Below are positions 1 to 64,000 of a DNA stretch of 64,000 nucleotides, piece by piece. Position 1 is the stretch's first letter. Every line of letters begins with the position of its first letter. The DNA comes from Nematocida ausubeli (lineage: Eukaryota), in NCBI RefSeq assembly GCF_000738915.1, contig NW_026515637.1, positions 682,001 to 746,000 of the forward strand. The letters run 5' to 3'. The notes under the pieces are model-generated. The model was not told the origin of the DNA. It did no database searches and saw only the letters and a list, made by a program, of their open reading frames with translations. A program made the translations under genes and the position numbers.

Positions 1-2
1 TA

Positions 3-596
3 GCACACCAGCAATTCTTTGAAGAAATGAGTTACAACAAGGAATTAGTGGAAAGAGAAGACTTCAGATATGGAATAGTATTAGAAGGCGCATCAATCAT
101 TAATGATGTAATATATCTGGATAATGAGTCAGTATATAATAAGATGATTATTTCTAATGCCCTAGCACAAAGCACTAAATTGGACGTATTTGAGAGACAT
201 GCTGAAAGAACAATAGAAAGCATAAGGGGTCTACCTGATGAGATAGTAGCAAAGGGGTTTACAACCAGAAAGAGAGAAGAAGTGATAAAATTAATTGGTG
301 TCTTGCATAAATTGAAATTTAATTTGAATTTATCAACGAACATATTGGATACACCTGAGATATTATGGTACTATCCTAATTATACTTCGTTATATGAGAG
401 TTTTAAATTATATTTGGAATTGAAGAGTAGAACTGAAATAGTTAATCAGAAGTGTGATGTAATACACGAGATACTTACATTATTATCTACACACATAAAT
501 ACGGTTAGTGGGGAAAGATTGGAGAAAATAATAATTATTTTGATTACGTTAGAGATTGGGATAGGATTAGTGTCAATGTATTTTAACTGGAAGTGA
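3..596 (+). CDS. RMD1/Sif2-family (DUF155) protein, C-terminal part; probably 5'-truncated by the window edge
   Basis: Frame is open from position 3. Family-typical motifs ISNALAQSTKLDVFE, LNLSTNILDTPEILW, YLELKSRTEIVNQK and the C-terminal hydrophobic RLEKIIIILITLEI. Confidence 0.8.
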   Translation, partial: AHQQFFEEMSYNKELVEREDFRYGIVLEGASIINDVIYLDNESVYNKMIISNALAQSTKLDVFERHAERTIESIRGLPDEIVAKGFTTRKREEVIKLIGVLHKLKFNLNLSTNILDTPEILWYYPNYTSLYESFKLYLELKSRTEIVNQKCDVIHEILTLLSTHINTVSGERLEKIIIILITLEIGIGLVSMYFNWK

Positions 597-736
597 TAGT
601 TTATTAAATTGGATATTATTTTTTATCATGGATTTAACGGGATTTTGATTTTTATTAGGTTTTTATTGTGTATTAGTGAGTATTAATGTCTTTTTATTAT
701 TTATTGGCTATTTACAGTTTGGTTTTGGACGTATAG

Positions 737-1166
737 TGGATTAAGTCTTGTACTGAGTGGAAAAAGTCTTGGTAAAGTGGAATATATTGTGTATTGTTGG
801 GCATAAGTCTTGACAGTGTGGAATAAGTCTTGTCAGTTTCGGGATAGGTAGATTAAGTTCTGTCATAGTGGAATAAGTCTTGACAAAATGGAATAAGTTC
901 TGTCAGTGTGGCATAAGTCTTGACAGTGTGGAATAAGTCTTGACATTGTGGCATAAGTCTTGTTAGTTTCGGGAAGAAGTGTATTAAGTCTTGTCCAACT
1001 AGCCATAAGTCTTGCACTCCGCGGAAATAGTCTTGTCACTTACGTAATAAGTTATGCACTTCACGTAATAAGTCTTGTACCAAGTGGAAATAGTCTTGTC
1101 CTCTGCGTAATAACTCCTGTCACTTACGTAATAGGTTCTGTTACAAAAAAATAATAAGTCTTGTTC
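737..1166 (+). repeat. Tandem array of 20-21-bp repeat family A (consensus ~GTGGAATAAGTCTTGTCA..)
   Basis: Core AAGTCTTG or a variant recurs every 20 bp (e.g. 915, 935, 955), then every 21 bp (1007, 1028, 1049, 1070, 1091, 1112, 1133). Confidence 0.9.
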
Positions 1167-1459
1167 ATGGCATAGTAAAATAATTCAAAACAATGCAAAA
1201 TAATCAAAATACCCATTTAAAACACCCGATATACCCTACTAGTCATAATACAACACAATATAACCCAATAATAACCGTTTAAAACACGAAACAAACACCT
1301 TTAAAACCAAATATCACAAAATAACACGTTAAAACAAGAAACAAACATAATATAACGTGTTACAAACACGAAATAACCCATGCAACAATCATAAAATACA
1401 CAAAATTCCCATACATTTCACCAAAATTAACTATATAACCGTTTTTATCCCAAATTCCC

Positions 1460-2503
1460 ATGAAGAAATACATATTTATACTAACTTTAGTCACACAAAA
1501 TATACTAGCATACAGTATATTCAGTAAACATAACGACAAAGGCTCTTTCAAAAACAAAGAAGAATATAAGTCAAAGTCAGAAGGGAAATACCACAGCAAA
1601 GGAGCATCAAAAGGAATGGACCCTTATAAAAGTAATAACCCTTATAAAAATAATAACCCTTATAAAAATGACGGTTATAAAAATCCAAATAAGGAAATGA
1701 ATAATCCTTATAAAAATAATAACCCTTATAAAAATGACAGTTATAAAAATGACGGTTATAAAAATCCAAATAAGGAAATTAACAACAATTACAAAAATGA
1801 CAGTTATAAAAATAACCAAGGTTATCCACCCACTAAAATGAACAATCCAAGCCATAACCCAATGAAACCAGATATAAACATGACTAACCCATCATTCCAC
1901 AACACAGGCCCAGGCGTATACACAGGATACAGCACACTAAGAACAACAGAAATGCAAGATGGCCTAGCAGCAGCAAATGTAATAGGCAATTACTACAGCA
2001 GCCTAATAGAAAGAAAAGGTGCAATCCCAGGGATTACGCCTATTTCAGGAATAATGGCATATCCAGTAGGGGGTGGTATATATAGTGACTATTGGGGTAA
2101 AATACAATTTAAAATGAATCAAGATGGGGGACTAATTGATTCATCAGGATATTTCACTGGGGTTCCCGTTGAATCAAAGGATGAAATTATTTCAACTGGA
2201 ATTTTATCAGATATTGGCTTCTATCAGGCCAGGGATCTATCAAAAGACGTTATGAGCCAGAATTATATCTCTGCAAAAATGTTAATTGAAGACATTTCCA
2301 ATACAACAAAGAAGGATATCCAGGAATTACACGATGAGAAGTTCAGTGGAGACTTTTTATCTGGGGTTATGAAATATTTTAAGAGTGGTAGGGGGCAACC
2401 TGGTAAGGAAAAGTCATGTATGACAGTTTGTATATGCAGTGATCCCACGTGCTCAAAGAAGTGCAAGTCAATTAAGTGCATTGAACCAATGTATTTATTG
2501 TAG
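1460..2503 (+). CDS. Hypothetical secreted protein with NPYKN repeats and a Cys-rich C-terminus
   Basis: 347-aa ORF with CCC directly before the ATG. Signal-peptide-like MKKYIFILTLVTQNILA, NPYKN/DGYKN repeats, C-terminal CMTVCICSDPTCSKKCKSIKC, AATAAA after the stop. Confidence 0.8.
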   Translation: MKKYIFILTLVTQNILAYSIFSKHNDKGSFKNKEEYKSKSEGKYHSKGASKGMDPYKSNNPYKNNNPYKNDGYKNPNKEMNNPYKNNNPYKNDSYKNDGYKNPNKEINNNYKNDSYKNNQGYPPTKMNNPSHNPMKPDINMTNPSFHNTGPGVYTGYSTLRTTEMQDGLAAANVIGNYYSSLIERKGAIPGITPISGIMAYPVGGGIYSDYWGKIQFKMNQDGGLIDSSGYFTGVPVESKDEIISTGILSDIGFYQARDLSKDVMSQNYISAKMLIEDISNTTKKDIQELHDEKFSGDFLSGVMKYFKSGRGQPGKEKSCMTVCICSDPTCSKKCKSIKCIEPMYLL

Positions 2504-2535
2504 TTTTAAATAAAAAGAGCATATTCAATGGGGTT

Positions 2536-3110
2536 TGTATTGTATTTAGTCGTATATTGTTGTATTTAGTCTATTTGTGTTGTATTTGTGACTAATATAT
2601 AATTATGTTGTATTTAGTCTATTTGTGTTGTATTTGTGACTAATTAGTGGGATATTGTTGTATTTGTGACTAACTTATAATTGTGTTGTATTTAGTCTAT
2701 TTGTGTTGTATTTAGTCATATATTGTTATAATTATGACTAACCTATACTTGTGGTGTAATTGTGACTAACTTATAATTTTGTTATATTTGTGACTAACTT
2801 ATATACTACTGTTGTATTTATGACTAATATATATGGTCTGTTATAATTAGTATTATCCCAGTGTATTTAGTCACACTCTGTTGTATTTAGTGTATTTAGT
2901 ATAATTCTATTATATTTAGTATATTTATTCTATCCTGTTGTAAAATAGACTAATTTCCCGTTGTAATTAGTCTATGCCTTATATACCCCTTGTATATTTA
3001 TAATTAGTTTATCTTGTTAGAATTAGTCATACTCTGTTGTATTTAGTATAATTAGTCATACTCTGTTGTATTTAGTATAATTAGTCTACTCTTGTCTATT
3101 CTTAGTATAT
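2536..3110 (+). repeat. Array of ~20-bp repeat family B (GTTGTATTTAGTC / GTTGTATTTGTGACTAA)
   Basis: Many degenerate tandem units. Includes a ~65-bp core (2934-2998) shared with 7079-7153 and 45357-45431. Confidence 0.85.
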
Positions 3111-3186
3111 TAGTGTATCCTGGTTCTTTTAAAAATAAATTATATTTATTTAATATTCTTGTACTACTAGTTATATAGGGGTATGA

Positions 3187-3605
3187 TGGATTAAGTCTTG
3201 CACTAAGTGGATTATATTGTGCACTAAGTGGATTAAGTCTTGTCAATTGAGTCATAAATTATGCACTAAGTGGATTAAGTCCTGTCATGTGTGGAATATA
3301 TTGTGCACTAAGCGTAAATAGTCTTGTTTATATACTCCTATATTGCGTCACTGTAAATCCTATTAAACTTAAATATTTATTTAATTATCTAGTCTATTTA
3401 TATCCAATACACTGCAGGGCATATAACCAGAATATAACATGACAAGACTATTTCCACATCTACCAAGACTATTTCCACTTGGTGCAAAACTTAATCCACT
3501 TAGTACAAAATATAATCCATATCTAGCAAGACTATTTCCACTTAGTACAAAATATAACCCGAATATGACAAAACTTAATCCATATATGGCAAAACTTAAT
3601 CCACT
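3187..3605. repeat. Family A arrays in inverted arrangement (forward ~3187-3330, reverse ~3440-3605)
   Basis: GTGGATTAAGTCTTG units are followed by CAAGACTATTTCCAC / CTTAATCCAC units. Confidence 0.85.
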
Positions 3606-3655
3606 TTCACCACAATTTATGCCCTAACTCATACTATATTCTCCCCATGTATTAA

Positions 3656-5383
3656 TCAAGCAGTATTCCTCTTCATCAGTTCCCTTAATGTATTTATCTC
3701 TTTCTGGTGATCATCGCTTATTCTGTTTGATTCCCTTAATAGATCCCTGTATTCATCTATTTTTCCCCTTAATTCTGCAATAATATTCGAATATTCTTGC
3801 GTCCTGTCTACTTTAAGCGTAGGAATAGGCACTTCTGTTATAGTCACGTATTTAGTTATTGTTCCTGTTGTAATTAGTCTCTTAGTCTGTGTTATATACA
3901 CGGGTTTTACTTCTGTGATTATTTTCACTGTGGGCTTAAGGGTCTCTGTCAGTGTGACTGTCAGGAAGTTATTTTTCTGTTGGGTTTTTGTATTAATTAC
4001 AGTCAGTCGGGGGCGACTTGATATAATTGTAGAAAATATTGTCTGTATCTTTGTTTTTTTTTCTGTTTTTGTTTTAGTTATGGTTTCTGTTACGGTGTGA
4101 TTTATTTTAATTGGTCTTTCCACTGGGATACTTATTGTCTTAATTACTGTCACTGGCTTCATGGTTATTTTCTTTGTGGCTTGTGGTTTATGGACATATT
4201 CTGTCTTTGTGACTGATCTGGTGATGGAAATCACTTCCGTAGAGATAATTGGAGTATTTTTTGTTATAGTGAATATTTTACCATTTTCTGTTGTATTTGG
4301 TCTATTATAGCCCATATTAGGTCTACTAAGGTCACTTCCTGTTGTATTTGGTCCACTATTCTGCATATTAGGCGGGATATTGTTATTTCCTGTTGTATTT
4401 GGTCCATTATAACCCATATTACGCGGGATATTGTTACTTCCTGTTGTATTTGGTCTACTATTCTGCATATTAGACGGGTTATTACCATTCTGCATATTAT
4501 TTGGTCTACTAAGGTCATTTCCTGCTATATTTGGTCCACTATTCTGCATATTATTTGGCCCATTATTCGGGTTATACCCGGGCACACCCGAATATTTTGA
4601 TTTTTCAAAATTTTCAGGTTTTTCAAAAATTTCCTTATGCGGTAATATAACCCTAACGGTTTTCACCTTATTATTTGAATCATGAAATTCAACAAGAACC
4701 CCAGAATCATTCACAAGTGGCTTAACATTAATGTAATCCTTGTATAATGTAGGGTGCACCTGCACTGTCTTAACAGAAGTTGTTGTATTTGTTATATAAA
4801 TAGGCTTAGGCGTAATTATGCTTGTTATAACCTTAGTCTCCACATGAATCACAGGCTCTGCCGTTACACTCACCCGAACTGTAGATAAAATTGGCGGTTG
4901 AGTTATAACCTGAATACTTTTGACCGTTACAGAATGCATACTTGGTACAACAGTAATTGTCTCAATATTTGTTACTTTTAAAAATTCCGTTATTATTTTT
5001 GTATTTGTAACAGGAATTGGTGTAACTGTAACTGTACGCTTTCTTTCCACAGTAACTGGTACATTCTGCAATACTGTAGTTAAATACGTCCTAATTGTGT
5101 GCCTTGTCTTTGTCTTAGTCTGGGTTACAGTGGAGTAGTCTGTCTCTGTTACGTATATAATCTGCTTAGGGCCAACTCGGGTTACAATCGGGTTATATCG
5201 GGTTATAATAGGGTTATATCGGGTTATAATCGGGTTATTGTAATTCTGCCGCATACATAATATAGCACATACACCAGATGGGTTTACACAAGAGCATAAG
5301 GAATTTATACCAATTCCACGTACATATCCAGTGTACAGATATATTAGTCCACTTATATACAGTAAAATACGTAAATTATGCAT
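3656..5383 (-). CDS. Hypothetical secreted Thr/Val-rich protein with Asn-rich internal repeats and a C-terminal coiled coil
   Basis: 575-aa ORF. Hydrophobic N-terminus, Cys cluster LCSCVNPSGVCAILC, long Thr/Val/Ile-rich tracts, NMQNSGPNTTG repeats, heptad-like C-terminus. Confidence 0.75.
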   Translation of the reverse strand: MHNLRILLYISGLIYLYTGYVRGIGINSLCSCVNPSGVCAILCMRQNYNNPIITRYNPIITRYNPIVTRVGPKQIIYVTETDYSTVTQTKTKTRHTIRTYLTTVLQNVPVTVERKRTVTVTPIPVTNTKIITEFLKVTNIETITVVPSMHSVTVKSIQVITQPPILSTVRVSVTAEPVIHVETKVITSIITPKPIYITNTTTSVKTVQVHPTLYKDYINVKPLVNDSGVLVEFHDSNNKVKTVRVILPHKEIFEKPENFEKSKYSGVPGYNPNNGPNNMQNSGPNIAGNDLSRPNNMQNGNNPSNMQNSRPNTTGSNNIPRNMGYNGPNTTGNNNIPPNMQNSGPNTTGSDLSRPNMGYNRPNTTENGKIFTITKNTPIISTEVISITRSVTKTEYVHKPQATKKITMKPVTVIKTISIPVERPIKINHTVTETITKTKTEKKTKIQTIFSTIISSRPRLTVINTKTQQKNNFLTVTLTETLKPTVKIITEVKPVYITQTKRLITTGTITKYVTITEVPIPTLKVDRTQEYSNIIAELRGKIDEYRDLLRESNRISDDHQKEINTLRELMKRNTA

Positions 5384-5496
5384 GTACTCTATTTAGACCA
5401 CAAAATATACATGAAAATATATACAAAAACACTATGATACTGATTGTTTGTTATGGAAACCATTCCTATAAATACTTTCTTGTGACGCATAATATT

Positions 5497-6666
5497 ATGC
5501 AACCTCGGGTTATATCGGGTTTAATCGGGTTATTAGCCGTAAAGTATTCAGTCTGCAAATTTTCAGAAAAAAAACTCCAGGGCCTGGAGATGACAGACAC
5601 AGCAGCCAGACTCTACAATGGGATCAAAGAAAATAATGAATGGTCCCTCAGAAATGGCAATTCAGGATCCATTGTAAACTTCAAAAACAAGAATACCCAA
5701 GAGGATGAGTGGTCACTAGAAATCACTTTCAAGGTCCCTACCTTAAAATACCCAGAATTCGCAGGAATTTACGCCTGGTACACAGAAGACCCAGTGAGAC
5801 ACGGGGGATTCAAAGGCGCAAAAGGCAAATTCAACGGGATAGTGGCAGGATTGGAGTTCATTGGCAAGGGAGTAGATATAATTGTATCTGTAAATCATGG
5901 TGAAACTGACTATACAGAATTAGCCCCAGATACAATCGAACTAAAAGACAGTCCAGACCCAAATATTTTCAAAGACAAAAATACGTTAACCCTGAAAATA
6001 ATTTCAACAGAAAAAAATTTCAAGATAGAAATATACGATAAAGATAAAAATCTCATATATGATAGGGTAAGATATACGCAAATGGCAGAAATTAGTAGTA
6101 GACTATCAGGAAAGTACTTTGGATTAACCACAGATTATGCAGCCTCTGTTAAGAATGCGTTTAAATTAGTCAGTGCCTCACTGTACAAAAGAGAAGAACA
6201 TCCAGAATATGACCCAAATGCATATAATGCAGATATAAATGAGACAATCCCCAGGTTACCACATGAAATAGACCCTACTGAAGATATGCAGCACATTATA
6301 TCTGGGATAGAGCATCTTACAAAGTATTTACGTATTGTGATGGGTGACCCACAAGGAAAACCCATTGCAGATAATGTAATGTACGTTAAAAAGGTGACTA
6401 ACTTCATGGTTGCGCATATATTAGAGGTAAGGGATGGGCTTAAGTCGTTAATAGATGTGACCAAGAAGCATGCCCAGCAGGAAGAGGGTCACAGGCAGGA
6501 ATTGTTCTATTTAGTGCAGAACATGAATATAAAACTAACTGAAATGAATAAGAAAGGTCATAATATATCTGTAACTGCCATGATATCAATGGGATGTGGG
6601 TTATTTGCCGTTGGATTCCTGTTAGGCAAGAGATTCTCACCAATCAAGAAGATGTCACTGCACTAA
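5497..6666 (+). CDS. L-type lectin ER-Golgi cargo receptor (ERGIC-53/VIP36/Emp46-47-like)
   Basis: Signal peptide from the ATG at 5497 (the ORF track's upstream extension overlaps the neighbouring gene). Lectin-like beta domain (EWSLEITFK, AGIYAWYT, FNGIVAGLEF, YFGLTT), coiled-coil stalk, single C-terminal TM and a di-lysine tail KKMSLH. Confidence 0.75.
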   Translation: MQPRVISGLIGLLAVKYSVCKFSEKKLQGLEMTDTAARLYNGIKENNEWSLRNGNSGSIVNFKNKNTQEDEWSLEITFKVPTLKYPEFAGIYAWYTEDPVRHGGFKGAKGKFNGIVAGLEFIGKGVDIIVSVNHGETDYTELAPDTIELKDSPDPNIFKDKNTLTLKIISTEKNFKIEIYDKDKNLIYDRVRYTQMAEISSRLSGKYFGLTTDYAASVKNAFKLVSASLYKREEHPEYDPNAYNADINETIPRLPHEIDPTEDMQHIISGIEHLTKYLRIVMGDPQGKPIADNVMYVKKVTNFMVAHILEVRDGLKSLIDVTKKHAQQEEGHRQELFYLVQNMNIKLTEMNKKGHNISVTAMISMGCGLFAVGFLLGKRFSPIKKMSLH

Positions 6667-6667
6667 T

Positions 6668-6707
6668 GGAAGTGAAGGAAGTGAAGGAAGTGAAGGAAGT
6701 GAAGGAA
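6668..6707 (+). repeat. 9-bp microsatellite (GGAAGTGAA)x4 right after the stop codon
   Basis: ggaagtgaaggaagtgaaggaagtgaaggaagtgaaggaa. Confidence 0.9.
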
Positions 6708-6757
6708 TTAGTAGGGAATAAATGAATTATTTCAAAATATTATTATTTGTGTATATA

Positions 6758-7256
6758 TTAGTCATAGTGTGTTGTATTTGTGACTAACTATATACTTGTG
6801 GTGTATTTATGACTAATTAGTGGGATATTGTTGTATTTGTGACTAATATATACTACTGCTGTATTTAGTATTAGTGTGTTGTATTTATGACTAACTATAT
6901 ATTACTGTTGTATTTATGACTAATTAGTGAGTTACTGTTGTATTTAGTCTATTTGTGTTATATTTGTGACTAATATATACTCCCACTATAATTAGTCTAT
7001 CTCTGTATACTCCCAGATATAATTAGTCTATATATTTTATAACTTAAATCTGTCTATAATTTGCATATTTATTATATTCCTGTTGTAAAATAGACTAAAT
7101 TCCCGTTGTATTTAGTCTATCCCTTATATACCCCTTGTGTATATTCCACTGTATATCTCTGTTATAATTAGTCATACTCCGTTGTATTTAGTATAGTTAG
7201 TCTATCCCTGTTGTATTTAGTATAATTAGTCACACTTCACTGTAATTATGACTAAC
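6758..7256 (+). repeat. Family B array
   Basis: Repeated GTTGTATTTGTGACTAA / ATAATTAGTC units; conserved core at 7079-7153. Confidence 0.85.
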
Positions 7257-7317
7257 CATACACTTATATACGGAATATATATGGGGTGTATACGGGGTAT
7301 TAGTGGGATATATTAGT

Positions 7318-7716
7318 AGAATAAGTTTTATATAAAGTGGAAAAAGTTTTGTCATTTAAGGAGAAAGTCTTGCACTGTGTGGAATAAGTCCTGTCATATT
7401 GGGCATAAGTCTTGTTATTTGTGGATTAATTAATGTCAAGAGTAGCATAAGTCTTGCACTGTGTGGATTAATTAATGTCATATTGGGAATAAGTCTTGGT
7501 CTTGTTAGGCTGTATTATATTCTGGTTATATGAATAAGACTATTTCCACTTAGTACAGAACTTAATCCACTTAGTACAAAATATAATTCACTTAGTGAAA
7601 AATATAATCCACATTATGCAAAATATATTCCACATAATACAAGACTATTTACACATAATACAAGACTATTTCCACATAATACAAAATATAATCCATAAAT
7701 GACAAGAATTAATCCA
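7318..7716. repeat. Family A arrays in inverted arrangement (forward ~7318-7500, reverse ~7535-7716)
   Basis: ATAAGTCTTG units are followed by CAAGACTATTTCCAC units. Confidence 0.85.
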
Positions 7717-7869
7717 CATCATACCCAATAACACCCAATAATCAAATGATCCCATTATAATCCGATATATTCAAAATAGCCCGAAATAAACAAACAATAA
7801 ACACAATGCATAATATATGACAGCATCTTAAGCTATAAATAGCCATAGATATACTAATTTGGGCAGAAT

Positions 7870-10107
7870 ATGAAAAAAGAATACTTCACTATAATACTAG
7901 CTATATTGGGCCTTACACTCTCCCAGAAAAGAGTATCCTGTGCAGCGCCCTCTACTGAGCGTATAGTCCAAATTGCACGCCATAATATCACAGAACAACA
8001 ACAAAAAAACCTTTTTATAACGGCAAAAAATCATAAAACAAAAATTTTCTCAAAAGACGCAAATAATCTAGCCTGGAACCTTTTCATTGACTTATGCTTC
8101 CATACAGAACAAGAAGATGAAAAGACCATCCCAGATTTAGTCTGGAATTACAGCATAAATAGAACAATCACAGAATACAACAAGATTAAGCCTAAGAATA
8201 AGACTAAAATAACAGAATTTTCCAAAAAATATTTTAAAAAATCAAAATCTGATATAACCCGATATAACCCGATTATAACCCGATATAACCCGAATTATAA
8301 AGAAATGCTAGCAGGCGTACGCCGTATATGGAAGGCACTAATTAAAAACCCAAATAAAAATAGAATGAAAAGCATAATTCCCCAAAGAAGGAATATAGTT
8401 GTCCCAGGGGGAAGATTCCAAGAGGCATATTACTGGGATTTCTTCTGGATGGAAAAAGGCCTAATTATATCTAAAGATGAAAAAACCGTTAAAAATATGC
8501 TAGATAATTTTGCAGACCAAATTAACGTATTCGGGTTTATTCCTAATGGCACCAGATGGTACTACACTAATAGGTCACAGCCCCCATACTTCACACAGAT
8601 GTTATTCGAGTCACTTGATGAATTTAAGAAAATCAGGGAAATTGTACGGACAGGCGGGGGTAGTCATAAAGTGAAAAGTACACCAGGAATAGAAAATATT
8701 TCAAAAAAGATAGATAAGCTAGGGATAAAAGATAATTTAAAAAAATTAAGAAAATTAACTGGAAGTGCAGTAATTAGTAAGGGCATTAAGGATATAACAC
8801 AAAATACACTGGATATTGAAGATAGTAAGGATATTCCATTGAGTAATGAAGATATAACGGAAAATACATTGAGCGGTGAAAATTTTTATAAAAATAATTT
8901 ACAAAAAACCGTTATAACTGAAAACACTGAAAACACTGAAGATAATCCACAAAAACCCGTTATAATCCAGCAACCCCTAATTAGAACGTATTACTCTGAG
9001 GCCCTTAATAATATCGATGTGAATATATCTAATTATAACCTAAATGCAGCAGATAAAGAATTTATTTTTTGGATAAAAAACAGAACCGTAAAAGTAAAAG
9101 ATAATTTAGGAAAATCTCACATACTTTTTAGATATAGCCCTGATACGGATAGCCCCAGACCTGAAATGTTTATCTCAGATTTAATTTCAAATGAAAATTA
9201 CAAGCTAATGGGTAATGGCACGTACTACAAGCACATCACGGCAGCCACAGAGTCCGGATGGGACTTCTCAAAAAGATGGAGAATTTTTGATGAAAAATCA
9301 AAAATGTACGGTTTTTTAAATACAAAAAATATAATTCCTGTTGATTTAAACAGTATTTTCGTTAAAAATGCACGTTTATTGCACCTGGCATACAAGAAAA
9401 AAGGCAAATACAACAAGAAAAAGGCAGAATTCTACCAAGCACAAGCGAATCAACTAGCAAATTCCATTGACACCTTAATGTGGGATGAAAATTCCAGCAG
9501 ATGGAGAGATATAATATTAGTGAAAAAAAAAGACGGTTATTTTTCAGAGAAAAAAAAAGACAAAGCATTCTACCACAGTGACTTACACCCATTATACATG
9601 GATATAGTGAATGACCCACAGAATAATATCCTAAATGCCAACAAAAAGTACATTTGGACGCATAATAATAGACTACCTTGCACTAGCACAAATAAATCAG
9701 AGATAACCCGGAATAACCCGATTAAACCCGATCAAAATCTAAGCATAAAATGCACCCTAGAAGATGCTGTATACAACGAACATATAAAGAATGATCAGTG
9801 GGATGGGGATAATGTATGGCCACCCTTAGTCCAATTGACTGTGGAATATTTAATACGCTCTGGTAATATATCACTGGCCAAGGAGGTTTCTGTCTCTTAC
9901 GCCCTGGAAATGCACAAATATTACAGTGTACATAATAGTCTACCTGAGAAAATAGAATACGTTAAGAATTCAGGTGAATATTCAGTGCAAGATGGATTTG
10001 GATGGAGCATAGGGGTGCTGCAATGGATGGACTACGTATTCGGGGAAGAATTAGGGAAAGAAGTGGACAAGAGAATACATGAAAATGCAGGAGGAAGCAG
10101 GGATTAA
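7870..10107 (+). CDS. Alpha,alpha-trehalase (GH37) with a predicted signal peptide
   Basis: Motifs VVPGGRFQEAYYWD, GFIPNGTRWYYTNRSQPP, PRPE, ATESGWDFSKRW, IPVDLNS, QWDGDNVWPP, GEYSVQDGFGWS; hydrophobic N-terminus. Confidence 0.95.
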   Translation: MKKEYFTIILAILGLTLSQKRVSCAAPSTERIVQIARHNITEQQQKNLFITAKNHKTKIFSKDANNLAWNLFIDLCFHTEQEDEKTIPDLVWNYSINRTITEYNKIKPKNKTKITEFSKKYFKKSKSDITRYNPIITRYNPNYKEMLAGVRRIWKALIKNPNKNRMKSIIPQRRNIVVPGGRFQEAYYWDFFWMEKGLIISKDEKTVKNMLDNFADQINVFGFIPNGTRWYYTNRSQPPYFTQMLFESLDEFKKIREIVRTGGGSHKVKSTPGIENISKKIDKLGIKDNLKKLRKLTGSAVISKGIKDITQNTLDIEDSKDIPLSNEDITENTLSGENFYKNNLQKTVITENTENTEDNPQKPVIIQQPLIRTYYSEALNNIDVNISNYNLNAADKEFIFWIKNRTVKVKDNLGKSHILFRYSPDTDSPRPEMFISDLISNENYKLMGNGTYYKHITAATESGWDFSKRWRIFDEKSKMYGFLNTKNIIPVDLNSIFVKNARLLHLAYKKKGKYNKKKAEFYQAQANQLANSIDTLMWDENSSRWRDIILVKKKDGYFSEKKKDKAFYHSDLHPLYMDIVNDPQNNILNANKKYIWTHNNRLPCTSTNKSEITRNNPIKPDQNLSIKCTLEDAVYNEHIKNDQWDGDNVWPPLVQLTVEYLIRSGNISLAKEVSVSYALEMHKYYSVHNSLPEKIEYVKNSGEYSVQDGFGWSIGVLQWMDYVFGEELGKEVDKRIHENAGGSRD

Positions 10108-10238
10108 GTCTTGTCATTTTTAGAATAGAATGGATTAAGTTCTGTCAAGGTGGAAATAGTCTTGTCAAAGTGGATTAAGTCTTGACAAAGTGGATTAAGT
10201 CTTGTCTAGTTTATAAAAAGTGGAAATAGTTCTGTCAC
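10101..10238 (+). repeat. Family A array starting over the trehalase stop codon
   Basis: GGATTAAGTCTTGTC overlaps the TAA at 10105-10107; about six units. Confidence 0.85.
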
Positions 10239-10467
10239 TCTGGCTATATATGACTATATACGTCAGAATATTATTCTGTCTAATATAACCCTATATAAGC
10301 CATATACGCATATAAATAGACTAATTATAAGAAGTGCAATCTTATACATACCGTATATAACCCAATATATTCCTAAATAATATGAATATTCCCTGTGCGT
10401 AATACGAATACTATGTATATTAGTATATATAGACATAATAAATCTTTTAATTAATTTTTAGTTATAG

Positions 10468-10722
10468 ATAGACTAAATATAGTGAATTATAGTGGGAATA
10501 TATAGGGATAGACTAATTATAGTGAATTATAACAGGAATATATAGGTATAGACTAACTACAACACAATATGAATAATTACATCATAATATGACTAACTAC
10601 AACAGGGTTATATCCTATATATTAATTGTATCAGGATATACTAAATATAACACAATATGACTAATTATAACAGGATATGACTAATTACAGTGGGATATAC
10701 TAAATACTAGATATTTAGTCTA
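10468..10722 (-). repeat. Family B array, reverse orientation
   Basis: GACTAATTATA / GACTAACTACAACA units. Confidence 0.75.
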
Positions 10723-10937
10723 TATTAAAGCAGGATATACCCACATATACCTATTGCAACACTCTTTAACTGAAAATACCCGACATTTTATCAATAAAAA
10801 CAACAAATAACTGTATCTCCCGAATATAATATAATAAAACCAATAAATGCCTGAATTAATTAACTGTGTTTTTATTTAACTGTGCTTTTTATCTTTGTAT
10901 TCTTCATGTCTCTGTGTATTTTTTGTCTCATTTCCCA

Positions 10938-11942
10938 TTAAAAGTCATCATTCATGGCAAACCCTTGTGACTGTGGTGCCCCAACTGATGCCCTCTTGTA
11001 TTCACCCACTCGCATCTCAAAGAAGTTCGCCTTCCTTCTGAGTGAAATTAACTCCATGAAGTCAAAGGGGTTCTGTGCATTGAAAATCTTCTCTTCATTT
11101 AAGGCAAGCAATAACCTGTCAGCGACAAACTCAATGTACTGGCACATTGTATCTGCATTTATCCCAATCAAAGAGACAGGCAGTGCGTCTGTCAAGAATT
11201 CCTTCTCAATCTCAACTGCCTCCAAGACTATTTTAGATATATTCTCGCACTTATTCACCAAGTGAGAGTGCAATAAGCATGCAAAGTCACAGTGCAGACC
11301 TTCATCCCTGCTGATAAGTTCATTAGAGAATGTTAATCCAGGCATAAGTCCCCTTTTCTTCAACCAGAATATAGAGGCAAATGACCCAGAGAAGAATATT
11401 CCCTCTACGCATGCAAATGCGACTAATCTATCTGCAAAACTAGCCTCTTTATCAGATATCCATCTTAGTGCCCAGTCTGCCTTCTTTTTTATGACAGGAA
11501 TATTTTCAATTGCTTGGAACAAGAAGTTCTTCTCTGCTGTGTCTTTTATGTATGTGTCTATGAGTAGACTGTACATCTCTGCATGAATATTCTCGATCAT
11601 TATTTGGAAGCCATAGAAGCATCTGGCTTCGCTTATTTGCACTTCTGAAGCAAACCTCTCTACTAAGTTCTCATTGACAATTCCATCTGAGGCTGCAAAG
11701 AATGCGAGTACGTAGGATATAAAGTGTCTTTCATTATTATTTAGGTTATCCCAGTCTGCTTGGTCTTTAGACAGGTCTACTTCTTCTGCTGTCCAGAAGA
11801 CTGCGACTGCGTCCTTGTAGAGTGCCCATATGTCATGGTGCTCTATTGGGAATATTACGAATCTGTTGTTTGATTCTGTTAATATTGGTTCTTCTGGTCT
11901 GGAAATCATTTGTGTTGTTTTTTGTGCTTCTCTTTGCTCCAT
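10938..11942 (-). CDS. RNR2: Ribonucleotide reductase small subunit (class Ia beta)
   Basis: [60 protein letters not shown]-terminal DDF. Confidence 0.98.
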
Positions 11943-11986
11943 GCTTCTTAAAATTCATTTTGTATTTATAGTTTTAAAATGCCGCC

Positions 11987-12046
11987 GGCGGGTAAAAATT
12001 ATTAGGCGGGAAAATATGTGGGATATTTGGGGAATATTGGCGGGAG
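11987..12046 (-). promoter_or_regulatory. Three E2F-like sites (TTTACCCGCC, TTTTCCCGCC, CTCCCGCC) upstream of RNR2
   Basis: GGCGGG at 11987, 12005 and 12039 in otherwise very AT-rich DNA, 45-100 bp upstream of the ATG; the middle copy matches the TTTSSCGC consensus. Confidence 0.6.
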
Positions 12047-12479
12047 ATATTGTATATATGGTGTATATGGGGTAATGAGTGTATATTGTGTGGTAATTGG
12101 TTATAATTAGGGTGCTTGTTTTAATGGAACTTTAATGGGATTCTGAGGTGTAATAATTGGGTCTCATGATTAAAATTGGTTAATATAGTGTATAATAGTG
12201 TATAGAGGTGTATATATGGGTATAATGGGGTATAACGGTGTTTTTAGTGTGTATTAAGGCATATTTATGGGGTTTTAGGGTTTCGGGTTATTTCGGGTTA
12301 TATCATGATAGAAGTGTTTAAAATGAAATGTATTTGTGTTATACGTATATATACGTGGATATACGTGAATATATCTGGGTATACATGGATATATCTGTAT
12401 ATTCTATTTGTCTTTATTTTCATGCAAGAAGTCTCTTTTCTCTCTCATGGAATTATTAATTTATAAACAAACAAGAGAA

Positions 12480-12780
12480 GGTGACTAATTGTATACGGGA
12501 ATATATGGGAATATATAGAGGGAGGAAATACTGTTGTAATTAGTCTATTTAGGATATATAGTAGTAATATACTGTTATATTTGTGACTAAATATTCGGGT
12601 TATTAGTAGGATACTGATGTAATTAATCATATACTGTTGTATCTGTGACTAACCATACTAATTATACTAGGACTATTAGTGGGTTATTATAATTAGTAGG
12701 GTACTGTTATATTTGTGACTAACTATACTTGGACTACTGCTGTAATTAGTCATACTCTGTTATATCTGTGACTAAATATC
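12480..12780 (+). repeat. Family B array
   Basis: CTGTTGTAATTAGTC / TGTGACTAA units. Confidence 0.75.
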
Positions 12781-13082
12781 CATAGATCATAAGATTTTAA
12801 TTATTAATATCCTCTATATAATAGTTCTTTATAAATAACAAGAATATAAACAACTTCACTTTATAAATAAATTCACTCCAATACCCCCCCTTATATATTC
12901 CAAGTATATATAACCCAAGTATAAATAAATTCACTCCAATACTCCCCTCTTATATAGTCCGAGTATGTCTAGTCCAAGTATATATAAACTCACTAAAACC
13001 ATAATCTTCCAATACTCCCCCCTTAAAACACCTTCACTTTAAACACCTTCACTTTATATACTCCAAAAATAAAATATTCCCC

Positions 13083-14573
13083 ATGGAAAATACTCACTCG
13101 TATTCTCTTACACGGAAAATACTTCATGCCTTGGAGGATGACCTGGAAGGACTATTTAATCTACTGTCTAAATCTAAGAAGAAAGGCTTATTTATTCCTT
13201 CATCTATTCTGGTGCTAATTATAGAAGATAAAAAACCACTTCCCCCTTCAAAAGTTCTTTGCATGCGGTTGTTGCAAAGTAATTTGGAAATTGCAGAAGA
13301 AAAGAAAGAAATCTCTTATTTAGTGAGTAGTATGCGGTTTATGTTCCGGATATCAGAAATAATCAAAATAGATGCAGAAAATTGGGATGATAAAAATCAG
13401 AGTGAAATAATCCCTGGGAACACCCTGGGAATACTTGAGTGCATCTCGGATATTTTGGGGCAAGTGAATTTTCACAGGAAAGAGGCTATCTTGGATGTAA
13501 TGCAGCAAGCAGGCATATTCTTATTGATTAATCTGTGGTGTACACCTGGACTACTTAAATTCTACAATAATGCACTAGCACAGACTAATATTCTTGTTAT
13601 TTCTGATGGAAAATCTGAAGTATCAGGGAATAGTAGGAATGAAATTGGGACAGCCCGGGATAAAGTGAATACGCCTTATAGGATTCCTGTGGAAGAGTCT
13701 CTGTATAATAAAACCACAGTATTAGTGCACAGAAGAAGATCTGAATTCTTTATGCCAAAATATTTCAGAATGTACCCGGAGGTGCACACGGAGGCATACA
13801 GAAGAATATTCTCATTCCAGGATGAATATGAAATATTCCATAAATCACTTGTAAATTGGTGCAAAACAGCAGGAAATCTGAAGGAAATTGAATTTGTGTG
13901 CATCTCCCATTTAGACCACCTGTCGACTAAGGTGGAAAATGAGACGTACGAAAATGAAGTGATTTTTTGTCTGGGAGTGCAATTCTATTCTGCTGTAGAG
14001 AATACTTTTGAGGAAGGAGATGGGAGACTATTAAAAAGCTATGTGAAATTCATTAAGAAATGCAGGGAAGTTAAGAATCCTGTGATTAAAGGGACTTCTT
14101 CTGTGGCTGCGAATAGGATTACCTTGCAGGCTGGAAAGTATTTAGTGAATAAGATTATTTCCCCTGGGAAAGAGACCAGAAATAACCCGAAATTAGAAAT
14201 ATTCAGGCAGAAGGCAGAATTAGTTGTAGGCTTAAGTGCCCTCTGTGATATATTTAATGAGTTCGGATTGCACTCTGGCTTCCATAAAATAATCGAGAGA
14301 GAAAGTGGCAGGATCTTGGAACTATTGGAGATCCAGCCAGAAGAAGAAATAATCGTGCACTGTACGTCTATTATTCGTGTGCTTAGTGTCCTTGAAGGAA
14401 TTCCAATTTCTTTGTTTTCTCCTTCGAAATTGTCTCTTGTCCTGTGGGTATTAGAGAATGTTGAAATTTCCGACAAAAAAGCAAAAAAGTGGCTAGACGC
14501 ATACATGCAGGAAATATCATCCATTTATAATCCAGCCCATGAGAACTTCATAGCCAGGTCACTTTGCTTCTAG
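13083..14573 (+). CDS. Hypothetical protein, probably helical
   Basis: 496-aa ORF with CCCC before the ATG; no recognisable motif. Confidence 0.7.
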   Translation: MENTHSYSLTRKILHALEDDLEGLFNLLSKSKKKGLFIPSSILVLIIEDKKPLPPSKVLCMRLLQSNLEIAEEKKEISYLVSSMRFMFRISEIIKIDAENWDDKNQSEIIPGNTLGILECISDILGQVNFHRKEAILDVMQQAGIFLLINLWCTPGLLKFYNNALAQTNILVISDGKSEVSGNSRNEIGTARDKVNTPYRIPVEESLYNKTTVLVHRRRSEFFMPKYFRMYPEVHTEAYRRIFSFQDEYEIFHKSLVNWCKTAGNLKEIEFVCISHLDHLSTKVENETYENEVIFCLGVQFYSAVENTFEEGDGRLLKSYVKFIKKCREVKNPVIKGTSSVAANRITLQAGKYLVNKIISPGKETRNNPKLEIFRQKAELVVGLSALCDIFNEFGLHSGFHKIIERESGRILELLEIQPEEEIIVHCTSIIRVLSVLEGIPISLFSPSKLSLVLWVLENVEISDKKAKKWLDAYMQEISSIYNPAHENFIARSLCF

Positions 14574-15168
14574 GCGACAATTTTTGTGCGTTAAAGTGTG
14601 ACAATTTAACACGGGTTATATCCACCATAAAGAAGTATTTTCTCTCTGCTTCTTGTTCTTCTTATGCTTCTTATAAGAATAAACCTGTCACATGATAATA
14701 TGCAGGGTTATTGAAGCATAAATATATTTAATTATTTTAATAAAATCAGCTAGTGAAAGGCCTTTCTCCTTATATAATATGGTGTGCTAAGAGGGAAGAA
14801 ATATTTCAGTGAGAAAATATTAGTCTGTAATAGATAGTGGTATAGGGTAGTTATTAAGGGTAGTTTATTTCTATCACATGATTGATCTATCTGGTCTGTG
14901 GCTCTTTTAGTCTTTTAATATTTTCATGCGGTTTAGTAGTAGAGTGATATACGGAAATACTTTCCATATGCAGAATATCTTGTAGTACAGACTAATTATG
15001 TGGTAATTTTAACACATACATAATATACATTTTATTACTACTTACATGTATATAGCCCATATATAGCCAGAAATTGTTCAAATTACCCAAATTATTCGTA
15101 TACAACCAGATATAACCTTGAAATTGCTTGAAATTCCCTGTATATAACTAGATACAACCACGAATTAC

Positions 15169-17259
15169 TCACGCCCCAAAGAACTCGTAGACCCGGGTCC
15201 CATGCACTTCCCCAAGTGCACTAATTAGTCTTTCCTTTGATGCAGTTATTAAATCATGCATTGACTGAAATCTCTTGAATATTATACTGACGTTGTCATT
15301 ATTTACACCAGGCACAGAAATAAGTGCCTCAATTACAGCAGGTGACTGCGCCTTGTGCGAAGTTATTTCAGTTGCTGGCTTGCGTGCAAGTGCATTTATT
15401 AGGGCACTGGAGTGTCTCTCCGTTGAAGAGTAAAATATGTACGTTGTTTTCATGGTTTCTAGGAGCGTGATAATTTTGCTTGTTAAATCTATCTGCTGCA
15501 GCCTATTTGTATAGCTCATAAAGCTTATTTTTGTTTCTGTTGGAAATTCAATTAATAAATAGCCTGACCCCCGGATGTAATCTAGTGCCTGCAGTTGCTT
15601 CATGAGTCTCCCATTGTTCAAGGACCCTGCAAAGTCATCAATCCTTTTTCTTTCTATGTAGTAGGATTTGTTTAAAATGTAGTCACCCACTGGGAGCTGT
15701 TTAAATTCCAAGCGAAATTGACTGTTGAATTTTTGTGCTAAATAGAGGGGCAGGGAGCTTCTTAGTTCTCTTATGTCTATCTCCAGAAGGGGTGCATTTG
15801 GGTTATTTGGCTCCTTTGTGTAAAGATTTTTGTCTATTGCTTCTGGCCTATTTTGCTTGAAGCCTATTCCATACAGGAATGCGTCTTTTTCTGCTGCAAT
15901 TTCCTGCAGATAATTAAGTTCCTCTGAGGAGTCTCTTAAGTTTATAATTGTCACTGAAAATTCTACTCCTTTTTTATTCCATCTCTCACGGCACATATTT
16001 ACCTTTCTTAAGAAGCCCAGGGAGTGGTTCATTAGGATGATTTTAGTTATTTTTGGGTTATTTCTGGTTTCAGTGATTTTTTCCCTCTTTTTTGCTTGTA
16101 TGCCTTGCTTGCTTAGATGCGTGTGAATTGATGAAATAAGTTTCTGGCTGGAGCATATTCTGCCTGGCACAGAATCCAGGCCATAGCACTCTCTGGGGTC
16201 TATTTCCTGGTTTCTGGTTATTTCTGGCTGGTCTACGAAGATTAGTGCGTCTTCTTCTGATATTTTCTGTAAAAGTGCTTTCTTTGGGAAGGCTTTTTCT
16301 TCTTTGGATATTTCCTGGGACAGCTCCAGTATTATTTCAATTTCTGGTAAATTAAGCCATGCCAGGATGTGCTGGTAGACCACTGTTCTGGAGTGGATTG
16401 TATCTGGAATTCCGTACAGTTTCACTAATTGGTTCATCACATGCGAAATATCTGAAATATCCCGAATATACTGCAAGAATCTTTCAATTGGGGAATTATG
16501 CAGGAGAAATAATCCGAACTCCAAGGATGCAACTGTTTTTAGGATGTACTCCCGAAAGCCTGAGTTATTACCAATGTTCTTTACCTTTCTGGCTAGCTCC
16601 ATTAGCTCTGTTTGGATCTGTCTTCTGTGCGGGTCTATGGGAATGGTTATTTCATTTACTTCAAGATCCCCAAATGCTTTGATGACAGACTTTCTGAAGG
16701 CAGGGTATAAGAACACCCCAGATGCAGGAAAATATCCTTTCATGGCAATATCTGCGAATGATTTATTTGCAGCCCATTCAAATAGTATATTTATAGGGCC
16801 GTTGAACCCGAAAAGAATAAAATCCATCATTGTCTTTGTACAGGGCAGGAATCTCTCTGCAACTGCGTATACAACCCGAATCAGTCCAGAACTAACCTGA
16901 ATATTATCCTTCAGAATATCCAGCAGGAAAATGTGTTCGTTCACAAAAACAGTTCCAGGCTCGTTGTAGATTCGCTTTCTTTGGGCGCTGGTTGTTTTTA
17001 TGGTTATTTCTCGGGGTATTTTAACTTTTCTTTGCGTTTTTGTGTTTTTTAAAGCTTCTTGCATTGAATTCTGCAATTTCTTGATGTACTGCTGGGTGCA
17101 CCCTATTATAACAAGGGTTTCTTCTGATTTGTATGCGATGTTTTTGAGAATTATGCCTAGGCGTATGCCTTTGTATAGCATGTGGATTGATCTTTTATGG
17201 GAAAGAACTTCCTTTACGATTTTCTTCTCATGGCCATGCATGCATTCAAAAAAATCCAA
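15169..17259 (-). CDS. RAD1: XPF/Rad1 (ERCC4) structure-specific endonuclease
   Basis: Nuclease-domain motifs IDIRELRSSLP, LPVGDYIL, YIERKRIDD..SLNNGRL, LLIEF; C-terminal HhH (LISVPGVN); degenerate helicase-like N-terminus. Confidence 0.88.
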   Translation of the reverse strand: MDFFECMHGHEKKIVKEVLSHKRSIHMLYKGIRLGIILKNIAYKSEETLVIIGCTQQYIKKLQNSMQEALKNTKTQRKVKIPREITIKTTSAQRKRIYNEPGTVFVNEHIFLLDILKDNIQVSSGLIRVVYAVAERFLPCTKTMMDFILFGFNGPINILFEWAANKSFADIAMKGYFPASGVFLYPAFRKSVIKAFGDLEVNEITIPIDPHRRQIQTELMELARKVKNIGNNSGFREYILKTVASLEFGLFLLHNSPIERFLQYIRDISDISHVMNQLVKLYGIPDTIHSRTVVYQHILAWLNLPEIEIILELSQEISKEEKAFPKKALLQKISEEDALIFVDQPEITRNQEIDPRECYGLDSVPGRICSSQKLISSIHTHLSKQGIQAKKREKITETRNNPKITKIILMNHSLGFLRKVNMCRERWNKKGVEFSVTIINLRDSSEELNYLQEIAAEKDAFLYGIGFKQNRPEAIDKNLYTKEPNNPNAPLLEIDIRELRSSLPLYLAQKFNSQFRLEFKQLPVGDYILNKSYYIERKRIDDFAGSLNNGRLMKQLQALDYIRGSGYLLIEFPTETKISFMSYTNRLQQIDLTSKIITLLETMKTTYIFYSSTERHSSALINALARKPATEITSHKAQSPAVIEALISVPGVNNDNVSIIFKRFQSMHDLITASKERLISALGEVHGTRVYEFFGA

Positions 17260-18360
17260 ATATTTATGCTATAGCTAGTCTAAGTTATTTTTAAGTTATA
17301 TTCGGGTTATTTTGAGTTATATGCCATTTTAGGCGCATTGATTTATTGTATGGGAATAATGCATGCAGAGACAAAGAAACTGCAGTAGTGCTAGATCTAT
17401 TCATAGATACAGTGTGAGGGTTGTTAATTTTGAGTGTCATGTTATATTGGATATTTCGAGTATTTCTGTTTATAAACTCATTTGTGCATATACTTGTCTA
17501 TATTCTTACAGAAAAGTAGTTCTAATACAGTTAAGACATAACTGTACGGTGGTCATTGCATGCAGAAGGCCATTTATTGGTTGAGTCTGAATATATGCCT
17601 GAACATACCTATCCGAAATAAATGACTAAAACTAACTGCACTGAATATTTGTTGTTTACACTAATAATTCGGGTTATAGTATGCAGCCTGATATATGCAT
17701 GTGTCTCTGTATATTTCTGCTTTTTACTCACTTGGATTATATTGGATTTGTGTTTTTCAATATAAATCCTCAAAAATAAAAGCCTTCATATATAATTTTA
17801 TTGTGAATGAGTTTTATTTAAATACAGATTAGAGTAATGAAAATAGTAATATTCTGCATATTTTCAAGAACCTGTCTACAAAAGCAAGCAAGAGTGGTAC
17901 TAAAAGGTTTTACTACTGGAAAAGATACTGCTGCAGATTTAGATAAATTCCAGGTGGGCAGACCCAATATACTAGCAGTATTTCATGAAGATATAGACAA
18001 ATATAACCAGAATTATCATAGATATGGTTCTTGTATGCGCATTGCCACTAGAATACAGGCTATGCCTCTACTTAAAACACCAAAATTTGCATTTATAAAT
18101 GTTATCAAACAGAAGGACATGTTTATATTTAGGATACATTTGTATTGCATGCTTTCCACCCACATGACTTGAGGCAGTGCATTTATATATTTATATGGCC
18201 TAAATTATGCCCTACTAAAACCTTCTGTTTTTACGAAAATATTTCTTAAATTAAATAGAACCAAATAGCCACACTCTACAAAAACACACCACAGTCATCT
18301 GGCTGCATGTAACCAGAAAGTAGCCCGACGTAAAAAACTCAGTTTATTGATACATCCCGA

Positions 18361-19662
18361 TTAAGCGTACAAGGATGTCGGTATAGCCTCCAACTTCGTT
18401 GCCTGCACCTTCTCCTTGGCCTTTGTGAAATCCTGCATGGTAACTTGCTTTCTTCTCTCCCGGAGCGCAAGCATCCCAGCCTCAGTGCAAATTGCCTTTA
18501 TGTCAGCCCCACTCAAATCCTCATTTGTTCCAATCATTTCATCCAAGACAACCTCCTTGGAGAGTGTCATTCGAGTCGTGTGTATCCCAAATATCTTCCT
18601 CTTTGTTTGAATATCCGGCACAGGGAACTCTATCTTTCTGTCAATACGCCCTGGCCTAATTAGCGCAGGATCCAGACTCTCAATCTTATTCGTTGCCATA
18701 ATCACCTTTATATCCGAGGAGGTATCAAACCCATCCAGCTGGTTCAATAATTCCAACATGGTTCTTTCTATTTCCTTCTCTCCGCTTGAATTTGTGTCGT
18801 ACCTTTTTGCCCCAATTGCGTCAATTTCATCAATGAATATAATTGTAGGCGCATACATCTCTGCTGCCTTGAACAACTCTCTGACTAACTTTGGGCCGTC
18901 TCCCAGATACTTCTGTATAAGCTCTGACCCAACAATTCTCAAAAAGGTTGCAGATGTCTGGTTTGCCACTGCTTTTGCCAGAAGAGTCTTTCCGGTTCCT
19001 GGCTCACCGTATAGAATTACGCCCTTAGGTGGCTTTATTCCCATTTCATCGTACAGTTCTGGGTTTGTGAGGGGCAACTCAACTGCCTCTTTTATTTCTT
19101 GTATCTGCTGCTCTAGTCCACCTATGTCTGCGTATGTCTCAACTGGTGCTTTCTCCAATTTCATGACACTCACTAAAGGATCTGTCTCTCCTTCTAGCAC
19201 CCCGACCACTCCACTTTCCCTGTGGTTTAAAAGCACCGTGCACCCTGGCTCAAGTGCGTCTTTATCCACGAAGGAATATATTGGCACATAATATTCCTGT
19301 CCTGAGCCTGTGCTGACTATTGCATGGTTTTCATCAATGAATTCTTCTAGTGTGCCCAGGTTCATTGGATACCCTCTGAACTTATCCACTTCTGCCCTTT
19401 CACTTGTGAAGGTTTCTTCGCCTTCCTTGACAGATGCAGATTGGTGGTAGGAAAGAATGCCTTCCTCCAGCATGAAGTAGTCGCGTATCTTCTCTAGTTT
19501 TATTTGGCGCAGCATGCACTTGCTTTGTGGAAAGACAGTTGGAAGCTTTGAGAGCGTTTCTGGCCCCCTCAGCCTCTTTTTCTTTTTTAAGTTCAAGTTC
19601 TTCTCTTGCTGGTCCTTTGGTGGCTGTGATGGCCCGCTTGGTGAGGATTGTTGCTGTCCCAT
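18361..19662 (-). CDS. RPT2: 26S proteasome AAA-ATPase subunit Rpt2 (PSMC1)
   Basis: MGQ N-terminus, [56 protein letters not shown]. Confidence 0.97.
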
Positions 19663-19932
19663 TGCAAAAAGAAAAACAAAGAAATTAATATATTCGGGTT
19701 ATTCCATGTCATTCGGGCTATATCGGGTTATGCCGGGCTATAGCTTTGGGTTATGCGAAAATTACCCAGGACAAACCACAACCCAAAGGCATGAATTAGC
19801 CAGATACTATTTGTAGCCAGATTGAATTCGGGCTATATTGGGTTATAGCCCAAATAACCAGAAAATTAGCCATATACGATATAACCCGAATAAAAAGGCC
19901 TTCTTACAGCCTTCTATTTACAGTCTGAGCGT

Positions 19933-21660
19933 ATGCCTGGGATATGCCCGAATACACTGAAACATAAAATATCCCGAAATAATTTTCACTACATGGAATT
20001 ATACATAAGAAGCAATTACAAGAAGTTTCTTTCAATTCTCTCACTAGCGAAAGGATTAGATTACGGCCAAAATAAACTCTCCAAGCTAATAATGAAATCT
20101 AACAGAGGAGTAGCCCTAACAGCACTCTTTCAGGCGCAAGAGTTCAATGAGCTGTACAGAGACACGATGGCAATCCCGAAAACAGGAAGTGGTCTCTACA
20201 GGTGCGCACTTGGGGCAATTGCAGCATCAATTTACAACAAAGAATTAAGACAGGCCCACCGACTAGCAGAGCACTTCATAAGTGCAGATGCACCCACCAC
20301 TTGCCAAATACTTCTACTAGTAATAGAGGGACACATATATTTGACAAATAAGCAGAACTTGAATATGCTTAAGTGCAAAGCCTGGTCAAAAAGAGTCTTG
20401 GAAGAACTAAAAGATCAGTTCTCATACGGGCTATTCATACTAGCATATAAGGTCCATATGGAAGTACTTCTAGACACAGAAGACGAGACTTTGTTTAAGC
20501 TATTTTCTGTTGTAAAATGTGCAGACCCAGAATACTTTTCCGTACTAGAAGACATAAAGGACATAAGAAAATTAGAGAACTTTTTAAGACTGAAGAATCT
20601 GCCGCATGAAAATATGAAGAAGATCTATATCTTAAAGAATCCACTGACCAACAAGACGGATCTATTAGACTACTTCCAGGAAAATCCAACAGACAAAGAA
20701 ACCCTTCAGTACGTAATGGAAAGAAGAGTGTTCCCAGAGTTAGTGAAATTAGCAACAGACCTTGGGATAATGGAAGGAGACGTAAAAGACAAGCAGATAC
20801 CAAGGCCATGGATATATCCATTCCATAGACTGCCGGGGGATACAGATGAAACTGCAAGCGGAAATAAGTCAAATAATTACTTGAAGAAGCTTGTGAAGAA
20901 TAAAAGAAAACTAATTGTAGAAGGCGTACATCCTGGACCTGTAAAAAGTGTGAAGGTGCCCAGGTCATTCAATGTGTCGCACGATAATTCAGAGGATGGG
21001 ATGGACGAGTACTTTGGAGATATAGAAGTGCATGCACCCAGAGACACACCTGCAAGAAAGGTACACATGCCACAAGAAGAATATTTAGATCAGGCAGACG
21101 AAGAAGTGAAGGATAAGCCCGAGATGTCAGAAGATGAAAGTGGCGAGGAAGAAGGTGGTGAAGGAGAAGATGCAAATATGCAAATAACACCAGAAGATGC
21201 AAAGAGATTACTTAAGGAGTTTATAAACACTGATTCAGATATAGACACAGACGAAGAAGAAATAGAAGGTGAAGAAATAGAAAGTGAAGATGGTGAAAAA
21301 GAGAAAGAAAAAACTATCCAGGAACATGGTATAGACGAAGAAACAGAAGAAGAAGGTGAAAGTGAAGAGAGTGAAATTAAAGCTGAAGAGGCAGAAGAAG
21401 AAAGTACTGAGGACATAAAAGAGAAAGAAATAGAATTAGATGCAGCACAGGAAGAACAGACAGACTTAGATGCAGTAGAGACAGAAATGGAAGATCTGCA
21501 AGAATCCGTAAGCAATAATGAAGAAACTGAAGAGGCAGAAGAAGAGAGTGAAAATGAAGATTTACAACAAGCTGAACCAGAAGTAGATGAAGAAACAAAT
21601 AATCTAGCAGACTTTGACTCTAGTCTAAACCACTTAAGTAGTGATTCACTAAGCTTGTAA
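19933..21660 (+). CDS. Hypothetical protein with a helical N-terminus and long acidic C-terminal tail (start may be ATG 19993)
   Basis: 575-aa ORF; the last ~190 aa are very Glu/Asp-rich. Confidence 0.75.
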   Translation: MPGICPNTLKHKISRNNFHYMELYIRSNYKKFLSILSLAKGLDYGQNKLSKLIMKSNRGVALTALFQAQEFNELYRDTMAIPKTGSGLYRCALGAIAASIYNKELRQAHRLAEHFISADAPTTCQILLLVIEGHIYLTNKQNLNMLKCKAWSKRVLEELKDQFSYGLFILAYKVHMEVLLDTEDETLFKLFSVVKCADPEYFSVLEDIKDIRKLENFLRLKNLPHENMKKIYILKNPLTNKTDLLDYFQENPTDKETLQYVMERRVFPELVKLATDLGIMEGDVKDKQIPRPWIYPFHRLPGDTDETASGNKSNNYLKKLVKNKRKLIVEGVHPGPVKSVKVPRSFNVSHDNSEDGMDEYFGDIEVHAPRDTPARKVHMPQEEYLDQADEEVKDKPEMSEDESGEEEGGEGEDANMQITPEDAKRLLKEFINTDSDIDTDEEEIEGEEIESEDGEKEKEKTIQEHGIDEETEEEGESEESEIKAEEAEEESTEDIKEKEIELDAAQEEQTDLDAVETEMEDLQESVSNNEETEEAEEESENEDLQQAEPEVDEETNNLADFDSSLNHLSSDSLSL

Positions 21661-22073
21661 GCTAGCAATAAATTCAGATTATATTTAAAACTAATAGAAT
21701 ATCCTGTAGACCATGCAGAAGGTTTAAATAAATTCAGAAACATACATGTACCCCATAAGTACATACTAATCTACACTTTGCAGCGAATTTAAAGAGTGTT
21801 TTTACTCTTACACTAATAACACGATGTAGCCCTAATACTCTTGTATCTATTTGCATTTCCGTGACTATAACTGAATATAAGCTGTATACTTTCTATGTGG
21901 CTATCAAATAGTGCTTTTTACATAACTAGCTTAAATGTGCTTAACTTTAACTGAAAAATAACCCGAATTCCGTCACCTAAAAATAATCTACTTTCTAATG
22001 CTTATTCCTTCTATGCACTCCAAATATACTCCGATTCCTTCTATCTTATTTCTTTTATTTTTATTTTCAATAC

Positions 22074-22940
22074 ATGCACGCATCACCGGAAGACTTAGAG
22101 AGAGACGCAGACCAGTACACCAGAAAAAGAAGTAACTTCATAATTCGCATGATTTTAAGCTATGACACAGACAAAGCAGTCACTTTATACGAAAAAGCAG
22201 GAAATGCATACTCCAGGAAGGGCCTGCACGAAAAAGCAGCAGAAATGTATTCTGTCTCTGCAAGTCTTCTAATAGATGCAAAAGAAGAGGGAAATAAATT
22301 CGAGATATTTTCATATCTGGAGAAAAGTGCAGAAGCATTACTAGCAGCAGAAAAGAAGGAAGAAGCAATTTCCGTATACAAGAAGGCACTGAATGAGATC
22401 TCAATGAGTTCTGAGGATACGTCTGTGGTTGCATCTCTTACAGCAAAAATTGGTGGTTTACTGCGGGAAATAGACCAAGAAAAAGAAGCACTAAAATATT
22501 TCTACAGAGCAGCTGATGTATACGGCAGAGCGAAGATGCACATAAATAGAAGAAATATTTTGATGCAGTGTGCAGCCAGCGAAATACGCTTCAAGAACTA
22601 TGAGAAGTCATTTGACTTGTACAAGACGCTTGCTAATGACAAATCAGAGATCAGCCATGTTCTGGAGAAAACGAGTTTCTTGTTTCTGGGTGTACTATGT
22701 GGGATTATTTTGGAGAAAACAAAAAGTGCGTATGAATTGCTTAACCAAATGGATGATACCCGGTTGGAGTCACAGATTGCCTATAAAATGCTGGATATAA
22801 AGACAAAAAGATCTGCAGACCAAGCAGACCTGGATAAAACCATTGAATACTTTAAAAGAACAAACAAACTAGCAACTGAAGTACTTTTGGCAATGCATGA
22901 TGCACAAGTGGCAATTGATCCAAACAATGATATACTGTAG
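22074..22940 (+). CDS. SNAP-family (alpha-SNAP/Sec17-like) TPR protein
   Basis: 288 aa, the right size. KAVTLYEKAGNAY, KAAEMY, ALKYFYRAADVY, YEKSFDLY; C-terminal DIL resembles the alpha-SNAP end. Confidence 0.75.
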   Translation: MHASPEDLERDADQYTRKRSNFIIRMILSYDTDKAVTLYEKAGNAYSRKGLHEKAAEMYSVSASLLIDAKEEGNKFEIFSYLEKSAEALLAAEKKEEAISVYKKALNEISMSSEDTSVVASLTAKIGGLLREIDQEKEALKYFYRAADVYGRAKMHINRRNILMQCAASEIRFKNYEKSFDLYKTLANDKSEISHVLEKTSFLFLGVLCGIILEKTKSAYELLNQMDDTRLESQIAYKMLDIKTKRSADQADLDKTIEYFKRTNKLATEVLLAMHDAQVAIDPNNDIL

Positions 22941-23670
22941 AATAAAGGTATGCTTATTATGGGATTTATATATTACAAGAGGCTCGGGTTATATCGGCTA
23001 ATAGTCCACCTATAAATAGCGCATGCACCCTTCCACTACTTGCAAATACCCTACTAATTCGCACATTTCATGGAGTAAATTTATGTGTTCATGTTTTATG
23101 CCATTAGAAGGATATTAGTGCATATAAATTAACATATTGCGTACATACTAGTACTACAAGCATATATTCCACGTATACCACTTAATATTGCATATTCAGC
23201 AGGTCTTTCATGGAAGGTGCTTTTAGACTATTTTGGACTAGCTTTAGGTATAGCCCTTCAGGAATCCTTTCACTCTAATAAATTCCCAACTATAACCAGA
23301 AGAACCATCCTCTTCTCAACAAGAATTATTCTAAAGAATTTAATTATCACTACTATAAGAACAATCCAATAAATGCAGCCACAAATAACTTTACACATAC
23401 ACCCCCTTATATTACACCTAATACCCTTCTATTTCGTAGGAAGAGTAATCTAGTCTAAATCTAACCAGAACCCAAGTTTATTCCCGCCTAAACAACCCTA
23501 ACTCGTGTGCCCCAAATTAATAGAACCTGAATGCCTTTTCGGCCCTTCCATCTTCTATATTGATTTTTCATAATTCCAGAATCAGGTCACATTAATTCCA
23601 CAAATACAAGAATAAGATCCCTCTAGAATTTAAACAAAACTATAAATACAAAATAACCTAGGAATATCCA

Positions 23671-24525
23671 ATGAAGTTCATCACTTTGATAGCCTTGCTT
23701 TCATCCCAGGTACTTGCCATAAATTACATCCAGGAGAGCATCTTCTCCCCGGAGTTTTCAAAGGGACCAAATGCAATCATTATTGAATCTGGACCAATTG
23801 GTAACTCAACCATACAGAAGGGAAATATGACCTTTGTAGAAAGAGTCATCAACCCAACTGAAGTAGTTGACACATACGACGTAATGGCAGATGATGCTAA
23901 GGTTGGAACTGCAACCAGATCCATCTCTATTCACACAGATGTTGCAGCCATGGGAGGAGTGCCCTACTTAGAGGCCAAATTTGCAGTTACCCTGGAGGCT
24001 GCCCCAGCACCCCCTGAGGGCATGGCATATGCCACAGCCAGTGAAGACGAATTAAGAATCAAGGACCTGCAGCTAATCTTCAGAGATGCCTCTGCAGACT
24101 CAAATGTCTCTGATGTTGTTGGAAACGAGACTGGTTTAATTTGGAGGATAACCCCAGGGCCCAGATTCATTCCATCCATCAGCAGAATGGAAGACGGTGG
24201 CTTAATTGATACCCCAGAAGGCAGATTCACTTTAACCATGTTCCCATTCAACAGCTCCAAGCTGGATATAACAATTCTTGCAAGAATCCCAGAGGGAAGT
24301 GGATTAATCAACATTTATGACCCAGATGTCATAATTATTGCAGAGCCAACCCCAGAGGACGAGGAACAGCCAGAGGACCCAGAGGACCCTGAAGATCCAG
24401 AGGACCCTGAAGATCCAGAAGACCCTGAAGACCCAGAGGACCCAGAAGATCCCGAACCACAACCAGAACCATTCCTTGGTTTCTCTAGAAGAGTTCGAAA
24501 TGGAAAGACTGCACTTGCTGCATAA
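23671..24525 (+). CDS. Hypothetical secreted protein with a C-terminal (PED)n repeat
   Basis: Signal peptide MKFITLIALLSSQVLA, beta-rich body, about nine PED triplets, TATAAA ~30 bp upstream. Confidence 0.85.
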   Translation: MKFITLIALLSSQVLAINYIQESIFSPEFSKGPNAIIIESGPIGNSTIQKGNMTFVERVINPTEVVDTYDVMADDAKVGTATRSISIHTDVAAMGGVPYLEAKFAVTLEAAPAPPEGMAYATASEDELRIKDLQLIFRDASADSNVSDVVGNETGLIWRITPGPRFIPSISRMEDGGLIDTPEGRFTLTMFPFNSSKLDITILARIPEGSGLINIYDPDVIIIAEPTPEDEEQPEDPEDPEDPEDPEDPEDPEDPEDPEDPEPQPEPFLGFSRRVRNGKTALAA

Positions 24526-24937
24526 GAAGGGTGCTTTGTATTCGGGCTAGAATACACTGTAAAATAAAGGGTTTTTCTTGTATACTTAATTGGTTATCCA
24601 TATTACTTTATTTATTTTAAAATTAAACTAGTTTAGAGAGCTGTGCAGAGAGAAAATAAAAGTGTTATTTTTAATACTTTATTGTAGGATTATTTTAGAC
24701 AAAATAGTTATAGCCCAAAAAATAACTTGAATAGTTTTCAGTACACAAGAAATATGAATAGTTCACACCTACCATGTGGTATTATAAGAACAAAAAAACA
24801 ACAAAAATGCAAGAATATCTCTGCTCCTGATCTGTGCAATAGTTAAAAATCAGGCATACTTACTTCTCACACTGAAAAAATAACAAAACAACCACCCAAA
24901 ATAAAACTAACAAATGCTAAAATGTATTTATATGTGA

Positions 24938-25873
24938 CTACCAAATGGAAAGATTATTCGAAACATTCTTCTGATGCATGGACTGATTTGTTCTTGGGTT
25001 GTAGCAATATTTCATCATAATTTGAACCATGGCATTTTGGTGGTACGGCTTCATAAGCACATCACTTGCACCTGCCCCCAATACAGAAATGTACTCTTCC
25101 TGCGCCAGTCCATCAACTATCAAAATCACAGGCGTAACTTCGTCATATTGCCTAAATGCAGAGAGAATCTTCTGAATACTTGGCAACTGCAAGCTTAAAA
25201 AGATAATGTCATACTTTGTCTCTGATAACTTCACAAGAATCTCCTTCTCTTGCTCAATGATGTCAGGGGTGCACCCAATTTTACGTAAAATTGCGCCTGC
25301 GTAGGAACTGCATGTAAGATTATCCTCTGCAATTAATACGTTCACGTTTTCCTTAAAGAGAACCTCTTTTTTGTTCAGATTCCTTTTAAGGTCGTTAACT
25401 TCTTCTACTAAAACCTGGAAGTGCACTGTAAGCATCTTTAAGGTGCCAATGATCTGCGACTGAATCCTGTTCGATGCCTCTAAATTGTCAGAGCTCATTT
25501 CCCTGGAGGTTTTAAATCTTTTGTCTGCATTGCTTTTTTTCCTCACAATGTGCTTTAGAATGTCCTCCCTGCCTCTTTGGAAATAGTTGTGCTTGAATTC
25601 CCAGACCTGCAGCCCAAACTGCTTTAGAATGGACTCTTGACTCTTTATCTTATGGAAATCGTATTTATTTAGCTGCCTCACAAAGGAGCTTAAATTTCCG
25701 TGTTTAAAGTGCTTGTTTAGCATGCACTTTCCAAAGTCAGTTGGGTTTATTATGAGAAAGCTTGTTCCCTGGGACGTCCACTGGATGTAGGTTTGATTTT
25801 GCAGGTCCTCCAGCATACTGTACAGCTTCTCTATAAACTCAGTTGATTGTGATGCTGTCTTCAGAACCTTCAT
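24938..25873 (-). CDS. SKN7: HSF-type DNA-binding domain plus response-regulator receiver (Skn7/Prr1-like)
   Basis: HSF domain FIEKLYSML..YIQW..HFKHGNLSSFVRQLNKYDFHK..WEFKH..F.RGREDIL; coiled coil; receiver VLIAEDN...YDIIFL...TPVI...GASDVLMKPY. Confidence 0.85.
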   Translation of the reverse strand: MKVLKTASQSTEFIEKLYSMLEDLQNQTYIQWTSQGTSFLIINPTDFGKCMLNKHFKHGNLSSFVRQLNKYDFHKIKSQESILKQFGLQVWEFKHNYFQRGREDILKHIVRKKSNADKRFKTSREMSSDNLEASNRIQSQIIGTLKMLTVHFQVLVEEVNDLKRNLNKKEVLFKENVNVLIAEDNLTCSSYAGAILRKIGCTPDIIEQEKEILVKLSETKYDIIFLSLQLPSIQKILSAFRQYDEVTPVILIVDGLAQEEYISVLGAGASDVLMKPYHQNAMVQIMMKYCYNPRTNQSMHQKNVSNNLSIW

Positions 25874-26669
25874 TTCGCTTCCTTTTTCTAATAGAACCTT
25901 TAATATAGGGATGTTTTAATCAGTCTATTTTTGTATAGAGGAATTCGTGTTCTAGTCATGAAAAAAGAATAGGCTTATTCATTCGGCACATGGTTTAATT
26001 AGCATTAGTGTATTATATCTTGTAAATTAAATCTGTCACTTCGGCAGATCTAAATCATCTCTGCGAAAGTGCAATTTATGTTGAATTATTTCGGAATTTC
26101 AAGGCGTGCCTAAGGTGTACTCAAAGAAGAAGGGTATTTTAAGGGTTTTTAAGGTGTGCTAGATGAAGGAGCAGATATAACCAGGTGATTTGGGCTAGCA
26201 TGCCTTGAAATTCGGGGTTTAAGTATTTATATTTACTCAATTGGCTTTTCTTCACTAATAATTAAAATCTTCTGTTCTTATGGCGCTTTCTATAGCATTA
26301 TAATTTAGTCTACTTGGGATATTCAGGATACATTATGGCAAGGCACATATGCCATATTCAGAAATAGCAAGAATATAACAGGAAATTAGAATATGTTATT
26401 TTCTTACTGCATAAGACCCAAATAAAATTACACGATTTTATGTGCTTCTTAGTATGCATGCATTAAAGCATCTTATTTTCATTATAGCGCAAATACCCGG
26501 AATATAACCCAAAATTATATCTCCTAGTTTATTATTGCATATAGTCCAAACCAGAATATACAATATAGTCGTAAGTTCAATATAACCAGAAATAATCCAA
26601 AATAACCCGATCTCTCTTAAATGCCTGCACTTTCACCCACTGAAATACGCACTTTAATTTTTGTTTTGC

Positions 26670-27497
26670 ATGAGTGCAAGAAAGGACTCCGTGGAAGAGT
26701 TTGAAGAAGAAAGTGAAGAATATTTCACCAGCAGAAATGAACTAAGCACTTCAGATATCCCAGCCAGAGACCCCGAATACTTTCCCTATAAAAAAGACAC
26801 CCAGATTCCATCAGAACCCGAAATAACTCGAATTATTTCCATTTACATTCCGGAAGACAAAATTAAAGAAATAAAAGCCCTCATAAAGGACGTAGTGACA
26901 AAGAAGCCAACAAAAAATGAAATAATAAACCGAATTAACGAGACTCAAATTAGCCCAGAAACGTATAATGCGTTAATACTGCACATTATTTCACTTGCAA
27001 AGCAGGCATGCACTAAAAATACTCAGTCAGAAAATCCAAACTCTGTGCTTAAACTAAAGAATGTGCTAAAGGACCAGTTCTTAATGGAAATAAAAAAGGA
27101 TCTGGAAGATTCGGGTTATAGCCAAAGGCCAATCCAGCAATATTCTATGTTCAAAAGGACACCAGAGGATCTGTCCAGTGCAGTAAGCAGCAACCCACAG
27201 CTTATTTCACTTTTTTCTGCAAATTATAACGTACTTTGCTGTAAGATAAAAAAGATCCTGAGTGTAAAGGATATTCATAACAGGCTTAAGAAAGGGTCCT
27301 TTGAATATAAATTAAGTGAAAATGTTTCACTAGACACTGCGAAGTGTGCATATGCTGCGACCTTGCACTATGTTAAGGAAATAATTGGAAAGTGCATAAA
27401 TATTAACAGAGAATTAGACAGAGACAAGTTAATTGCAGAAATGTTCGGAAATGTAAGGGGAGGATATTTACTGTACAAGGATTACCCTACTGTTTAG
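26670..27497 (+). CDS. Hypothetical protein (acidic N-terminus; C-terminal part possibly histone-fold/TAF-like)
   Basis: ORF from ATG 26670; the family hint is only a weak pattern impression. Confidence 0.65.
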   Translation: MSARKDSVEEFEEESEEYFTSRNELSTSDIPARDPEYFPYKKDTQIPSEPEITRIISIYIPEDKIKEIKALIKDVVTKKPTKNEIINRINETQISPETYNALILHIISLAKQACTKNTQSENPNSVLKLKNVLKDQFLMEIKKDLEDSGYSQRPIQQYSMFKRTPEDLSSAVSSNPQLISLFSANYNVLCCKIKKILSVKDIHNRLKKGSFEYKLSENVSLDTAKCAYAATLHYVKEIIGKCININRELDRDKLIAEMFGNVRGGYLLYKDYPTV

Positions 27498-27863
27498 GAG
27501 GCTGCATCTTTCCCAGAGATACGTGTGCTATTCTACTTAGGCTAATTATATCCAGATTATTTTGGATTATTTATGAATAATTCTACTTAGGATAATTATG
27601 CTTACAGAGATACTTACATTAATATAAATATAACACAAGCACATCTGCGCCATAAAGACGATATATTCTGGTTATATCTAGTTTGCAGCCATATAGACCA
27701 TAAATATAATACAAGCACGTCTGCGACATAGTCTAAATACTCCTAAATAACTCAAATTTCACTCTCTGTTCATGCACAGTATGACACTCTTATTCAATTC
27801 CCAAATAACCAGAGCTATTCGTGCAGCTTCCAAATAGACTAAACTATGGCATAAAAATCTTTT

Positions 27864-28475
27864 ATGAAACTTTCACAGCAAGGGGATAGTAAGACAGTTA
27901 TTGGAATAAGCGAAAGAGAGTTCTTCAAGGCACTGGTGGACGAGAATGGATTCTACCCGAAGGACAAGGAGGTTTCCATTGAAGAAATAGAAACATATGC
28001 GGATATCACAATGAAAGGGTGTAAAAATGGAAGTACTGTAATTGTAAGCATAATATTAACTGAGAACAGCCAATCAATCGATGCATGCAGAATATCCTTA
28101 AATAAAGAAGTATCTGCGTACGTGTCTGTCGATGTCTTAGTGGATTCTGGCTCAGCCCAAGAAATAGTTCAGTCCTGCCTGGCAGATGTGCAAAGAAAGC
28201 TAACACAGCCCAATTTAGTTCAATTATTCAAAAATAGACAGACTGTATCGCATAATATATATAGGGCTGGCAGTCGTGCCGTAAATAGGAAGATAGTTTC
28301 GTATGGTGTAATTGGAGAGAAGTATATTACATCTCCAATTCTACAGGAATTTGGGGCATCAGATGCAGTTCTAACTATTACCTCAGAAGATGAAAAAATA
28401 ATTGAAGTAGAAATTGAGAAGGGATGCATTTCACCTGGCATGCTAGCCAGAATCATGCAGGATCACATGAATTAA
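27864..28475 (+). CDS. Reduced exosome core RNase PH-like subunit (Rrp45/Rrp42-like)
   Basis: N-terminal ISEREFFKAL, GSTVIVSI, SID, VSVDVLVDSGS pattern typical of the PH-ring subunits. Confidence 0.6.
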   Translation: MKLSQQGDSKTVIGISEREFFKALVDENGFYPKDKEVSIEEIETYADITMKGCKNGSTVIVSIILTENSQSIDACRISLNKEVSAYVSVDVLVDSGSAQEIVQSCLADVQRKLTQPNLVQLFKNRQTVSHNIYRAGSRAVNRKIVSYGVIGEKYITSPILQEFGASDAVLTITSEDEKIIEVEIEKGCISPGMLARIMQDHMN

Positions 28476-29134
28476 ACAAAACCCCAAAAACCCGGAAAAT
28501 ATCAGATGCACGCTTTGCAGGATGTACTTCAGATGCAAATTTGCATGCACACAAATATATGTTCATTAGATGGCCAGAATAACCCGAATGGCTTCAATTC
28601 ATGTTTAATTTGGTTATATTCAGGCTACATAAATATAGGCGCATTTACAGATTAAATTAAACCCGAATTATCTATTCAATCTCATGTGCCTGCATGCACA
28701 TAATTATTGCACACTAGAAGGTACTTCTGTGCTTGCACTCTCTATAAAATAAAATAAGTATTTATCTAAGGATTTTAATGCTTCTGGATATTTAGACTGT
28801 TTAAATCCGCATATCCATTGGATTATTCTTGTCTCTCTGTTTTCCTTTACTAATTTGTCTTGAATTATTTTGTGCTCATAAAAATTGGAAAGGCGTTTTT
28901 TATTTTCTCTGGAATCTAAAAAGTTCCTTCCTACCACATGCGAAGTTATATAAAATTTTAAGAAAAAAGTAAAAACGCCTTTATCCTTTCCAAAATTCCA
29001 TTTTAGTGCATGGGCATTCCCAAAACACAAAAAAAACAGAATTCAGGCTATATAGAACTACTAAAACATAAACTTTTGAGTTATATCCATGGCTCTGTTC
29101 AATTTAGCCAAAAACAGCTAGAAATTCCTCTAAG

Positions 29135-29371
29135 TTAATCCATTTCTGCTGTGCTTATTTCAATGCTTACTGTAGAGTTATTACTACTCATTACATCCAC
29201 AGTTTTCTTGTTTTTTCGCTTGGAGCCTGATTTCCCTAGCACTTTCCCGTGCCTTTTCTTCCCTGGATTGATGACTTTCTTAATGCAAATGTAAAGCACC
29301 ACAGAAGACAAGAAGCATATTCCCACAGAAAGAAACAGAATATCCCAGACACTCTTTTTTACCACTTCCAT
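29135..29371 (-). CDS. Small single-pass membrane protein
   Basis: ATG at 29371 (MEVVKK..), a TM segment ILFLSVGICFLSSVVLYICI, then a basic tract. Confidence 0.55.
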   Translation of the reverse strand: MEVVKKSVWDILFLSVGICFLSSVVLYICIKKVINPGKKRHGKVLGKSGSKRKNKKTVDVMSSNNSTVSIEISTAEMD

Positions 29372-29385
29372 TTTTACAAAAATAA

Positions 29386-30090
29386 ATGAAACCAAAAGGC
29401 CTTCTGGCTGTGTTCCAGAAGCATCTGCAAAGAGAGGTATTTTCCACCCCAGAATACAAAGTCATCCAAGAATGCATAGACCAATTTCAGAACACTGTAG
29501 CGCACAGATATATTCTTGCACCTATTCTAGGCCAAGTAGCCCAGCTTACTTTACAAACTGCAAAAACGACAGCCAGAATTGTTACAGTTGCAGATATTCT
29601 GGCAGAAGCAATAGGCACGTCCATGGTGGATGCAATTGACAAAACAATTAGCATCCCACTGGATATAATGGAATATGCAATCCATACGCCAATAGTATGT
29701 GCAGGCCGGGTTTTGGGTTATCCTGGCGTGCCGTATAAAAGACACATTGATATACGAAAAAACAACCAGGCACTCAATTCTCTGCCAGAGACGAAGAAAC
29801 AAGTTAAAGACCTAATTGTTGCTGTTCTTGAGGGAATTAAATATGACGATATTCTGCAGGAATATTCGCCGTATGCATGGAGGAATATTCGGGTTGCGTA
29901 TACTCCCGGGGGGCTATTGGATGTAACTCGAATAGAATACAGCCCAAATAAGAAAGAAGTGCAATTTAATGCAGATATGTACAATGAAGCAGAAGACAAA
30001 ATAGTTAGAAAGAAAAGTAAGTGGAGCATAAAGGAGAGTGCCCCAGAGGGTGTCACTGTGCACAAAGTAGAAGTGGCTGATATTTTATAG
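29386..30090 (+). CDS. Hypothetical protein
   Basis: 234-aa ORF with gene-like codon usage. Confidence 0.7.
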   Translation: MKPKGLLAVFQKHLQREVFSTPEYKVIQECIDQFQNTVAHRYILAPILGQVAQLTLQTAKTTARIVTVADILAEAIGTSMVDAIDKTISIPLDIMEYAIHTPIVCAGRVLGYPGVPYKRHIDIRKNNQALNSLPETKKQVKDLIVAVLEGIKYDDILQEYSPYAWRNIRVAYTPGGLLDVTRIEYSPNKKEVQFNADMYNEAEDKIVRKKSKWSIKESAPEGVTVHKVEVADIL

Positions 30091-30943
30091 CTCCTGTCAA
30101 TTCAGGCTATATCAGGCTATTTAGGCGACATAGTCAGGTTTATTCGCAATATACTAGGATATGCCCGCTAATTCTGTATATTTAATTAGGGCATACGAGT
30201 ATATCACTGTCTGTGCTATTCAGATAGTACAAATGAACTGACGGTTATTTCTGCATATATGCATCTTTCCATATAATAAAAGTATTTAGGCTATATTCAG
30301 GTTATATCAGGCCATATCTTTCTGTAGGCATGAACATTTTCACTCTACTTGCACTAGATATCAATTAAATGCAATAGAAAAAAAGCCTTCAATTTATATC
30401 AATGCATATTTTAAAAAGTACGTGTTAAAAGTTTCTTGCCCTATTTATTCTACCGAAGTGAAATAAATACAGAACACCATGGATACATTCGAGTTATTCG
30501 GGTTCTGATTACCATATAAATGGGATGCCCCAATATAACCCGAATTAATTTAGAGTGATGCACTAATTGACGTATAATTAAAGGAGCAATTAATTAGACT
30601 AATTGTGCAATGGCAGGCTAGATTAAAATTAATTCATGTTTAATTTGCGCTTTAAGCCATAGTACATTCATATTTGTGCATTTAAGTGTGATAATTCGGG
30701 CTATACAACCCCTTAAGAATCTTCCAATTTAATTGTCTTTCTTCCACAGTATATCCCAATACAACCCGAATAAATACATTTCTACCTTAGTCCAATAATT
30801 ATAAAAATGCAACCACATTTACTGGTCTTGTATCCCTACCTAGCCTAATTCTAGCATAAATGTCTTCATTTTAAACAGTTCCTCATAGCTTGGATTTAGT
30901 CCTTTAAAAATCTCTTCATTTCTCATAAAAATATAACCTTCAT

Positions 30944-33148
30944 TTATTCCTGTATACTCCACTGTATGGCTGCCCTATTCGCCATGCACAGGCGTGCTTG
31001 CTTCCTTAATTCAACCCTTAGCTTCTGCTGCAAAGTTAAAAGTGCATCTGTCCTTTGCGTTTTCTGCAAGAGTCTGCCCAGAGCCCATCCCATAACCAAT
31101 GGATTATCATCCGCAGGCACCTCAGACAATGCAGTCACTAACTTCTCATGCATCTCTGCATTCATAAGATCAATTACCTTCTCTATATCTGTCTTGGGAA
31201 GCCTTTTAAGTGCAGCGTATATTTGACTAGAGTTATCCCCTTCCAAAGCCACTTCTAACTCCTCAAGTGCACTTATCCTGTATATCTTCTTGTCTGCTGT
31301 TAATTCCTTTATTTCTGCTGCTTTCTCAGCAAGAGATCTTTCTTCAAAAAGTGTCGTGCTGTAATCTCCTTCTGTAAATAAAGAAATAGCCCTCTCACGA
31401 GTCACTAGCATATGTCTATCAATAATTGCAATTCTATTCTGGCCAGGCACTGCCCTTGTCTTTCCTGTTAAATATTCTATTTGTTTTACTTTCTCAAAGG
31501 TCTCCCGAAGGTAATAGACTAAACCGTAGCCAGTTGACACAATAAGCAGATTGTTCTGTAAGTATATTCCGGATGGATCGATTGGGTTTAGTGTCTTTCT
31601 GCATTCTCCGTGGCGTAGTCCCCAGACCTTCACTAATTTATCGCCTCCTAGCGTGTAAAGAAGGTCTTTCTCCATGCAGATGCACATGTCCACCACAGGC
31701 ACAGAATGACCGTACAATGAAAGCACCTTTGTTCCGTCTATTTTATGCACTTTCACTGTACTGTCAGCAAGTGATGCAAATACAAGCGCACAATCCTGTG
31801 ATACACGCACACAAATCACTTCATCTTCATATTCAAGTTCATCTACTTCAAAGGCCTCTGGCGTGTATGCTTCAGCACAGACAGACTTGTCTTTTTTTGC
31901 TTTTTCTGAAAGACCCAAATTAGCTCGCCTCTCCAGCAAAATAACTCTGTTCCCAGTGGATGCTGCAATTAATGCATCTTTCACATCAAGTGAAACAATT
32001 GCATCTTCAGACACATTTATCACTTGCATCTCTTCCCCATGAATATTTCTAACTGAAATATTTCCATCCTTCCTGCCAATGTAATACTTCCCATTATGCA
32101 CAGATACGCACGTCATGCCTGTATCCTCAAATAATACTCTAGCTATGTCTAATGTGTCTAGTGCGTCTGTCTCTGGTGCAACTGCAAATACCTTTCCTTC
32201 TGTCTCTGTTATTCCCAGTACACTCCCTGAGTTGACAACCACAGCAATTAAATTATCACGGCCTCCTTCTACTGATGTAATATAGTCATTGCCTCTGTAT
32301 ACGTATATGCCATTATCTGCGAATAGTGCAACTGCCTTATTACAGAACACTTGCAAGGACGTAACAGGCCGGGTTGATTTAAATTGACCTTTTTCAACTA
32401 TATTTCCCTCTGTTATACACATCCAGTGGTATTTACTCTTTGTGTCTCTTGCAAATATATATTCACCTTCTGTTGCCACGTGGGTTATCCTGTGGTTTAA
32501 TTTCAGCTCTGCTTTTGTCTCTACATTTACGATGCACTCTGGTAGTATAGCATACAATGCATCGCTTGTCACCAGAAAATCAAGCATCCTGTTGCCTGAT
32601 AGGGTTATTATATCTGGGTCTTCGAGTTTATTGAATAAATCAGTGATTTTATATGTGTGAACTATTCCTTGTTCTGTTCCTATGTGGATCTGTGAGTTGA
32701 CTATTTTTACAACTCGAATTGGGATGGAAATATTAATTGTGCATAAAACACTCTCTATCCTTAAGTCTATCACAGTAAATGCAGACACAGAGTATACCAC
32801 TGCAATTTCTGTTGTAGAGTCTATTCCAATTATCTTCTTCAGGTGCTCTCGGAAGCCAAATAGTTCACTTCCTTCTTGGTCTATGCACCTCACAACTCCA
32901 TCTACGTGCCCTATGATAAATCTGGTTTCTTCCCCAGGAACTGCTCCAATTGCTGAGACTGCAGTGGGTGAATTCGGGCTATAATTTAATGCGTATTCAA
33001 TGGAGAGCGTATCCACGTTCCAAACCAGAATATTTTCGTATGCCACGGAGACAATCTTATTTTCATTAATTCTTGCAGAGACTGATGCACTCTCTCCAAT
33101 GCATGAAATACTCTTTGTGTATTTATAGTTGGCTATGTACTCATTCAT
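30944..33148 (-). CDS. UTP12: WD40 SSU-processome protein Utp12/Dip2 (WDR3)
   Basis: WD repeats; ASLADSTVKV..LSLYGHSVPV..GGDKLVKVWGLRHGECRKTL matches the Dip2 signature; helical C-terminal Utp12-like domain; first ATG at 33148. Confidence 0.8.
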   Translation of the reverse strand: MNEYIANYKYTKSISCIGESASVSARINENKIVSVAYENILVWNVDTLSIEYALNYSPNSPTAVSAIGAVPGEETRFIIGHVDGVVRCIDQEGSELFGFREHLKKIIGIDSTTEIAVVYSVSAFTVIDLRIESVLCTINISIPIRVVKIVNSQIHIGTEQGIVHTYKITDLFNKLEDPDIITLSGNRMLDFLVTSDALYAILPECIVNVETKAELKLNHRITHVATEGEYIFARDTKSKYHWMCITEGNIVEKGQFKSTRPVTSLQVFCNKAVALFADNGIYVYRGNDYITSVEGGRDNLIAVVVNSGSVLGITETEGKVFAVAPETDALDTLDIARVLFEDTGMTCVSVHNGKYYIGRKDGNISVRNIHGEEMQVINVSEDAIVSLDVKDALIAASTGNRVILLERRANLGLSEKAKKDKSVCAEAYTPEAFEVDELEYEDEVICVRVSQDCALVFASLADSTVKVHKIDGTKVLSLYGHSVPVVDMCICMEKDLLYTLGGDKLVKVWGLRHGECRKTLNPIDPSGIYLQNNLLIVSTGYGLVYYLRETFEKVKQIEYLTGKTRAVPGQNRIAIIDRHMLVTRERAISLFTEGDYSTTLFEERSLAEKAAEIKELTADKKIYRISALEELEVALEGDNSSQIYAALKRLPKTDIEKVIDLMNAEMHEKLVTALSEVPADDNPLVMGWALGRLLQKTQRTDALLTLQQKLRVELRKQARLCMANRAAIQWSIQE

Positions 33149-33745
33149 CTTATGGAGTAAAAAATTTTCACTTTTCAGTTGATTTTTGGGGGTTAGTTTA
33201 GAGTGCGTGCTTAGGAGTAATCTGGGCCTATTAGGTGGTGATGGCGGGTTATTACTACACACAGGATTATCGGGTTATTTATATAATTTCCATAATGAAA
33301 GTCATTTTTATCTGGGTAATTTCTTTTTGGTTAAATTTGGACGTATACGCAGTGAAGTGCCTTTAGTTTAGCCAGATTATTCTGGGCTGTGCATTCTAGC
33401 ACTCTTACCCAGAAATATTCCATATTCACTTAAGATACTCAAAACATAAGATATTTCTGCTGGAAAATAAACCAGAATAACCCGAAATAACAAATAACCA
33501 GATATAACTGCATAAAAACAAACAACAACCAATAATAACTTATTTGAATCTTTATTTATTTAATTATAGTGCTTCATATTGTGTCCATTGATTTGATCTG
33601 ATTTTATATAGAATCCTGTGCCCACACTCAACACACCGCACAGCATCCTTCGGTCCAAGTATTGCTATTTTGTTGCATTCTGAGCACTGGTAGCTGCATT
33701 TCCGCTCTTCTTCGTTCATTTCTGCAGAAATAAAATATTTTCGGG

Positions 33746-34780
33746 TTATATTCTGGGCCCATTCCCAGGGGAGCTGTCCCCTTCATATCCACTATGGTAA
33801 TAATTAGGCGGATATGGACTGCCCCGAAGGATCCTGTCATAGCCATAACCTGGCTCATGACTTTTATAATAGCCCGAATCGTGGGGGAATCTTTCTGGTG
33901 TGTCATAAATTCTGTTTACGTCGTTCATATACGGCGTATTAAGGTACTGCTGAATCAGGTTCTCGTGCTGCTTTATAATGGGCTGCAACTTAGGCGTAGC
34001 GAATGTATATACATGTCCTGTTTCAGAGGCCACCACCAAAAGAATTTCACACTTTGTTAAGACATTCAGCTCATATGCTTTTTTCATGATGCCCTTCTTT
34101 CTTTTACTGAATGTCACTCCTCTGCGTCCTTTATCCTTTATGAAATCCATGCGAATCTTTTTTCTTCCTTTTACTCTGCTTGGGTCGTCATCGCTTTCAG
34201 CAGAGTCTTCATTGTCTTCTTTCCGGAAGAACCGTAGGCTAGACATGGCGGCTGCAGATTTCTGTCGGTCAGATGGGTGCACCTCCTGCGGGGATGCTAA
34301 ATGTGTTGTAACTGGACTGTGTGCTGGGTGACTTGGAGGCGAATGAAACCCAAGCATTTTGTCCCTCTCTATCTCCTGCCCAATAGATAGCAAGGATGCC
34401 CCAGATATACTATTACTTCTGAACTGTCTGCTGGGAAATGGCTGTGCATACATTCTTCCCTCCCTTCTTTCATTTTCTTTGCGGGTCTGTGAAGATGTCT
34501 CCATAATGGGCGACCTCTCCTCTGGGTAAGGCCTATCATACATATGTGCGTATTCTTCATTTCTTCTGTATTGGTAATCTTTGTTTTGATTATATCTGTA
34601 GTCCTCTGATGCTCTCTCTTCATATTCGGGCTTCTCTTGATATTCTCTATATCCCGGTGTGTGGTATTTTTCATCTACTCCATTATGATAGGCTCCTTTC
34701 TGCTTGTGCCGTTCATTTCTTTCATAAGATGGGCTGATCCTAGGAGAACTATCATCTCGTGAGTACCTCGGTTCTGCCAT
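33746..34780 (-). CDS. MCM1: MADS-box transcription factor, SRF/Mcm1 type
   Basis: KGRKKIRMDFIKDKGRRGVTFSKRKKGIMKKAYELNVLTKCEILLVVASETGHVYTFATPKLQP. Confidence 0.9.
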   Translation of the reverse strand: MAEPRYSRDDSSPRISPSYERNERHKQKGAYHNGVDEKYHTPGYREYQEKPEYEERASEDYRYNQNKDYQYRRNEEYAHMYDRPYPEERSPIMETSSQTRKENERREGRMYAQPFPSRQFRSNSISGASLLSIGQEIERDKMLGFHSPPSHPAHSPVTTHLASPQEVHPSDRQKSAAAMSSLRFFRKEDNEDSAESDDDPSRVKGRKKIRMDFIKDKGRRGVTFSKRKKGIMKKAYELNVLTKCEILLVVASETGHVYTFATPKLQPIIKQHENLIQQYLNTPYMNDVNRIYDTPERFPHDSGYYKSHEPGYGYDRILRGSPYPPNYYHSGYEGDSSPGNGPRI

Positions 34781-34869
34781 TTACAGGGGCACACAAAATT
34801 ACTAAATATATTTTTCTAAAATAGGAAAATCCAAGTTTAATTTTCAAAATTATAAATATTATTTTCTTT

Positions 34870-35280
34870 ATGATTGCCATGCACATTAAAGAAATATGGC
34901 CAGAGCCGCCTCTCCCAAAAAAAGTGCAGGATGTGCCCAGAATCCCAAAAGTAATTGAAGCCTTTCAAAGGACGCTTTTCCAAGAAGAAGTACAAGAGAC
35001 AGAAAGAAAATTGAGTGATGTCATATCTGATATCACGTCTCTTTTCACTGAATCTGTGCAGAACTCGGTGCTTGTGAAGAATCCTCGGGGAATTGAAGGA
35101 GAAGTTAAAAAAATAGCAAAATTATACGAAGAAATAAATTTAATTATAAGCAGTAAAAGGGAGATAGAAGCAAAGGAAAGGGTTGTGCATTTAGTTAAAA
35201 AACAAATAAAAAAAAAGCAAAACCTAATTAACAAACTAAATTTAAATGAAAAAACAAAAAGAAAAGAAATTGCAGAGTAG
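34870..35280 (+). CDS. Mediator subunit Med7-like (reduced)
   Basis: N-terminal WPEPP and the C-terminal helix pattern IAKLYEEINLIISSKREIEAKERVVHLVKKQIKKK, which resembles Med7 LFINxHHLLNExRPHQARExLxxLLEEQ. Confidence 0.55.
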   Translation: MIAMHIKEIWPEPPLPKKVQDVPRIPKVIEAFQRTLFQEEVQETERKLSDVISDITSLFTESVQNSVLVKNPRGIEGEVKKIAKLYEEINLIISSKREIEAKERVVHLVKKQIKKKQNLINKLNLNEKTKRKEIAE

Positions 35281-37704
35281 TTTTAGTTTTACATAGAGAA
35301 GGTTTAGAAAAAAAAAGAAAAAAGGAAGAAAAAAAGAAGAGAAAAAAGGGAGTTAGAGGAGCAGGAAGATGAGGAATTGTATTTATTTGCGGGTAATTTA
35401 TGGTTCCGTGAATTAAAGGGTTAGTGCATCTCTAGATTCTTAATAAATAGTGGCTTTAGACTTATTCTATGTTGGGCTAATTTTAGGCTAATTGGTAGTT
35501 ATAAAATGACTTATTGTGGATTACTTATTTGGGAGATGACTTGCCTAAAAAGGAAATATTAATTCTGTAATTGAAAATCTAATTAGTTTAAATTGGAAAT
35601 TCAATTAAGCGTATTTTTTGGTAATTATGTGCCTACTTCTAATTAATGTATTTCGGGTGTAATGAAACAGCCTGAAATAGCCTCTGTGCTAAAAATATTT
35701 TGAGCTCTTAAAGGATCCTCTTCCTCTAAAACTGCTAGAAAATTGAAGAAAAATATGCAAAAATTGCATGTGCAGCGAATGAACTATTCTGGTTAAATTG
35801 AGCTATATTCAGACATACATGCGAATAACCCGAATACACAAACAAGTACTATACATTTAGACTGATATAATAGAATAGCATATTGTTATGAAAATGTGTT
35901 GCGGTGCAGTCGGTCACTAGTTTGGTCTAAATATATCCCAGCTTACTTGGTCTCAAAAATAAGCCAAGTTTATTCATACTTGTAAATATTATAGAAATAT
36001 TGTCTAACACAAGTTCATAGCAAATAATATGCATGCGTGTCAATATATGCCATGATATACTACATAGAGAATTATATCTGGCTATATATTCGGGCTATAT
36101 TAGGAAGAGAAGCACTTTTGTTGTGTTTTACAGTAAGTTTAATTAATATTAATGTGTCATAGTGTAATTGAAACCGGATATAACCTGAATATTAACCCAG
36201 AACCTGCCTAGACTGTTTGGATATTCTATATTTACATTTTATAATTAAAAGCCTTCTATAGCTCCATTGAAATTGGGCTATTTTAAATCCTCAGCAATAA
36301 CAAGAAAATATCCAAAGAGTGGGCATTTCACTATTGTTAAAAGCAATATAACCCGAATAGCAGTGTATATCCTGCATATATTGGGGATTTTCTATCCTAT
36401 ACTTAAATATAACCCGAATATTGTCTAAATCTATCCTAAATTCAGCCTAAGCTCTTGCGTTATTACACTTATATAACCTAAATACTTCAAGATATCCCGA
36501 ATAACCCAGTATAACATAGACAAATGATGACATAACCAAATAACCAGAATTTATATAACTCAAAGTTAATTAATCTTGCACTCTGAATCTTTCGATTGAT
36601 TCGAAAACATCTCCAGAGATTATGCAGAAATCATATCTTTAAAGATCTATTGTTTGCATCCAAGGCATGCATGGTCTCTAAATATTGCAGAATCTTGATT
36701 TTACCTTGTCTTTGCTGAAGAATTAAAAATAAAACACTTTTCATAAGATATTCATGCAGAAATATGTGTACGTGTTTGATTTATTCAAAAAAATAAAAGA
36801 AAATATTCGGGCTATATAGAGCAAAAGAAAGACATACAGACAAAAAAGAAGCAAGCTATACCCATAAAGAAATATTCAGACTGTATATGAAAAAAAGAGT
36901 AGTCAAGTTATATACAGGTTAATCCAGAGCTACAGTGCTAGATTAGCAAAAAAGCAGCATATTTAATTCGGGTTATAAGATGTAAATAGAAGAAGCAGCA
37001 GAAACCAATATAATCCAAGTAGTCTCCAGAGATTGAGCACTGGCGTATATAGAATATAGATATGCAACAAGAGATAACCCGAAATAACTAATAACTAATA
37101 AATAACCCATATCTAACTTATTTTTTAAAAACCAAGATATAACCGTATAAAATAACAAATAACCGATAAATAACCCAAATGAATAACCATATAAAATCAA
37201 ATAGAATCTGAACATAACAAAATATAGCCACATATAATTAATAAATAACCAATAAATAACATAACCAAAGACACTTTATGTCTCTCACTCACTTATTCCT
37301 TCACTCCTCCACATAACCAAGAAGCAAACAAGCAATGGGCCTGCCCAAAAATATAAAATATTTTACATATTCCTAGCATAAAATAAAAATCAACCAAAGT
37401 ATACCACATCCCCCAAAAAACCCACATAAAATGCACTAACCCGAAAACAACCAAGAAAACACCGCACACACCCAACAATAAAAACAAAAAGAAACAATCA
37501 CTCACTGATTTTTACCATAAAAACATGCAAGAACCCAATATAATCCAGAGTGACCTGAGTAAAGCATCAATTCCCCCATGGAAGAAATATAAACACTCTT
37601 TAATTGAAAAGAAATAATTGAATAAGATTAAATATCCACTCTTAGTCACGTATACCATACGCTTTCATTACCACGCATGTATCTATTTTTTTTATTTACA
37701 GAGA

Positions 37705-39588
37705 ATGAAGCAAGCCCCAGTTGGACCAGAGGAAAGAAAATCTATTTTAAAGAAGATATATCATGCTCTACGGCAGTCCCCCATGTTCACACACTATTCT
37801 GTAGAGCATATCAGGGACTCAGCCATAAAATCAGAACAGCTGACATTTAACAGGTCATACACTAAGCAAGAGTACATGCAGGCAATGCATGCTAAGCTAG
37901 CCAAGATAGAAAAGAGCTATGTAATGAATGCAGAAGAAATTCTTCGGGAAATGGGAAATAAGTCTGGGCAGGTCTTACCAGAGCCAATTCACATCACAAG
38001 GCCAATGGGAATATTCAGGGACCAAATGGAAAAGCCACCTAACCCAGATATGGATGAGTACCAGATGCACATTCCAAAAAAACCAGAGTTTGTTTCCCTG
38101 ACAGGAGGCACAAACAGAGGGATAAACTTCTCATTTATTCCAGATGACCCGCATGCAGGCCGGGCCCAGCCCAGGAGTAGCACGCCCCACATGCAGCCAG
38201 AAATAACCCGAATGACAGTCCCGCCAGGAATGGGTCTAGGGGGAGGCGATATACCAGGGGCCCCATCAGGCTACTCTCATGCGATGCCCATTAATACAAC
38301 AATTACAGGCACAGAAATGTATCCAGGGCATGTCAATGTAGGCACACACTTAAACAGCAGCGCAGGAAGTAGTCATATAAACAATGGGCACTTAAATAAC
38401 AGCACAGGAAATAGTGGACATATAAATAACAGTATAGGAAGTAGTCACTTAAATAGTAGTCATAAAAACAACGGCCATATAACTAACAGCCACATAAACA
38501 ATGGGCATGCAGGAAGTAGCGCAGTAAACAACAACGTAGGGCACACACAATTCCTTAACCCGGAGACCAGATATAACCCGAAGATGGGCATGCACGGGAT
38601 AAATGGTGCCCCAGGGCAGTATGGGTTTATTAATGTAGGAAAAACAAGAAACACTTCGATTGGGATGGGTGCACCTGGGGGCAGGCCTGCCCCAATGAAC
38701 CACAACATCATAAAGATAGATCCTTTGACAGACCTGGGTTCGATCCCAAGCACACGCGAGGGCAGAAGTGAAATGAACATAAATCCAGTCGAAGTGAATG
38801 GCATGAATATGCAGAGGGATGCACTAGGGGGCATGAACAAAAGCATAAGCCAAAGTATAGGAAGATTAGAGCCCTTTATGCCGATAGGTGGATTTTCAAC
38901 AGAAGGTGAAGCAAATGCATTTCCCAGAATGGGGATGGAGCACTTTCCAGAGGGGCAGCCAATTAATATGGGCCTGGGGGGTATTTCTTTGGGAAGTGTT
39001 TTGCACAGAACAGGTGCTGCGGGTAGCACAAATACAGCAGCAAAAATGAACAGCACAAGGGCCCCAGGCACACAGTTTGCAAAGGGCGCAGGAGTGCATG
39101 AAATAAAGCCTGTTAAGGTGCGGCAGGAAGAAAAGGCAAAAGTGCGCCCTAAATTGGATAAAATAGAGTCACCCCTTCAGGAAGTATCTGCAGAGTCTTC
39201 ACCCAGGCCAGCGAGCAAGAAAAAAGAAAGCCAGACAGAACAAGAACTGAAGAAAATATCAGAAGAAATTGAAAAAATGAACGAAGTCCTGGTCACGCAT
39301 CAAAGCATCTTCCCAAGATGGGAGAAACAAAGGAATCTTTTCTACAGCCTGGAAGATGTGCTAAATGCAAAGATAAAGAACCCAAATGAAGAAATAGAAA
39401 ATATCCAGGGAATATTCCAGCAAATGAAAAAGCACATAATAGTACTCACGCAAGAGATAAAGGAAGGAGACTCCCTTACGTTTAAAAAGAGAATGGGAAG
39501 AATCTCAAATGCATTTGTGCAGAAGCAAAAGACAGAGCCAGAGTACCAATTTATGACAACAGAGGAGTTACTTCTAGAATATAACTAG
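37705..39588 (+). CDS. KIX-domain protein, Med15/Gal11-like, with a long disordered middle
   Basis: EERKSILKKIYHAL...AIKSEQLTFNRSYTKQEYMQAMHAKLAKI fits a KIX three-helix bundle; Gly/Asn/Met/Pro-rich linker; helical C-terminus; first ATG at 37705. Confidence 0.65.
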   Translation: MKQAPVGPEERKSILKKIYHALRQSPMFTHYSVEHIRDSAIKSEQLTFNRSYTKQEYMQAMHAKLAKIEKSYVMNAEEILREMGNKSGQVLPEPIHITRPMGIFRDQMEKPPNPDMDEYQMHIPKKPEFVSLTGGTNRGINFSFIPDDPHAGRAQPRSSTPHMQPEITRMTVPPGMGLGGGDIPGAPSGYSHAMPINTTITGTEMYPGHVNVGTHLNSSAGSSHINNGHLNNSTGNSGHINNSIGSSHLNSSHKNNGHITNSHINNGHAGSSAVNNNVGHTQFLNPETRYNPKMGMHGINGAPGQYGFINVGKTRNTSIGMGAPGGRPAPMNHNIIKIDPLTDLGSIPSTREGRSEMNINPVEVNGMNMQRDALGGMNKSISQSIGRLEPFMPIGGFSTEGEANAFPRMGMEHFPEGQPINMGLGGISLGSVLHRTGAAGSTNTAAKMNSTRAPGTQFAKGAGVHEIKPVKVRQEEKAKVRPKLDKIESPLQEVSAESSPRPASKKKESQTEQELKKISEEIEKMNEVLVTHQSIFPRWEKQRNLFYSLEDVLNAKIKNPNEEIENIQGIFQQMKKHIIVLTQEIKEGDSLTFKKRMGRISNAFVQKQKTEPEYQFMTTEELLLEYN

Positions 39589-39970
39589 CCAGGTCATACA
39601 GAAGGGTCTTGTGTCTTTGGCAAAGGTCCATTCGGGTTGACAGATAAACCCGAAATAACCGAACCCGAAATAAATAAATAATATTGCAGTTGAACTAATT
39701 ATTACACAATTATATATGGGCATGCGTGGTGATACTGTGATGTAAAGTGGTATAATGTGAGAGTGAATTAAAAATAAGCAGATGGAATATTTATGTGATA
39801 GAATATGGCTAATTATAACAGGAGTGATAATAATATGGCTAATTATAACAGTAGTAGTAAACAGAAAAAAACTACACAAAAAACAACTAAAAGATACCCA
39901 AAAATCAAAAATACACCCAAGACAAACACTCAAAAATCAAAAAAAACCAATTTATTAATATTCAAACGAA

Positions 39971-42900
39971 TCAATCATTTACTGATCGATCTGATTCTAT
40001 CTTCCTTCTAATATTCGCTGAGAGTTCATTGACATTTTTACTAATTAGTTCTGCATGGTTCTTTATATTATCCAAATTAATAAATTCTTCATTATTCTTC
40101 CCATAGTTATAAGAGAGCTTGTCTTCAACACAAAGACTCTTCTCCATCATTTTTGCATGCAGTTCTGCTAGGGTTTTCCCATGCAGGTGATAAAAGAACA
40201 TTAAAAATGCTTCGATTTTCTCCTGGCCTTTACTAATGTTGTAATCTGTAGACTCAAAGAACTTTATAATATTTTGATTATCCGGGTTATTATACACAAG
40301 CAATAAAGACTGTAAAAGGTCACTATTTGCATCCATTTTGCTTGGGTTTTTCTCCCCAAAGAATTCTAAGAATTTAGTTACATGCACAGGAATAATTGAA
40401 CTATGCAGTTTCTCAGCCAGAATAGCAGGAGTATTCAATTCACTATGATATTTACTTATATTGTTTATGTGGCCCTTTATGTTGTTAATTATAGCAATAT
40501 TTTTCTGAAGGATTTTAATGCACATCCCAGGGGGAAGCACCATACTGCACCTAGGAATAGATTCCTTAGGGATTCCATCGAATATGCCATGAATCTCTTT
40601 CTCGTAAATCGTATACAGATGCTCTAATACTTTCGCAATTTTATATCTGTTCAGATTAAACTGTTTATCTTCTGGACCAATATATGTGGCTGCAGCCTGT
40701 ATCCTATTTGTCACATCAGAGAACAAATTAATTGCATATTTCTTGGCTTCATTATAGTAAGTTGCATTTGTGAATATATTTGTGTCATCCTGGGACACTT
40801 TATAATTCTGCACCTTCCCAGAGAAAGTGATCATAGAGTGAAGGATTGTTGGAATTACTCGATTATTTTCACTGTACATCCTGTACTTTCCATTTGCGTA
40901 TGCAGGGACATGGAATAGCATAGGGAGTGTGATATTTGAAGAACTCATGATATCTGTGAGAATGCTTTCACTTAGTCTTTCCATAATAGAACTATCCACT
41001 AACTCATCAATTACCCCAGATATTTCACTATGTGTTAGGTTACTCTGTGGTATAACAGGAAGTACATTTAGTACAGCAGCACTTGGGCTACTAGTAGGAT
41101 TATTCATAGTAGGATTACTGTTGTAATTTGTCTTAGATGGATTACTTTTATAATTAGGCTGGGATGGGTTACTGTTAGACTTGGTCATAGTAGGGTTACT
41201 GTTAGAATTAGTCTTAGATGGGTTACTGTTATAATTAGGCTGGGGTGAGTTGCTGTTAGGATTGGCCTTAGGCAGGCTATCGCTACTAATAGTCTTACTG
41301 TTATATTTAGTCTTATCAGGAACACTGTTATAATTAGTCTGTATGGGCTTAGTCGTAGTAGACTCGCTTGCAGCTGGTTTCTCATCGTGTGGTGAATCCT
41401 TAAATATATAGACATGCCGCATTTCTCCCACATTATACATATGGCTAGTTAGAACACGACTGCCTTGGCTTATATATGGATTATTTCTGGTTACCCTTTT
41501 TATTATCTTTCCTGCTGTATCTGGTGCATTACTGATCTGCTCTTCATATTGCTTAATTAAATCACTCTGTATCTCTGCCTTATATTCTGCACATTCTTCT
41601 GACTGCACAGTTTTCTTAATTGATTCCAGCAGAAATTCACTAATTGGACTATTATATATACGGGTACTATTTGCCTTTAATTCAGTCATAAATAGGTCTC
41701 GCTTATTTATATTTGAAGAAAGATTATCTTCAGAGATAACAATAGTAGGGACAGGCTCCCAGTCGTATAATTTCGGACTAGTCACTGCAGATGCCCTTAT
41801 ATTCATATATTTATCTAGTAAATTATCCGTTAGAATATTTCCTGTTTCAGAAGGATTATTGTCTCCTTGTATTATGCTTGCTTGCAGGTGGTTGAATATT
41901 TTAATTGAGTTAGAATATTCGGATACTTGGTGCATCCATTCCTTCAGTAAAATATTCTTGCTGATCTCCATGAAGACAAGAAGGTCTTCTTGGTCTGCAG
42001 GTGATCTACGGTGTAACTGTGCATATATATTCTTGGAGATAATATTTAGTGCATTATTTGCGAGTATTAAGAGGTTAGTCTGCATGGGAATAAGTGTTTC
42101 AGTTAGGACTATTTTTAGGTTGTGGTTTATGTCCATATTATTTGCTACTAATAAATATGTGATTAGGTTGTCATTTCTTAGTGATGCCTTCATGTTCTCT
42201 AGTTTTTGCATTTCTATGTTGTAGTTTGGGTCTATGACTTGGTTTGCCACAGCAGACAGGTACTTTAAATAGTGCGATGAGAACAAGTCCATTACCCCAA
42301 TGGTTTTATGTATGATTGTGACCATTTTATGGAGGATTATGGCGGCACTCTTTCCCTTCGGGTTATCTCGGGTTTTTGCGATCTTCTTCTGGGTATTTTG
42401 AGGTTTGGGCGCACTAAGGTCTGGTCTAGCTTGATATAGACTAAAATCCTTTAATTTGTCCGTTAATAAAACGGTCAGCTCATTAAAGTCGTATTCCTGG
42501 AGGGTTTCAGTGATTGGTGTGACGAACTGCCTGAAACTGTCGTATTTTAGGTTCATGGACATCTGGTAGAAGGAAAGTACGTTTACAATGTAGGGCTTCA
42601 TGAGTTTTGAGAATATTTTGGAGCCAATCTTGTGCGACTTAATTAAAGTGTGTGCTAAGTCAAGGTTCTCCAAGGTGCGCATTTTATTCACAATGGAGCT
42701 AAGCTTGTAGCTTGCATGGACACTTAGCAGATTTGTGTACTTCTGGTTATTTTTTCTGTAGTCTGATTCAGGTTTAGATCGGGTTATAACGGGTTTTGAT
42801 TTTGTTTCGTTATTTTTAGTACCTAGTACATCTGTAGTATGGCTGTCACTATATAAATCATTATTGTCTGGGTACACATCATAGGTCATGACCTTGTACC

Positions 42901-44731
42901 AGTCTTCAATTAATTTATGATTATTTAATGTGCTTCCATCAGAAAGGTAGAAGAACATCTTATCCGCATGCATTGGGAGTGATGCATTCTTGAAGCCTAT
43001 TGTGTCATAACCCTCTATCTCTGATAGGCCATCACAATATTGCGTAAAGAATTCCGTGTCGTGAATTATTTCTGGGAATCTCTGCTTTCCCGGGATCTTA
43101 TTCGATGAGATCTTTTTTATGGGCTTAAGACCCTTAGACGATGATAGAATTCCTTGCAGCACCTTCAGATGCTCTCTGTCATGCGTTTTCGAGTTTAACT
43201 GGTTTTTCCTAAATGGATTATTATTATTATTCATATTATTATAAATATCCAAAAGAAAAGAGTATTCTTTGATTGAATGCAAAAATTCGTAAGTGAAGGC
43301 TTTAAAACTGTTTCTTTTTGTGATTCTACGAAAACCCTTTAAATTAACTGCCTGCAAATTATTTATCTCCGGGTAAAAGCCAGAATCAGATGGCTTATAA
43401 TTCGTGTATATTGTATTTATGTATATGCGTATATTGTTAATTAAGTCTTCATTCTCTGGTCCTGTCATTTTCATGCGGTTTATAAGGGTCTGGTATATTG
43501 TCACAGTAGAATGTCCTTTTCTCACCCTGTGCCTTCTATTTATCGGGCTTTTCTCATGCTTTTTCAATATGCCCTTTGTAGCAGGCGTATAAGAGTCTAT
43601 TCTCCCTATCATAACTCTATCTTTAGACGGGAATATTTCAACAAAATGAATTATTGCTGTTTTTCCGTTATTTTTTATCTCTTCAATTATAACCGTTTTA
43701 TTTAGGTCTAATTCAAACGTACTCTGCACCAATATATTAGGTTCTTCTTGGCCCTGCTTACTGTTGAAGTAATTATTCGTGCTTTCTATTAGGGTAGTAT
43801 TTATGTGGTGTAGATTCGGATTTTCAGCCTTAGTGTGCACATACACTGGGTCTACGGCTGTCATATGCACCTTATTACAGCAGCCCCATAGGCCCGTATA
43901 TATTTGCGTCTTAGATGTGTCTACAATTATATACGGGTTATTTTTGTCACTAGACACCATATAATCAGGCGCAGAGACAGAATTACCTGAAATCACAAAG
44001 GAAGTGATCATGGGAAAGGTGTTTTTTGTTGATTCTTTATCCATTACTGTAAGAATGTGCGTAGAAGGGTCTTTTGATTTACTTATAATATATTCCATCC
44101 CATCTAACGGTATTTTCACTAGACCCAAGCCCGAAAAATAAGAATTCACAAGGACATGGTTTCCCTTATAGGGATATTGTGTGTTTTCTGGGATATCTAT
44201 GGAAATATTATCAGATGTGTATTTCTTCCATATATTCATGGTCCCTGGAGTGTTCTGCTGGTTTATTTCGCCTTCCAAGACAATAAACGGGTTATCTCGG
44301 GTTATATCGGGTTTTGAAATATATTTCTCACACGCGTTAGTGGAGTGTGTTAAGGAAAGCCATTCTTGGAATATGATGGGCGCCTTATGGAATGTCTTCT
44401 TAATTGGCTTAACATGGCTTAGTGTCATATTATATGCAGTGCCATATTTAAATTGGGATTTATGCGGGTTATGGTGTTTTCTTGCAGTACTTCTGGCTAT
44501 TCGAGTTTTAATCAGGTTATCTCCGGTTATCTCGGGCGTGATTGCCGGGTTATCAAGGAGTTTTCTGCTAAAATACCTTGTATCTTCATTTATTCCGAAT
44601 ATCTGACTATTTCCTGATAGATTAGTATGCGTACTCACTGCATCCGGGTGCACGCCCTGCAGTGGCTGGAATAATTCCAGCGAGGTCAGCATTAATCCGT
44701 ATATAAAACTAAAAATATAATTAAAATTCAT
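39971..44731 (-). CDS. Large (1586 aa) lineage-specific, probably secreted protein
   Basis: Long ORF, hydrophobic N-terminus, internal 10-aa Ser/Asn repeats; no recognisable domain. Confidence 0.85.
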   Translation of the reverse strand: MNFNYIFSFIYGLMLTSLELFQPLQGVHPDAVSTHTNLSGNSQIFGINEDTRYFSRKLLDNPAITPEITGDNLIKTRIARSTARKHHNPHKSQFKYGTAYNMTLSHVKPIKKTFHKAPIIFQEWLSLTHSTNACEKYISKPDITRDNPFIVLEGEINQQNTPGTMNIWKKYTSDNISIDIPENTQYPYKGNHVLVNSYFSGLGLVKIPLDGMEYIISKSKDPSTHILTVMDKESTKNTFPMITSFVISGNSVSAPDYMVSSDKNNPYIIVDTSKTQIYTGLWGCCNKVHMTAVDPVYVHTKAENPNLHHINTTLIESTNNYFNSKQGQEEPNILVQSTFELDLNKTVIIEEIKNNGKTAIIHFVEIFPSKDRVMIGRIDSYTPATKGILKKHEKSPINRRHRVRKGHSTVTIYQTLINRMKMTGPENEDLINNIRIYINTIYTNYKPSDSGFYPEINNLQAVNLKGFRRITKRNSFKAFTYEFLHSIKEYSFLLDIYNNMNNNNNPFRKNQLNSKTHDREHLKVLQGILSSSKGLKPIKKISSNKIPGKQRFPEIIHDTEFFTQYCDGLSEIEGYDTIGFKNASLPMHADKMFFYLSDGSTLNNHKLIEDWYKVMTYDVYPDNNDLYSDSHTTDVLGTKNNETKSKPVITRSKPESDYRKNNQKYTNLLSVHASYKLSSIVNKMRTLENLDLAHTLIKSHKIGSKIFSKLMKPYIVNVLSFYQMSMNLKYDSFRQFVTPITETLQEYDFNELTVLLTDKLKDFSLYQARPDLSAPKPQNTQKKIAKTRDNPKGKSAAIILHKMVTIIHKTIGVMDLFSSHYLKYLSAVANQVIDPNYNIEMQKLENMKASLRNDNLITYLLVANNMDINHNLKIVLTETLIPMQTNLLILANNALNIISKNIYAQLHRRSPADQEDLLVFMEISKNILLKEWMHQVSEYSNSIKIFNHLQASIIQGDNNPSETGNILTDNLLDKYMNIRASAVTSPKLYDWEPVPTIVISEDNLSSNINKRDLFMTELKANSTRIYNSPISEFLLESIKKTVQSEECAEYKAEIQSDLIKQYEEQISNAPDTAGKIIKRVTRNNPYISQGSRVLTSHMYNVGEMRHVYIFKDSPHDEKPAASESTTTKPIQTNYNSVPDKTKYNSKTISSDSLPKANPNSNSPQPNYNSNPSKTNSNSNPTMTKSNSNPSQPNYKSNPSKTNYNSNPTMNNPTSSPSAAVLNVLPVIPQSNLTHSEISGVIDELVDSSIMERLSESILTDIMSSSNITLPMLFHVPAYANGKYRMYSENNRVIPTILHSMITFSGKVQNYKVSQDDTNIFTNATYYNEAKKYAINLFSDVTNRIQAAATYIGPEDKQFNLNRYKIAKVLEHLYTIYEKEIHGIFDGIPKESIPRCSMVLPPGMCIKILQKNIAIINNIKGHINNISKYHSELNTPAILAEKLHSSIIPVHVTKFLEFFGEKNPSKMDANSDLLQSLLLVYNNPDNQNIIKFFESTDYNISKGQEKIEAFLMFFYHLHGKTLAELHAKMMEKSLCVEDKLSYNYGKNNEEFINLDNIKNHAELISKNVNELSANIRRKIESDRSVND

Positions 44732-44832
44732 AAAAATATAAAAGCATTCAAATTTATATAAGAGAACTGATATAAAATGAAGAGATTTGTTTTATGCTAT
44801 ATTATATAACCCAAATTATATAGGAATAGTGA

Positions 44833-45160
44833 GGATTAAGTTCTGCACTAAGTGGAATATATTGTGGTAGGAAGGGATTAAGTTCTGCACTATGTGGATT
44901 AAGTCTTGTAAAATTTATAATAAAGTGGAAAAAGTCTTGTCATTTATAGACATATAGTGGATTAAGTTTTGCCATTTTATATTTAAAAATAATAAGTCTT
45001 GTATATGTGGCATAAGTCTTGTAAAATTTATAATAAAGTGGAAAAAGCCTTGCACTATATAGAATATATTGTGCACTAAGTGTAATAAGTCTTGCATTCC
45101 ACGGAATAAATTATGTACTAAGTGGAATAAGTCTTGTCATATGTGGAACAAGTCTTGTTA
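44833..45160 (+). repeat. Family A array
   Basis: GTGGATTAAGTTCTG / ATAAGTCTTG units at ~20-21 bp spacing. Confidence 0.85.
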
Positions 45161-45212
45161 TGACTAACACAGAGCACACCCCTCAGATACCCCACTACAT
45201 CAACATACATGT

Positions 45213-45285
45213 ACCCGGTTAGCTCAGTCGGTAGAGCATCAGACTCTTAATCTGAGGGCCGCGGGTTCGAGTCCCGTACTGGGTG
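45213..45285 (+). tRNA. tRNA-Lys(CTT)
   Basis: 73-nt cloverleaf: acceptor ACCCGGT/ACTGGGT, D arm GCTCAGTCGGTAGAGC, anticodon arm TCAGA-CTCTTAA-TCTGA, T loop GGTTCGAGTCC, discriminator G. Confidence 0.97.
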
Positions 45286-45292
45286 TTTTTTT
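45286..45292 (+). terminator. Pol III oligo-T terminator
   Basis: T7 run directly after the tRNA. Confidence 0.8.
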
Positions 45293-45324
45293 ATTTATCC
45301 ATATATAGACATATAAACAAACCA

Positions 45325-45660
45325 ATTATAAATTAGTCACAATTACAACAGGACTATACAGTGGGATATACACAAGGGGTATATACGCCATAGACTAATT
45401 ACAACGGGAATTTAGTCTATATTACAACAGGAATATACCAAATTATACTAAATGTACCAAATTATACCAAATACACTAAATGCAACAGAGTATGACTAAG
45501 TGTAACAGTATAGACTAATTCTAACAGGGTATGACTAATTACAACATAAATATAAGTTAGTCACAAATACAACACACTCCCACTAATTAGTCCCAAACAC
45601 AGTTAGTCCCAAATACAACATAAATAGACTAATTCTAACAGGGTATGACTAATTAGTAAT
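45325..45660 (-). repeat. Family B array, reverse orientation
   Basis: GACTAATTACAAC / TTAGTCACAAATACAAC units; core 45357-45431 is the reverse complement of 7079-7153. Confidence 0.85.
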
Positions 45661-45735
45661 AAACACAACAATACAATACTCCCCCCTTACACCATATACA
45701 AGTATACAAATATATATAAAATATTTTATTCCCAT

Positions 45736-47352
45736 ATGGATCCATCTAATTACACAGAACTAGAACAAACTGACCTAATAGACCTAGATATATTCCTATA
45801 CAAAGACATAATCTCAAAGTATTCATATAATTACACTGCACCTTCAAATATATCCACATATAAATGGAAAATAATCACAGATATATTCAGTAAGACATAT
45901 ATATCCATAAATCACTTAAATACACTGCATAATATACGGCTAGATATAATTAATACAATTATATGGCAGGGTTATATGCAATATAGTGATAAATATATTA
46001 TACCCTTACTAAATATATCTGAATATACAGTTAGTCAGGTATTATATACGGTAGAGTATATATATAGACTAATTCAGTCAGGATATATTTCTTTGTTGGA
46101 AAATATATTTATATGGCGGGATATTATCACGGAGAGTGAAATTAATTTAAAGAATTATTTCTTTGTGGAAGAATACTTCAGGAATGGTATGAATTTGCAG
46201 AAATATTTTGTACAGAGTGAGATTTATTCTGGATTATGTGAGTTTATTGCAGGAATTAGTCAGGAAAACCTGAAAAAACCCACATTACAAGAACTTTACA
46301 ATAAAAAGACAGGGGCAGGTGAGAGATATGTGGAATACGGAATAAATTTATTGATGAATAAGAGGACATCCCTTAAGGAGATTGATGCAATAGCCCCATG
46401 GGGCAGCAAGATGCAGACCTGGGTCTACTCATTCCTAGGTAGGGACCTTGAAAGTGATAAATCACGAGTACCTGGAGATAATTTGACCCCAGAGGCACTC
46501 CAGAATATTTCCATTTTGGCTGCAATAAAAGACCACTGGGAAGATATCCTTATGATAGAAAGTGAATTCCTAAGGTGCTTCTCAAATGAGCACATAAACA
46601 TACTTTGCCCAATGGCAGCCCCTTTAATAACGCCATCCTTCAAAAGTTTCCGAATCCTGCAAGAATTAGTCAGGAAAGCAGGCACAACAGCCGCATTCAT
46701 GGATACAGACGGATTATACAGTCTATTCAGGCAGTCAGATATATCCCCAGATATAAAAGTGATTTTAGCCAGAAGATATATAAGGATTTTGCACATGATA
46801 AAAACAGTTTATAACGACAAACAAAATATCCTAATAAAAACACTCTTGGAAGACCTGCAAGACAAAGAAAAAACCGTTAATCTATGGAAATACAGGCCAA
46901 TAGTCATAAATAGCCTAGGGATCATGCAGATTTTCAAAAGAATCAGGAATATATGCATAAATAGATATATTCCTAGATTTAAAAAACTGATAAAAAAAAT
47001 TTGCAAAAAGATAAAAATTATGTTAATTAAATTCGGTATTTTTGTGCACCTGATGTGGATTGCGATTCAGTTGAACTTAACTGCCAGAAGGGTAGAGAAG
47101 AGTGTAAAGGGAATTAATGCCTGGTTCTGGAATACTTCCATAATAAAGCATATTTCCAGTTGGAGAATATTTTCATACAAGACGTACAGAGGGTACGGTA
47201 CAGAGAATTATAACGAAGTCCCAGAGCCCGTCATGAAGACACTCAGGCACATGTCAAAGGAAATTAAGACAGTCATGGAGAAGTGCATGCTTCCTGCACT
47301 AGGTGTCATACAGGCAACAGGTACTCTATTGTATGTGAGCATACTAGGGTAA
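45736..47352 (+). CDS. Hypothetical protein with C-terminal hydrophobic segments
   Basis: 538-aa ORF; CCCAT before the ATG; hydrophobic stretches near the C-terminus. Confidence 0.75.
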   Translation: MDPSNYTELEQTDLIDLDIFLYKDIISKYSYNYTAPSNISTYKWKIITDIFSKTYISINHLNTLHNIRLDIINTIIWQGYMQYSDKYIIPLLNISEYTVSQVLYTVEYIYRLIQSGYISLLENIFIWRDIITESEINLKNYFFVEEYFRNGMNLQKYFVQSEIYSGLCEFIAGISQENLKKPTLQELYNKKTGAGERYVEYGINLLMNKRTSLKEIDAIAPWGSKMQTWVYSFLGRDLESDKSRVPGDNLTPEALQNISILAAIKDHWEDILMIESEFLRCFSNEHINILCPMAAPLITPSFKSFRILQELVRKAGTTAAFMDTDGLYSLFRQSDISPDIKVILARRYIRILHMIKTVYNDKQNILIKTLLEDLQDKEKTVNLWKYRPIVINSLGIMQIFKRIRNICINRYIPRFKKLIKKICKKIKIMLIKFGIFVHLMWIAIQLNLTARRVEKSVKGINAWFWNTSIIKHISSWRIFSYKTYRGYGTENYNEVPEPVMKTLRHMSKEIKTVMEKCMLPALGVIQATGTLLYVSILG

Positions 47353-47382
47353 ATATAACCCGGAATATATAATTAAATGCCG

Positions 47383-47826
47383 TTAAATCAGGTTATTTAT
47401 TGTTTTTGTTGTTAATTGATAGTTTTTATTGTTAATTAGTAGTTTTATTGTTAATTAGTGGTTTTTTATACAGTTATATCAAGGTAATGACAGTTATTTT
47501 CTGCTTAGTATATAATTAACCGTCAATAACCCATTAATAACCCAATAAAAACCATTAATAACTGTTTAAAACCATTAATAACAACAAAAAACAACAATAA
47601 CCTGATTTAACCTATAAATAACAATAATTAACCGTTTTAAATAATAATTAACAACAAAAAAACAACAATAACCGTTTTTACCAACAATTAACCGTTTTTA
47701 ACCTATAAATAATCTATAATTAACCGTTTTAAATAATAATTAACAACAAAAAAACAATAATTAACCGTTTTTACTAACAATTAACCGTTTTTACTAACAA
47801 TTAACAATAATTAACAACAATTAACC
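47383..47826. repeat. Low-complexity repeat family C (AACAATTAACCGTTTT) with an inverted arm
   Basis: Tandem AATTAACCGTTTT units; TTAAATCAGGTTATT at 47383 pairs with AATAACCTGATTTAA at 47596-47610. Confidence 0.75.
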
Positions 47827-47974
47827 TGCTTCTACTACCAATACCCTACCAATATCCCACCAATTCCCTATAACCCCCTATATATCTCACTATATTTTAT
47901 TTACCTGGTAACAATATATTCCCATGCACCAGATATAAATAACATATTTATTCAATTTTCTTTTCTATTTTTAA

Positions 47975-50746
47975 ATGAAAAGAGAGAGGGAAGAGGAGAG
48001 TGATGATGAAATAATTGAAAGAAGAAGGAAAGTCCATAAGAAAGATAAAGATATCAAAGATGAAATAGAAGACTTATTTGAAGAAATCTCATCAGACCAA
48101 ACAGCAGAAAATATACCACAAGCAAATGAATGGAGAGTAACAGGAAGTGCTACAGCAGGTGCCCTACAAGAAATATTCGGAGATGGAACAGATTACTTAT
48201 ACGCAATGGAATACTACACTAAGAAGAATGAACAAGAAGAAAAAAGACATAAGGAATTTAAACAACCAAAACCAGAAGTATTCAGTAAGATAGACAGAGA
48301 AGAAATAATCAGCAGAGTAACAGAATCACTTATGGAGACAAATACTTCATTCCCAAAGCATAATATTGAAGCAGTAGTAGGGAATATAGTAGATAATATA
48401 AGCTTAGTAGACACAGTATCTGAGTCATTCCATTGCTTAGACAGCAGAAATAACCACATCACTCTCCTGGAGGCAAGAAGACTTGTCGCCCTCTACAGGG
48501 AAAAGGATAAAATACTAGCACACCTGCCTAAAGTACTTGATAAGAATATAAAGACAGTCATATCCTGTGCACATATGCTTAAGACACCAGAAGAATACAC
48601 TAGATTAGTCAGGTACGTATACAGATTGCAGTCAAATGAGTGCACAGATGCAGACAGAGAGATAGCAGCAAATGTAACCCAGAAGATAACAAATATATCA
48701 ATGTATTATACAGAATATGCAGCTGTAAATAGTGATGACCAACAGATAAGAAGTGACCCAGAAGATAAAGGAACTAGTCATACTGCATCACAGAAGGAAA
48801 CAAAACTGAAAATATCCAGGGAAAGAGGACTACTACATAACCCATGGATATACAGGGCAGCAGTAGAAATAGGCATGGAAATATCTACAGTGGAAATACA
48901 AGGCATAGAAAATATAAAGATACTAGCCAGTGCAATCTCACAGGAAGATATGTTCCTACTGAATAAACTCACTAAGAGAGGAATATCTTACAGAATAATC
49001 CTGAATAAAGAAGAGACAGTCAGAAGAATATCACAGAAATTAGACGGATCTGCACCGATGGAAGAAATAGTAGAAGGACTCTCTTACTTCATTGATAAGT
49101 CAGCTGATGACATATCAGCAGGAATTGAAAAAGAACTCATCTCCTTTGCAGAAGAATACGTTAAGATAGAACTATTCAAGACACTCATAAATATACTCAG
49201 TATAAAACCTGGTAAAGAAGATATCTTAAGCATATGGATAGACAAGGGAAAGACAAGATACACTAAAGTCAATAGTAAAGGCACACTAATATCCTCTGGG
49301 ATAGTCACACCCAGGGAAGACATAAATATATCAGAACATAAGGGCATAGTAGCACTCACAGGATGCGGGTACAGACTAAAACCATATACAAAAGGAAAGT
49401 ACACAGTATATATACAGGAAGAAGTACTGAGTTTAGTAGGTGGTAGTAAGGATATGTCTGTTGTAATGTGCAATCTCATCAGAAATCCACTTAGTGCCCT
49501 GGAGAGTCTCCTGTCCTCTGATGCACCAGTCCCTAGGCTTGTCCTCCTGCAGAGTATGCTACCCCAGGATGTACCCATCACTGTCCTGCAGTACGCAGTA
49601 GCATACAAGAAGGCAGAGACACAGATGCACCAGTCAGCAGAGTACAGTCACCTGAAGAAAGACGTAATGGAATTCCTTAAGGGAGGGGGTGACCCAGAGG
49701 CAGTAATTGTAGACAGATATGCTGAGTGCGATGTACTCAGAAGGGCAGTGAAGGAGACAGCTGTCTCAGGGGCTGGATGGAAGTGTCCAGAGACAAAACC
49801 CGTCTTGGAGAATATTCTGCTCAGGGATGTATACACGCACTGTGTGAATAAGATGGAAAATATACACGTACCAGTTGGCCTACCAGATATGAGCCCAGAT
49901 GAAGCATTCCTGGCCTTCAATAGAATATCAGAGGAAGACCTGCTGTACCTGCAGACTAAATGGACACTTTCTTGCGGAGTAGTCATATCTATGCCTGGCA
50001 TGGAGACAGAGGGAATTATCACGGGCCTAAGACAGGAGACACACTTGCGCCTGGACAGTGGCGTATCTGCTGTTCTCTCTGGGAAAGTGCGCCCGGGTGT
50101 AGTAGATGGCCAGAGACTAAGTGTAACAGTACTGGGCCTGGATATGCTGCAGTACAGGGCAATTGTCCAGGAGAAGCAGGAGAAGGTGGGTCTTAGGGCA
50201 CATTCCAACTGGCGGGTCAAGAATGTCACAGCAAAGGCAGCTGGGCGTATGCTCCGGGAGAGACCATTTGGGTCTTATATCTTGCGCCCATCTGCCACTC
50301 ACTTGGACTCATTGATACTCACAGTGCGCATCACGGAAGTACCTGAGAAATTCTTACTATCACATATTCGTGTCAGGGAGGTACCCAGTGGGTACGAAGT
50401 CGCAGGGAAAGTGTTTGGTGACTTGGATGGTCTAGTGGAGACGTATATCCCGAATTATTTGAGGACATTCAAGAGGGTCATGCACCACAGGAAATTTACA
50501 ACAGAGCCTGTTGATGCGATTAAGACCCGGCTGTTGCATGCAAAGGCAGAAGATGCCCTGGATAAGTACGCCCTGTCCATCTCAAAGACAGCACCCGGAT
50601 GCGTGTCCTTCGTATACGTCCGGAATAAAAGTGAACCCACAGAAGTACTTCTGCACGTAGTCGAGCAGGGCCTGTACTTTGACAGAAAGGTCTATGCCAA
50701 ACCAGAAGACTTCATCAATATGATCAAGAAATCACAGGCGAAATAG
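47975..50746 (+). CDS. SPT6: Transcription elongation factor Spt6 (reduced)
   Basis: Acidic N-terminus with EIFGDGTDY; S1-like region; C-terminal tandem SH2 (GSYILRPS..DSLILTVRI..HIRVRE..FGDLDGLVETYI; YALSISKTAPG). Confidence 0.85.
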   Translation: MKREREEESDDEIIERRRKVHKKDKDIKDEIEDLFEEISSDQTAENIPQANEWRVTGSATAGALQEIFGDGTDYLYAMEYYTKKNEQEEKRHKEFKQPKPEVFSKIDREEIISRVTESLMETNTSFPKHNIEAVVGNIVDNISLVDTVSESFHCLDSRNNHITLLEARRLVALYREKDKILAHLPKVLDKNIKTVISCAHMLKTPEEYTRLVRYVYRLQSNECTDADREIAANVTQKITNISMYYTEYAAVNSDDQQIRSDPEDKGTSHTASQKETKLKISRERGLLHNPWIYRAAVEIGMEISTVEIQGIENIKILASAISQEDMFLLNKLTKRGISYRIILNKEETVRRISQKLDGSAPMEEIVEGLSYFIDKSADDISAGIEKELISFAEEYVKIELFKTLINILSIKPGKEDILSIWIDKGKTRYTKVNSKGTLISSGIVTPREDINISEHKGIVALTGCGYRLKPYTKGKYTVYIQEEVLSLVGGSKDMSVVMCNLIRNPLSALESLLSSDAPVPRLVLLQSMLPQDVPITVLQYAVAYKKAETQMHQSAEYSHLKKDVMEFLKGGGDPEAVIVDRYAECDVLRRAVKETAVSGAGWKCPETKPVLENILLRDVYTHCVNKMENIHVPVGLPDMSPDEAFLAFNRISEEDLLYLQTKWTLSCGVVISMPGMETEGIITGLRQETHLRLDSGVSAVLSGKVRPGVVDGQRLSVTVLGLDMLQYRAIVQEKQEKVGLRAHSNWRVKNVTAKAAGRMLRERPFGSYILRPSATHLDSLILTVRITEVPEKFLLSHIRVREVPSGYEVAGKVFGDLDGLVETYIPNYLRTFKRVMHHRKFTTEPVDAIKTRLLHAKAEDALDKYALSISKTAPGCVSFVYVRNKSEPTEVLLHVVEQGLYFDRKVYAKPEDFINMIKKSQAK

Positions 50747-51212
50747 CAGTGAAGGGTAGTTAAGGGAAGTGAAGGAAGTTAAGAATAAAGTGTCATTTAT
50801 ATTTGGGTGTATTTGAAGTATATTTAGTTTTGAAGTATATTTATATTTGAAGTATATTTATTAACGGATATTTGATTATTAACAGGTTTTTATTAATGGG
50901 TATTTATTAACGAACATTTTTATTCAATCAGTATATTTAACAAGTATATTTAACGAATATTCTTATCTATAAACCACTTATTAACCACTTATATCCAACA
51001 GACAACATATATATTTAATATATTCTTATTCTCTAATATCCTCGTTATATCTAACAATAATCTGATACCCACATGATATCTAACAATAATCCGATATAAC
51101 CCGAATTATTTCTATCCTTTTGTTACTAAGACATTTCCCTCTGTGCGTGCGTGAGAAGAAGGCGGCTGTGCAGTTGCCAAATGGGATAAATTTTCTTTTC
51201 TTTCAAAAAATT

Positions 51213-54200
51213 ATGAGTGCACATGGGAGTGAACAAGCAGGCCTGCCGTATACACCACAAAGCACACAGTACAATCTATTCACTGAAAGATTCCTTAGTG
51301 AGAAGGGACTTAATAGGCACCACATAGAATCATTTAACCATTTTGTAGAACGAGAAATAAAAACCGTTCTGCGCACAAATAATTTCATAGATTCAGATGT
51401 AGACTCTGCATTTTACATGAAATACACAGATATCAGGGTAGAGCCACCTTCAGTAGAAGAGAACATGGTAAAAAGATACATTACCCCAGAGGAATGCAGG
51501 ATCAGAAATATGACATATTCCGGGGACATAGTAGTAGACGTAGAATACACCAGAGGGAAAGACATAATTTCATCAAGAAATGTGGTTGTAGGGAAAATGC
51601 CAATTATGCTGGGTAGTAGATTATCCTTGCAGCAGAAAGATTTCATGGAGAGTAACATAGGAGTAATAAGCAGTAATATAAGACAAATTAATAACCCGAA
51701 GTACACAAGACCAAAGAATGAATGTCCATACGATATTGGTGGGTACTTTATATGCAAGGGCGTAGAGAGAGTGCTTTTAATGCAGGAGCAATTAGCAAAG
51801 AACAGAATCTTAATTGAAAATGACTTCAGAGGGGATCTGTGCGCTGTAGTCACAAGTTCTTCATTGGAGAGAAAAAGTAAGACAAAAGTAGTCATGAAGA
51901 AGAAGCTATTATATCTAGCACATAACTCACTGACTGAAGATGTACCCTTGAATATAGTCATGAAGGGCATGGGTATCACAACAGACCTAGAGATAGATAT
52001 TCTTATTGGCCAGCCTACCCCAAGCATAGTACACATAAGGACAGAACTAGAAGCACTTGCATGGATTGGCAGCAGAATAAAGACAAGGGCAGGTGGAATT
52101 GAAGAAGCACGCTTATTCCTTTGTGATATAATCCTGGCACACATCCCAGGGATAGGCACAGATATGAGAAGAAAAGCAGAATATTTGTCAGTTATGGCAA
52201 GAATGCTCATAGACACAGCAGATGGAAATGTAGATTCATTACAGAATGATAAGGACTTTGTAGGAAATAAAAGGATAGAACTCACAGGGCAAATGCTTTC
52301 CTTGCTCTTTGAAGATCTTCTGAAGAGGCTTAACACAGAAATTAAAAAAGCACTTGACAGAGTACTCTGCAAAAGAGCCAGAGCACAGGAGATGGATGCC
52401 CTGCACTTCCTGGTGATGAATAGGGGTCTAATTACAACAGGCTTATTAAGGGCTATTTCCACTGGATCATGGTCTCTTAAGAGATTTCGCATGGAAAGGG
52501 CAGGAATCACACAGGTTCTCACTAGACTCAGTAGACTCTCAGCAATTGGAATGTGCTCCAGAGTCTCCTCTCAGTTTGAGAAAACAAGAAAGGTCTCTGG
52601 GCCACGTGCCCTGCACTGCTCGCAGTGGGGTGTCTTCTGTCCTGCTGATACACCAGAGGGAGAAGCCTGTGGTCTTGTAAAGAGTCTTGCCATGCTCACT
52701 GAAATAACCCCAAATGAAGACGAAAGTGGAGTTATTTCTGCCCTGTCCTTCTTGGGGGTTGAAGATATCTCGGCTATCTCACCTGGTGACTTAGAGGGTG
52801 CAAGCAAGTGCTGGGTAAACGGAGTCATAATCGGAACATGCAGTGACCCAGAGAGAATGGCACGAGAACTCAGAAATGTCAGAAGAAGTGGCAGAATACC
52901 CAGCACAGTAGGAGTGTGGGTGAATAAAGACCTTTATATCTCAACGGAAACAGGCAGACTCACTCGTCCCCTAATTATCGTAGAGAACAGCCTCCCTAGG
53001 CTCACAAGAAATCACATACGCCTGCTAAGGGAAGGGTACAAGACAGTGAATGACCTGTTGAATGAAGGACTAATTGAATATATAGACCAGAATGAAGCAA
53101 AGAACTCGCTGATTGCCGTATGGAGCACAGAGATAACAGATAAAACCACACACTTGGAGATAGATCCAGCTGCCATCCTGGGGTACGTTGCAGGCGTAAT
53201 ACCGTATCCACATCATAATCAGTCACCAAGAAATACGTATCAGTGCGCCATGGGGAAGCAAGGTGTAGGGGTCACAGGCGTAGACCAAAGAAGAAGAATG
53301 GACGGAGCAAACTTCTTCATGGTCAACCCGCAGAGACCACTTGCTGCCACACGAGGCATGGAAATCATCAAGTACAACGACCTGCCGGCAGGACAGAACC
53401 TGACAATTGCTGTGATGAGTATGTCAGGGTACGACATTGAAGACGCACTGGTCCTGAATAAGGCATCGATTGACAGGGGAATTGGAAGGGCCCTTTTATT
53501 TAAGACGCACGCCCTCTCTTTGCGCACGTACCCAGGGGGATCTGCTGACACAATCGTAGGGGAGGGAATTCCACCCCCTGGGATGAAGGTCCAGGAAGGG
53601 ACTACGTTCATTGACAGAAGGACACCCATGGGTAGCAAGGCAGGCGCAGTGTACAGGGGCCTGGATGGTGCATCCGTTGATAAAACGGCAATTATGCGGA
53701 CAGGAGATGACTTAATTACAATTAAAACTGTCTTGAAGGAGCACAGAATTCCCAGGATTGGGGACAAGTTCAGCAGTAGGCACGGACAGAAGGGAGTAGT
53801 TGGTCTAATCCTACCACAGGAAGATATGCCCTTTAATGAGCTAGGGATGTCCCCTGACTTAGTCATGAATCCTCACGGATTTCCATCCAGAATGACAGTC
53901 GGTAAAATCCTGGAGCTAGTCACTGGGAAGTGCATCTCAAATGGATCAAAGAAATTAACGCAATATGCAGCCACGGCCTTTGGGGGAGTTACAGCGCAGT
54001 CAATTGCTGATGAACTTGTCTCCTTAGGGTACAGTGAGACAGGGAAGGAGACCTTGGTCTGCGGTACATCTGGGGAGCAGATTCCCGTGCGAATATTTTT
54101 CGGCCCTGTCTTCTACCAGAGACTGAAGCACATGGTGACAGACAAGATGCACGCCAGGGCACGAGGACCCAGGGCAGTTCTGACTAGGCAGCCAACAGAA

Positions 54201-54479
54201 GGAAGGTGCAGGGATGGTGGATTTAGGCTTGGGGAAATGGAGAGGGACTGTCTTATTGGGTACGGGGCCTCTGAGATTCTTATTGAAAGACTTGTCATCT
54301 CCTCAGATAAATTTATGGCGCATGTGTGCAGTGAGTGTAAATTAATTATCAGCCCGAATGGGTGCCCTGGCTGTAGTGCTGCAGTAGTGCAGAAGATACA
54401 GATGCCATACGCGTGCAAGCTGCTTTTCCAAGAACTAATCGCAATGAAAATAGCACCCAGAATTATCTTGAAGGAATAA
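51213..54479 (+). CDS. RPC2: RNA polymerase III second-largest subunit
   Basis: HIESFNHF, GSWSLKRFRMERAGITQVL, QFEKTRKVSGPRAL, HHNQSPRNTYQCAMGKQ, GDKFSSRHGQKG, RLGEMERDCLIGYGAS, MPYACKLLFQEL; first ATG at 51213. Confidence 0.97.
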   Translation: MSAHGSEQAGLPYTPQSTQYNLFTERFLSEKGLNRHHIESFNHFVEREIKTVLRTNNFIDSDVDSAFYMKYTDIRVEPPSVEENMVKRYITPEECRIRNMTYSGDIVVDVEYTRGKDIISSRNVVVGKMPIMLGSRLSLQQKDFMESNIGVISSNIRQINNPKYTRPKNECPYDIGGYFICKGVERVLLMQEQLAKNRILIENDFRGDLCAVVTSSSLERKSKTKVVMKKKLLYLAHNSLTEDVPLNIVMKGMGITTDLEIDILIGQPTPSIVHIRTELEALAWIGSRIKTRAGGIEEARLFLCDIILAHIPGIGTDMRRKAEYLSVMARMLIDTADGNVDSLQNDKDFVGNKRIELTGQMLSLLFEDLLKRLNTEIKKALDRVLCKRARAQEMDALHFLVMNRGLITTGLLRAISTGSWSLKRFRMERAGITQVLTRLSRLSAIGMCSRVSSQFEKTRKVSGPRALHCSQWGVFCPADTPEGEACGLVKSLAMLTEITPNEDESGVISALSFLGVEDISAISPGDLEGASKCWVNGVIIGTCSDPERMARELRNVRRSGRIPSTVGVWVNKDLYISTETGRLTRPLIIVENSLPRLTRNHIRLLREGYKTVNDLLNEGLIEYIDQNEAKNSLIAVWSTEITDKTTHLEIDPAAILGYVAGVIPYPHHNQSPRNTYQCAMGKQGVGVTGVDQRRRMDGANFFMVNPQRPLAATRGMEIIKYNDLPAGQNLTIAVMSMSGYDIEDALVLNKASIDRGIGRALLFKTHALSLRTYPGGSADTIVGEGIPPPGMKVQEGTTFIDRRTPMGSKAGAVYRGLDGASVDKTAIMRTGDDLITIKTVLKEHRIPRIGDKFSSRHGQKGVVGLILPQEDMPFNELGMSPDLVMNPHGFPSRMTVGKILELVTGKCISNGSKKLTQYAATAFGGVTAQSIADELVSLGYSETGKETLVCGTSGEQIPVRIFFGPVFYQRLKHMVTDKMHARARGPRAVLTRQPTEGRCRDGGFRLGEMERDCLIGYGASEILIERLVISSDKFMAHVCSECKLIISPNGCPGCSAAVVQKIQMPYACKLLFQELIAMKIAPRIILKE

Positions 54480-54558
54480 CCTGATAACCTTAATAACGTG
54501 CCCAAAGGGGAGTGACAAGCTAGTCTGGAGATAGTAGTATTTTATACTCTAATGGGGG

Positions 54559-54723
54559 TAGTTGTCAAGGAAGGTTTATTATCGTAATTCTACGATTGGT
54601 GACTGTGACCTGTTGCATACTTGATGGATGTATTTCTTCTTTCTGACATGTTCCGCCTTTTCTTGTATTGTACTGTTCTTACTATCTTCCTATTATATAG
54701 TCAGTCTCTGATATACGAGGAAT
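54559..54723 (+). repeat. ~160-bp dispersed repeat, copy 1
   Basis: Reverse complement of 59965-60121. Confidence 0.9.
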
Positions 54724-55109
54724 CTTCTAGAAGTTGCATTTCTCATTGATGTACTTTGGTCAGAGGGTTTAATGAAAGTGGAGTTTTTACCGCACTTAAT
54801 AAATATAGATGCACTATCTTTATATTTTACGTTAATATTTTATCTTATCTTGTGCTTTGTATCTGGCTACTAAATATATTCTGGTCAAACTACTCTTTTC
54901 TGCTGCATGCAAGAAAATCCTGCATGTACTTGGAGTATTACAGGGTATATGCGGAATTACTGCAGGTGAAATGATCTGAGTATCTGGGAAAGTGGAAGAT
55001 TCTGGGGGTACTTCTGTCTTTGTGCTGGAATTTGTGCAGAATTTCAATAATTCCTGGGACTGATATAGATTATTCCGACTATATAAACATATGAAAGATA
55101 GGAAAATTC

Positions 55110-55334
55110 ATGAACAGAGACGAGAAAAACAAGCAACTCAAGCAAGAATTATACATTGACACAAGTAAAATCGGAGAGGCATACAAGAAAATAATGCAGA
55201 CGATGCCCCTTGAACCCTGCCAATACAGAAACAAAGTCTTATACGACCTAAAGAATTTTCCGAAGAAGATGTCTTTTTTTGAAAGAACCATGTCCAGAGT
55301 CTGCAAATGGTTTGAGCCACAGGGAAGAATTTGA
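55110..55334 (+). CDS. Small hypothetical protein (74 aa)
   Basis: ATG-initiated ORF with gene-like codon usage in an intergenic gap. Confidence 0.5.
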   Translation: MNRDEKNKQLKQELYIDTSKIGEAYKKIMQTMPLEPCQYRNKVLYDLKNFPKKMSFFERTMSRVCKWFEPQGRI

Positions 55335-55655
55335 AGGAATCACTGCACAGGCATACAGCACACAAAATATCTACCCACACACCACAGTGCAAAGTGCCCC
55401 TACAGTAAATAAATACTTACTTTCCTTAGCTTTATTTATTCAGATCTTTATAAAACTTGCAAAGAAATATGGTCACAGGGTAAATAAAATTGATTAGATT
55501 AGGATATATCTGGGATATAGGAAGATTTCGGGTTATCTGGCTATATATCCCCTTGCATGCAATAATCCCTGCTTATTATTCTATTTCCATTTTATGTTTA
55601 ATTTAAGCCTCTTTTCACTCTATCTTTAGAAAGCTCTTTTTTCTGTCTCTTGCAA

Positions 55656-56201
55656 CTAGCTTCTTAAGAAGAATATGTATATGAAGCAAAGAATGAAGAT
55701 CGCAGTGAGTGCTTTGAACAGTCTGTAGTCTGTGATGTATCTGTTGGATATTTGGTCTATAACCCTATCTGATACCCCTAAGTACTGCAGACCTTCCTCT
55801 AACTTCTGTCTGCTGCCTTTTAGTATGCCCCTTTGCTTCTCTATTGAGCTAAGAGAGTGCGAGGCTATTTTTATGTACTTATTGAGTTTGTCTGTGTTTC
55901 TGGTGAGATGGCAGTCTGTTTCAGGTAGCCTGTGCTTCTCTCTTGTGCTATCTGAGCTGTACGCCATTTTTAGTATGTTTATGCGCCTGCTTAGTGCCTG
56001 CACTCTTGCCCCTAGCTGGGAAAGTATGCGCACCCCGTCTGCAGACCTTTGAATTACATCTTTCTGCGCCTCCATCTCTTGCTTAAGGTCTGAAAGAAGG
56101 TCCTCAAGTGTTTCAATGCGGGTGCTGTGGGAAAGAGCGCTTTCAATGTTGTTTGCTTTTTCTGTAATTCTTTTCACTGCTTGCTCCCACTCCATATCCA
56201 A
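55656..56201 (-). CDS. Qb-SNARE, Bos1/membrin/Gos1-like
   Basis: SNARE heptads SLSSIEKQRGILKG...LGVSDRVIDQISNRYITDYRLF followed by a C-terminal TM anchor. Confidence 0.8.
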   Translation of the reverse strand: MDMEWEQAVKRITEKANNIESALSHSTRIETLEDLLSDLKQEMEAQKDVIQRSADGVRILSQLGARVQALSRRINILKMAYSSDSTREKHRLPETDCHLTRNTDKLNKYIKIASHSLSSIEKQRGILKGSRQKLEEGLQYLGVSDRVIDQISNRYITDYRLFKALTAIFILCFIYIFFLRS

Positions 56202-56207
56202 ATAAAA

Positions 56208-56561
56208 TTATTCTGTATACAGTGTATTCTTTTGTTTTGGATTTTCCTTCAGAGGCTGCCTTGCCTTTTTATTTGCAGGCTTTGCATCTTCTTCCTTTAG
56301 GGCAGCCAGGCCCTGCTCTATCTTCTGTAAAATCTGTAGGAGAAGTACTTTTTGTTCCTCCAGGATTCTTTCTGAGTCTGACTGCATTCTGTACCGTAAG
56401 TACTGGTGCTTTAAGGACTCTCTAAGAAGGGTGTTTTGCTTCTCTTTTAGGCCTTTTATCTCTTCCTTTAGTTCTGTGTTTTTTGTAGCCAAGTCATATC
56501 CCTGGGGAATGTCTTCTTCCATTTGCTTCTTTCTTTTGAACTTCATTTCTACTGAATGCAA
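56208..56561 (-). CDS. Small coiled-coil hypothetical protein (start may be ATG 56522)
   Basis: Heptad-rich ORF ending 6 bp before the SNARE ATG. Confidence 0.6.
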   Translation of the reverse strand: MHSVEMKFKRKKQMEEDIPQGYDLATKNTELKEEIKGLKEKQNTLLRESLKHQYLRYRMQSDSERILEEQKVLLLQILQKIEQGLAALKEEDAKPANKKARQPLKENPKQKNTLYTE

Positions 56562-58312
56562 CTTTCTATTTATACGTGCCTATATATTAAGGTAAATTTC
56601 TGTATAAAATTGCATGGTTAGACTACAGTGCACCAGATAATAAAACTTGGATAAATGGACTTCTACAATATTAAGTCTTACTTCATGCACTGTCTATTTA
56701 CTTTTATATTGTTTATTTCACTGCTATCTGGTAATTTAGGCTATTCTGTTGGATATTTCTATATAACTTGAAGCTAAGTACTTTTGTACTGCAACTTGCA
56801 GTCTTTTTCTCTAGTGAGCTATTTTAGTGTTATTATATACCACTTTTGTTAATACTTTCTCATAATTATATAGCTTAAATTAACTAGTTTATTCATCTTT
56901 GGGTTATTTTGCCACAGTACTGCAATTAACTGATGTCTTAATTATGTGATTTCGGGTTATTCGGGTTAAATTAAAGTATATTTATTGAGTGCTTATGCTT
57001 CACTGATACTAATATCTTGATGTTCCTCTGAAGGACTTATATTCTTGTTACATATAAAGAATAATAGCTTAGTAATAGTCTGCAAGAATATGCTAATTGC
57101 AGTAAAATCTCACACTATTATTATAGGGTCACAAGAGAATATGAATAATATTTCTGGAAGATTCTTCGTATATCAGAAGCCTACCATACTAAATTGTATG
57201 TAAACCTTAATGGAAGCAGTATATCACCAACAGTAATAAACATATTCAACAAAAAGACAAAAAAATCACAGTCTCCAAGAACATTTGACTAAGTGATAGC
57301 AATAAACCTCTCTTGACAATTCGGGTTATATTGGGTTTTAGACTACTATCTCTTGGCTGAAATATTACACTTTTTTCAGCACTTCACTAAGTATATAGTA
57401 TTGTTTTATTTTTACTTGGATATTCCTATGAATGCAAAAATATTTTAGTACTTTTGCGTATATTTATGTCTTATTTCGTGCGATCTGAACCCTTTCGAAA
57501 ATTAATTTATTCTGTGCATGCTGAAGAGTTTGAAAATTTAGAGATCAAAAGAAGCTTCTATAAATAGAGAAGTTAAACCAAAAGAAGCAAGAGAATATCA
57601 TATGAAGGAATGTGCGTATTATTCGGGTTATATCGGGTTATATTTTAGTGTGATAGAAAGGAGGGTAGACTCGATTAAAGCATGTACTTATGGAAGTGTT
57701 AAATGTGTATTCGAGTTATATTCAAATGTCGGGTTAAATTGAAGAGAATATTCGGGTTATATCGAGTTATATCTTGATTTGGTCATTTATTCAGGGGCTG
57801 TTAGTCTCTTTATGAAGTGAAATAGGGGTATGCAAGAAGGGGATATTTTTATACAAAAATACACTGTAGCCGGATGACCAGAGAAAAGAGACAAAAAAGA
57901 GAAAACTAGTGTACTAGCCAGTTTCTCTATAAAAATGAGTTTATTTCAACTATAAGAGTGATATAGAAGTATCCTTGCATTATATCTAGTTATATTGAAG
58001 ATTTGGTGTCTTCTTGGCACAGAGTATTTCATGTGGGAGTAACTAGAGTCAAAGACTTTGCAAACACTCAGACAGTATGAAATAAAAAGAGTTAAAAGGA
58101 ATTTGAATAACCAGAGTCCATAAAACACAGTTGCACACTAATGTATGGAGTGGTTTAAGCTATGCAGTGTAAATAATGGATTGTTGCGCACTCAAGAAAG
58201 TCCCAATAATCTGTGCGAAAAGACAGAAAGAGACTGCATAAATAGAAAGGAAAGTACTGGAAGCAAAGTGATATAAACTAGGCTTTATTCTTTATGAGCT
58301 AGTGCTGCTGTA

Positions 58313-59089
58313 TTATATGGCTAGTTTTTTGTTGAAGTTCGAAATAAGATCAGAGTATACCTGTAGGGGGGATGGGATTGCCTCTGGGGTCTCCCAGCTC
58401 TCTGGTGAGTAGAAGGTGTTGCACTTCTGTAATGCAGCTACAGTGGCCTTTGCAAAGTTCTCACTTGCGGATGTACGTCCGGATGAAGCAGTAAAGACAT
58501 CCTTGATTCCTGCCATCTGGAAAATCTTCTTTGGAAGAGTGGCTGCAATGATTCCTGTTCCCTTTGGTGCTGGGATAAGAGTGATGTTCACACTACCGCA
58601 CTTTCCAGATCCTCTTACCTTCACAGTGTGAGGTGCTCCAATCTTTCTGTCCCACCATCCAAAGTCAATTGGCTGCATGTTGCACTTTGCATCTTCAGTT
58701 GCCTTGTTTATGGCATCTCTTGCTTCCTTTGCAGACTTTACTCCAAGTCCGATGCTTCCTTCACCGTCACCAACAATGACAACAGCCTTGATTCTAGTTC
58801 TCTGTCCAGCCTTTGTCTGTTTCTGGATGGATTTGATGCAGAGCACCTCGTCCTTCAGTTTGGATCCAACTAGGAAGTCCACAATTTCTGCCTCCTGGAT
58901 CTTTAAACTGTTGGTGTAGATGTCGTTTAGTGACATCTTTCCCATCTGGACAAGCTTTCCTATATTTGTCTTTGGAATCCATTTCTTTTCTTCTCTTGGC
59001 TTTCTCATTGATGGCTTCTGTCCTTTCTCCTGTCTGTCGGTTTTCTGTGTCCCATTTTGCTGTGCTTCTGGTTTTAACTCTCCTGCCAT
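58313..59089 (-). CDS. RPS2: 40S ribosomal protein S2 (uS5)
   Basis: WIPKTNIGKLV, IQKQTKAGQRTRIKA, GKCGSVNITLIPAPKGTGIIA, ENFAKAT; start at ATG 59089 preceded by CCCCAGC. Confidence 0.97.
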   Translation of the reverse strand: MAGELKPEAQQNGTQKTDRQEKGQKPSMRKPREEKKWIPKTNIGKLVQMGKMSLNDIYTNSLKIQEAEIVDFLVGSKLKDEVLCIKSIQKQTKAGQRTRIKAVVIVGDGEGSIGLGVKSAKEARDAINKATEDAKCNMQPIDFGWWDRKIGAPHTVKVRGSGKCGSVNITLIPAPKGTGIIAATLPKKIFQMAGIKDVFTASSGRTSASENFAKATVAALQKCNTFYSPESWETPEAIPSPLQVYSDLISNFNKKLAI

Positions 59090-59964
59090 GCTGGGGTCTA
59101 AAAATAAAAATAATTCTATAGTTTTGCTAAAAATAGAAACCACCAAGTACAGCCAGAAATGCAGCACATAGCTGCAGTGTGCTAGCATATTCGTGTATTT
59201 AGCACGCAACAGTACGTATGCCTTTGTATTTACATTCTTTTGCACGACTCTTAAGACTGAATATAAATCAAATTAGAAATTCACTTAGAAAATAATTTCG
59301 GGTTAAATTATGGTTAAATCCTTATGAATTTGCCATTATAACAGTTGTAGTGTATGTATGCAGGAAGAAGTAGGTGCCATATTGCAGTGTATGCAATTGC
59401 AGCTTAAATTGAAGCTGTAAAATATTTGCACTAATAAGAAAGAGAGCAAAAGAAAATTTAAGCAGTGTATTTTATGCTAATTCGGGTGTATAAGAGACAA
59501 AACATGTAATTCAAGTGAAATATAGCTAGTTCTGGGTATTTGGGTTATATCATCAGAGAATGGTGCAAATTCAGTGCGTCCAAGAGAAGTACATGGGTAT
59601 CATGAACGAGTGATATTTTCAGTAGTAGACTAGTGTTAGTGCTTATTCATTACGTAATTATAAGAATGTAAACACTTTACATTTATACTAGCAGAGCATA
59701 GTCCGAATACTTTCTGTGTAAAGTGTGGTTAGTGAGTGGTTTACGTGTGTAGCTGCAGTAAAATAAAATTCGCACTTTTCTGCTCTGGATAGAAGAGTTT
59801 TAGTGCAGACAAGTATGAAATAATCGGAAGAAGCATAAAAAGGCAGAATGTTCTAAAACAATAAAAAAGTTAAGAACAAGAAGCACTTATTAAAATGGCA
59901 CCAGGAACTGCACATCTTCACAATAAAATTGTGGTAAAAATCCCACTTTCATTAATTCTGTGAC

Positions 59965-60121
59965 ATTCCTCGTATATCAGAGACTGACTATAAAATAGTA
60001 AGAACAATACAATACAAGAAAAGGCGGAAGATGTCAGAAGGAAGAAATACATCCATCAAGTACACAAAAGGTCAAAGTCACCAACCGAAAAAATATGATA
60101 ATAAAACTCCCTGGACAACTA
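59965..60121 (-). repeat. ~160-bp dispersed repeat, copy 2 (inverted)
   Basis: Reverse complement of 54559-54723. Confidence 0.9.
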
Positions 60122-60420
60122 CACTCTCTATTCTAGACTATTATTTATATTCTCACACAGAAATTTTCTGTTCCTTTTAGCATACAAATAATCTAAATTT
60201 TATCACATACCTATAGATACTCTTTTACAGCTAGAATAATACAATCCTGCTGTCTAAAGATGCAATCAGAATATCTAAAGATACAAATTGGATATAACCT
60301 GATATAACCCGAATAAAAGTTATTTATTTTATTCACATTAATAAATATGCAACTGTGAGCAATTTAACCTTTTTCTTTATAACTGCCAAGGGTATAAATT
60401 GAGAAAAAATTAATTTACCC

Positions 60421-62679
60421 ATGGATTTAATTGATAATAATGAAAATAATATGATAGCAGCACAGTCTAATATCCCTCGAATGACAGTAACAATAGAATT
60501 TCCGCGGGAACTAACCCAAGAGCAGAGAGATCTCAAAAATGATCTTCTAACGATCTTTGCAAGTGCAAATGACTTGCAGAGAAAGATTTCGGATGCAACC
60601 GACAAAATGCTTATGAACACAGAAGTCTGGAAGGAGCTGATCACTATGAATTTCTCAGAAGAAGCAAGAAAAAGAAAAGTAGCACACTTCTTGGCTACAA
60701 ACTGGATAAAGGAGCAAAATGATGACCTTATTCATATTGTGGGTATGCTAAAGAGCAAAAACTGCCAGTTGAACAATATAAAGATGGAAGACAAGTCTAA
60801 GGAAGAAAGATTAGACCTCTTCCTGAAAGAAGTTGGCAGAACTATAGCACACTGGATAAAAATAGAATTTGCAATAGATCTAATAGTTGACAGAGACTAT
60901 AAAGACGCGCAAACCAAAGGTAATTCATTACGGATGACAACCCAGGAGAGAAACTATACAAAGGCTCTGCACCAAGCATATAGAATGATAATCAATGAAA
61001 GCAATATGATAAAAGACAAAAATTCAAACATGCACCACTATATGAAAAGCGTTGTGGAGAAATACTATCATCGGATATGTAATGTGATTAGACTGGACGA
61101 GAAAGATATAAAAGTACAGCCAGTTGATAAAATATTCATGCACAACCCAGATGCAGTTAATATTGAGGATATACTGCGAAGTATAGAGAGTAAGTTTGCA
61201 ATGGAGATGGAAAAAGCCCAGCATAATACACGTGCTCTAGTTATCGCATTAATAAGTGATTTGAAGACTATTTTGCAAAATTGGGATGACATTGTGAAGG
61301 CGGAGGAGACGGTAAGAAAACTTTTCTACAGTGAAAAACTAGAGAACTTAGTATACAATTTGAATGGAAGGGATGAGAATACTTTGAAAGAATTCAACAA
61401 GAAGCTAGACAAGTATATAAGCCAACACATAAAACGAAAAGAAGCTGATGTGTTAAAAGCACATGCGAAGATACATGGGATACAAAGTAAAACAGAGTAT
61501 CTTCTTAAGATATACCACAACTTGATAAATCTTATCAAAAATAACGGTGATATTATCAAGAAGGCAAAACAGATAGAGTTTTCTACAAATATTATTCAGT
61601 GTCTGGGCGGAGGCGAACTGTATAAGATTTATTCTTATCAAGCAGAAAGCCGTGTGCAGCCATTCAGTAGAGAGCAGAAGAGTATAGTAAATAACTACGG
61701 TATTGGGTCAAAGAGAAAGATTTTTTCATCTTTAGGCAGGCTGATTTCATTATTTTGGTCAAGACGCATGCACCATGTGGTCTATGAAAGCACAATACTC
61801 CAGGAAAACACACAACAGTTTGGCAATGGATCTGTGTTGAGTAAAACCATGAATGTATTAAAAGACACGGCAAACGGAATATGCAGCGCATTTGATGATA
61901 TTGAGGAAGTATGTGTGAAGGCAGCTACTGAGACAATGAGTGCAGTAGGTCTCTCACGTATGGAAAATTCCTATGAATATATTGAGAACAAGCCTATGCA
62001 AGAGCCAATTGTTGAAGAAAACTCGCAGCCACTAAGGCATACTCATGTGGATGCTTCAAATGGTGCACCTGCATGGATAAGAACAGAGCCCTCAACAAAA
62101 CCTCTTATAATAGCCCATACTGTGCCGTTTTTGATAGTTACTGCTATTCTACTAAGACTATCAATATACTCTACGACTATGGGATTTGGGCTGGTTATAA
62201 AATATCTTAAAAATACAGCAGCATTCAATTTATTTAAAGTTAATGCGGGTTTAATCGGATTAATTGGGATTTTTTTAGTCAAAAATACTACTAATATTTT
62301 ATTAACAACTGCTAAGGATATATGGAATAGAAAAGCCAAAGGCAGTGCTATCTGCGCTGCAGTGATTGTATTATACACTACTGTGGTGGTTGGGTCTGGC
62401 TTATTAGGTCCCCTTACATTAAATGTGCAAGAGTTAGAGGTAAGCTTATACTGGATAGTAATATTTGCTCTTACAACTTGGGCATTTGTTAAATATGATA
62501 GGGACCTTAGAGAAGAAATAGAGGAAGAGGAGTATAGTTCGGAAAACTTCAAAAAGGTTGATAGAAGCACCTTCATAGTATGTTTCTGTTGTTTCTCAAC
62601 TACTTTAATCACTTTACTTTTCTACGTAATGCATGAAACAATCAAATATGTTGCGCCTGTTAAAGTCAATACGTTATAA
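60421..62679 (+). CDS. Lineage-specific protein: long helical N-terminus plus ~4-5 C-terminal TM helices
   Basis: 752-aa ORF with CCC before the ATG, multiple hydrophobic segments in the last ~190 aa, AATAAA after the stop. Confidence 0.85.
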   Translation: MDLIDNNENNMIAAQSNIPRMTVTIEFPRELTQEQRDLKNDLLTIFASANDLQRKISDATDKMLMNTEVWKELITMNFSEEARKRKVAHFLATNWIKEQNDDLIHIVGMLKSKNCQLNNIKMEDKSKEERLDLFLKEVGRTIAHWIKIEFAIDLIVDRDYKDAQTKGNSLRMTTQERNYTKALHQAYRMIINESNMIKDKNSNMHHYMKSVVEKYYHRICNVIRLDEKDIKVQPVDKIFMHNPDAVNIEDILRSIESKFAMEMEKAQHNTRALVIALISDLKTILQNWDDIVKAEETVRKLFYSEKLENLVYNLNGRDENTLKEFNKKLDKYISQHIKRKEADVLKAHAKIHGIQSKTEYLLKIYHNLINLIKNNGDIIKKAKQIEFSTNIIQCLGGGELYKIYSYQAESRVQPFSREQKSIVNNYGIGSKRKIFSSLGRLISLFWSRRMHHVVYESTILQENTQQFGNGSVLSKTMNVLKDTANGICSAFDDIEEVCVKAATETMSAVGLSRMENSYEYIENKPMQEPIVEENSQPLRHTHVDASNGAPAWIRTEPSTKPLIIAHTVPFLIVTAILLRLSIYSTTMGFGLVIKYLKNTAAFNLFKVNAGLIGLIGIFLVKNTTNILLTTAKDIWNRKAKGSAICAAVIVLYTTVVVGSGLLGPLTLNVQELEVSLYWIVIFALTTWAFVKYDRDLREEIEEEEYSSENFKKVDRSTFIVCFCCFSTTLITLLFYVMHETIKYVAPVKVNTL

Positions 62680-63095
62680 TACAAATAAAGAAGTTTCATT
62701 ATATGTTTATTGCAGAAATATAATTGCATCCAACTAACTGAATTTACACATGCATTTTGAAGTGCTTTCGGGTTAAATAGATCTAGAAAATACATAGCCA
62801 AAGTATATTATGTCTGTTTATCTAAGTAGACTTATTTAGAAGCTAATATGCGAGGTTAATTAAATAGCCTCTTCAAAAAGATTCTTCCTATGCCTCAAAT
62901 TCTAGTCTATTATGAAAAATAGACGAAAAGTAAAGTATATATTAAGCGACCTTAAAAATGCTGTGTGCTATGGAGTTTTTTATTCTATCCCCTATATATC
63001 TATGTGCGCCAGGATAGAAAGTCTTTTCAATAAAATTACACCATGTGCAACTGCTGCAAAAATTAGCATAAATACAAAATAGTTTTATATAGCAT

Positions 63096-63332
63096 ATGAC
63101 TGTGCCCAAAAAGACTGCGCTGAGGTCTCTTCATAATATAGTAGAAGAGCTGTCTGGCATTTTGCACAAAATATCTGAGCAGCAGGAGGTGGACGGAGAA
63201 ATATCTCGATTTGTGCAGTCTGTGGAGGACTTAAAGGGATACTTTGAAGAGATTGACTGCAAAGAGTGTCCTCCTGGACAGGACCTAGGGATTGGATCCC
63301 GTTCAATTCTTTCGCATCTAGAAGACAACTAA
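63096..63332 (+). CDS. Small helical hypothetical protein (78 aa; weak resemblance to a small Mediator subunit such as Med11)
   Basis: ATG ORF with raised GC and two amphipathic helices. Confidence 0.55.
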   Translation: MTVPKKTALRSLHNIVEELSGILHKISEQQEVDGEISRFVQSVEDLKGYFEEIDCKECPPGQDLGIGSRSILSHLEDN

Positions 63333-64000
63333 GCCCCAAATATCCTATAGAATTCGGGCGTATTCAGAGTATGTGCCCATTAATGGTAAAGAGAACAGAG
63401 TACTGAACACATTTTAGATTCTTTAAATCAGGCAGCATTGGAGTATGCTTATTTCTATTGACAAAGAAACTCGCTGTCCTGCAGAAGAGTAGAACTCGCA
63501 CTAGTATTCCAAAATAAATATGAAAAGCAAAACTGTCTGGAATATTTGTGTTTTCCCGTAGCGGGATGGGGTATAGAATAGCATCTGCTGCTCTTAAGTA
63601 GAGCCTTAATTCACTGTCTTTATAGTTTATAAAGGCTTTTGTTTCTTTGTTAACTTGTGCTAAGCATTTGACAATTTAATAAACCAAAGGCACCTTCTAT
63701 ATGACAACTAAGCTGCAATGTAATTATAAATAGAAAAATTATTCACAGTAAGTGGACAAATCTACTGTAAATATACTTGATATCTTAAAGATGTTGGTGT
63801 TAAATTTTAATATTTATTTGAAAGCCTAGCCCCTTTAAATAGCCAGGCCTTTAGTTTAACTTTAATGTTCTATTTAAAAAACACACCAATTAATTTATGA
63901 CAGGTTATGCCAACAAACATTACTATTTTGTTGTTATTGCTGCCAAGTAACACATATTTTGTCCAATGCCACACAGAGTATACAACAGGTATAAACAACT

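What the first reader, a model, noticed from the sequence alone, without database searches (positions are those of the whole stretch)
4567..60313. Window-wide dispersed DNA motif ATAACCCGA/TCGGGTTAT, in both intergenic and coding DNA
Seen: several dozen copies by eye, on both strands (e.g. near 4567, 5177, 5505, 8254, 9703, 12283, 14182, 17302, 19694, 19881, 21958, 22984, 26602, 27111, 28579, 30535, 33269, 33477, 33741, 35825, 36348, 36968, 37074, 38202, 38573, 42359, 42779, 44297, 51096, 51691, 55528, 56953, 57322, 57623, 57752, 60305), plus many near-variants. A CG-containing 9-mer should be rare in such AT-rich DNA. Established: it contains GGGTTA (a permuted TTAGGG telobox) and resembles the yeast Reb1 site TTACCCG, both bound by Myb-type proteins. 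Inference: it may be a genome-wide protein-binding or chromatin-organising signal (nucleosome positioning, SMC loading, origin or pairing), analogous to bacterial DNA uptake sequences that overrun coding DNA. I am not aware of a description in microsporidia.
Basis: partly seen in the sequence, partly recalled or inferred. Interest (0 to 1): 0.9.

Follow-up and report, generated by a model that had tools for sequence, protein, structure and literature searches.

The report
Helix-phased motif overruns microsporidian genes
In this stretch of the genome of Nematocida ausubeli, a microsporidian parasite of nematodes, one 9-letter DNA word occurs about once per 1.3 kb, often doubled one helical turn apart, both upstream of genes and inside them where it has rewritten stretches of protein; it is likely the docking site of an unidentified chromatin-organising protein.

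Summary
ATAACCCGA occurs 50 times against 0.27 expected. The window is Nematocida ausubeli. Twenty copies are in coding DNA: 17 sense copies against 0.42 when proteins are kept and synonymous codons shuffled. The word is often half of a head-to-tail repeat: 13 of 32 isolated copies have a second half-site exactly 10 bp upstream (background 1.1%), and arrays step 10/11 bp. Eight of 25 intergenic clusters lie 30-130 bp before a same-strand ATG (1.5 expected). Coding copies sit in variable protein segments, are shared with other strains, vary in copy number, and are not seen in orthologs from other species. Best reading (0.5, inferred): the site of an abundant factor that binds consecutive major grooves, like Sap1, Reb1 or Tay1, with weak selection and duplication spreading it into genes as bacterial uptake sequences do. 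Rivals: intrinsic nucleosome wrapping, neutral drive, an unusual telomere repeat. No protein, telomere or whole genome could be tested. It may be one of five N. parisii intergenic elements in a supplement I could not read.

The parts
3554..3562 (+). exact copy embedded as one unit of an intergenic 21-bp array
4567..4575 (-). sense copy in the CDS 3656-5383 (unknown protein)
5177..5238 (-). six-unit array with 10/11-bp steps (4 exact copies) in the same CDS, coding NNPIITRYNPIITRYNPIVTRV; shared with other strains
5505..5533 (-). three-unit array, antisense in the first codons of a lectin-like gene and 122-150 bp upstream of the ATG at 5383 on its own strand
8251..8300 (+). four exact copies (steps 10, 11, 10) in trehalase, coding DITRYNPIITRYNP in a variable segment
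9703..9736 (+). three-unit array in trehalase; two other strains' proteins carry an extra 10-residue (30-bp) unit
12283..12603 (-). exact dimer (12283, 12293) and single copy (12595) upstream of the ribonucleotide reductase gene
14172..14190 (+). degenerate plus exact half-sites in CDS 13083-14573, coding ETRNNPK; colinear with a different peptide in the Nematocida sp. ERTm5 ortholog
17302..17677 (-). two single copies, 60 and 427 bp upstream of the XPF/ERCC4 gene
19694..19742 (-). two exact copies and variants 31-60 bp upstream of the proteasome ATPase gene
19881..19889 (+). copy 43 bp upstream of the divergent gene at 19933; orientation flips across this divergent promoter
21958..21966 (+). 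copy 107 bp upstream of the SNAP gene
22984..22992 (-). intergenic copy opposite to both neighbours
26592..26610 (+). degenerate plus exact half-sites 59 bp upstream of the ATG at 26670
27111..27119 (-). antisense copy in CDS 26670-27497
28579..30543 (+). two single intergenic copies (28579, 30535)
33270..33749 (.). three copies: 33270 (-; 121 bp upstream of the WD40 gene), 33477 (+), 33741 (-; straddles the MADS-box gene's stop)
35825..37082 (.). five copies in the 2.4-kb gap before the KIX/Med15-like gene: four + (35825, 36348, 36409, 37074), one - (36968)
38203..38581 (+). two sense copies in the KIX/Med15-like CDS, each with an upstream half-site
42358..44313 (-). three sense clusters (42358, 42779, 44297) in the 1586-aa CDS, which has 13 sense hits within one mismatch and none antisense
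51086..51104 (+). dimer 108 bp upstream of RPC2; a T>C difference at 51090 makes it a perfect dimer in two other runs, and one run lacks 10 bp at 51070
51691..51699 (+). sense copy in a variable segment of RPC2, with no indel against N. parisii
55528..57773 (-). six intergenic copies (55528, 56952, 57321, 57623, 57633, 57752), all on the strand of the flanking minus-strand genes
60294..60312 (+). degenerate plus exact half-sites 108 bp upstream of the ATG at 60421

Best explanation
ATAACCCGA is the strong half of a roughly 20-bp head-to-tail repeat with one-helical-turn spacing, and is likely the binding site of an abundant, still unidentified sequence-specific chromatin factor that would sit in consecutive major grooves on one face of the DNA. 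Shown: the enrichment, the 10-bp half-site, the 10/11-bp arrays, the position 30-130 bp before start codons in the gene's direction, and the coding copies in variable protein segments. Inferred: at promoters the factor would act like a general regulatory factor (Sap1, Reb1, Tay1/Teb1 type), clearing or phasing nucleosomes. Also inferred: weak selection for extra sites anywhere, plus duplication in 10/11/21/30-bp steps, would explain the spread into tolerant coding DNA and the recurring ITR(Y/N/D)NP peptides. A Myb-type fold for the factor is a guess from the TAACCC core.
For: Word specificity: 50 exact copies, but 0 for each change at the third base and 0 for ATAAGCCGA and ATAACGCGA. Variants are not strand-symmetric as plain CpG decay would be: intergenic C>A at position 7 has 10 copies, the mirror G>T at position 8 has 1, and ATAGCCCGA has 6. 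Half-site: 13 of 32 isolated copies match 6 or more of 9 letters at offset -10, none at -11, background 1.1%. 67 of 95 same-strand neighbours within 9-80 bp are in phase at 10.4 bp vs 29% background. Position: 8 of 25 intergenic clusters at 30-130 bp before a same-strand ATG vs 1.5 expected (p 7e-5; range chosen after seeing the data); 9 of 29 genes have a same-strand copy within 200 bp upstream vs 1 of 29 opposite. Coding copies: 17 vs 0.42 under synonymous shuffling; 7 of 12 ITR tripeptides use exactly these codons although ACC and CGA are minor codons. All 4 sites I could align across species fall in the lowest 4-16% of conservation. Precedent: Sap1 has a Myb-type fold, and its crystal packing puts recognition helices one helical repeat apart for direct-repeat binding (PMC6053445, passages and introduction).
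Against: No binding protein was identified or testable. The 5'-weak/3'-strong asymmetry is 13 vs 2 among isolated copies but only 21 vs 13 (p 0.23) over all 10-bp pairs, and it reverses, not significantly, at 11 and 21 bp. Orientation is partly expected from composition: upstream sense strands have C 1166 vs G 704 and A 2088 vs T 1842, which by my arithmetic alone predicts about 4:1. The synonymous-shuffle null also gives about 4:1. 17 of 25 intergenic clusters are not in the 30-130 bp zone. A ~10-bp W/S periodicity and an excess of 10/11/20/21-bp duplications persist for other words, so phasing is not unique to this motif. Sites turn over between strains. A purifying-selection test failed because the difference table was cut (40 of 708 rows shown).
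Confidence: 0.5

Rival explanations
1. The word is the commonest letter pattern of an intrinsic nucleosome-wrapping code: an A/T half and a C/G half alternating every ~10.2 bp, selected for DNA bending with no dedicated reader.
For: WW and SS autocorrelation peaks at 9.8-10.4 bp and survives masking of the motif family in intergenic DNA (amplitude 0.032 to 0.026 for WW) and in CDS (0.020 to 0.017). Other 20/21-bp arrays with different words show the same phase. The unit resembles the mouse TATAAACGCC positioning repeat (recalled; 0 copies here).
Against: Equally W/S-patterned words are absent (ATAAGCCGA 0, ATAACGCGA 0). Arrays are 20-60 bp, far short of a nucleosome, and the periodic signal fades beyond about 100 bp. 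After masking, intergenic periodicity is carried by CC and CA more than TA or AA.
Confidence: 0.2
2. The motif has no function of its own and accumulates by molecular drive: biased gene conversion or repair in a diploid that favours motif-bearing alleles, amplified by duplications one or two helical turns long.
For: Exact-match runs at periods 10, 11, 20, 21 number 26, 24, 35, 26 vs 3-12 at the other periods tested, and many are not this motif. Strains differ by whole units and by decay.
Against: Drive does not predict the promoter-proximal peak or the flip of orientation across divergent promoters. It still needs a sequence-specific protein. No eukaryotic mechanism of this kind is known to me.
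Confidence: 0.13
3. The 10-mer (G-strand TTATATCGGG) is this species' telomere repeat, and the dispersed copies are interstitial telomeric sequences or teloboxes. This is compatible with the best explanation if the telomere protein doubles as promoter factor.
For: The unit has the shape of the Yarrowia-clade repeat TTNNNNAGGG with C for A (PMC7857110 passages). Units alternate 10 and 11 bp like heterogeneous telomeres. Eimeria has telomere-like repeats throughout its genome (PMC4199364 passages). I found no Nematocida telomere described.
Against: Reported microsporidian repeats are TTAGGG, TTAGG, TAGG and TTAG. Coding sites in RPC2 and CDS 13083 are colinear with orthologs, so no unit was inserted there. 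Depth over the dimer at 57623 rises only to 1455 from about 1030 in run X7, while true multi-copy repeats reach 8,800-14,900; this is weak, because contigs can drop pure repeats.
Confidence: 0.11
4. It is simply the known microsporidian CCC core-promoter signal in a longer, local form.
For: Nosema motifs TTTTTTTACCCC and ACCCTT share A/T-run plus ACCC and the gene's orientation. [quoted passage not shown]
Against: The CCC signal lies within about 20 bp of the ATG. Here 0 of 25 clusters are within 30 bp (0.5 expected, so weak), 40% of copies are in CDS, and the half-site repeat is not part of the published descriptions I read.
Confidence: 0.05
5. Sequencing or assembly artefact.
For: None found.
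Against: Copies keep reading frames, and the peptides recur in separately deposited strain proteins. Seven runs hold 75-99% of sampled words of 3400-13000, four of them from a study other than the possible source.
Confidence: 0.01

Closest known systems
Bacterial DNA uptake sequences (Haemophilus USS, Neisseria DUS)
   Same: A 9-10-bp word at about 0.8 per kb, 35-65% of copies in ORFs (here 40%), raised tripeptides, preference for poorly conserved residues (PMC2817400 abstract).
   Different: Eukaryote with no known DNA uptake; copies are head-to-tail at one helical turn and oriented with genes and promoters.
Fission-yeast Sap1 sites (general regulatory factor, Myb-type fold)
   Same: Direct-repeat binding with recognition helices one helical repeat apart; promoter regions (PMC6053445). 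Here TA(A/G)CC pairs with 5- and 6-bp gaps number 17 and 13 vs 2-3 for gaps of 3, 4 and 7.
   Different: The recalled Sap1 half-site TA(A/G)CG as a 5-bp-spaced pair has 0 copies. No Sap1 homolog could be sought. I know of no coding-sequence invasion for Sap1.
Reb1/Tbf1/Tay1/Teb1 telobox factors
   Same: TAACCC core (119 copies); upstream position; telomere-type proteins double as gene regulators (PMC7857110).
   Different: Reb1 word TTACCCG (recalled) has 3 copies; no tandem TTAGGG; the flanks AT- and -GA are fixed.
Microsporidian CCC-like promoter signal
   Same: A/T run followed by ACCC on the sense strand upstream of genes.
   Different: Lies 30-130 bp or more from the ATG rather than next to it, is longer and repeated in phase, and is common inside genes.
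Eimeria dispersed telomere-like and CAG repeats
   Same: A parasite genome whose simple repeats are spread through gene-rich DNA and shape proteins (PMC4199364 passages).
   Different: Those are microsatellite runs; here a 10-bp unit occurs mostly as single or double copies, in at least two cases without an indel against orthologs.

Membership tests
Bacterial DNA uptake sequence | Short word strongly over-represented in coding DNA over a codon-matched background | tested here: met
   17 vs 0.42 sense copies, (one 64-kb window only)
Bacterial DNA uptake sequence | Raised motif-coded peptides in poorly conserved positions | tested here: met
   ITR 12 vs 3.4, YNP 8 vs 1.4, NNP 18 vs 2.3; 4 of 4 alignable sites in the lowest 4-16% of conservation
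Bacterial DNA uptake sequence | Host is a naturally competent bacterium with a sequence-biased uptake machine | tested here: not met
   Host is the microsporidian N. ausubeli
Reb1 site | TTACCCG core (recalled) | tested here: not met
   3 copies vs 67 of TAACCCG; ATTACCCGA 0
Sap1 site | TA(A/G)CG direct repeat with 5-bp gap (recalled) | tested here: not met
   0 copies; the related TA(A/G)CC pair has 17
General regulatory factor site (Sap1/Reb1/Tay1 type) | Enriched upstream of genes | tested here: met
   8 of 25 clusters at 30-130 bp vs 1.5 expected
General regulatory factor site (Sap1/Reb1/Tay1 type) | Bound by a Myb-type protein that organises nucleosomes | not testable with these tools
   No genome held; no binding or chromatin data
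Interstitial telomeric sequence | Unit equals the chromosome-end repeat | tested here: inconclusive
   Telomere not available; no depth spike over a dimer in contigs is weak
Interstitial telomeric sequence | Arises by insertion of units | tested here: inconclusive
   No indel at the RPC2 and CDS 13083 sites; unit-sized gains in trehalase between strains
Microsporidian CCC-like signal | Immediately upstream (about 20 bp) of the ATG | tested here: not met
   0 of 25 clusters within 30 bp; nearest at 31 bp
Nucleosome positioning sequence | About 10-bp alternation of WW and SS dinucleotides | tested here: met
Nucleosome positioning sequence | High histone-octamer affinity or positioning in vivo | not testable with these tools
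   needs reconstitution or MNase-seq

The most novel reading that the evidence does not exclude
N. ausubeli has the first eukaryotic counterpart of a DNA uptake sequence: a helically phased 10-mer, possibly its own telomere repeat, that one chromatin or recombination protein has spread across the whole genome within this lineage, rewriting tolerant parts of many proteins into ITR(Y/N/D)NP peptides, including putatively secreted ones.
Probability: 0.2. Interest if true: 0.85.

Novelty: new variant of a known kind. Interest (0 to 1): 0.64.

Why it matters
Almost nothing is known about sequence-specific gene regulation or chromatin organisation in microsporidia beyond the CCC signal. A defined, oriented, 20-bp phased site is direct bait to find a master regulator in a C. 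elegans pathogen model. A eukaryotic DNA motif abundant enough to bias codon choice about 40-fold and to change tripeptide content would also mean that some apparently fast-evolving or lineage-specific protein segments in this parasite are by-products of a DNA-level constraint rather than host adaptation.

Tried and rejected
No whole genome was available, so there is no genome-wide k-mer count. Rfam and ARAGORN found only tRNA-Lys. A metagenome scan for the dimer gave 25 loci; none had dispersed copies: 21 had just the two matched copies and the other 4 had 3-7, mostly local tandem runs. Peptide searches for other proteins with the repeat gave only 4 N. ausubeli orthologs of the same gene and 48 representatives, of which one was that ortholog; of the 10 looked up, 3 carried names and none was Nematocida. 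So proteome-wide invasion is not shown. A strain-level selection test was not possible: tables were cut, and the array-rich left part of the window has no read data (one search covers 50960-64000 only). No RNA holder was listed; the guessed-RNA run gave contigs only. Even spacing was rejected (CV 0.94). An mRNA-level role is unlikely: 25 of 39 clusters are fully intergenic, many over 400 bp from a gene, and N. parisii UTRs are very short. G-quadruplex formation would fit only the two arrays with four or more G3 units; not tested. Four look-ups of earlier findings gave nothing on this genome and one unrelated bacterial note, not used. Ten paper searches listed no description of this motif; I saw only the top 40 of 279 and 40 of 1,239 hits in the first two.
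Full report
Organism and setting. The window is gene-dense, about 36% GC, with eukaryotic genes in single ORFs. Its trehalase is 97% identical to a Nematocida ausubeli protein, and the clusters of eight window proteins hold named N. ausubeli members. No whole genome is held, so all counts are for 64 kb and my own annotation of 30 genes (first ATG except for one gene moved to a later ATG; some starts may be wrong).

The observation. ATAACCCGA occurs 50 times; shuffles give 0.27. It is the top-ranked 9-mer, and the flanks extend it to roughly (A/T)ATAACCCGA(A/T). Twenty copies are in CDS, 29 intergenic, one on a stop codon. Collapsed within 70 bp there are 39 clusters, spaced like random points (CV 0.94).

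It is a DNA-level signal inside genes. Keeping each protein and shuffling synonymous codons gives 0.42 sense copies against 17 seen; the maximum in 300 shuffles is 2. The peptides are themselves raised: ITR 12 vs 3.4, YNP 8 vs 1.4, NNP 18 vs 2.3; TRxNP occurs 11 times in 6 of 30 genes. Conserved housekeeping genes (ribonucleotide reductase, proteasome ATPase, ribosomal S2/S5, SNAP, HSF) have no hit within one mismatch. The four sites that I could align with other species lie in the lowest 4-16% of conservation. At two of them (RPC2, CDS 13083) the nearest ortholog is colinear, so the site was gained or lost by substitution. TRxNP is absent from 15 orthologs of other species or unnamed relatives (0 in 10,874 residues). 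These three families were chosen because they carry the motif, so this shows non-conservation at these sites, not absence from other genomes. Among N. ausubeli strains the peptides are shared, with turnover both ways and an extra 10-residue unit in two trehalases.

The real unit is a phased direct repeat. Exact copies neighbour each other on the same strand at 10, 11, 20, 21, 29, 31, 32, 42 and 61 bp. Of 95 neighbours within two mismatches, 67 are in phase at 10.4 bp against 29% background. Of 32 isolated copies, 13 have a second half-site at exactly -10, 0 at -11 and 2 at +10. The asymmetry is not robust: over all 42 pairs at 10 bp it is 21 to 13 (p 0.23). Coding arrays stay in frame through 10+11 or 3x10 steps. 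Two of three DNA runs have a base that makes the dimer before RPC2 perfect, and one lacks 10 bp just upstream.

Position and direction. Thirty of 39 clusters point the way of their own or nearest gene (11 of 13 coding, 19 of 26 intergenic). Eight of 25 fully intergenic clusters lie 30-130 bp before a same-strand ATG (1.5 expected; range chosen after seeing the data), none closer than 31 bp. Upstream sense strands are C- and A-rich, which accounts for much of the orientation, although that skew is partly made of such phased C clusters.

Wider context. WW and SS dinucleotides oscillate at about 10 bp in intergenic and coding DNA even after masking the motif family, fading by about 100 bp. Duplications of 10, 11, 20 and 21 bp are far commoner than other lengths tested, and only 37 of 111 involve this motif. 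Two other families of 20/21-bp arrays fill several intergenic regions. The motif is thus the sharpest word within a generally phased genome region.

Beyond the window. In three DNA runs, contigs join two window sites with different motif letters between them, or run off into unrelated sequence at a site (tables 5c and 7). I read this as arrays at other loci; it is a hint, not a count. A metagenome scan found no contig with dispersed copies among 25 loci.

Mechanism. A fixed spacing of one turn, selective variants and a promoter-proximal, oriented peak are what a factor binding consecutive major grooves would leave. Sap1 is the closest structural precedent (PMC6053445, passages and introduction), but its recalled half-site pair is absent, as is the Reb1 word. 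An enrichment of 40- to 200-fold needs only weak selection per site (my inference), which fits the turnover between strains. I give this 0.5; nucleosome wrapping 0.2; drive 0.13; telomere repeat 0.11; CCC signal 0.05. The factor, its fold and its chromatin effect are all untested.

What is in print. Ten searches listed no description. PMC3514677 (passages and section 5) reports five candidate intergenic elements in N. parisii, including a modified CCC motif, in a supplement that is not held; this motif could be among them. PMC10393165 has no occurrence of 'motif', 'telomer' or 'intergenic' in its main text.

Verdict. Real, strong and apparently undescribed in this form. As a promoter element it is a new variant of a known kind; the uptake-sequence-like invasion of coding DNA in a eukaryote is the surprising part. 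Interest 0.64, held down by the single window and the unread supplement.

Noticed in passing
window 700-1200, 2500-3620, 6750-7730, 10105-10720, 12500-12780, 44820-45680: Two families of degenerate intergenic arrays recur: a 21-bp unit (CAAGACTTAATCCACTTAGTG-like) and a 20-bp unit (GACTAAATACAACA-like, with ACTAATTAGT palindromes). The 2500-3620 and 6750-7730 blocks share order and inverted halves; the 44820-45680 block encloses tRNA-Lys. They could be decayed non-autonomous elements, enhancers or centromere/origin DNA.
   Followed up: partly
window 47516-47842: A third phased array built on TAACCGTTTT with 10/20-bp period, upstream of the Spt6-like gene; contains a Myb-like AACGG core on the minus strand (recalled motif).
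   Followed up: no
window 54496-54770 and 59958-60122: Two inverted copies (86% over 166 bp) of a non-coding dispersed repeat; bin depth 5-15 times baseline in three DNA runs, so multi-copy in the genome; no Rfam match.
   Followed up: partly
window 60378-62679: 752-aa gene without Pfam match and with raised depth and many partial contigs, so likely a member of a large gene family.
   Followed up: no
window 11960-12260 and 1215-1460: Promoters made of C clusters every 10-11 bp on the sense strand without the exact motif, before ribonucleotide reductase and the gene at 1460.
   Followed up: partly
window 58313-59188: A guessed-RNA contig of the ribosomal S2/S5 gene ends at 59083, the position of an internal ATG, which suggests that the ORF's first ATG is not the start (contigs cannot fix a start).
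   Followed up: no
window 24938-25873: HSF DNA-binding domain fused to a response-regulator receiver (Skn7-like) retained in this reduced genome.
   Followed up: no
L012:9985-10180: Bacterial metagenome contig with three short local arrays of an 11-bp unit containing the same word, just downstream of what look like CRISPR-associated genes (not scanned); unrelated to the window.
   Followed up: no
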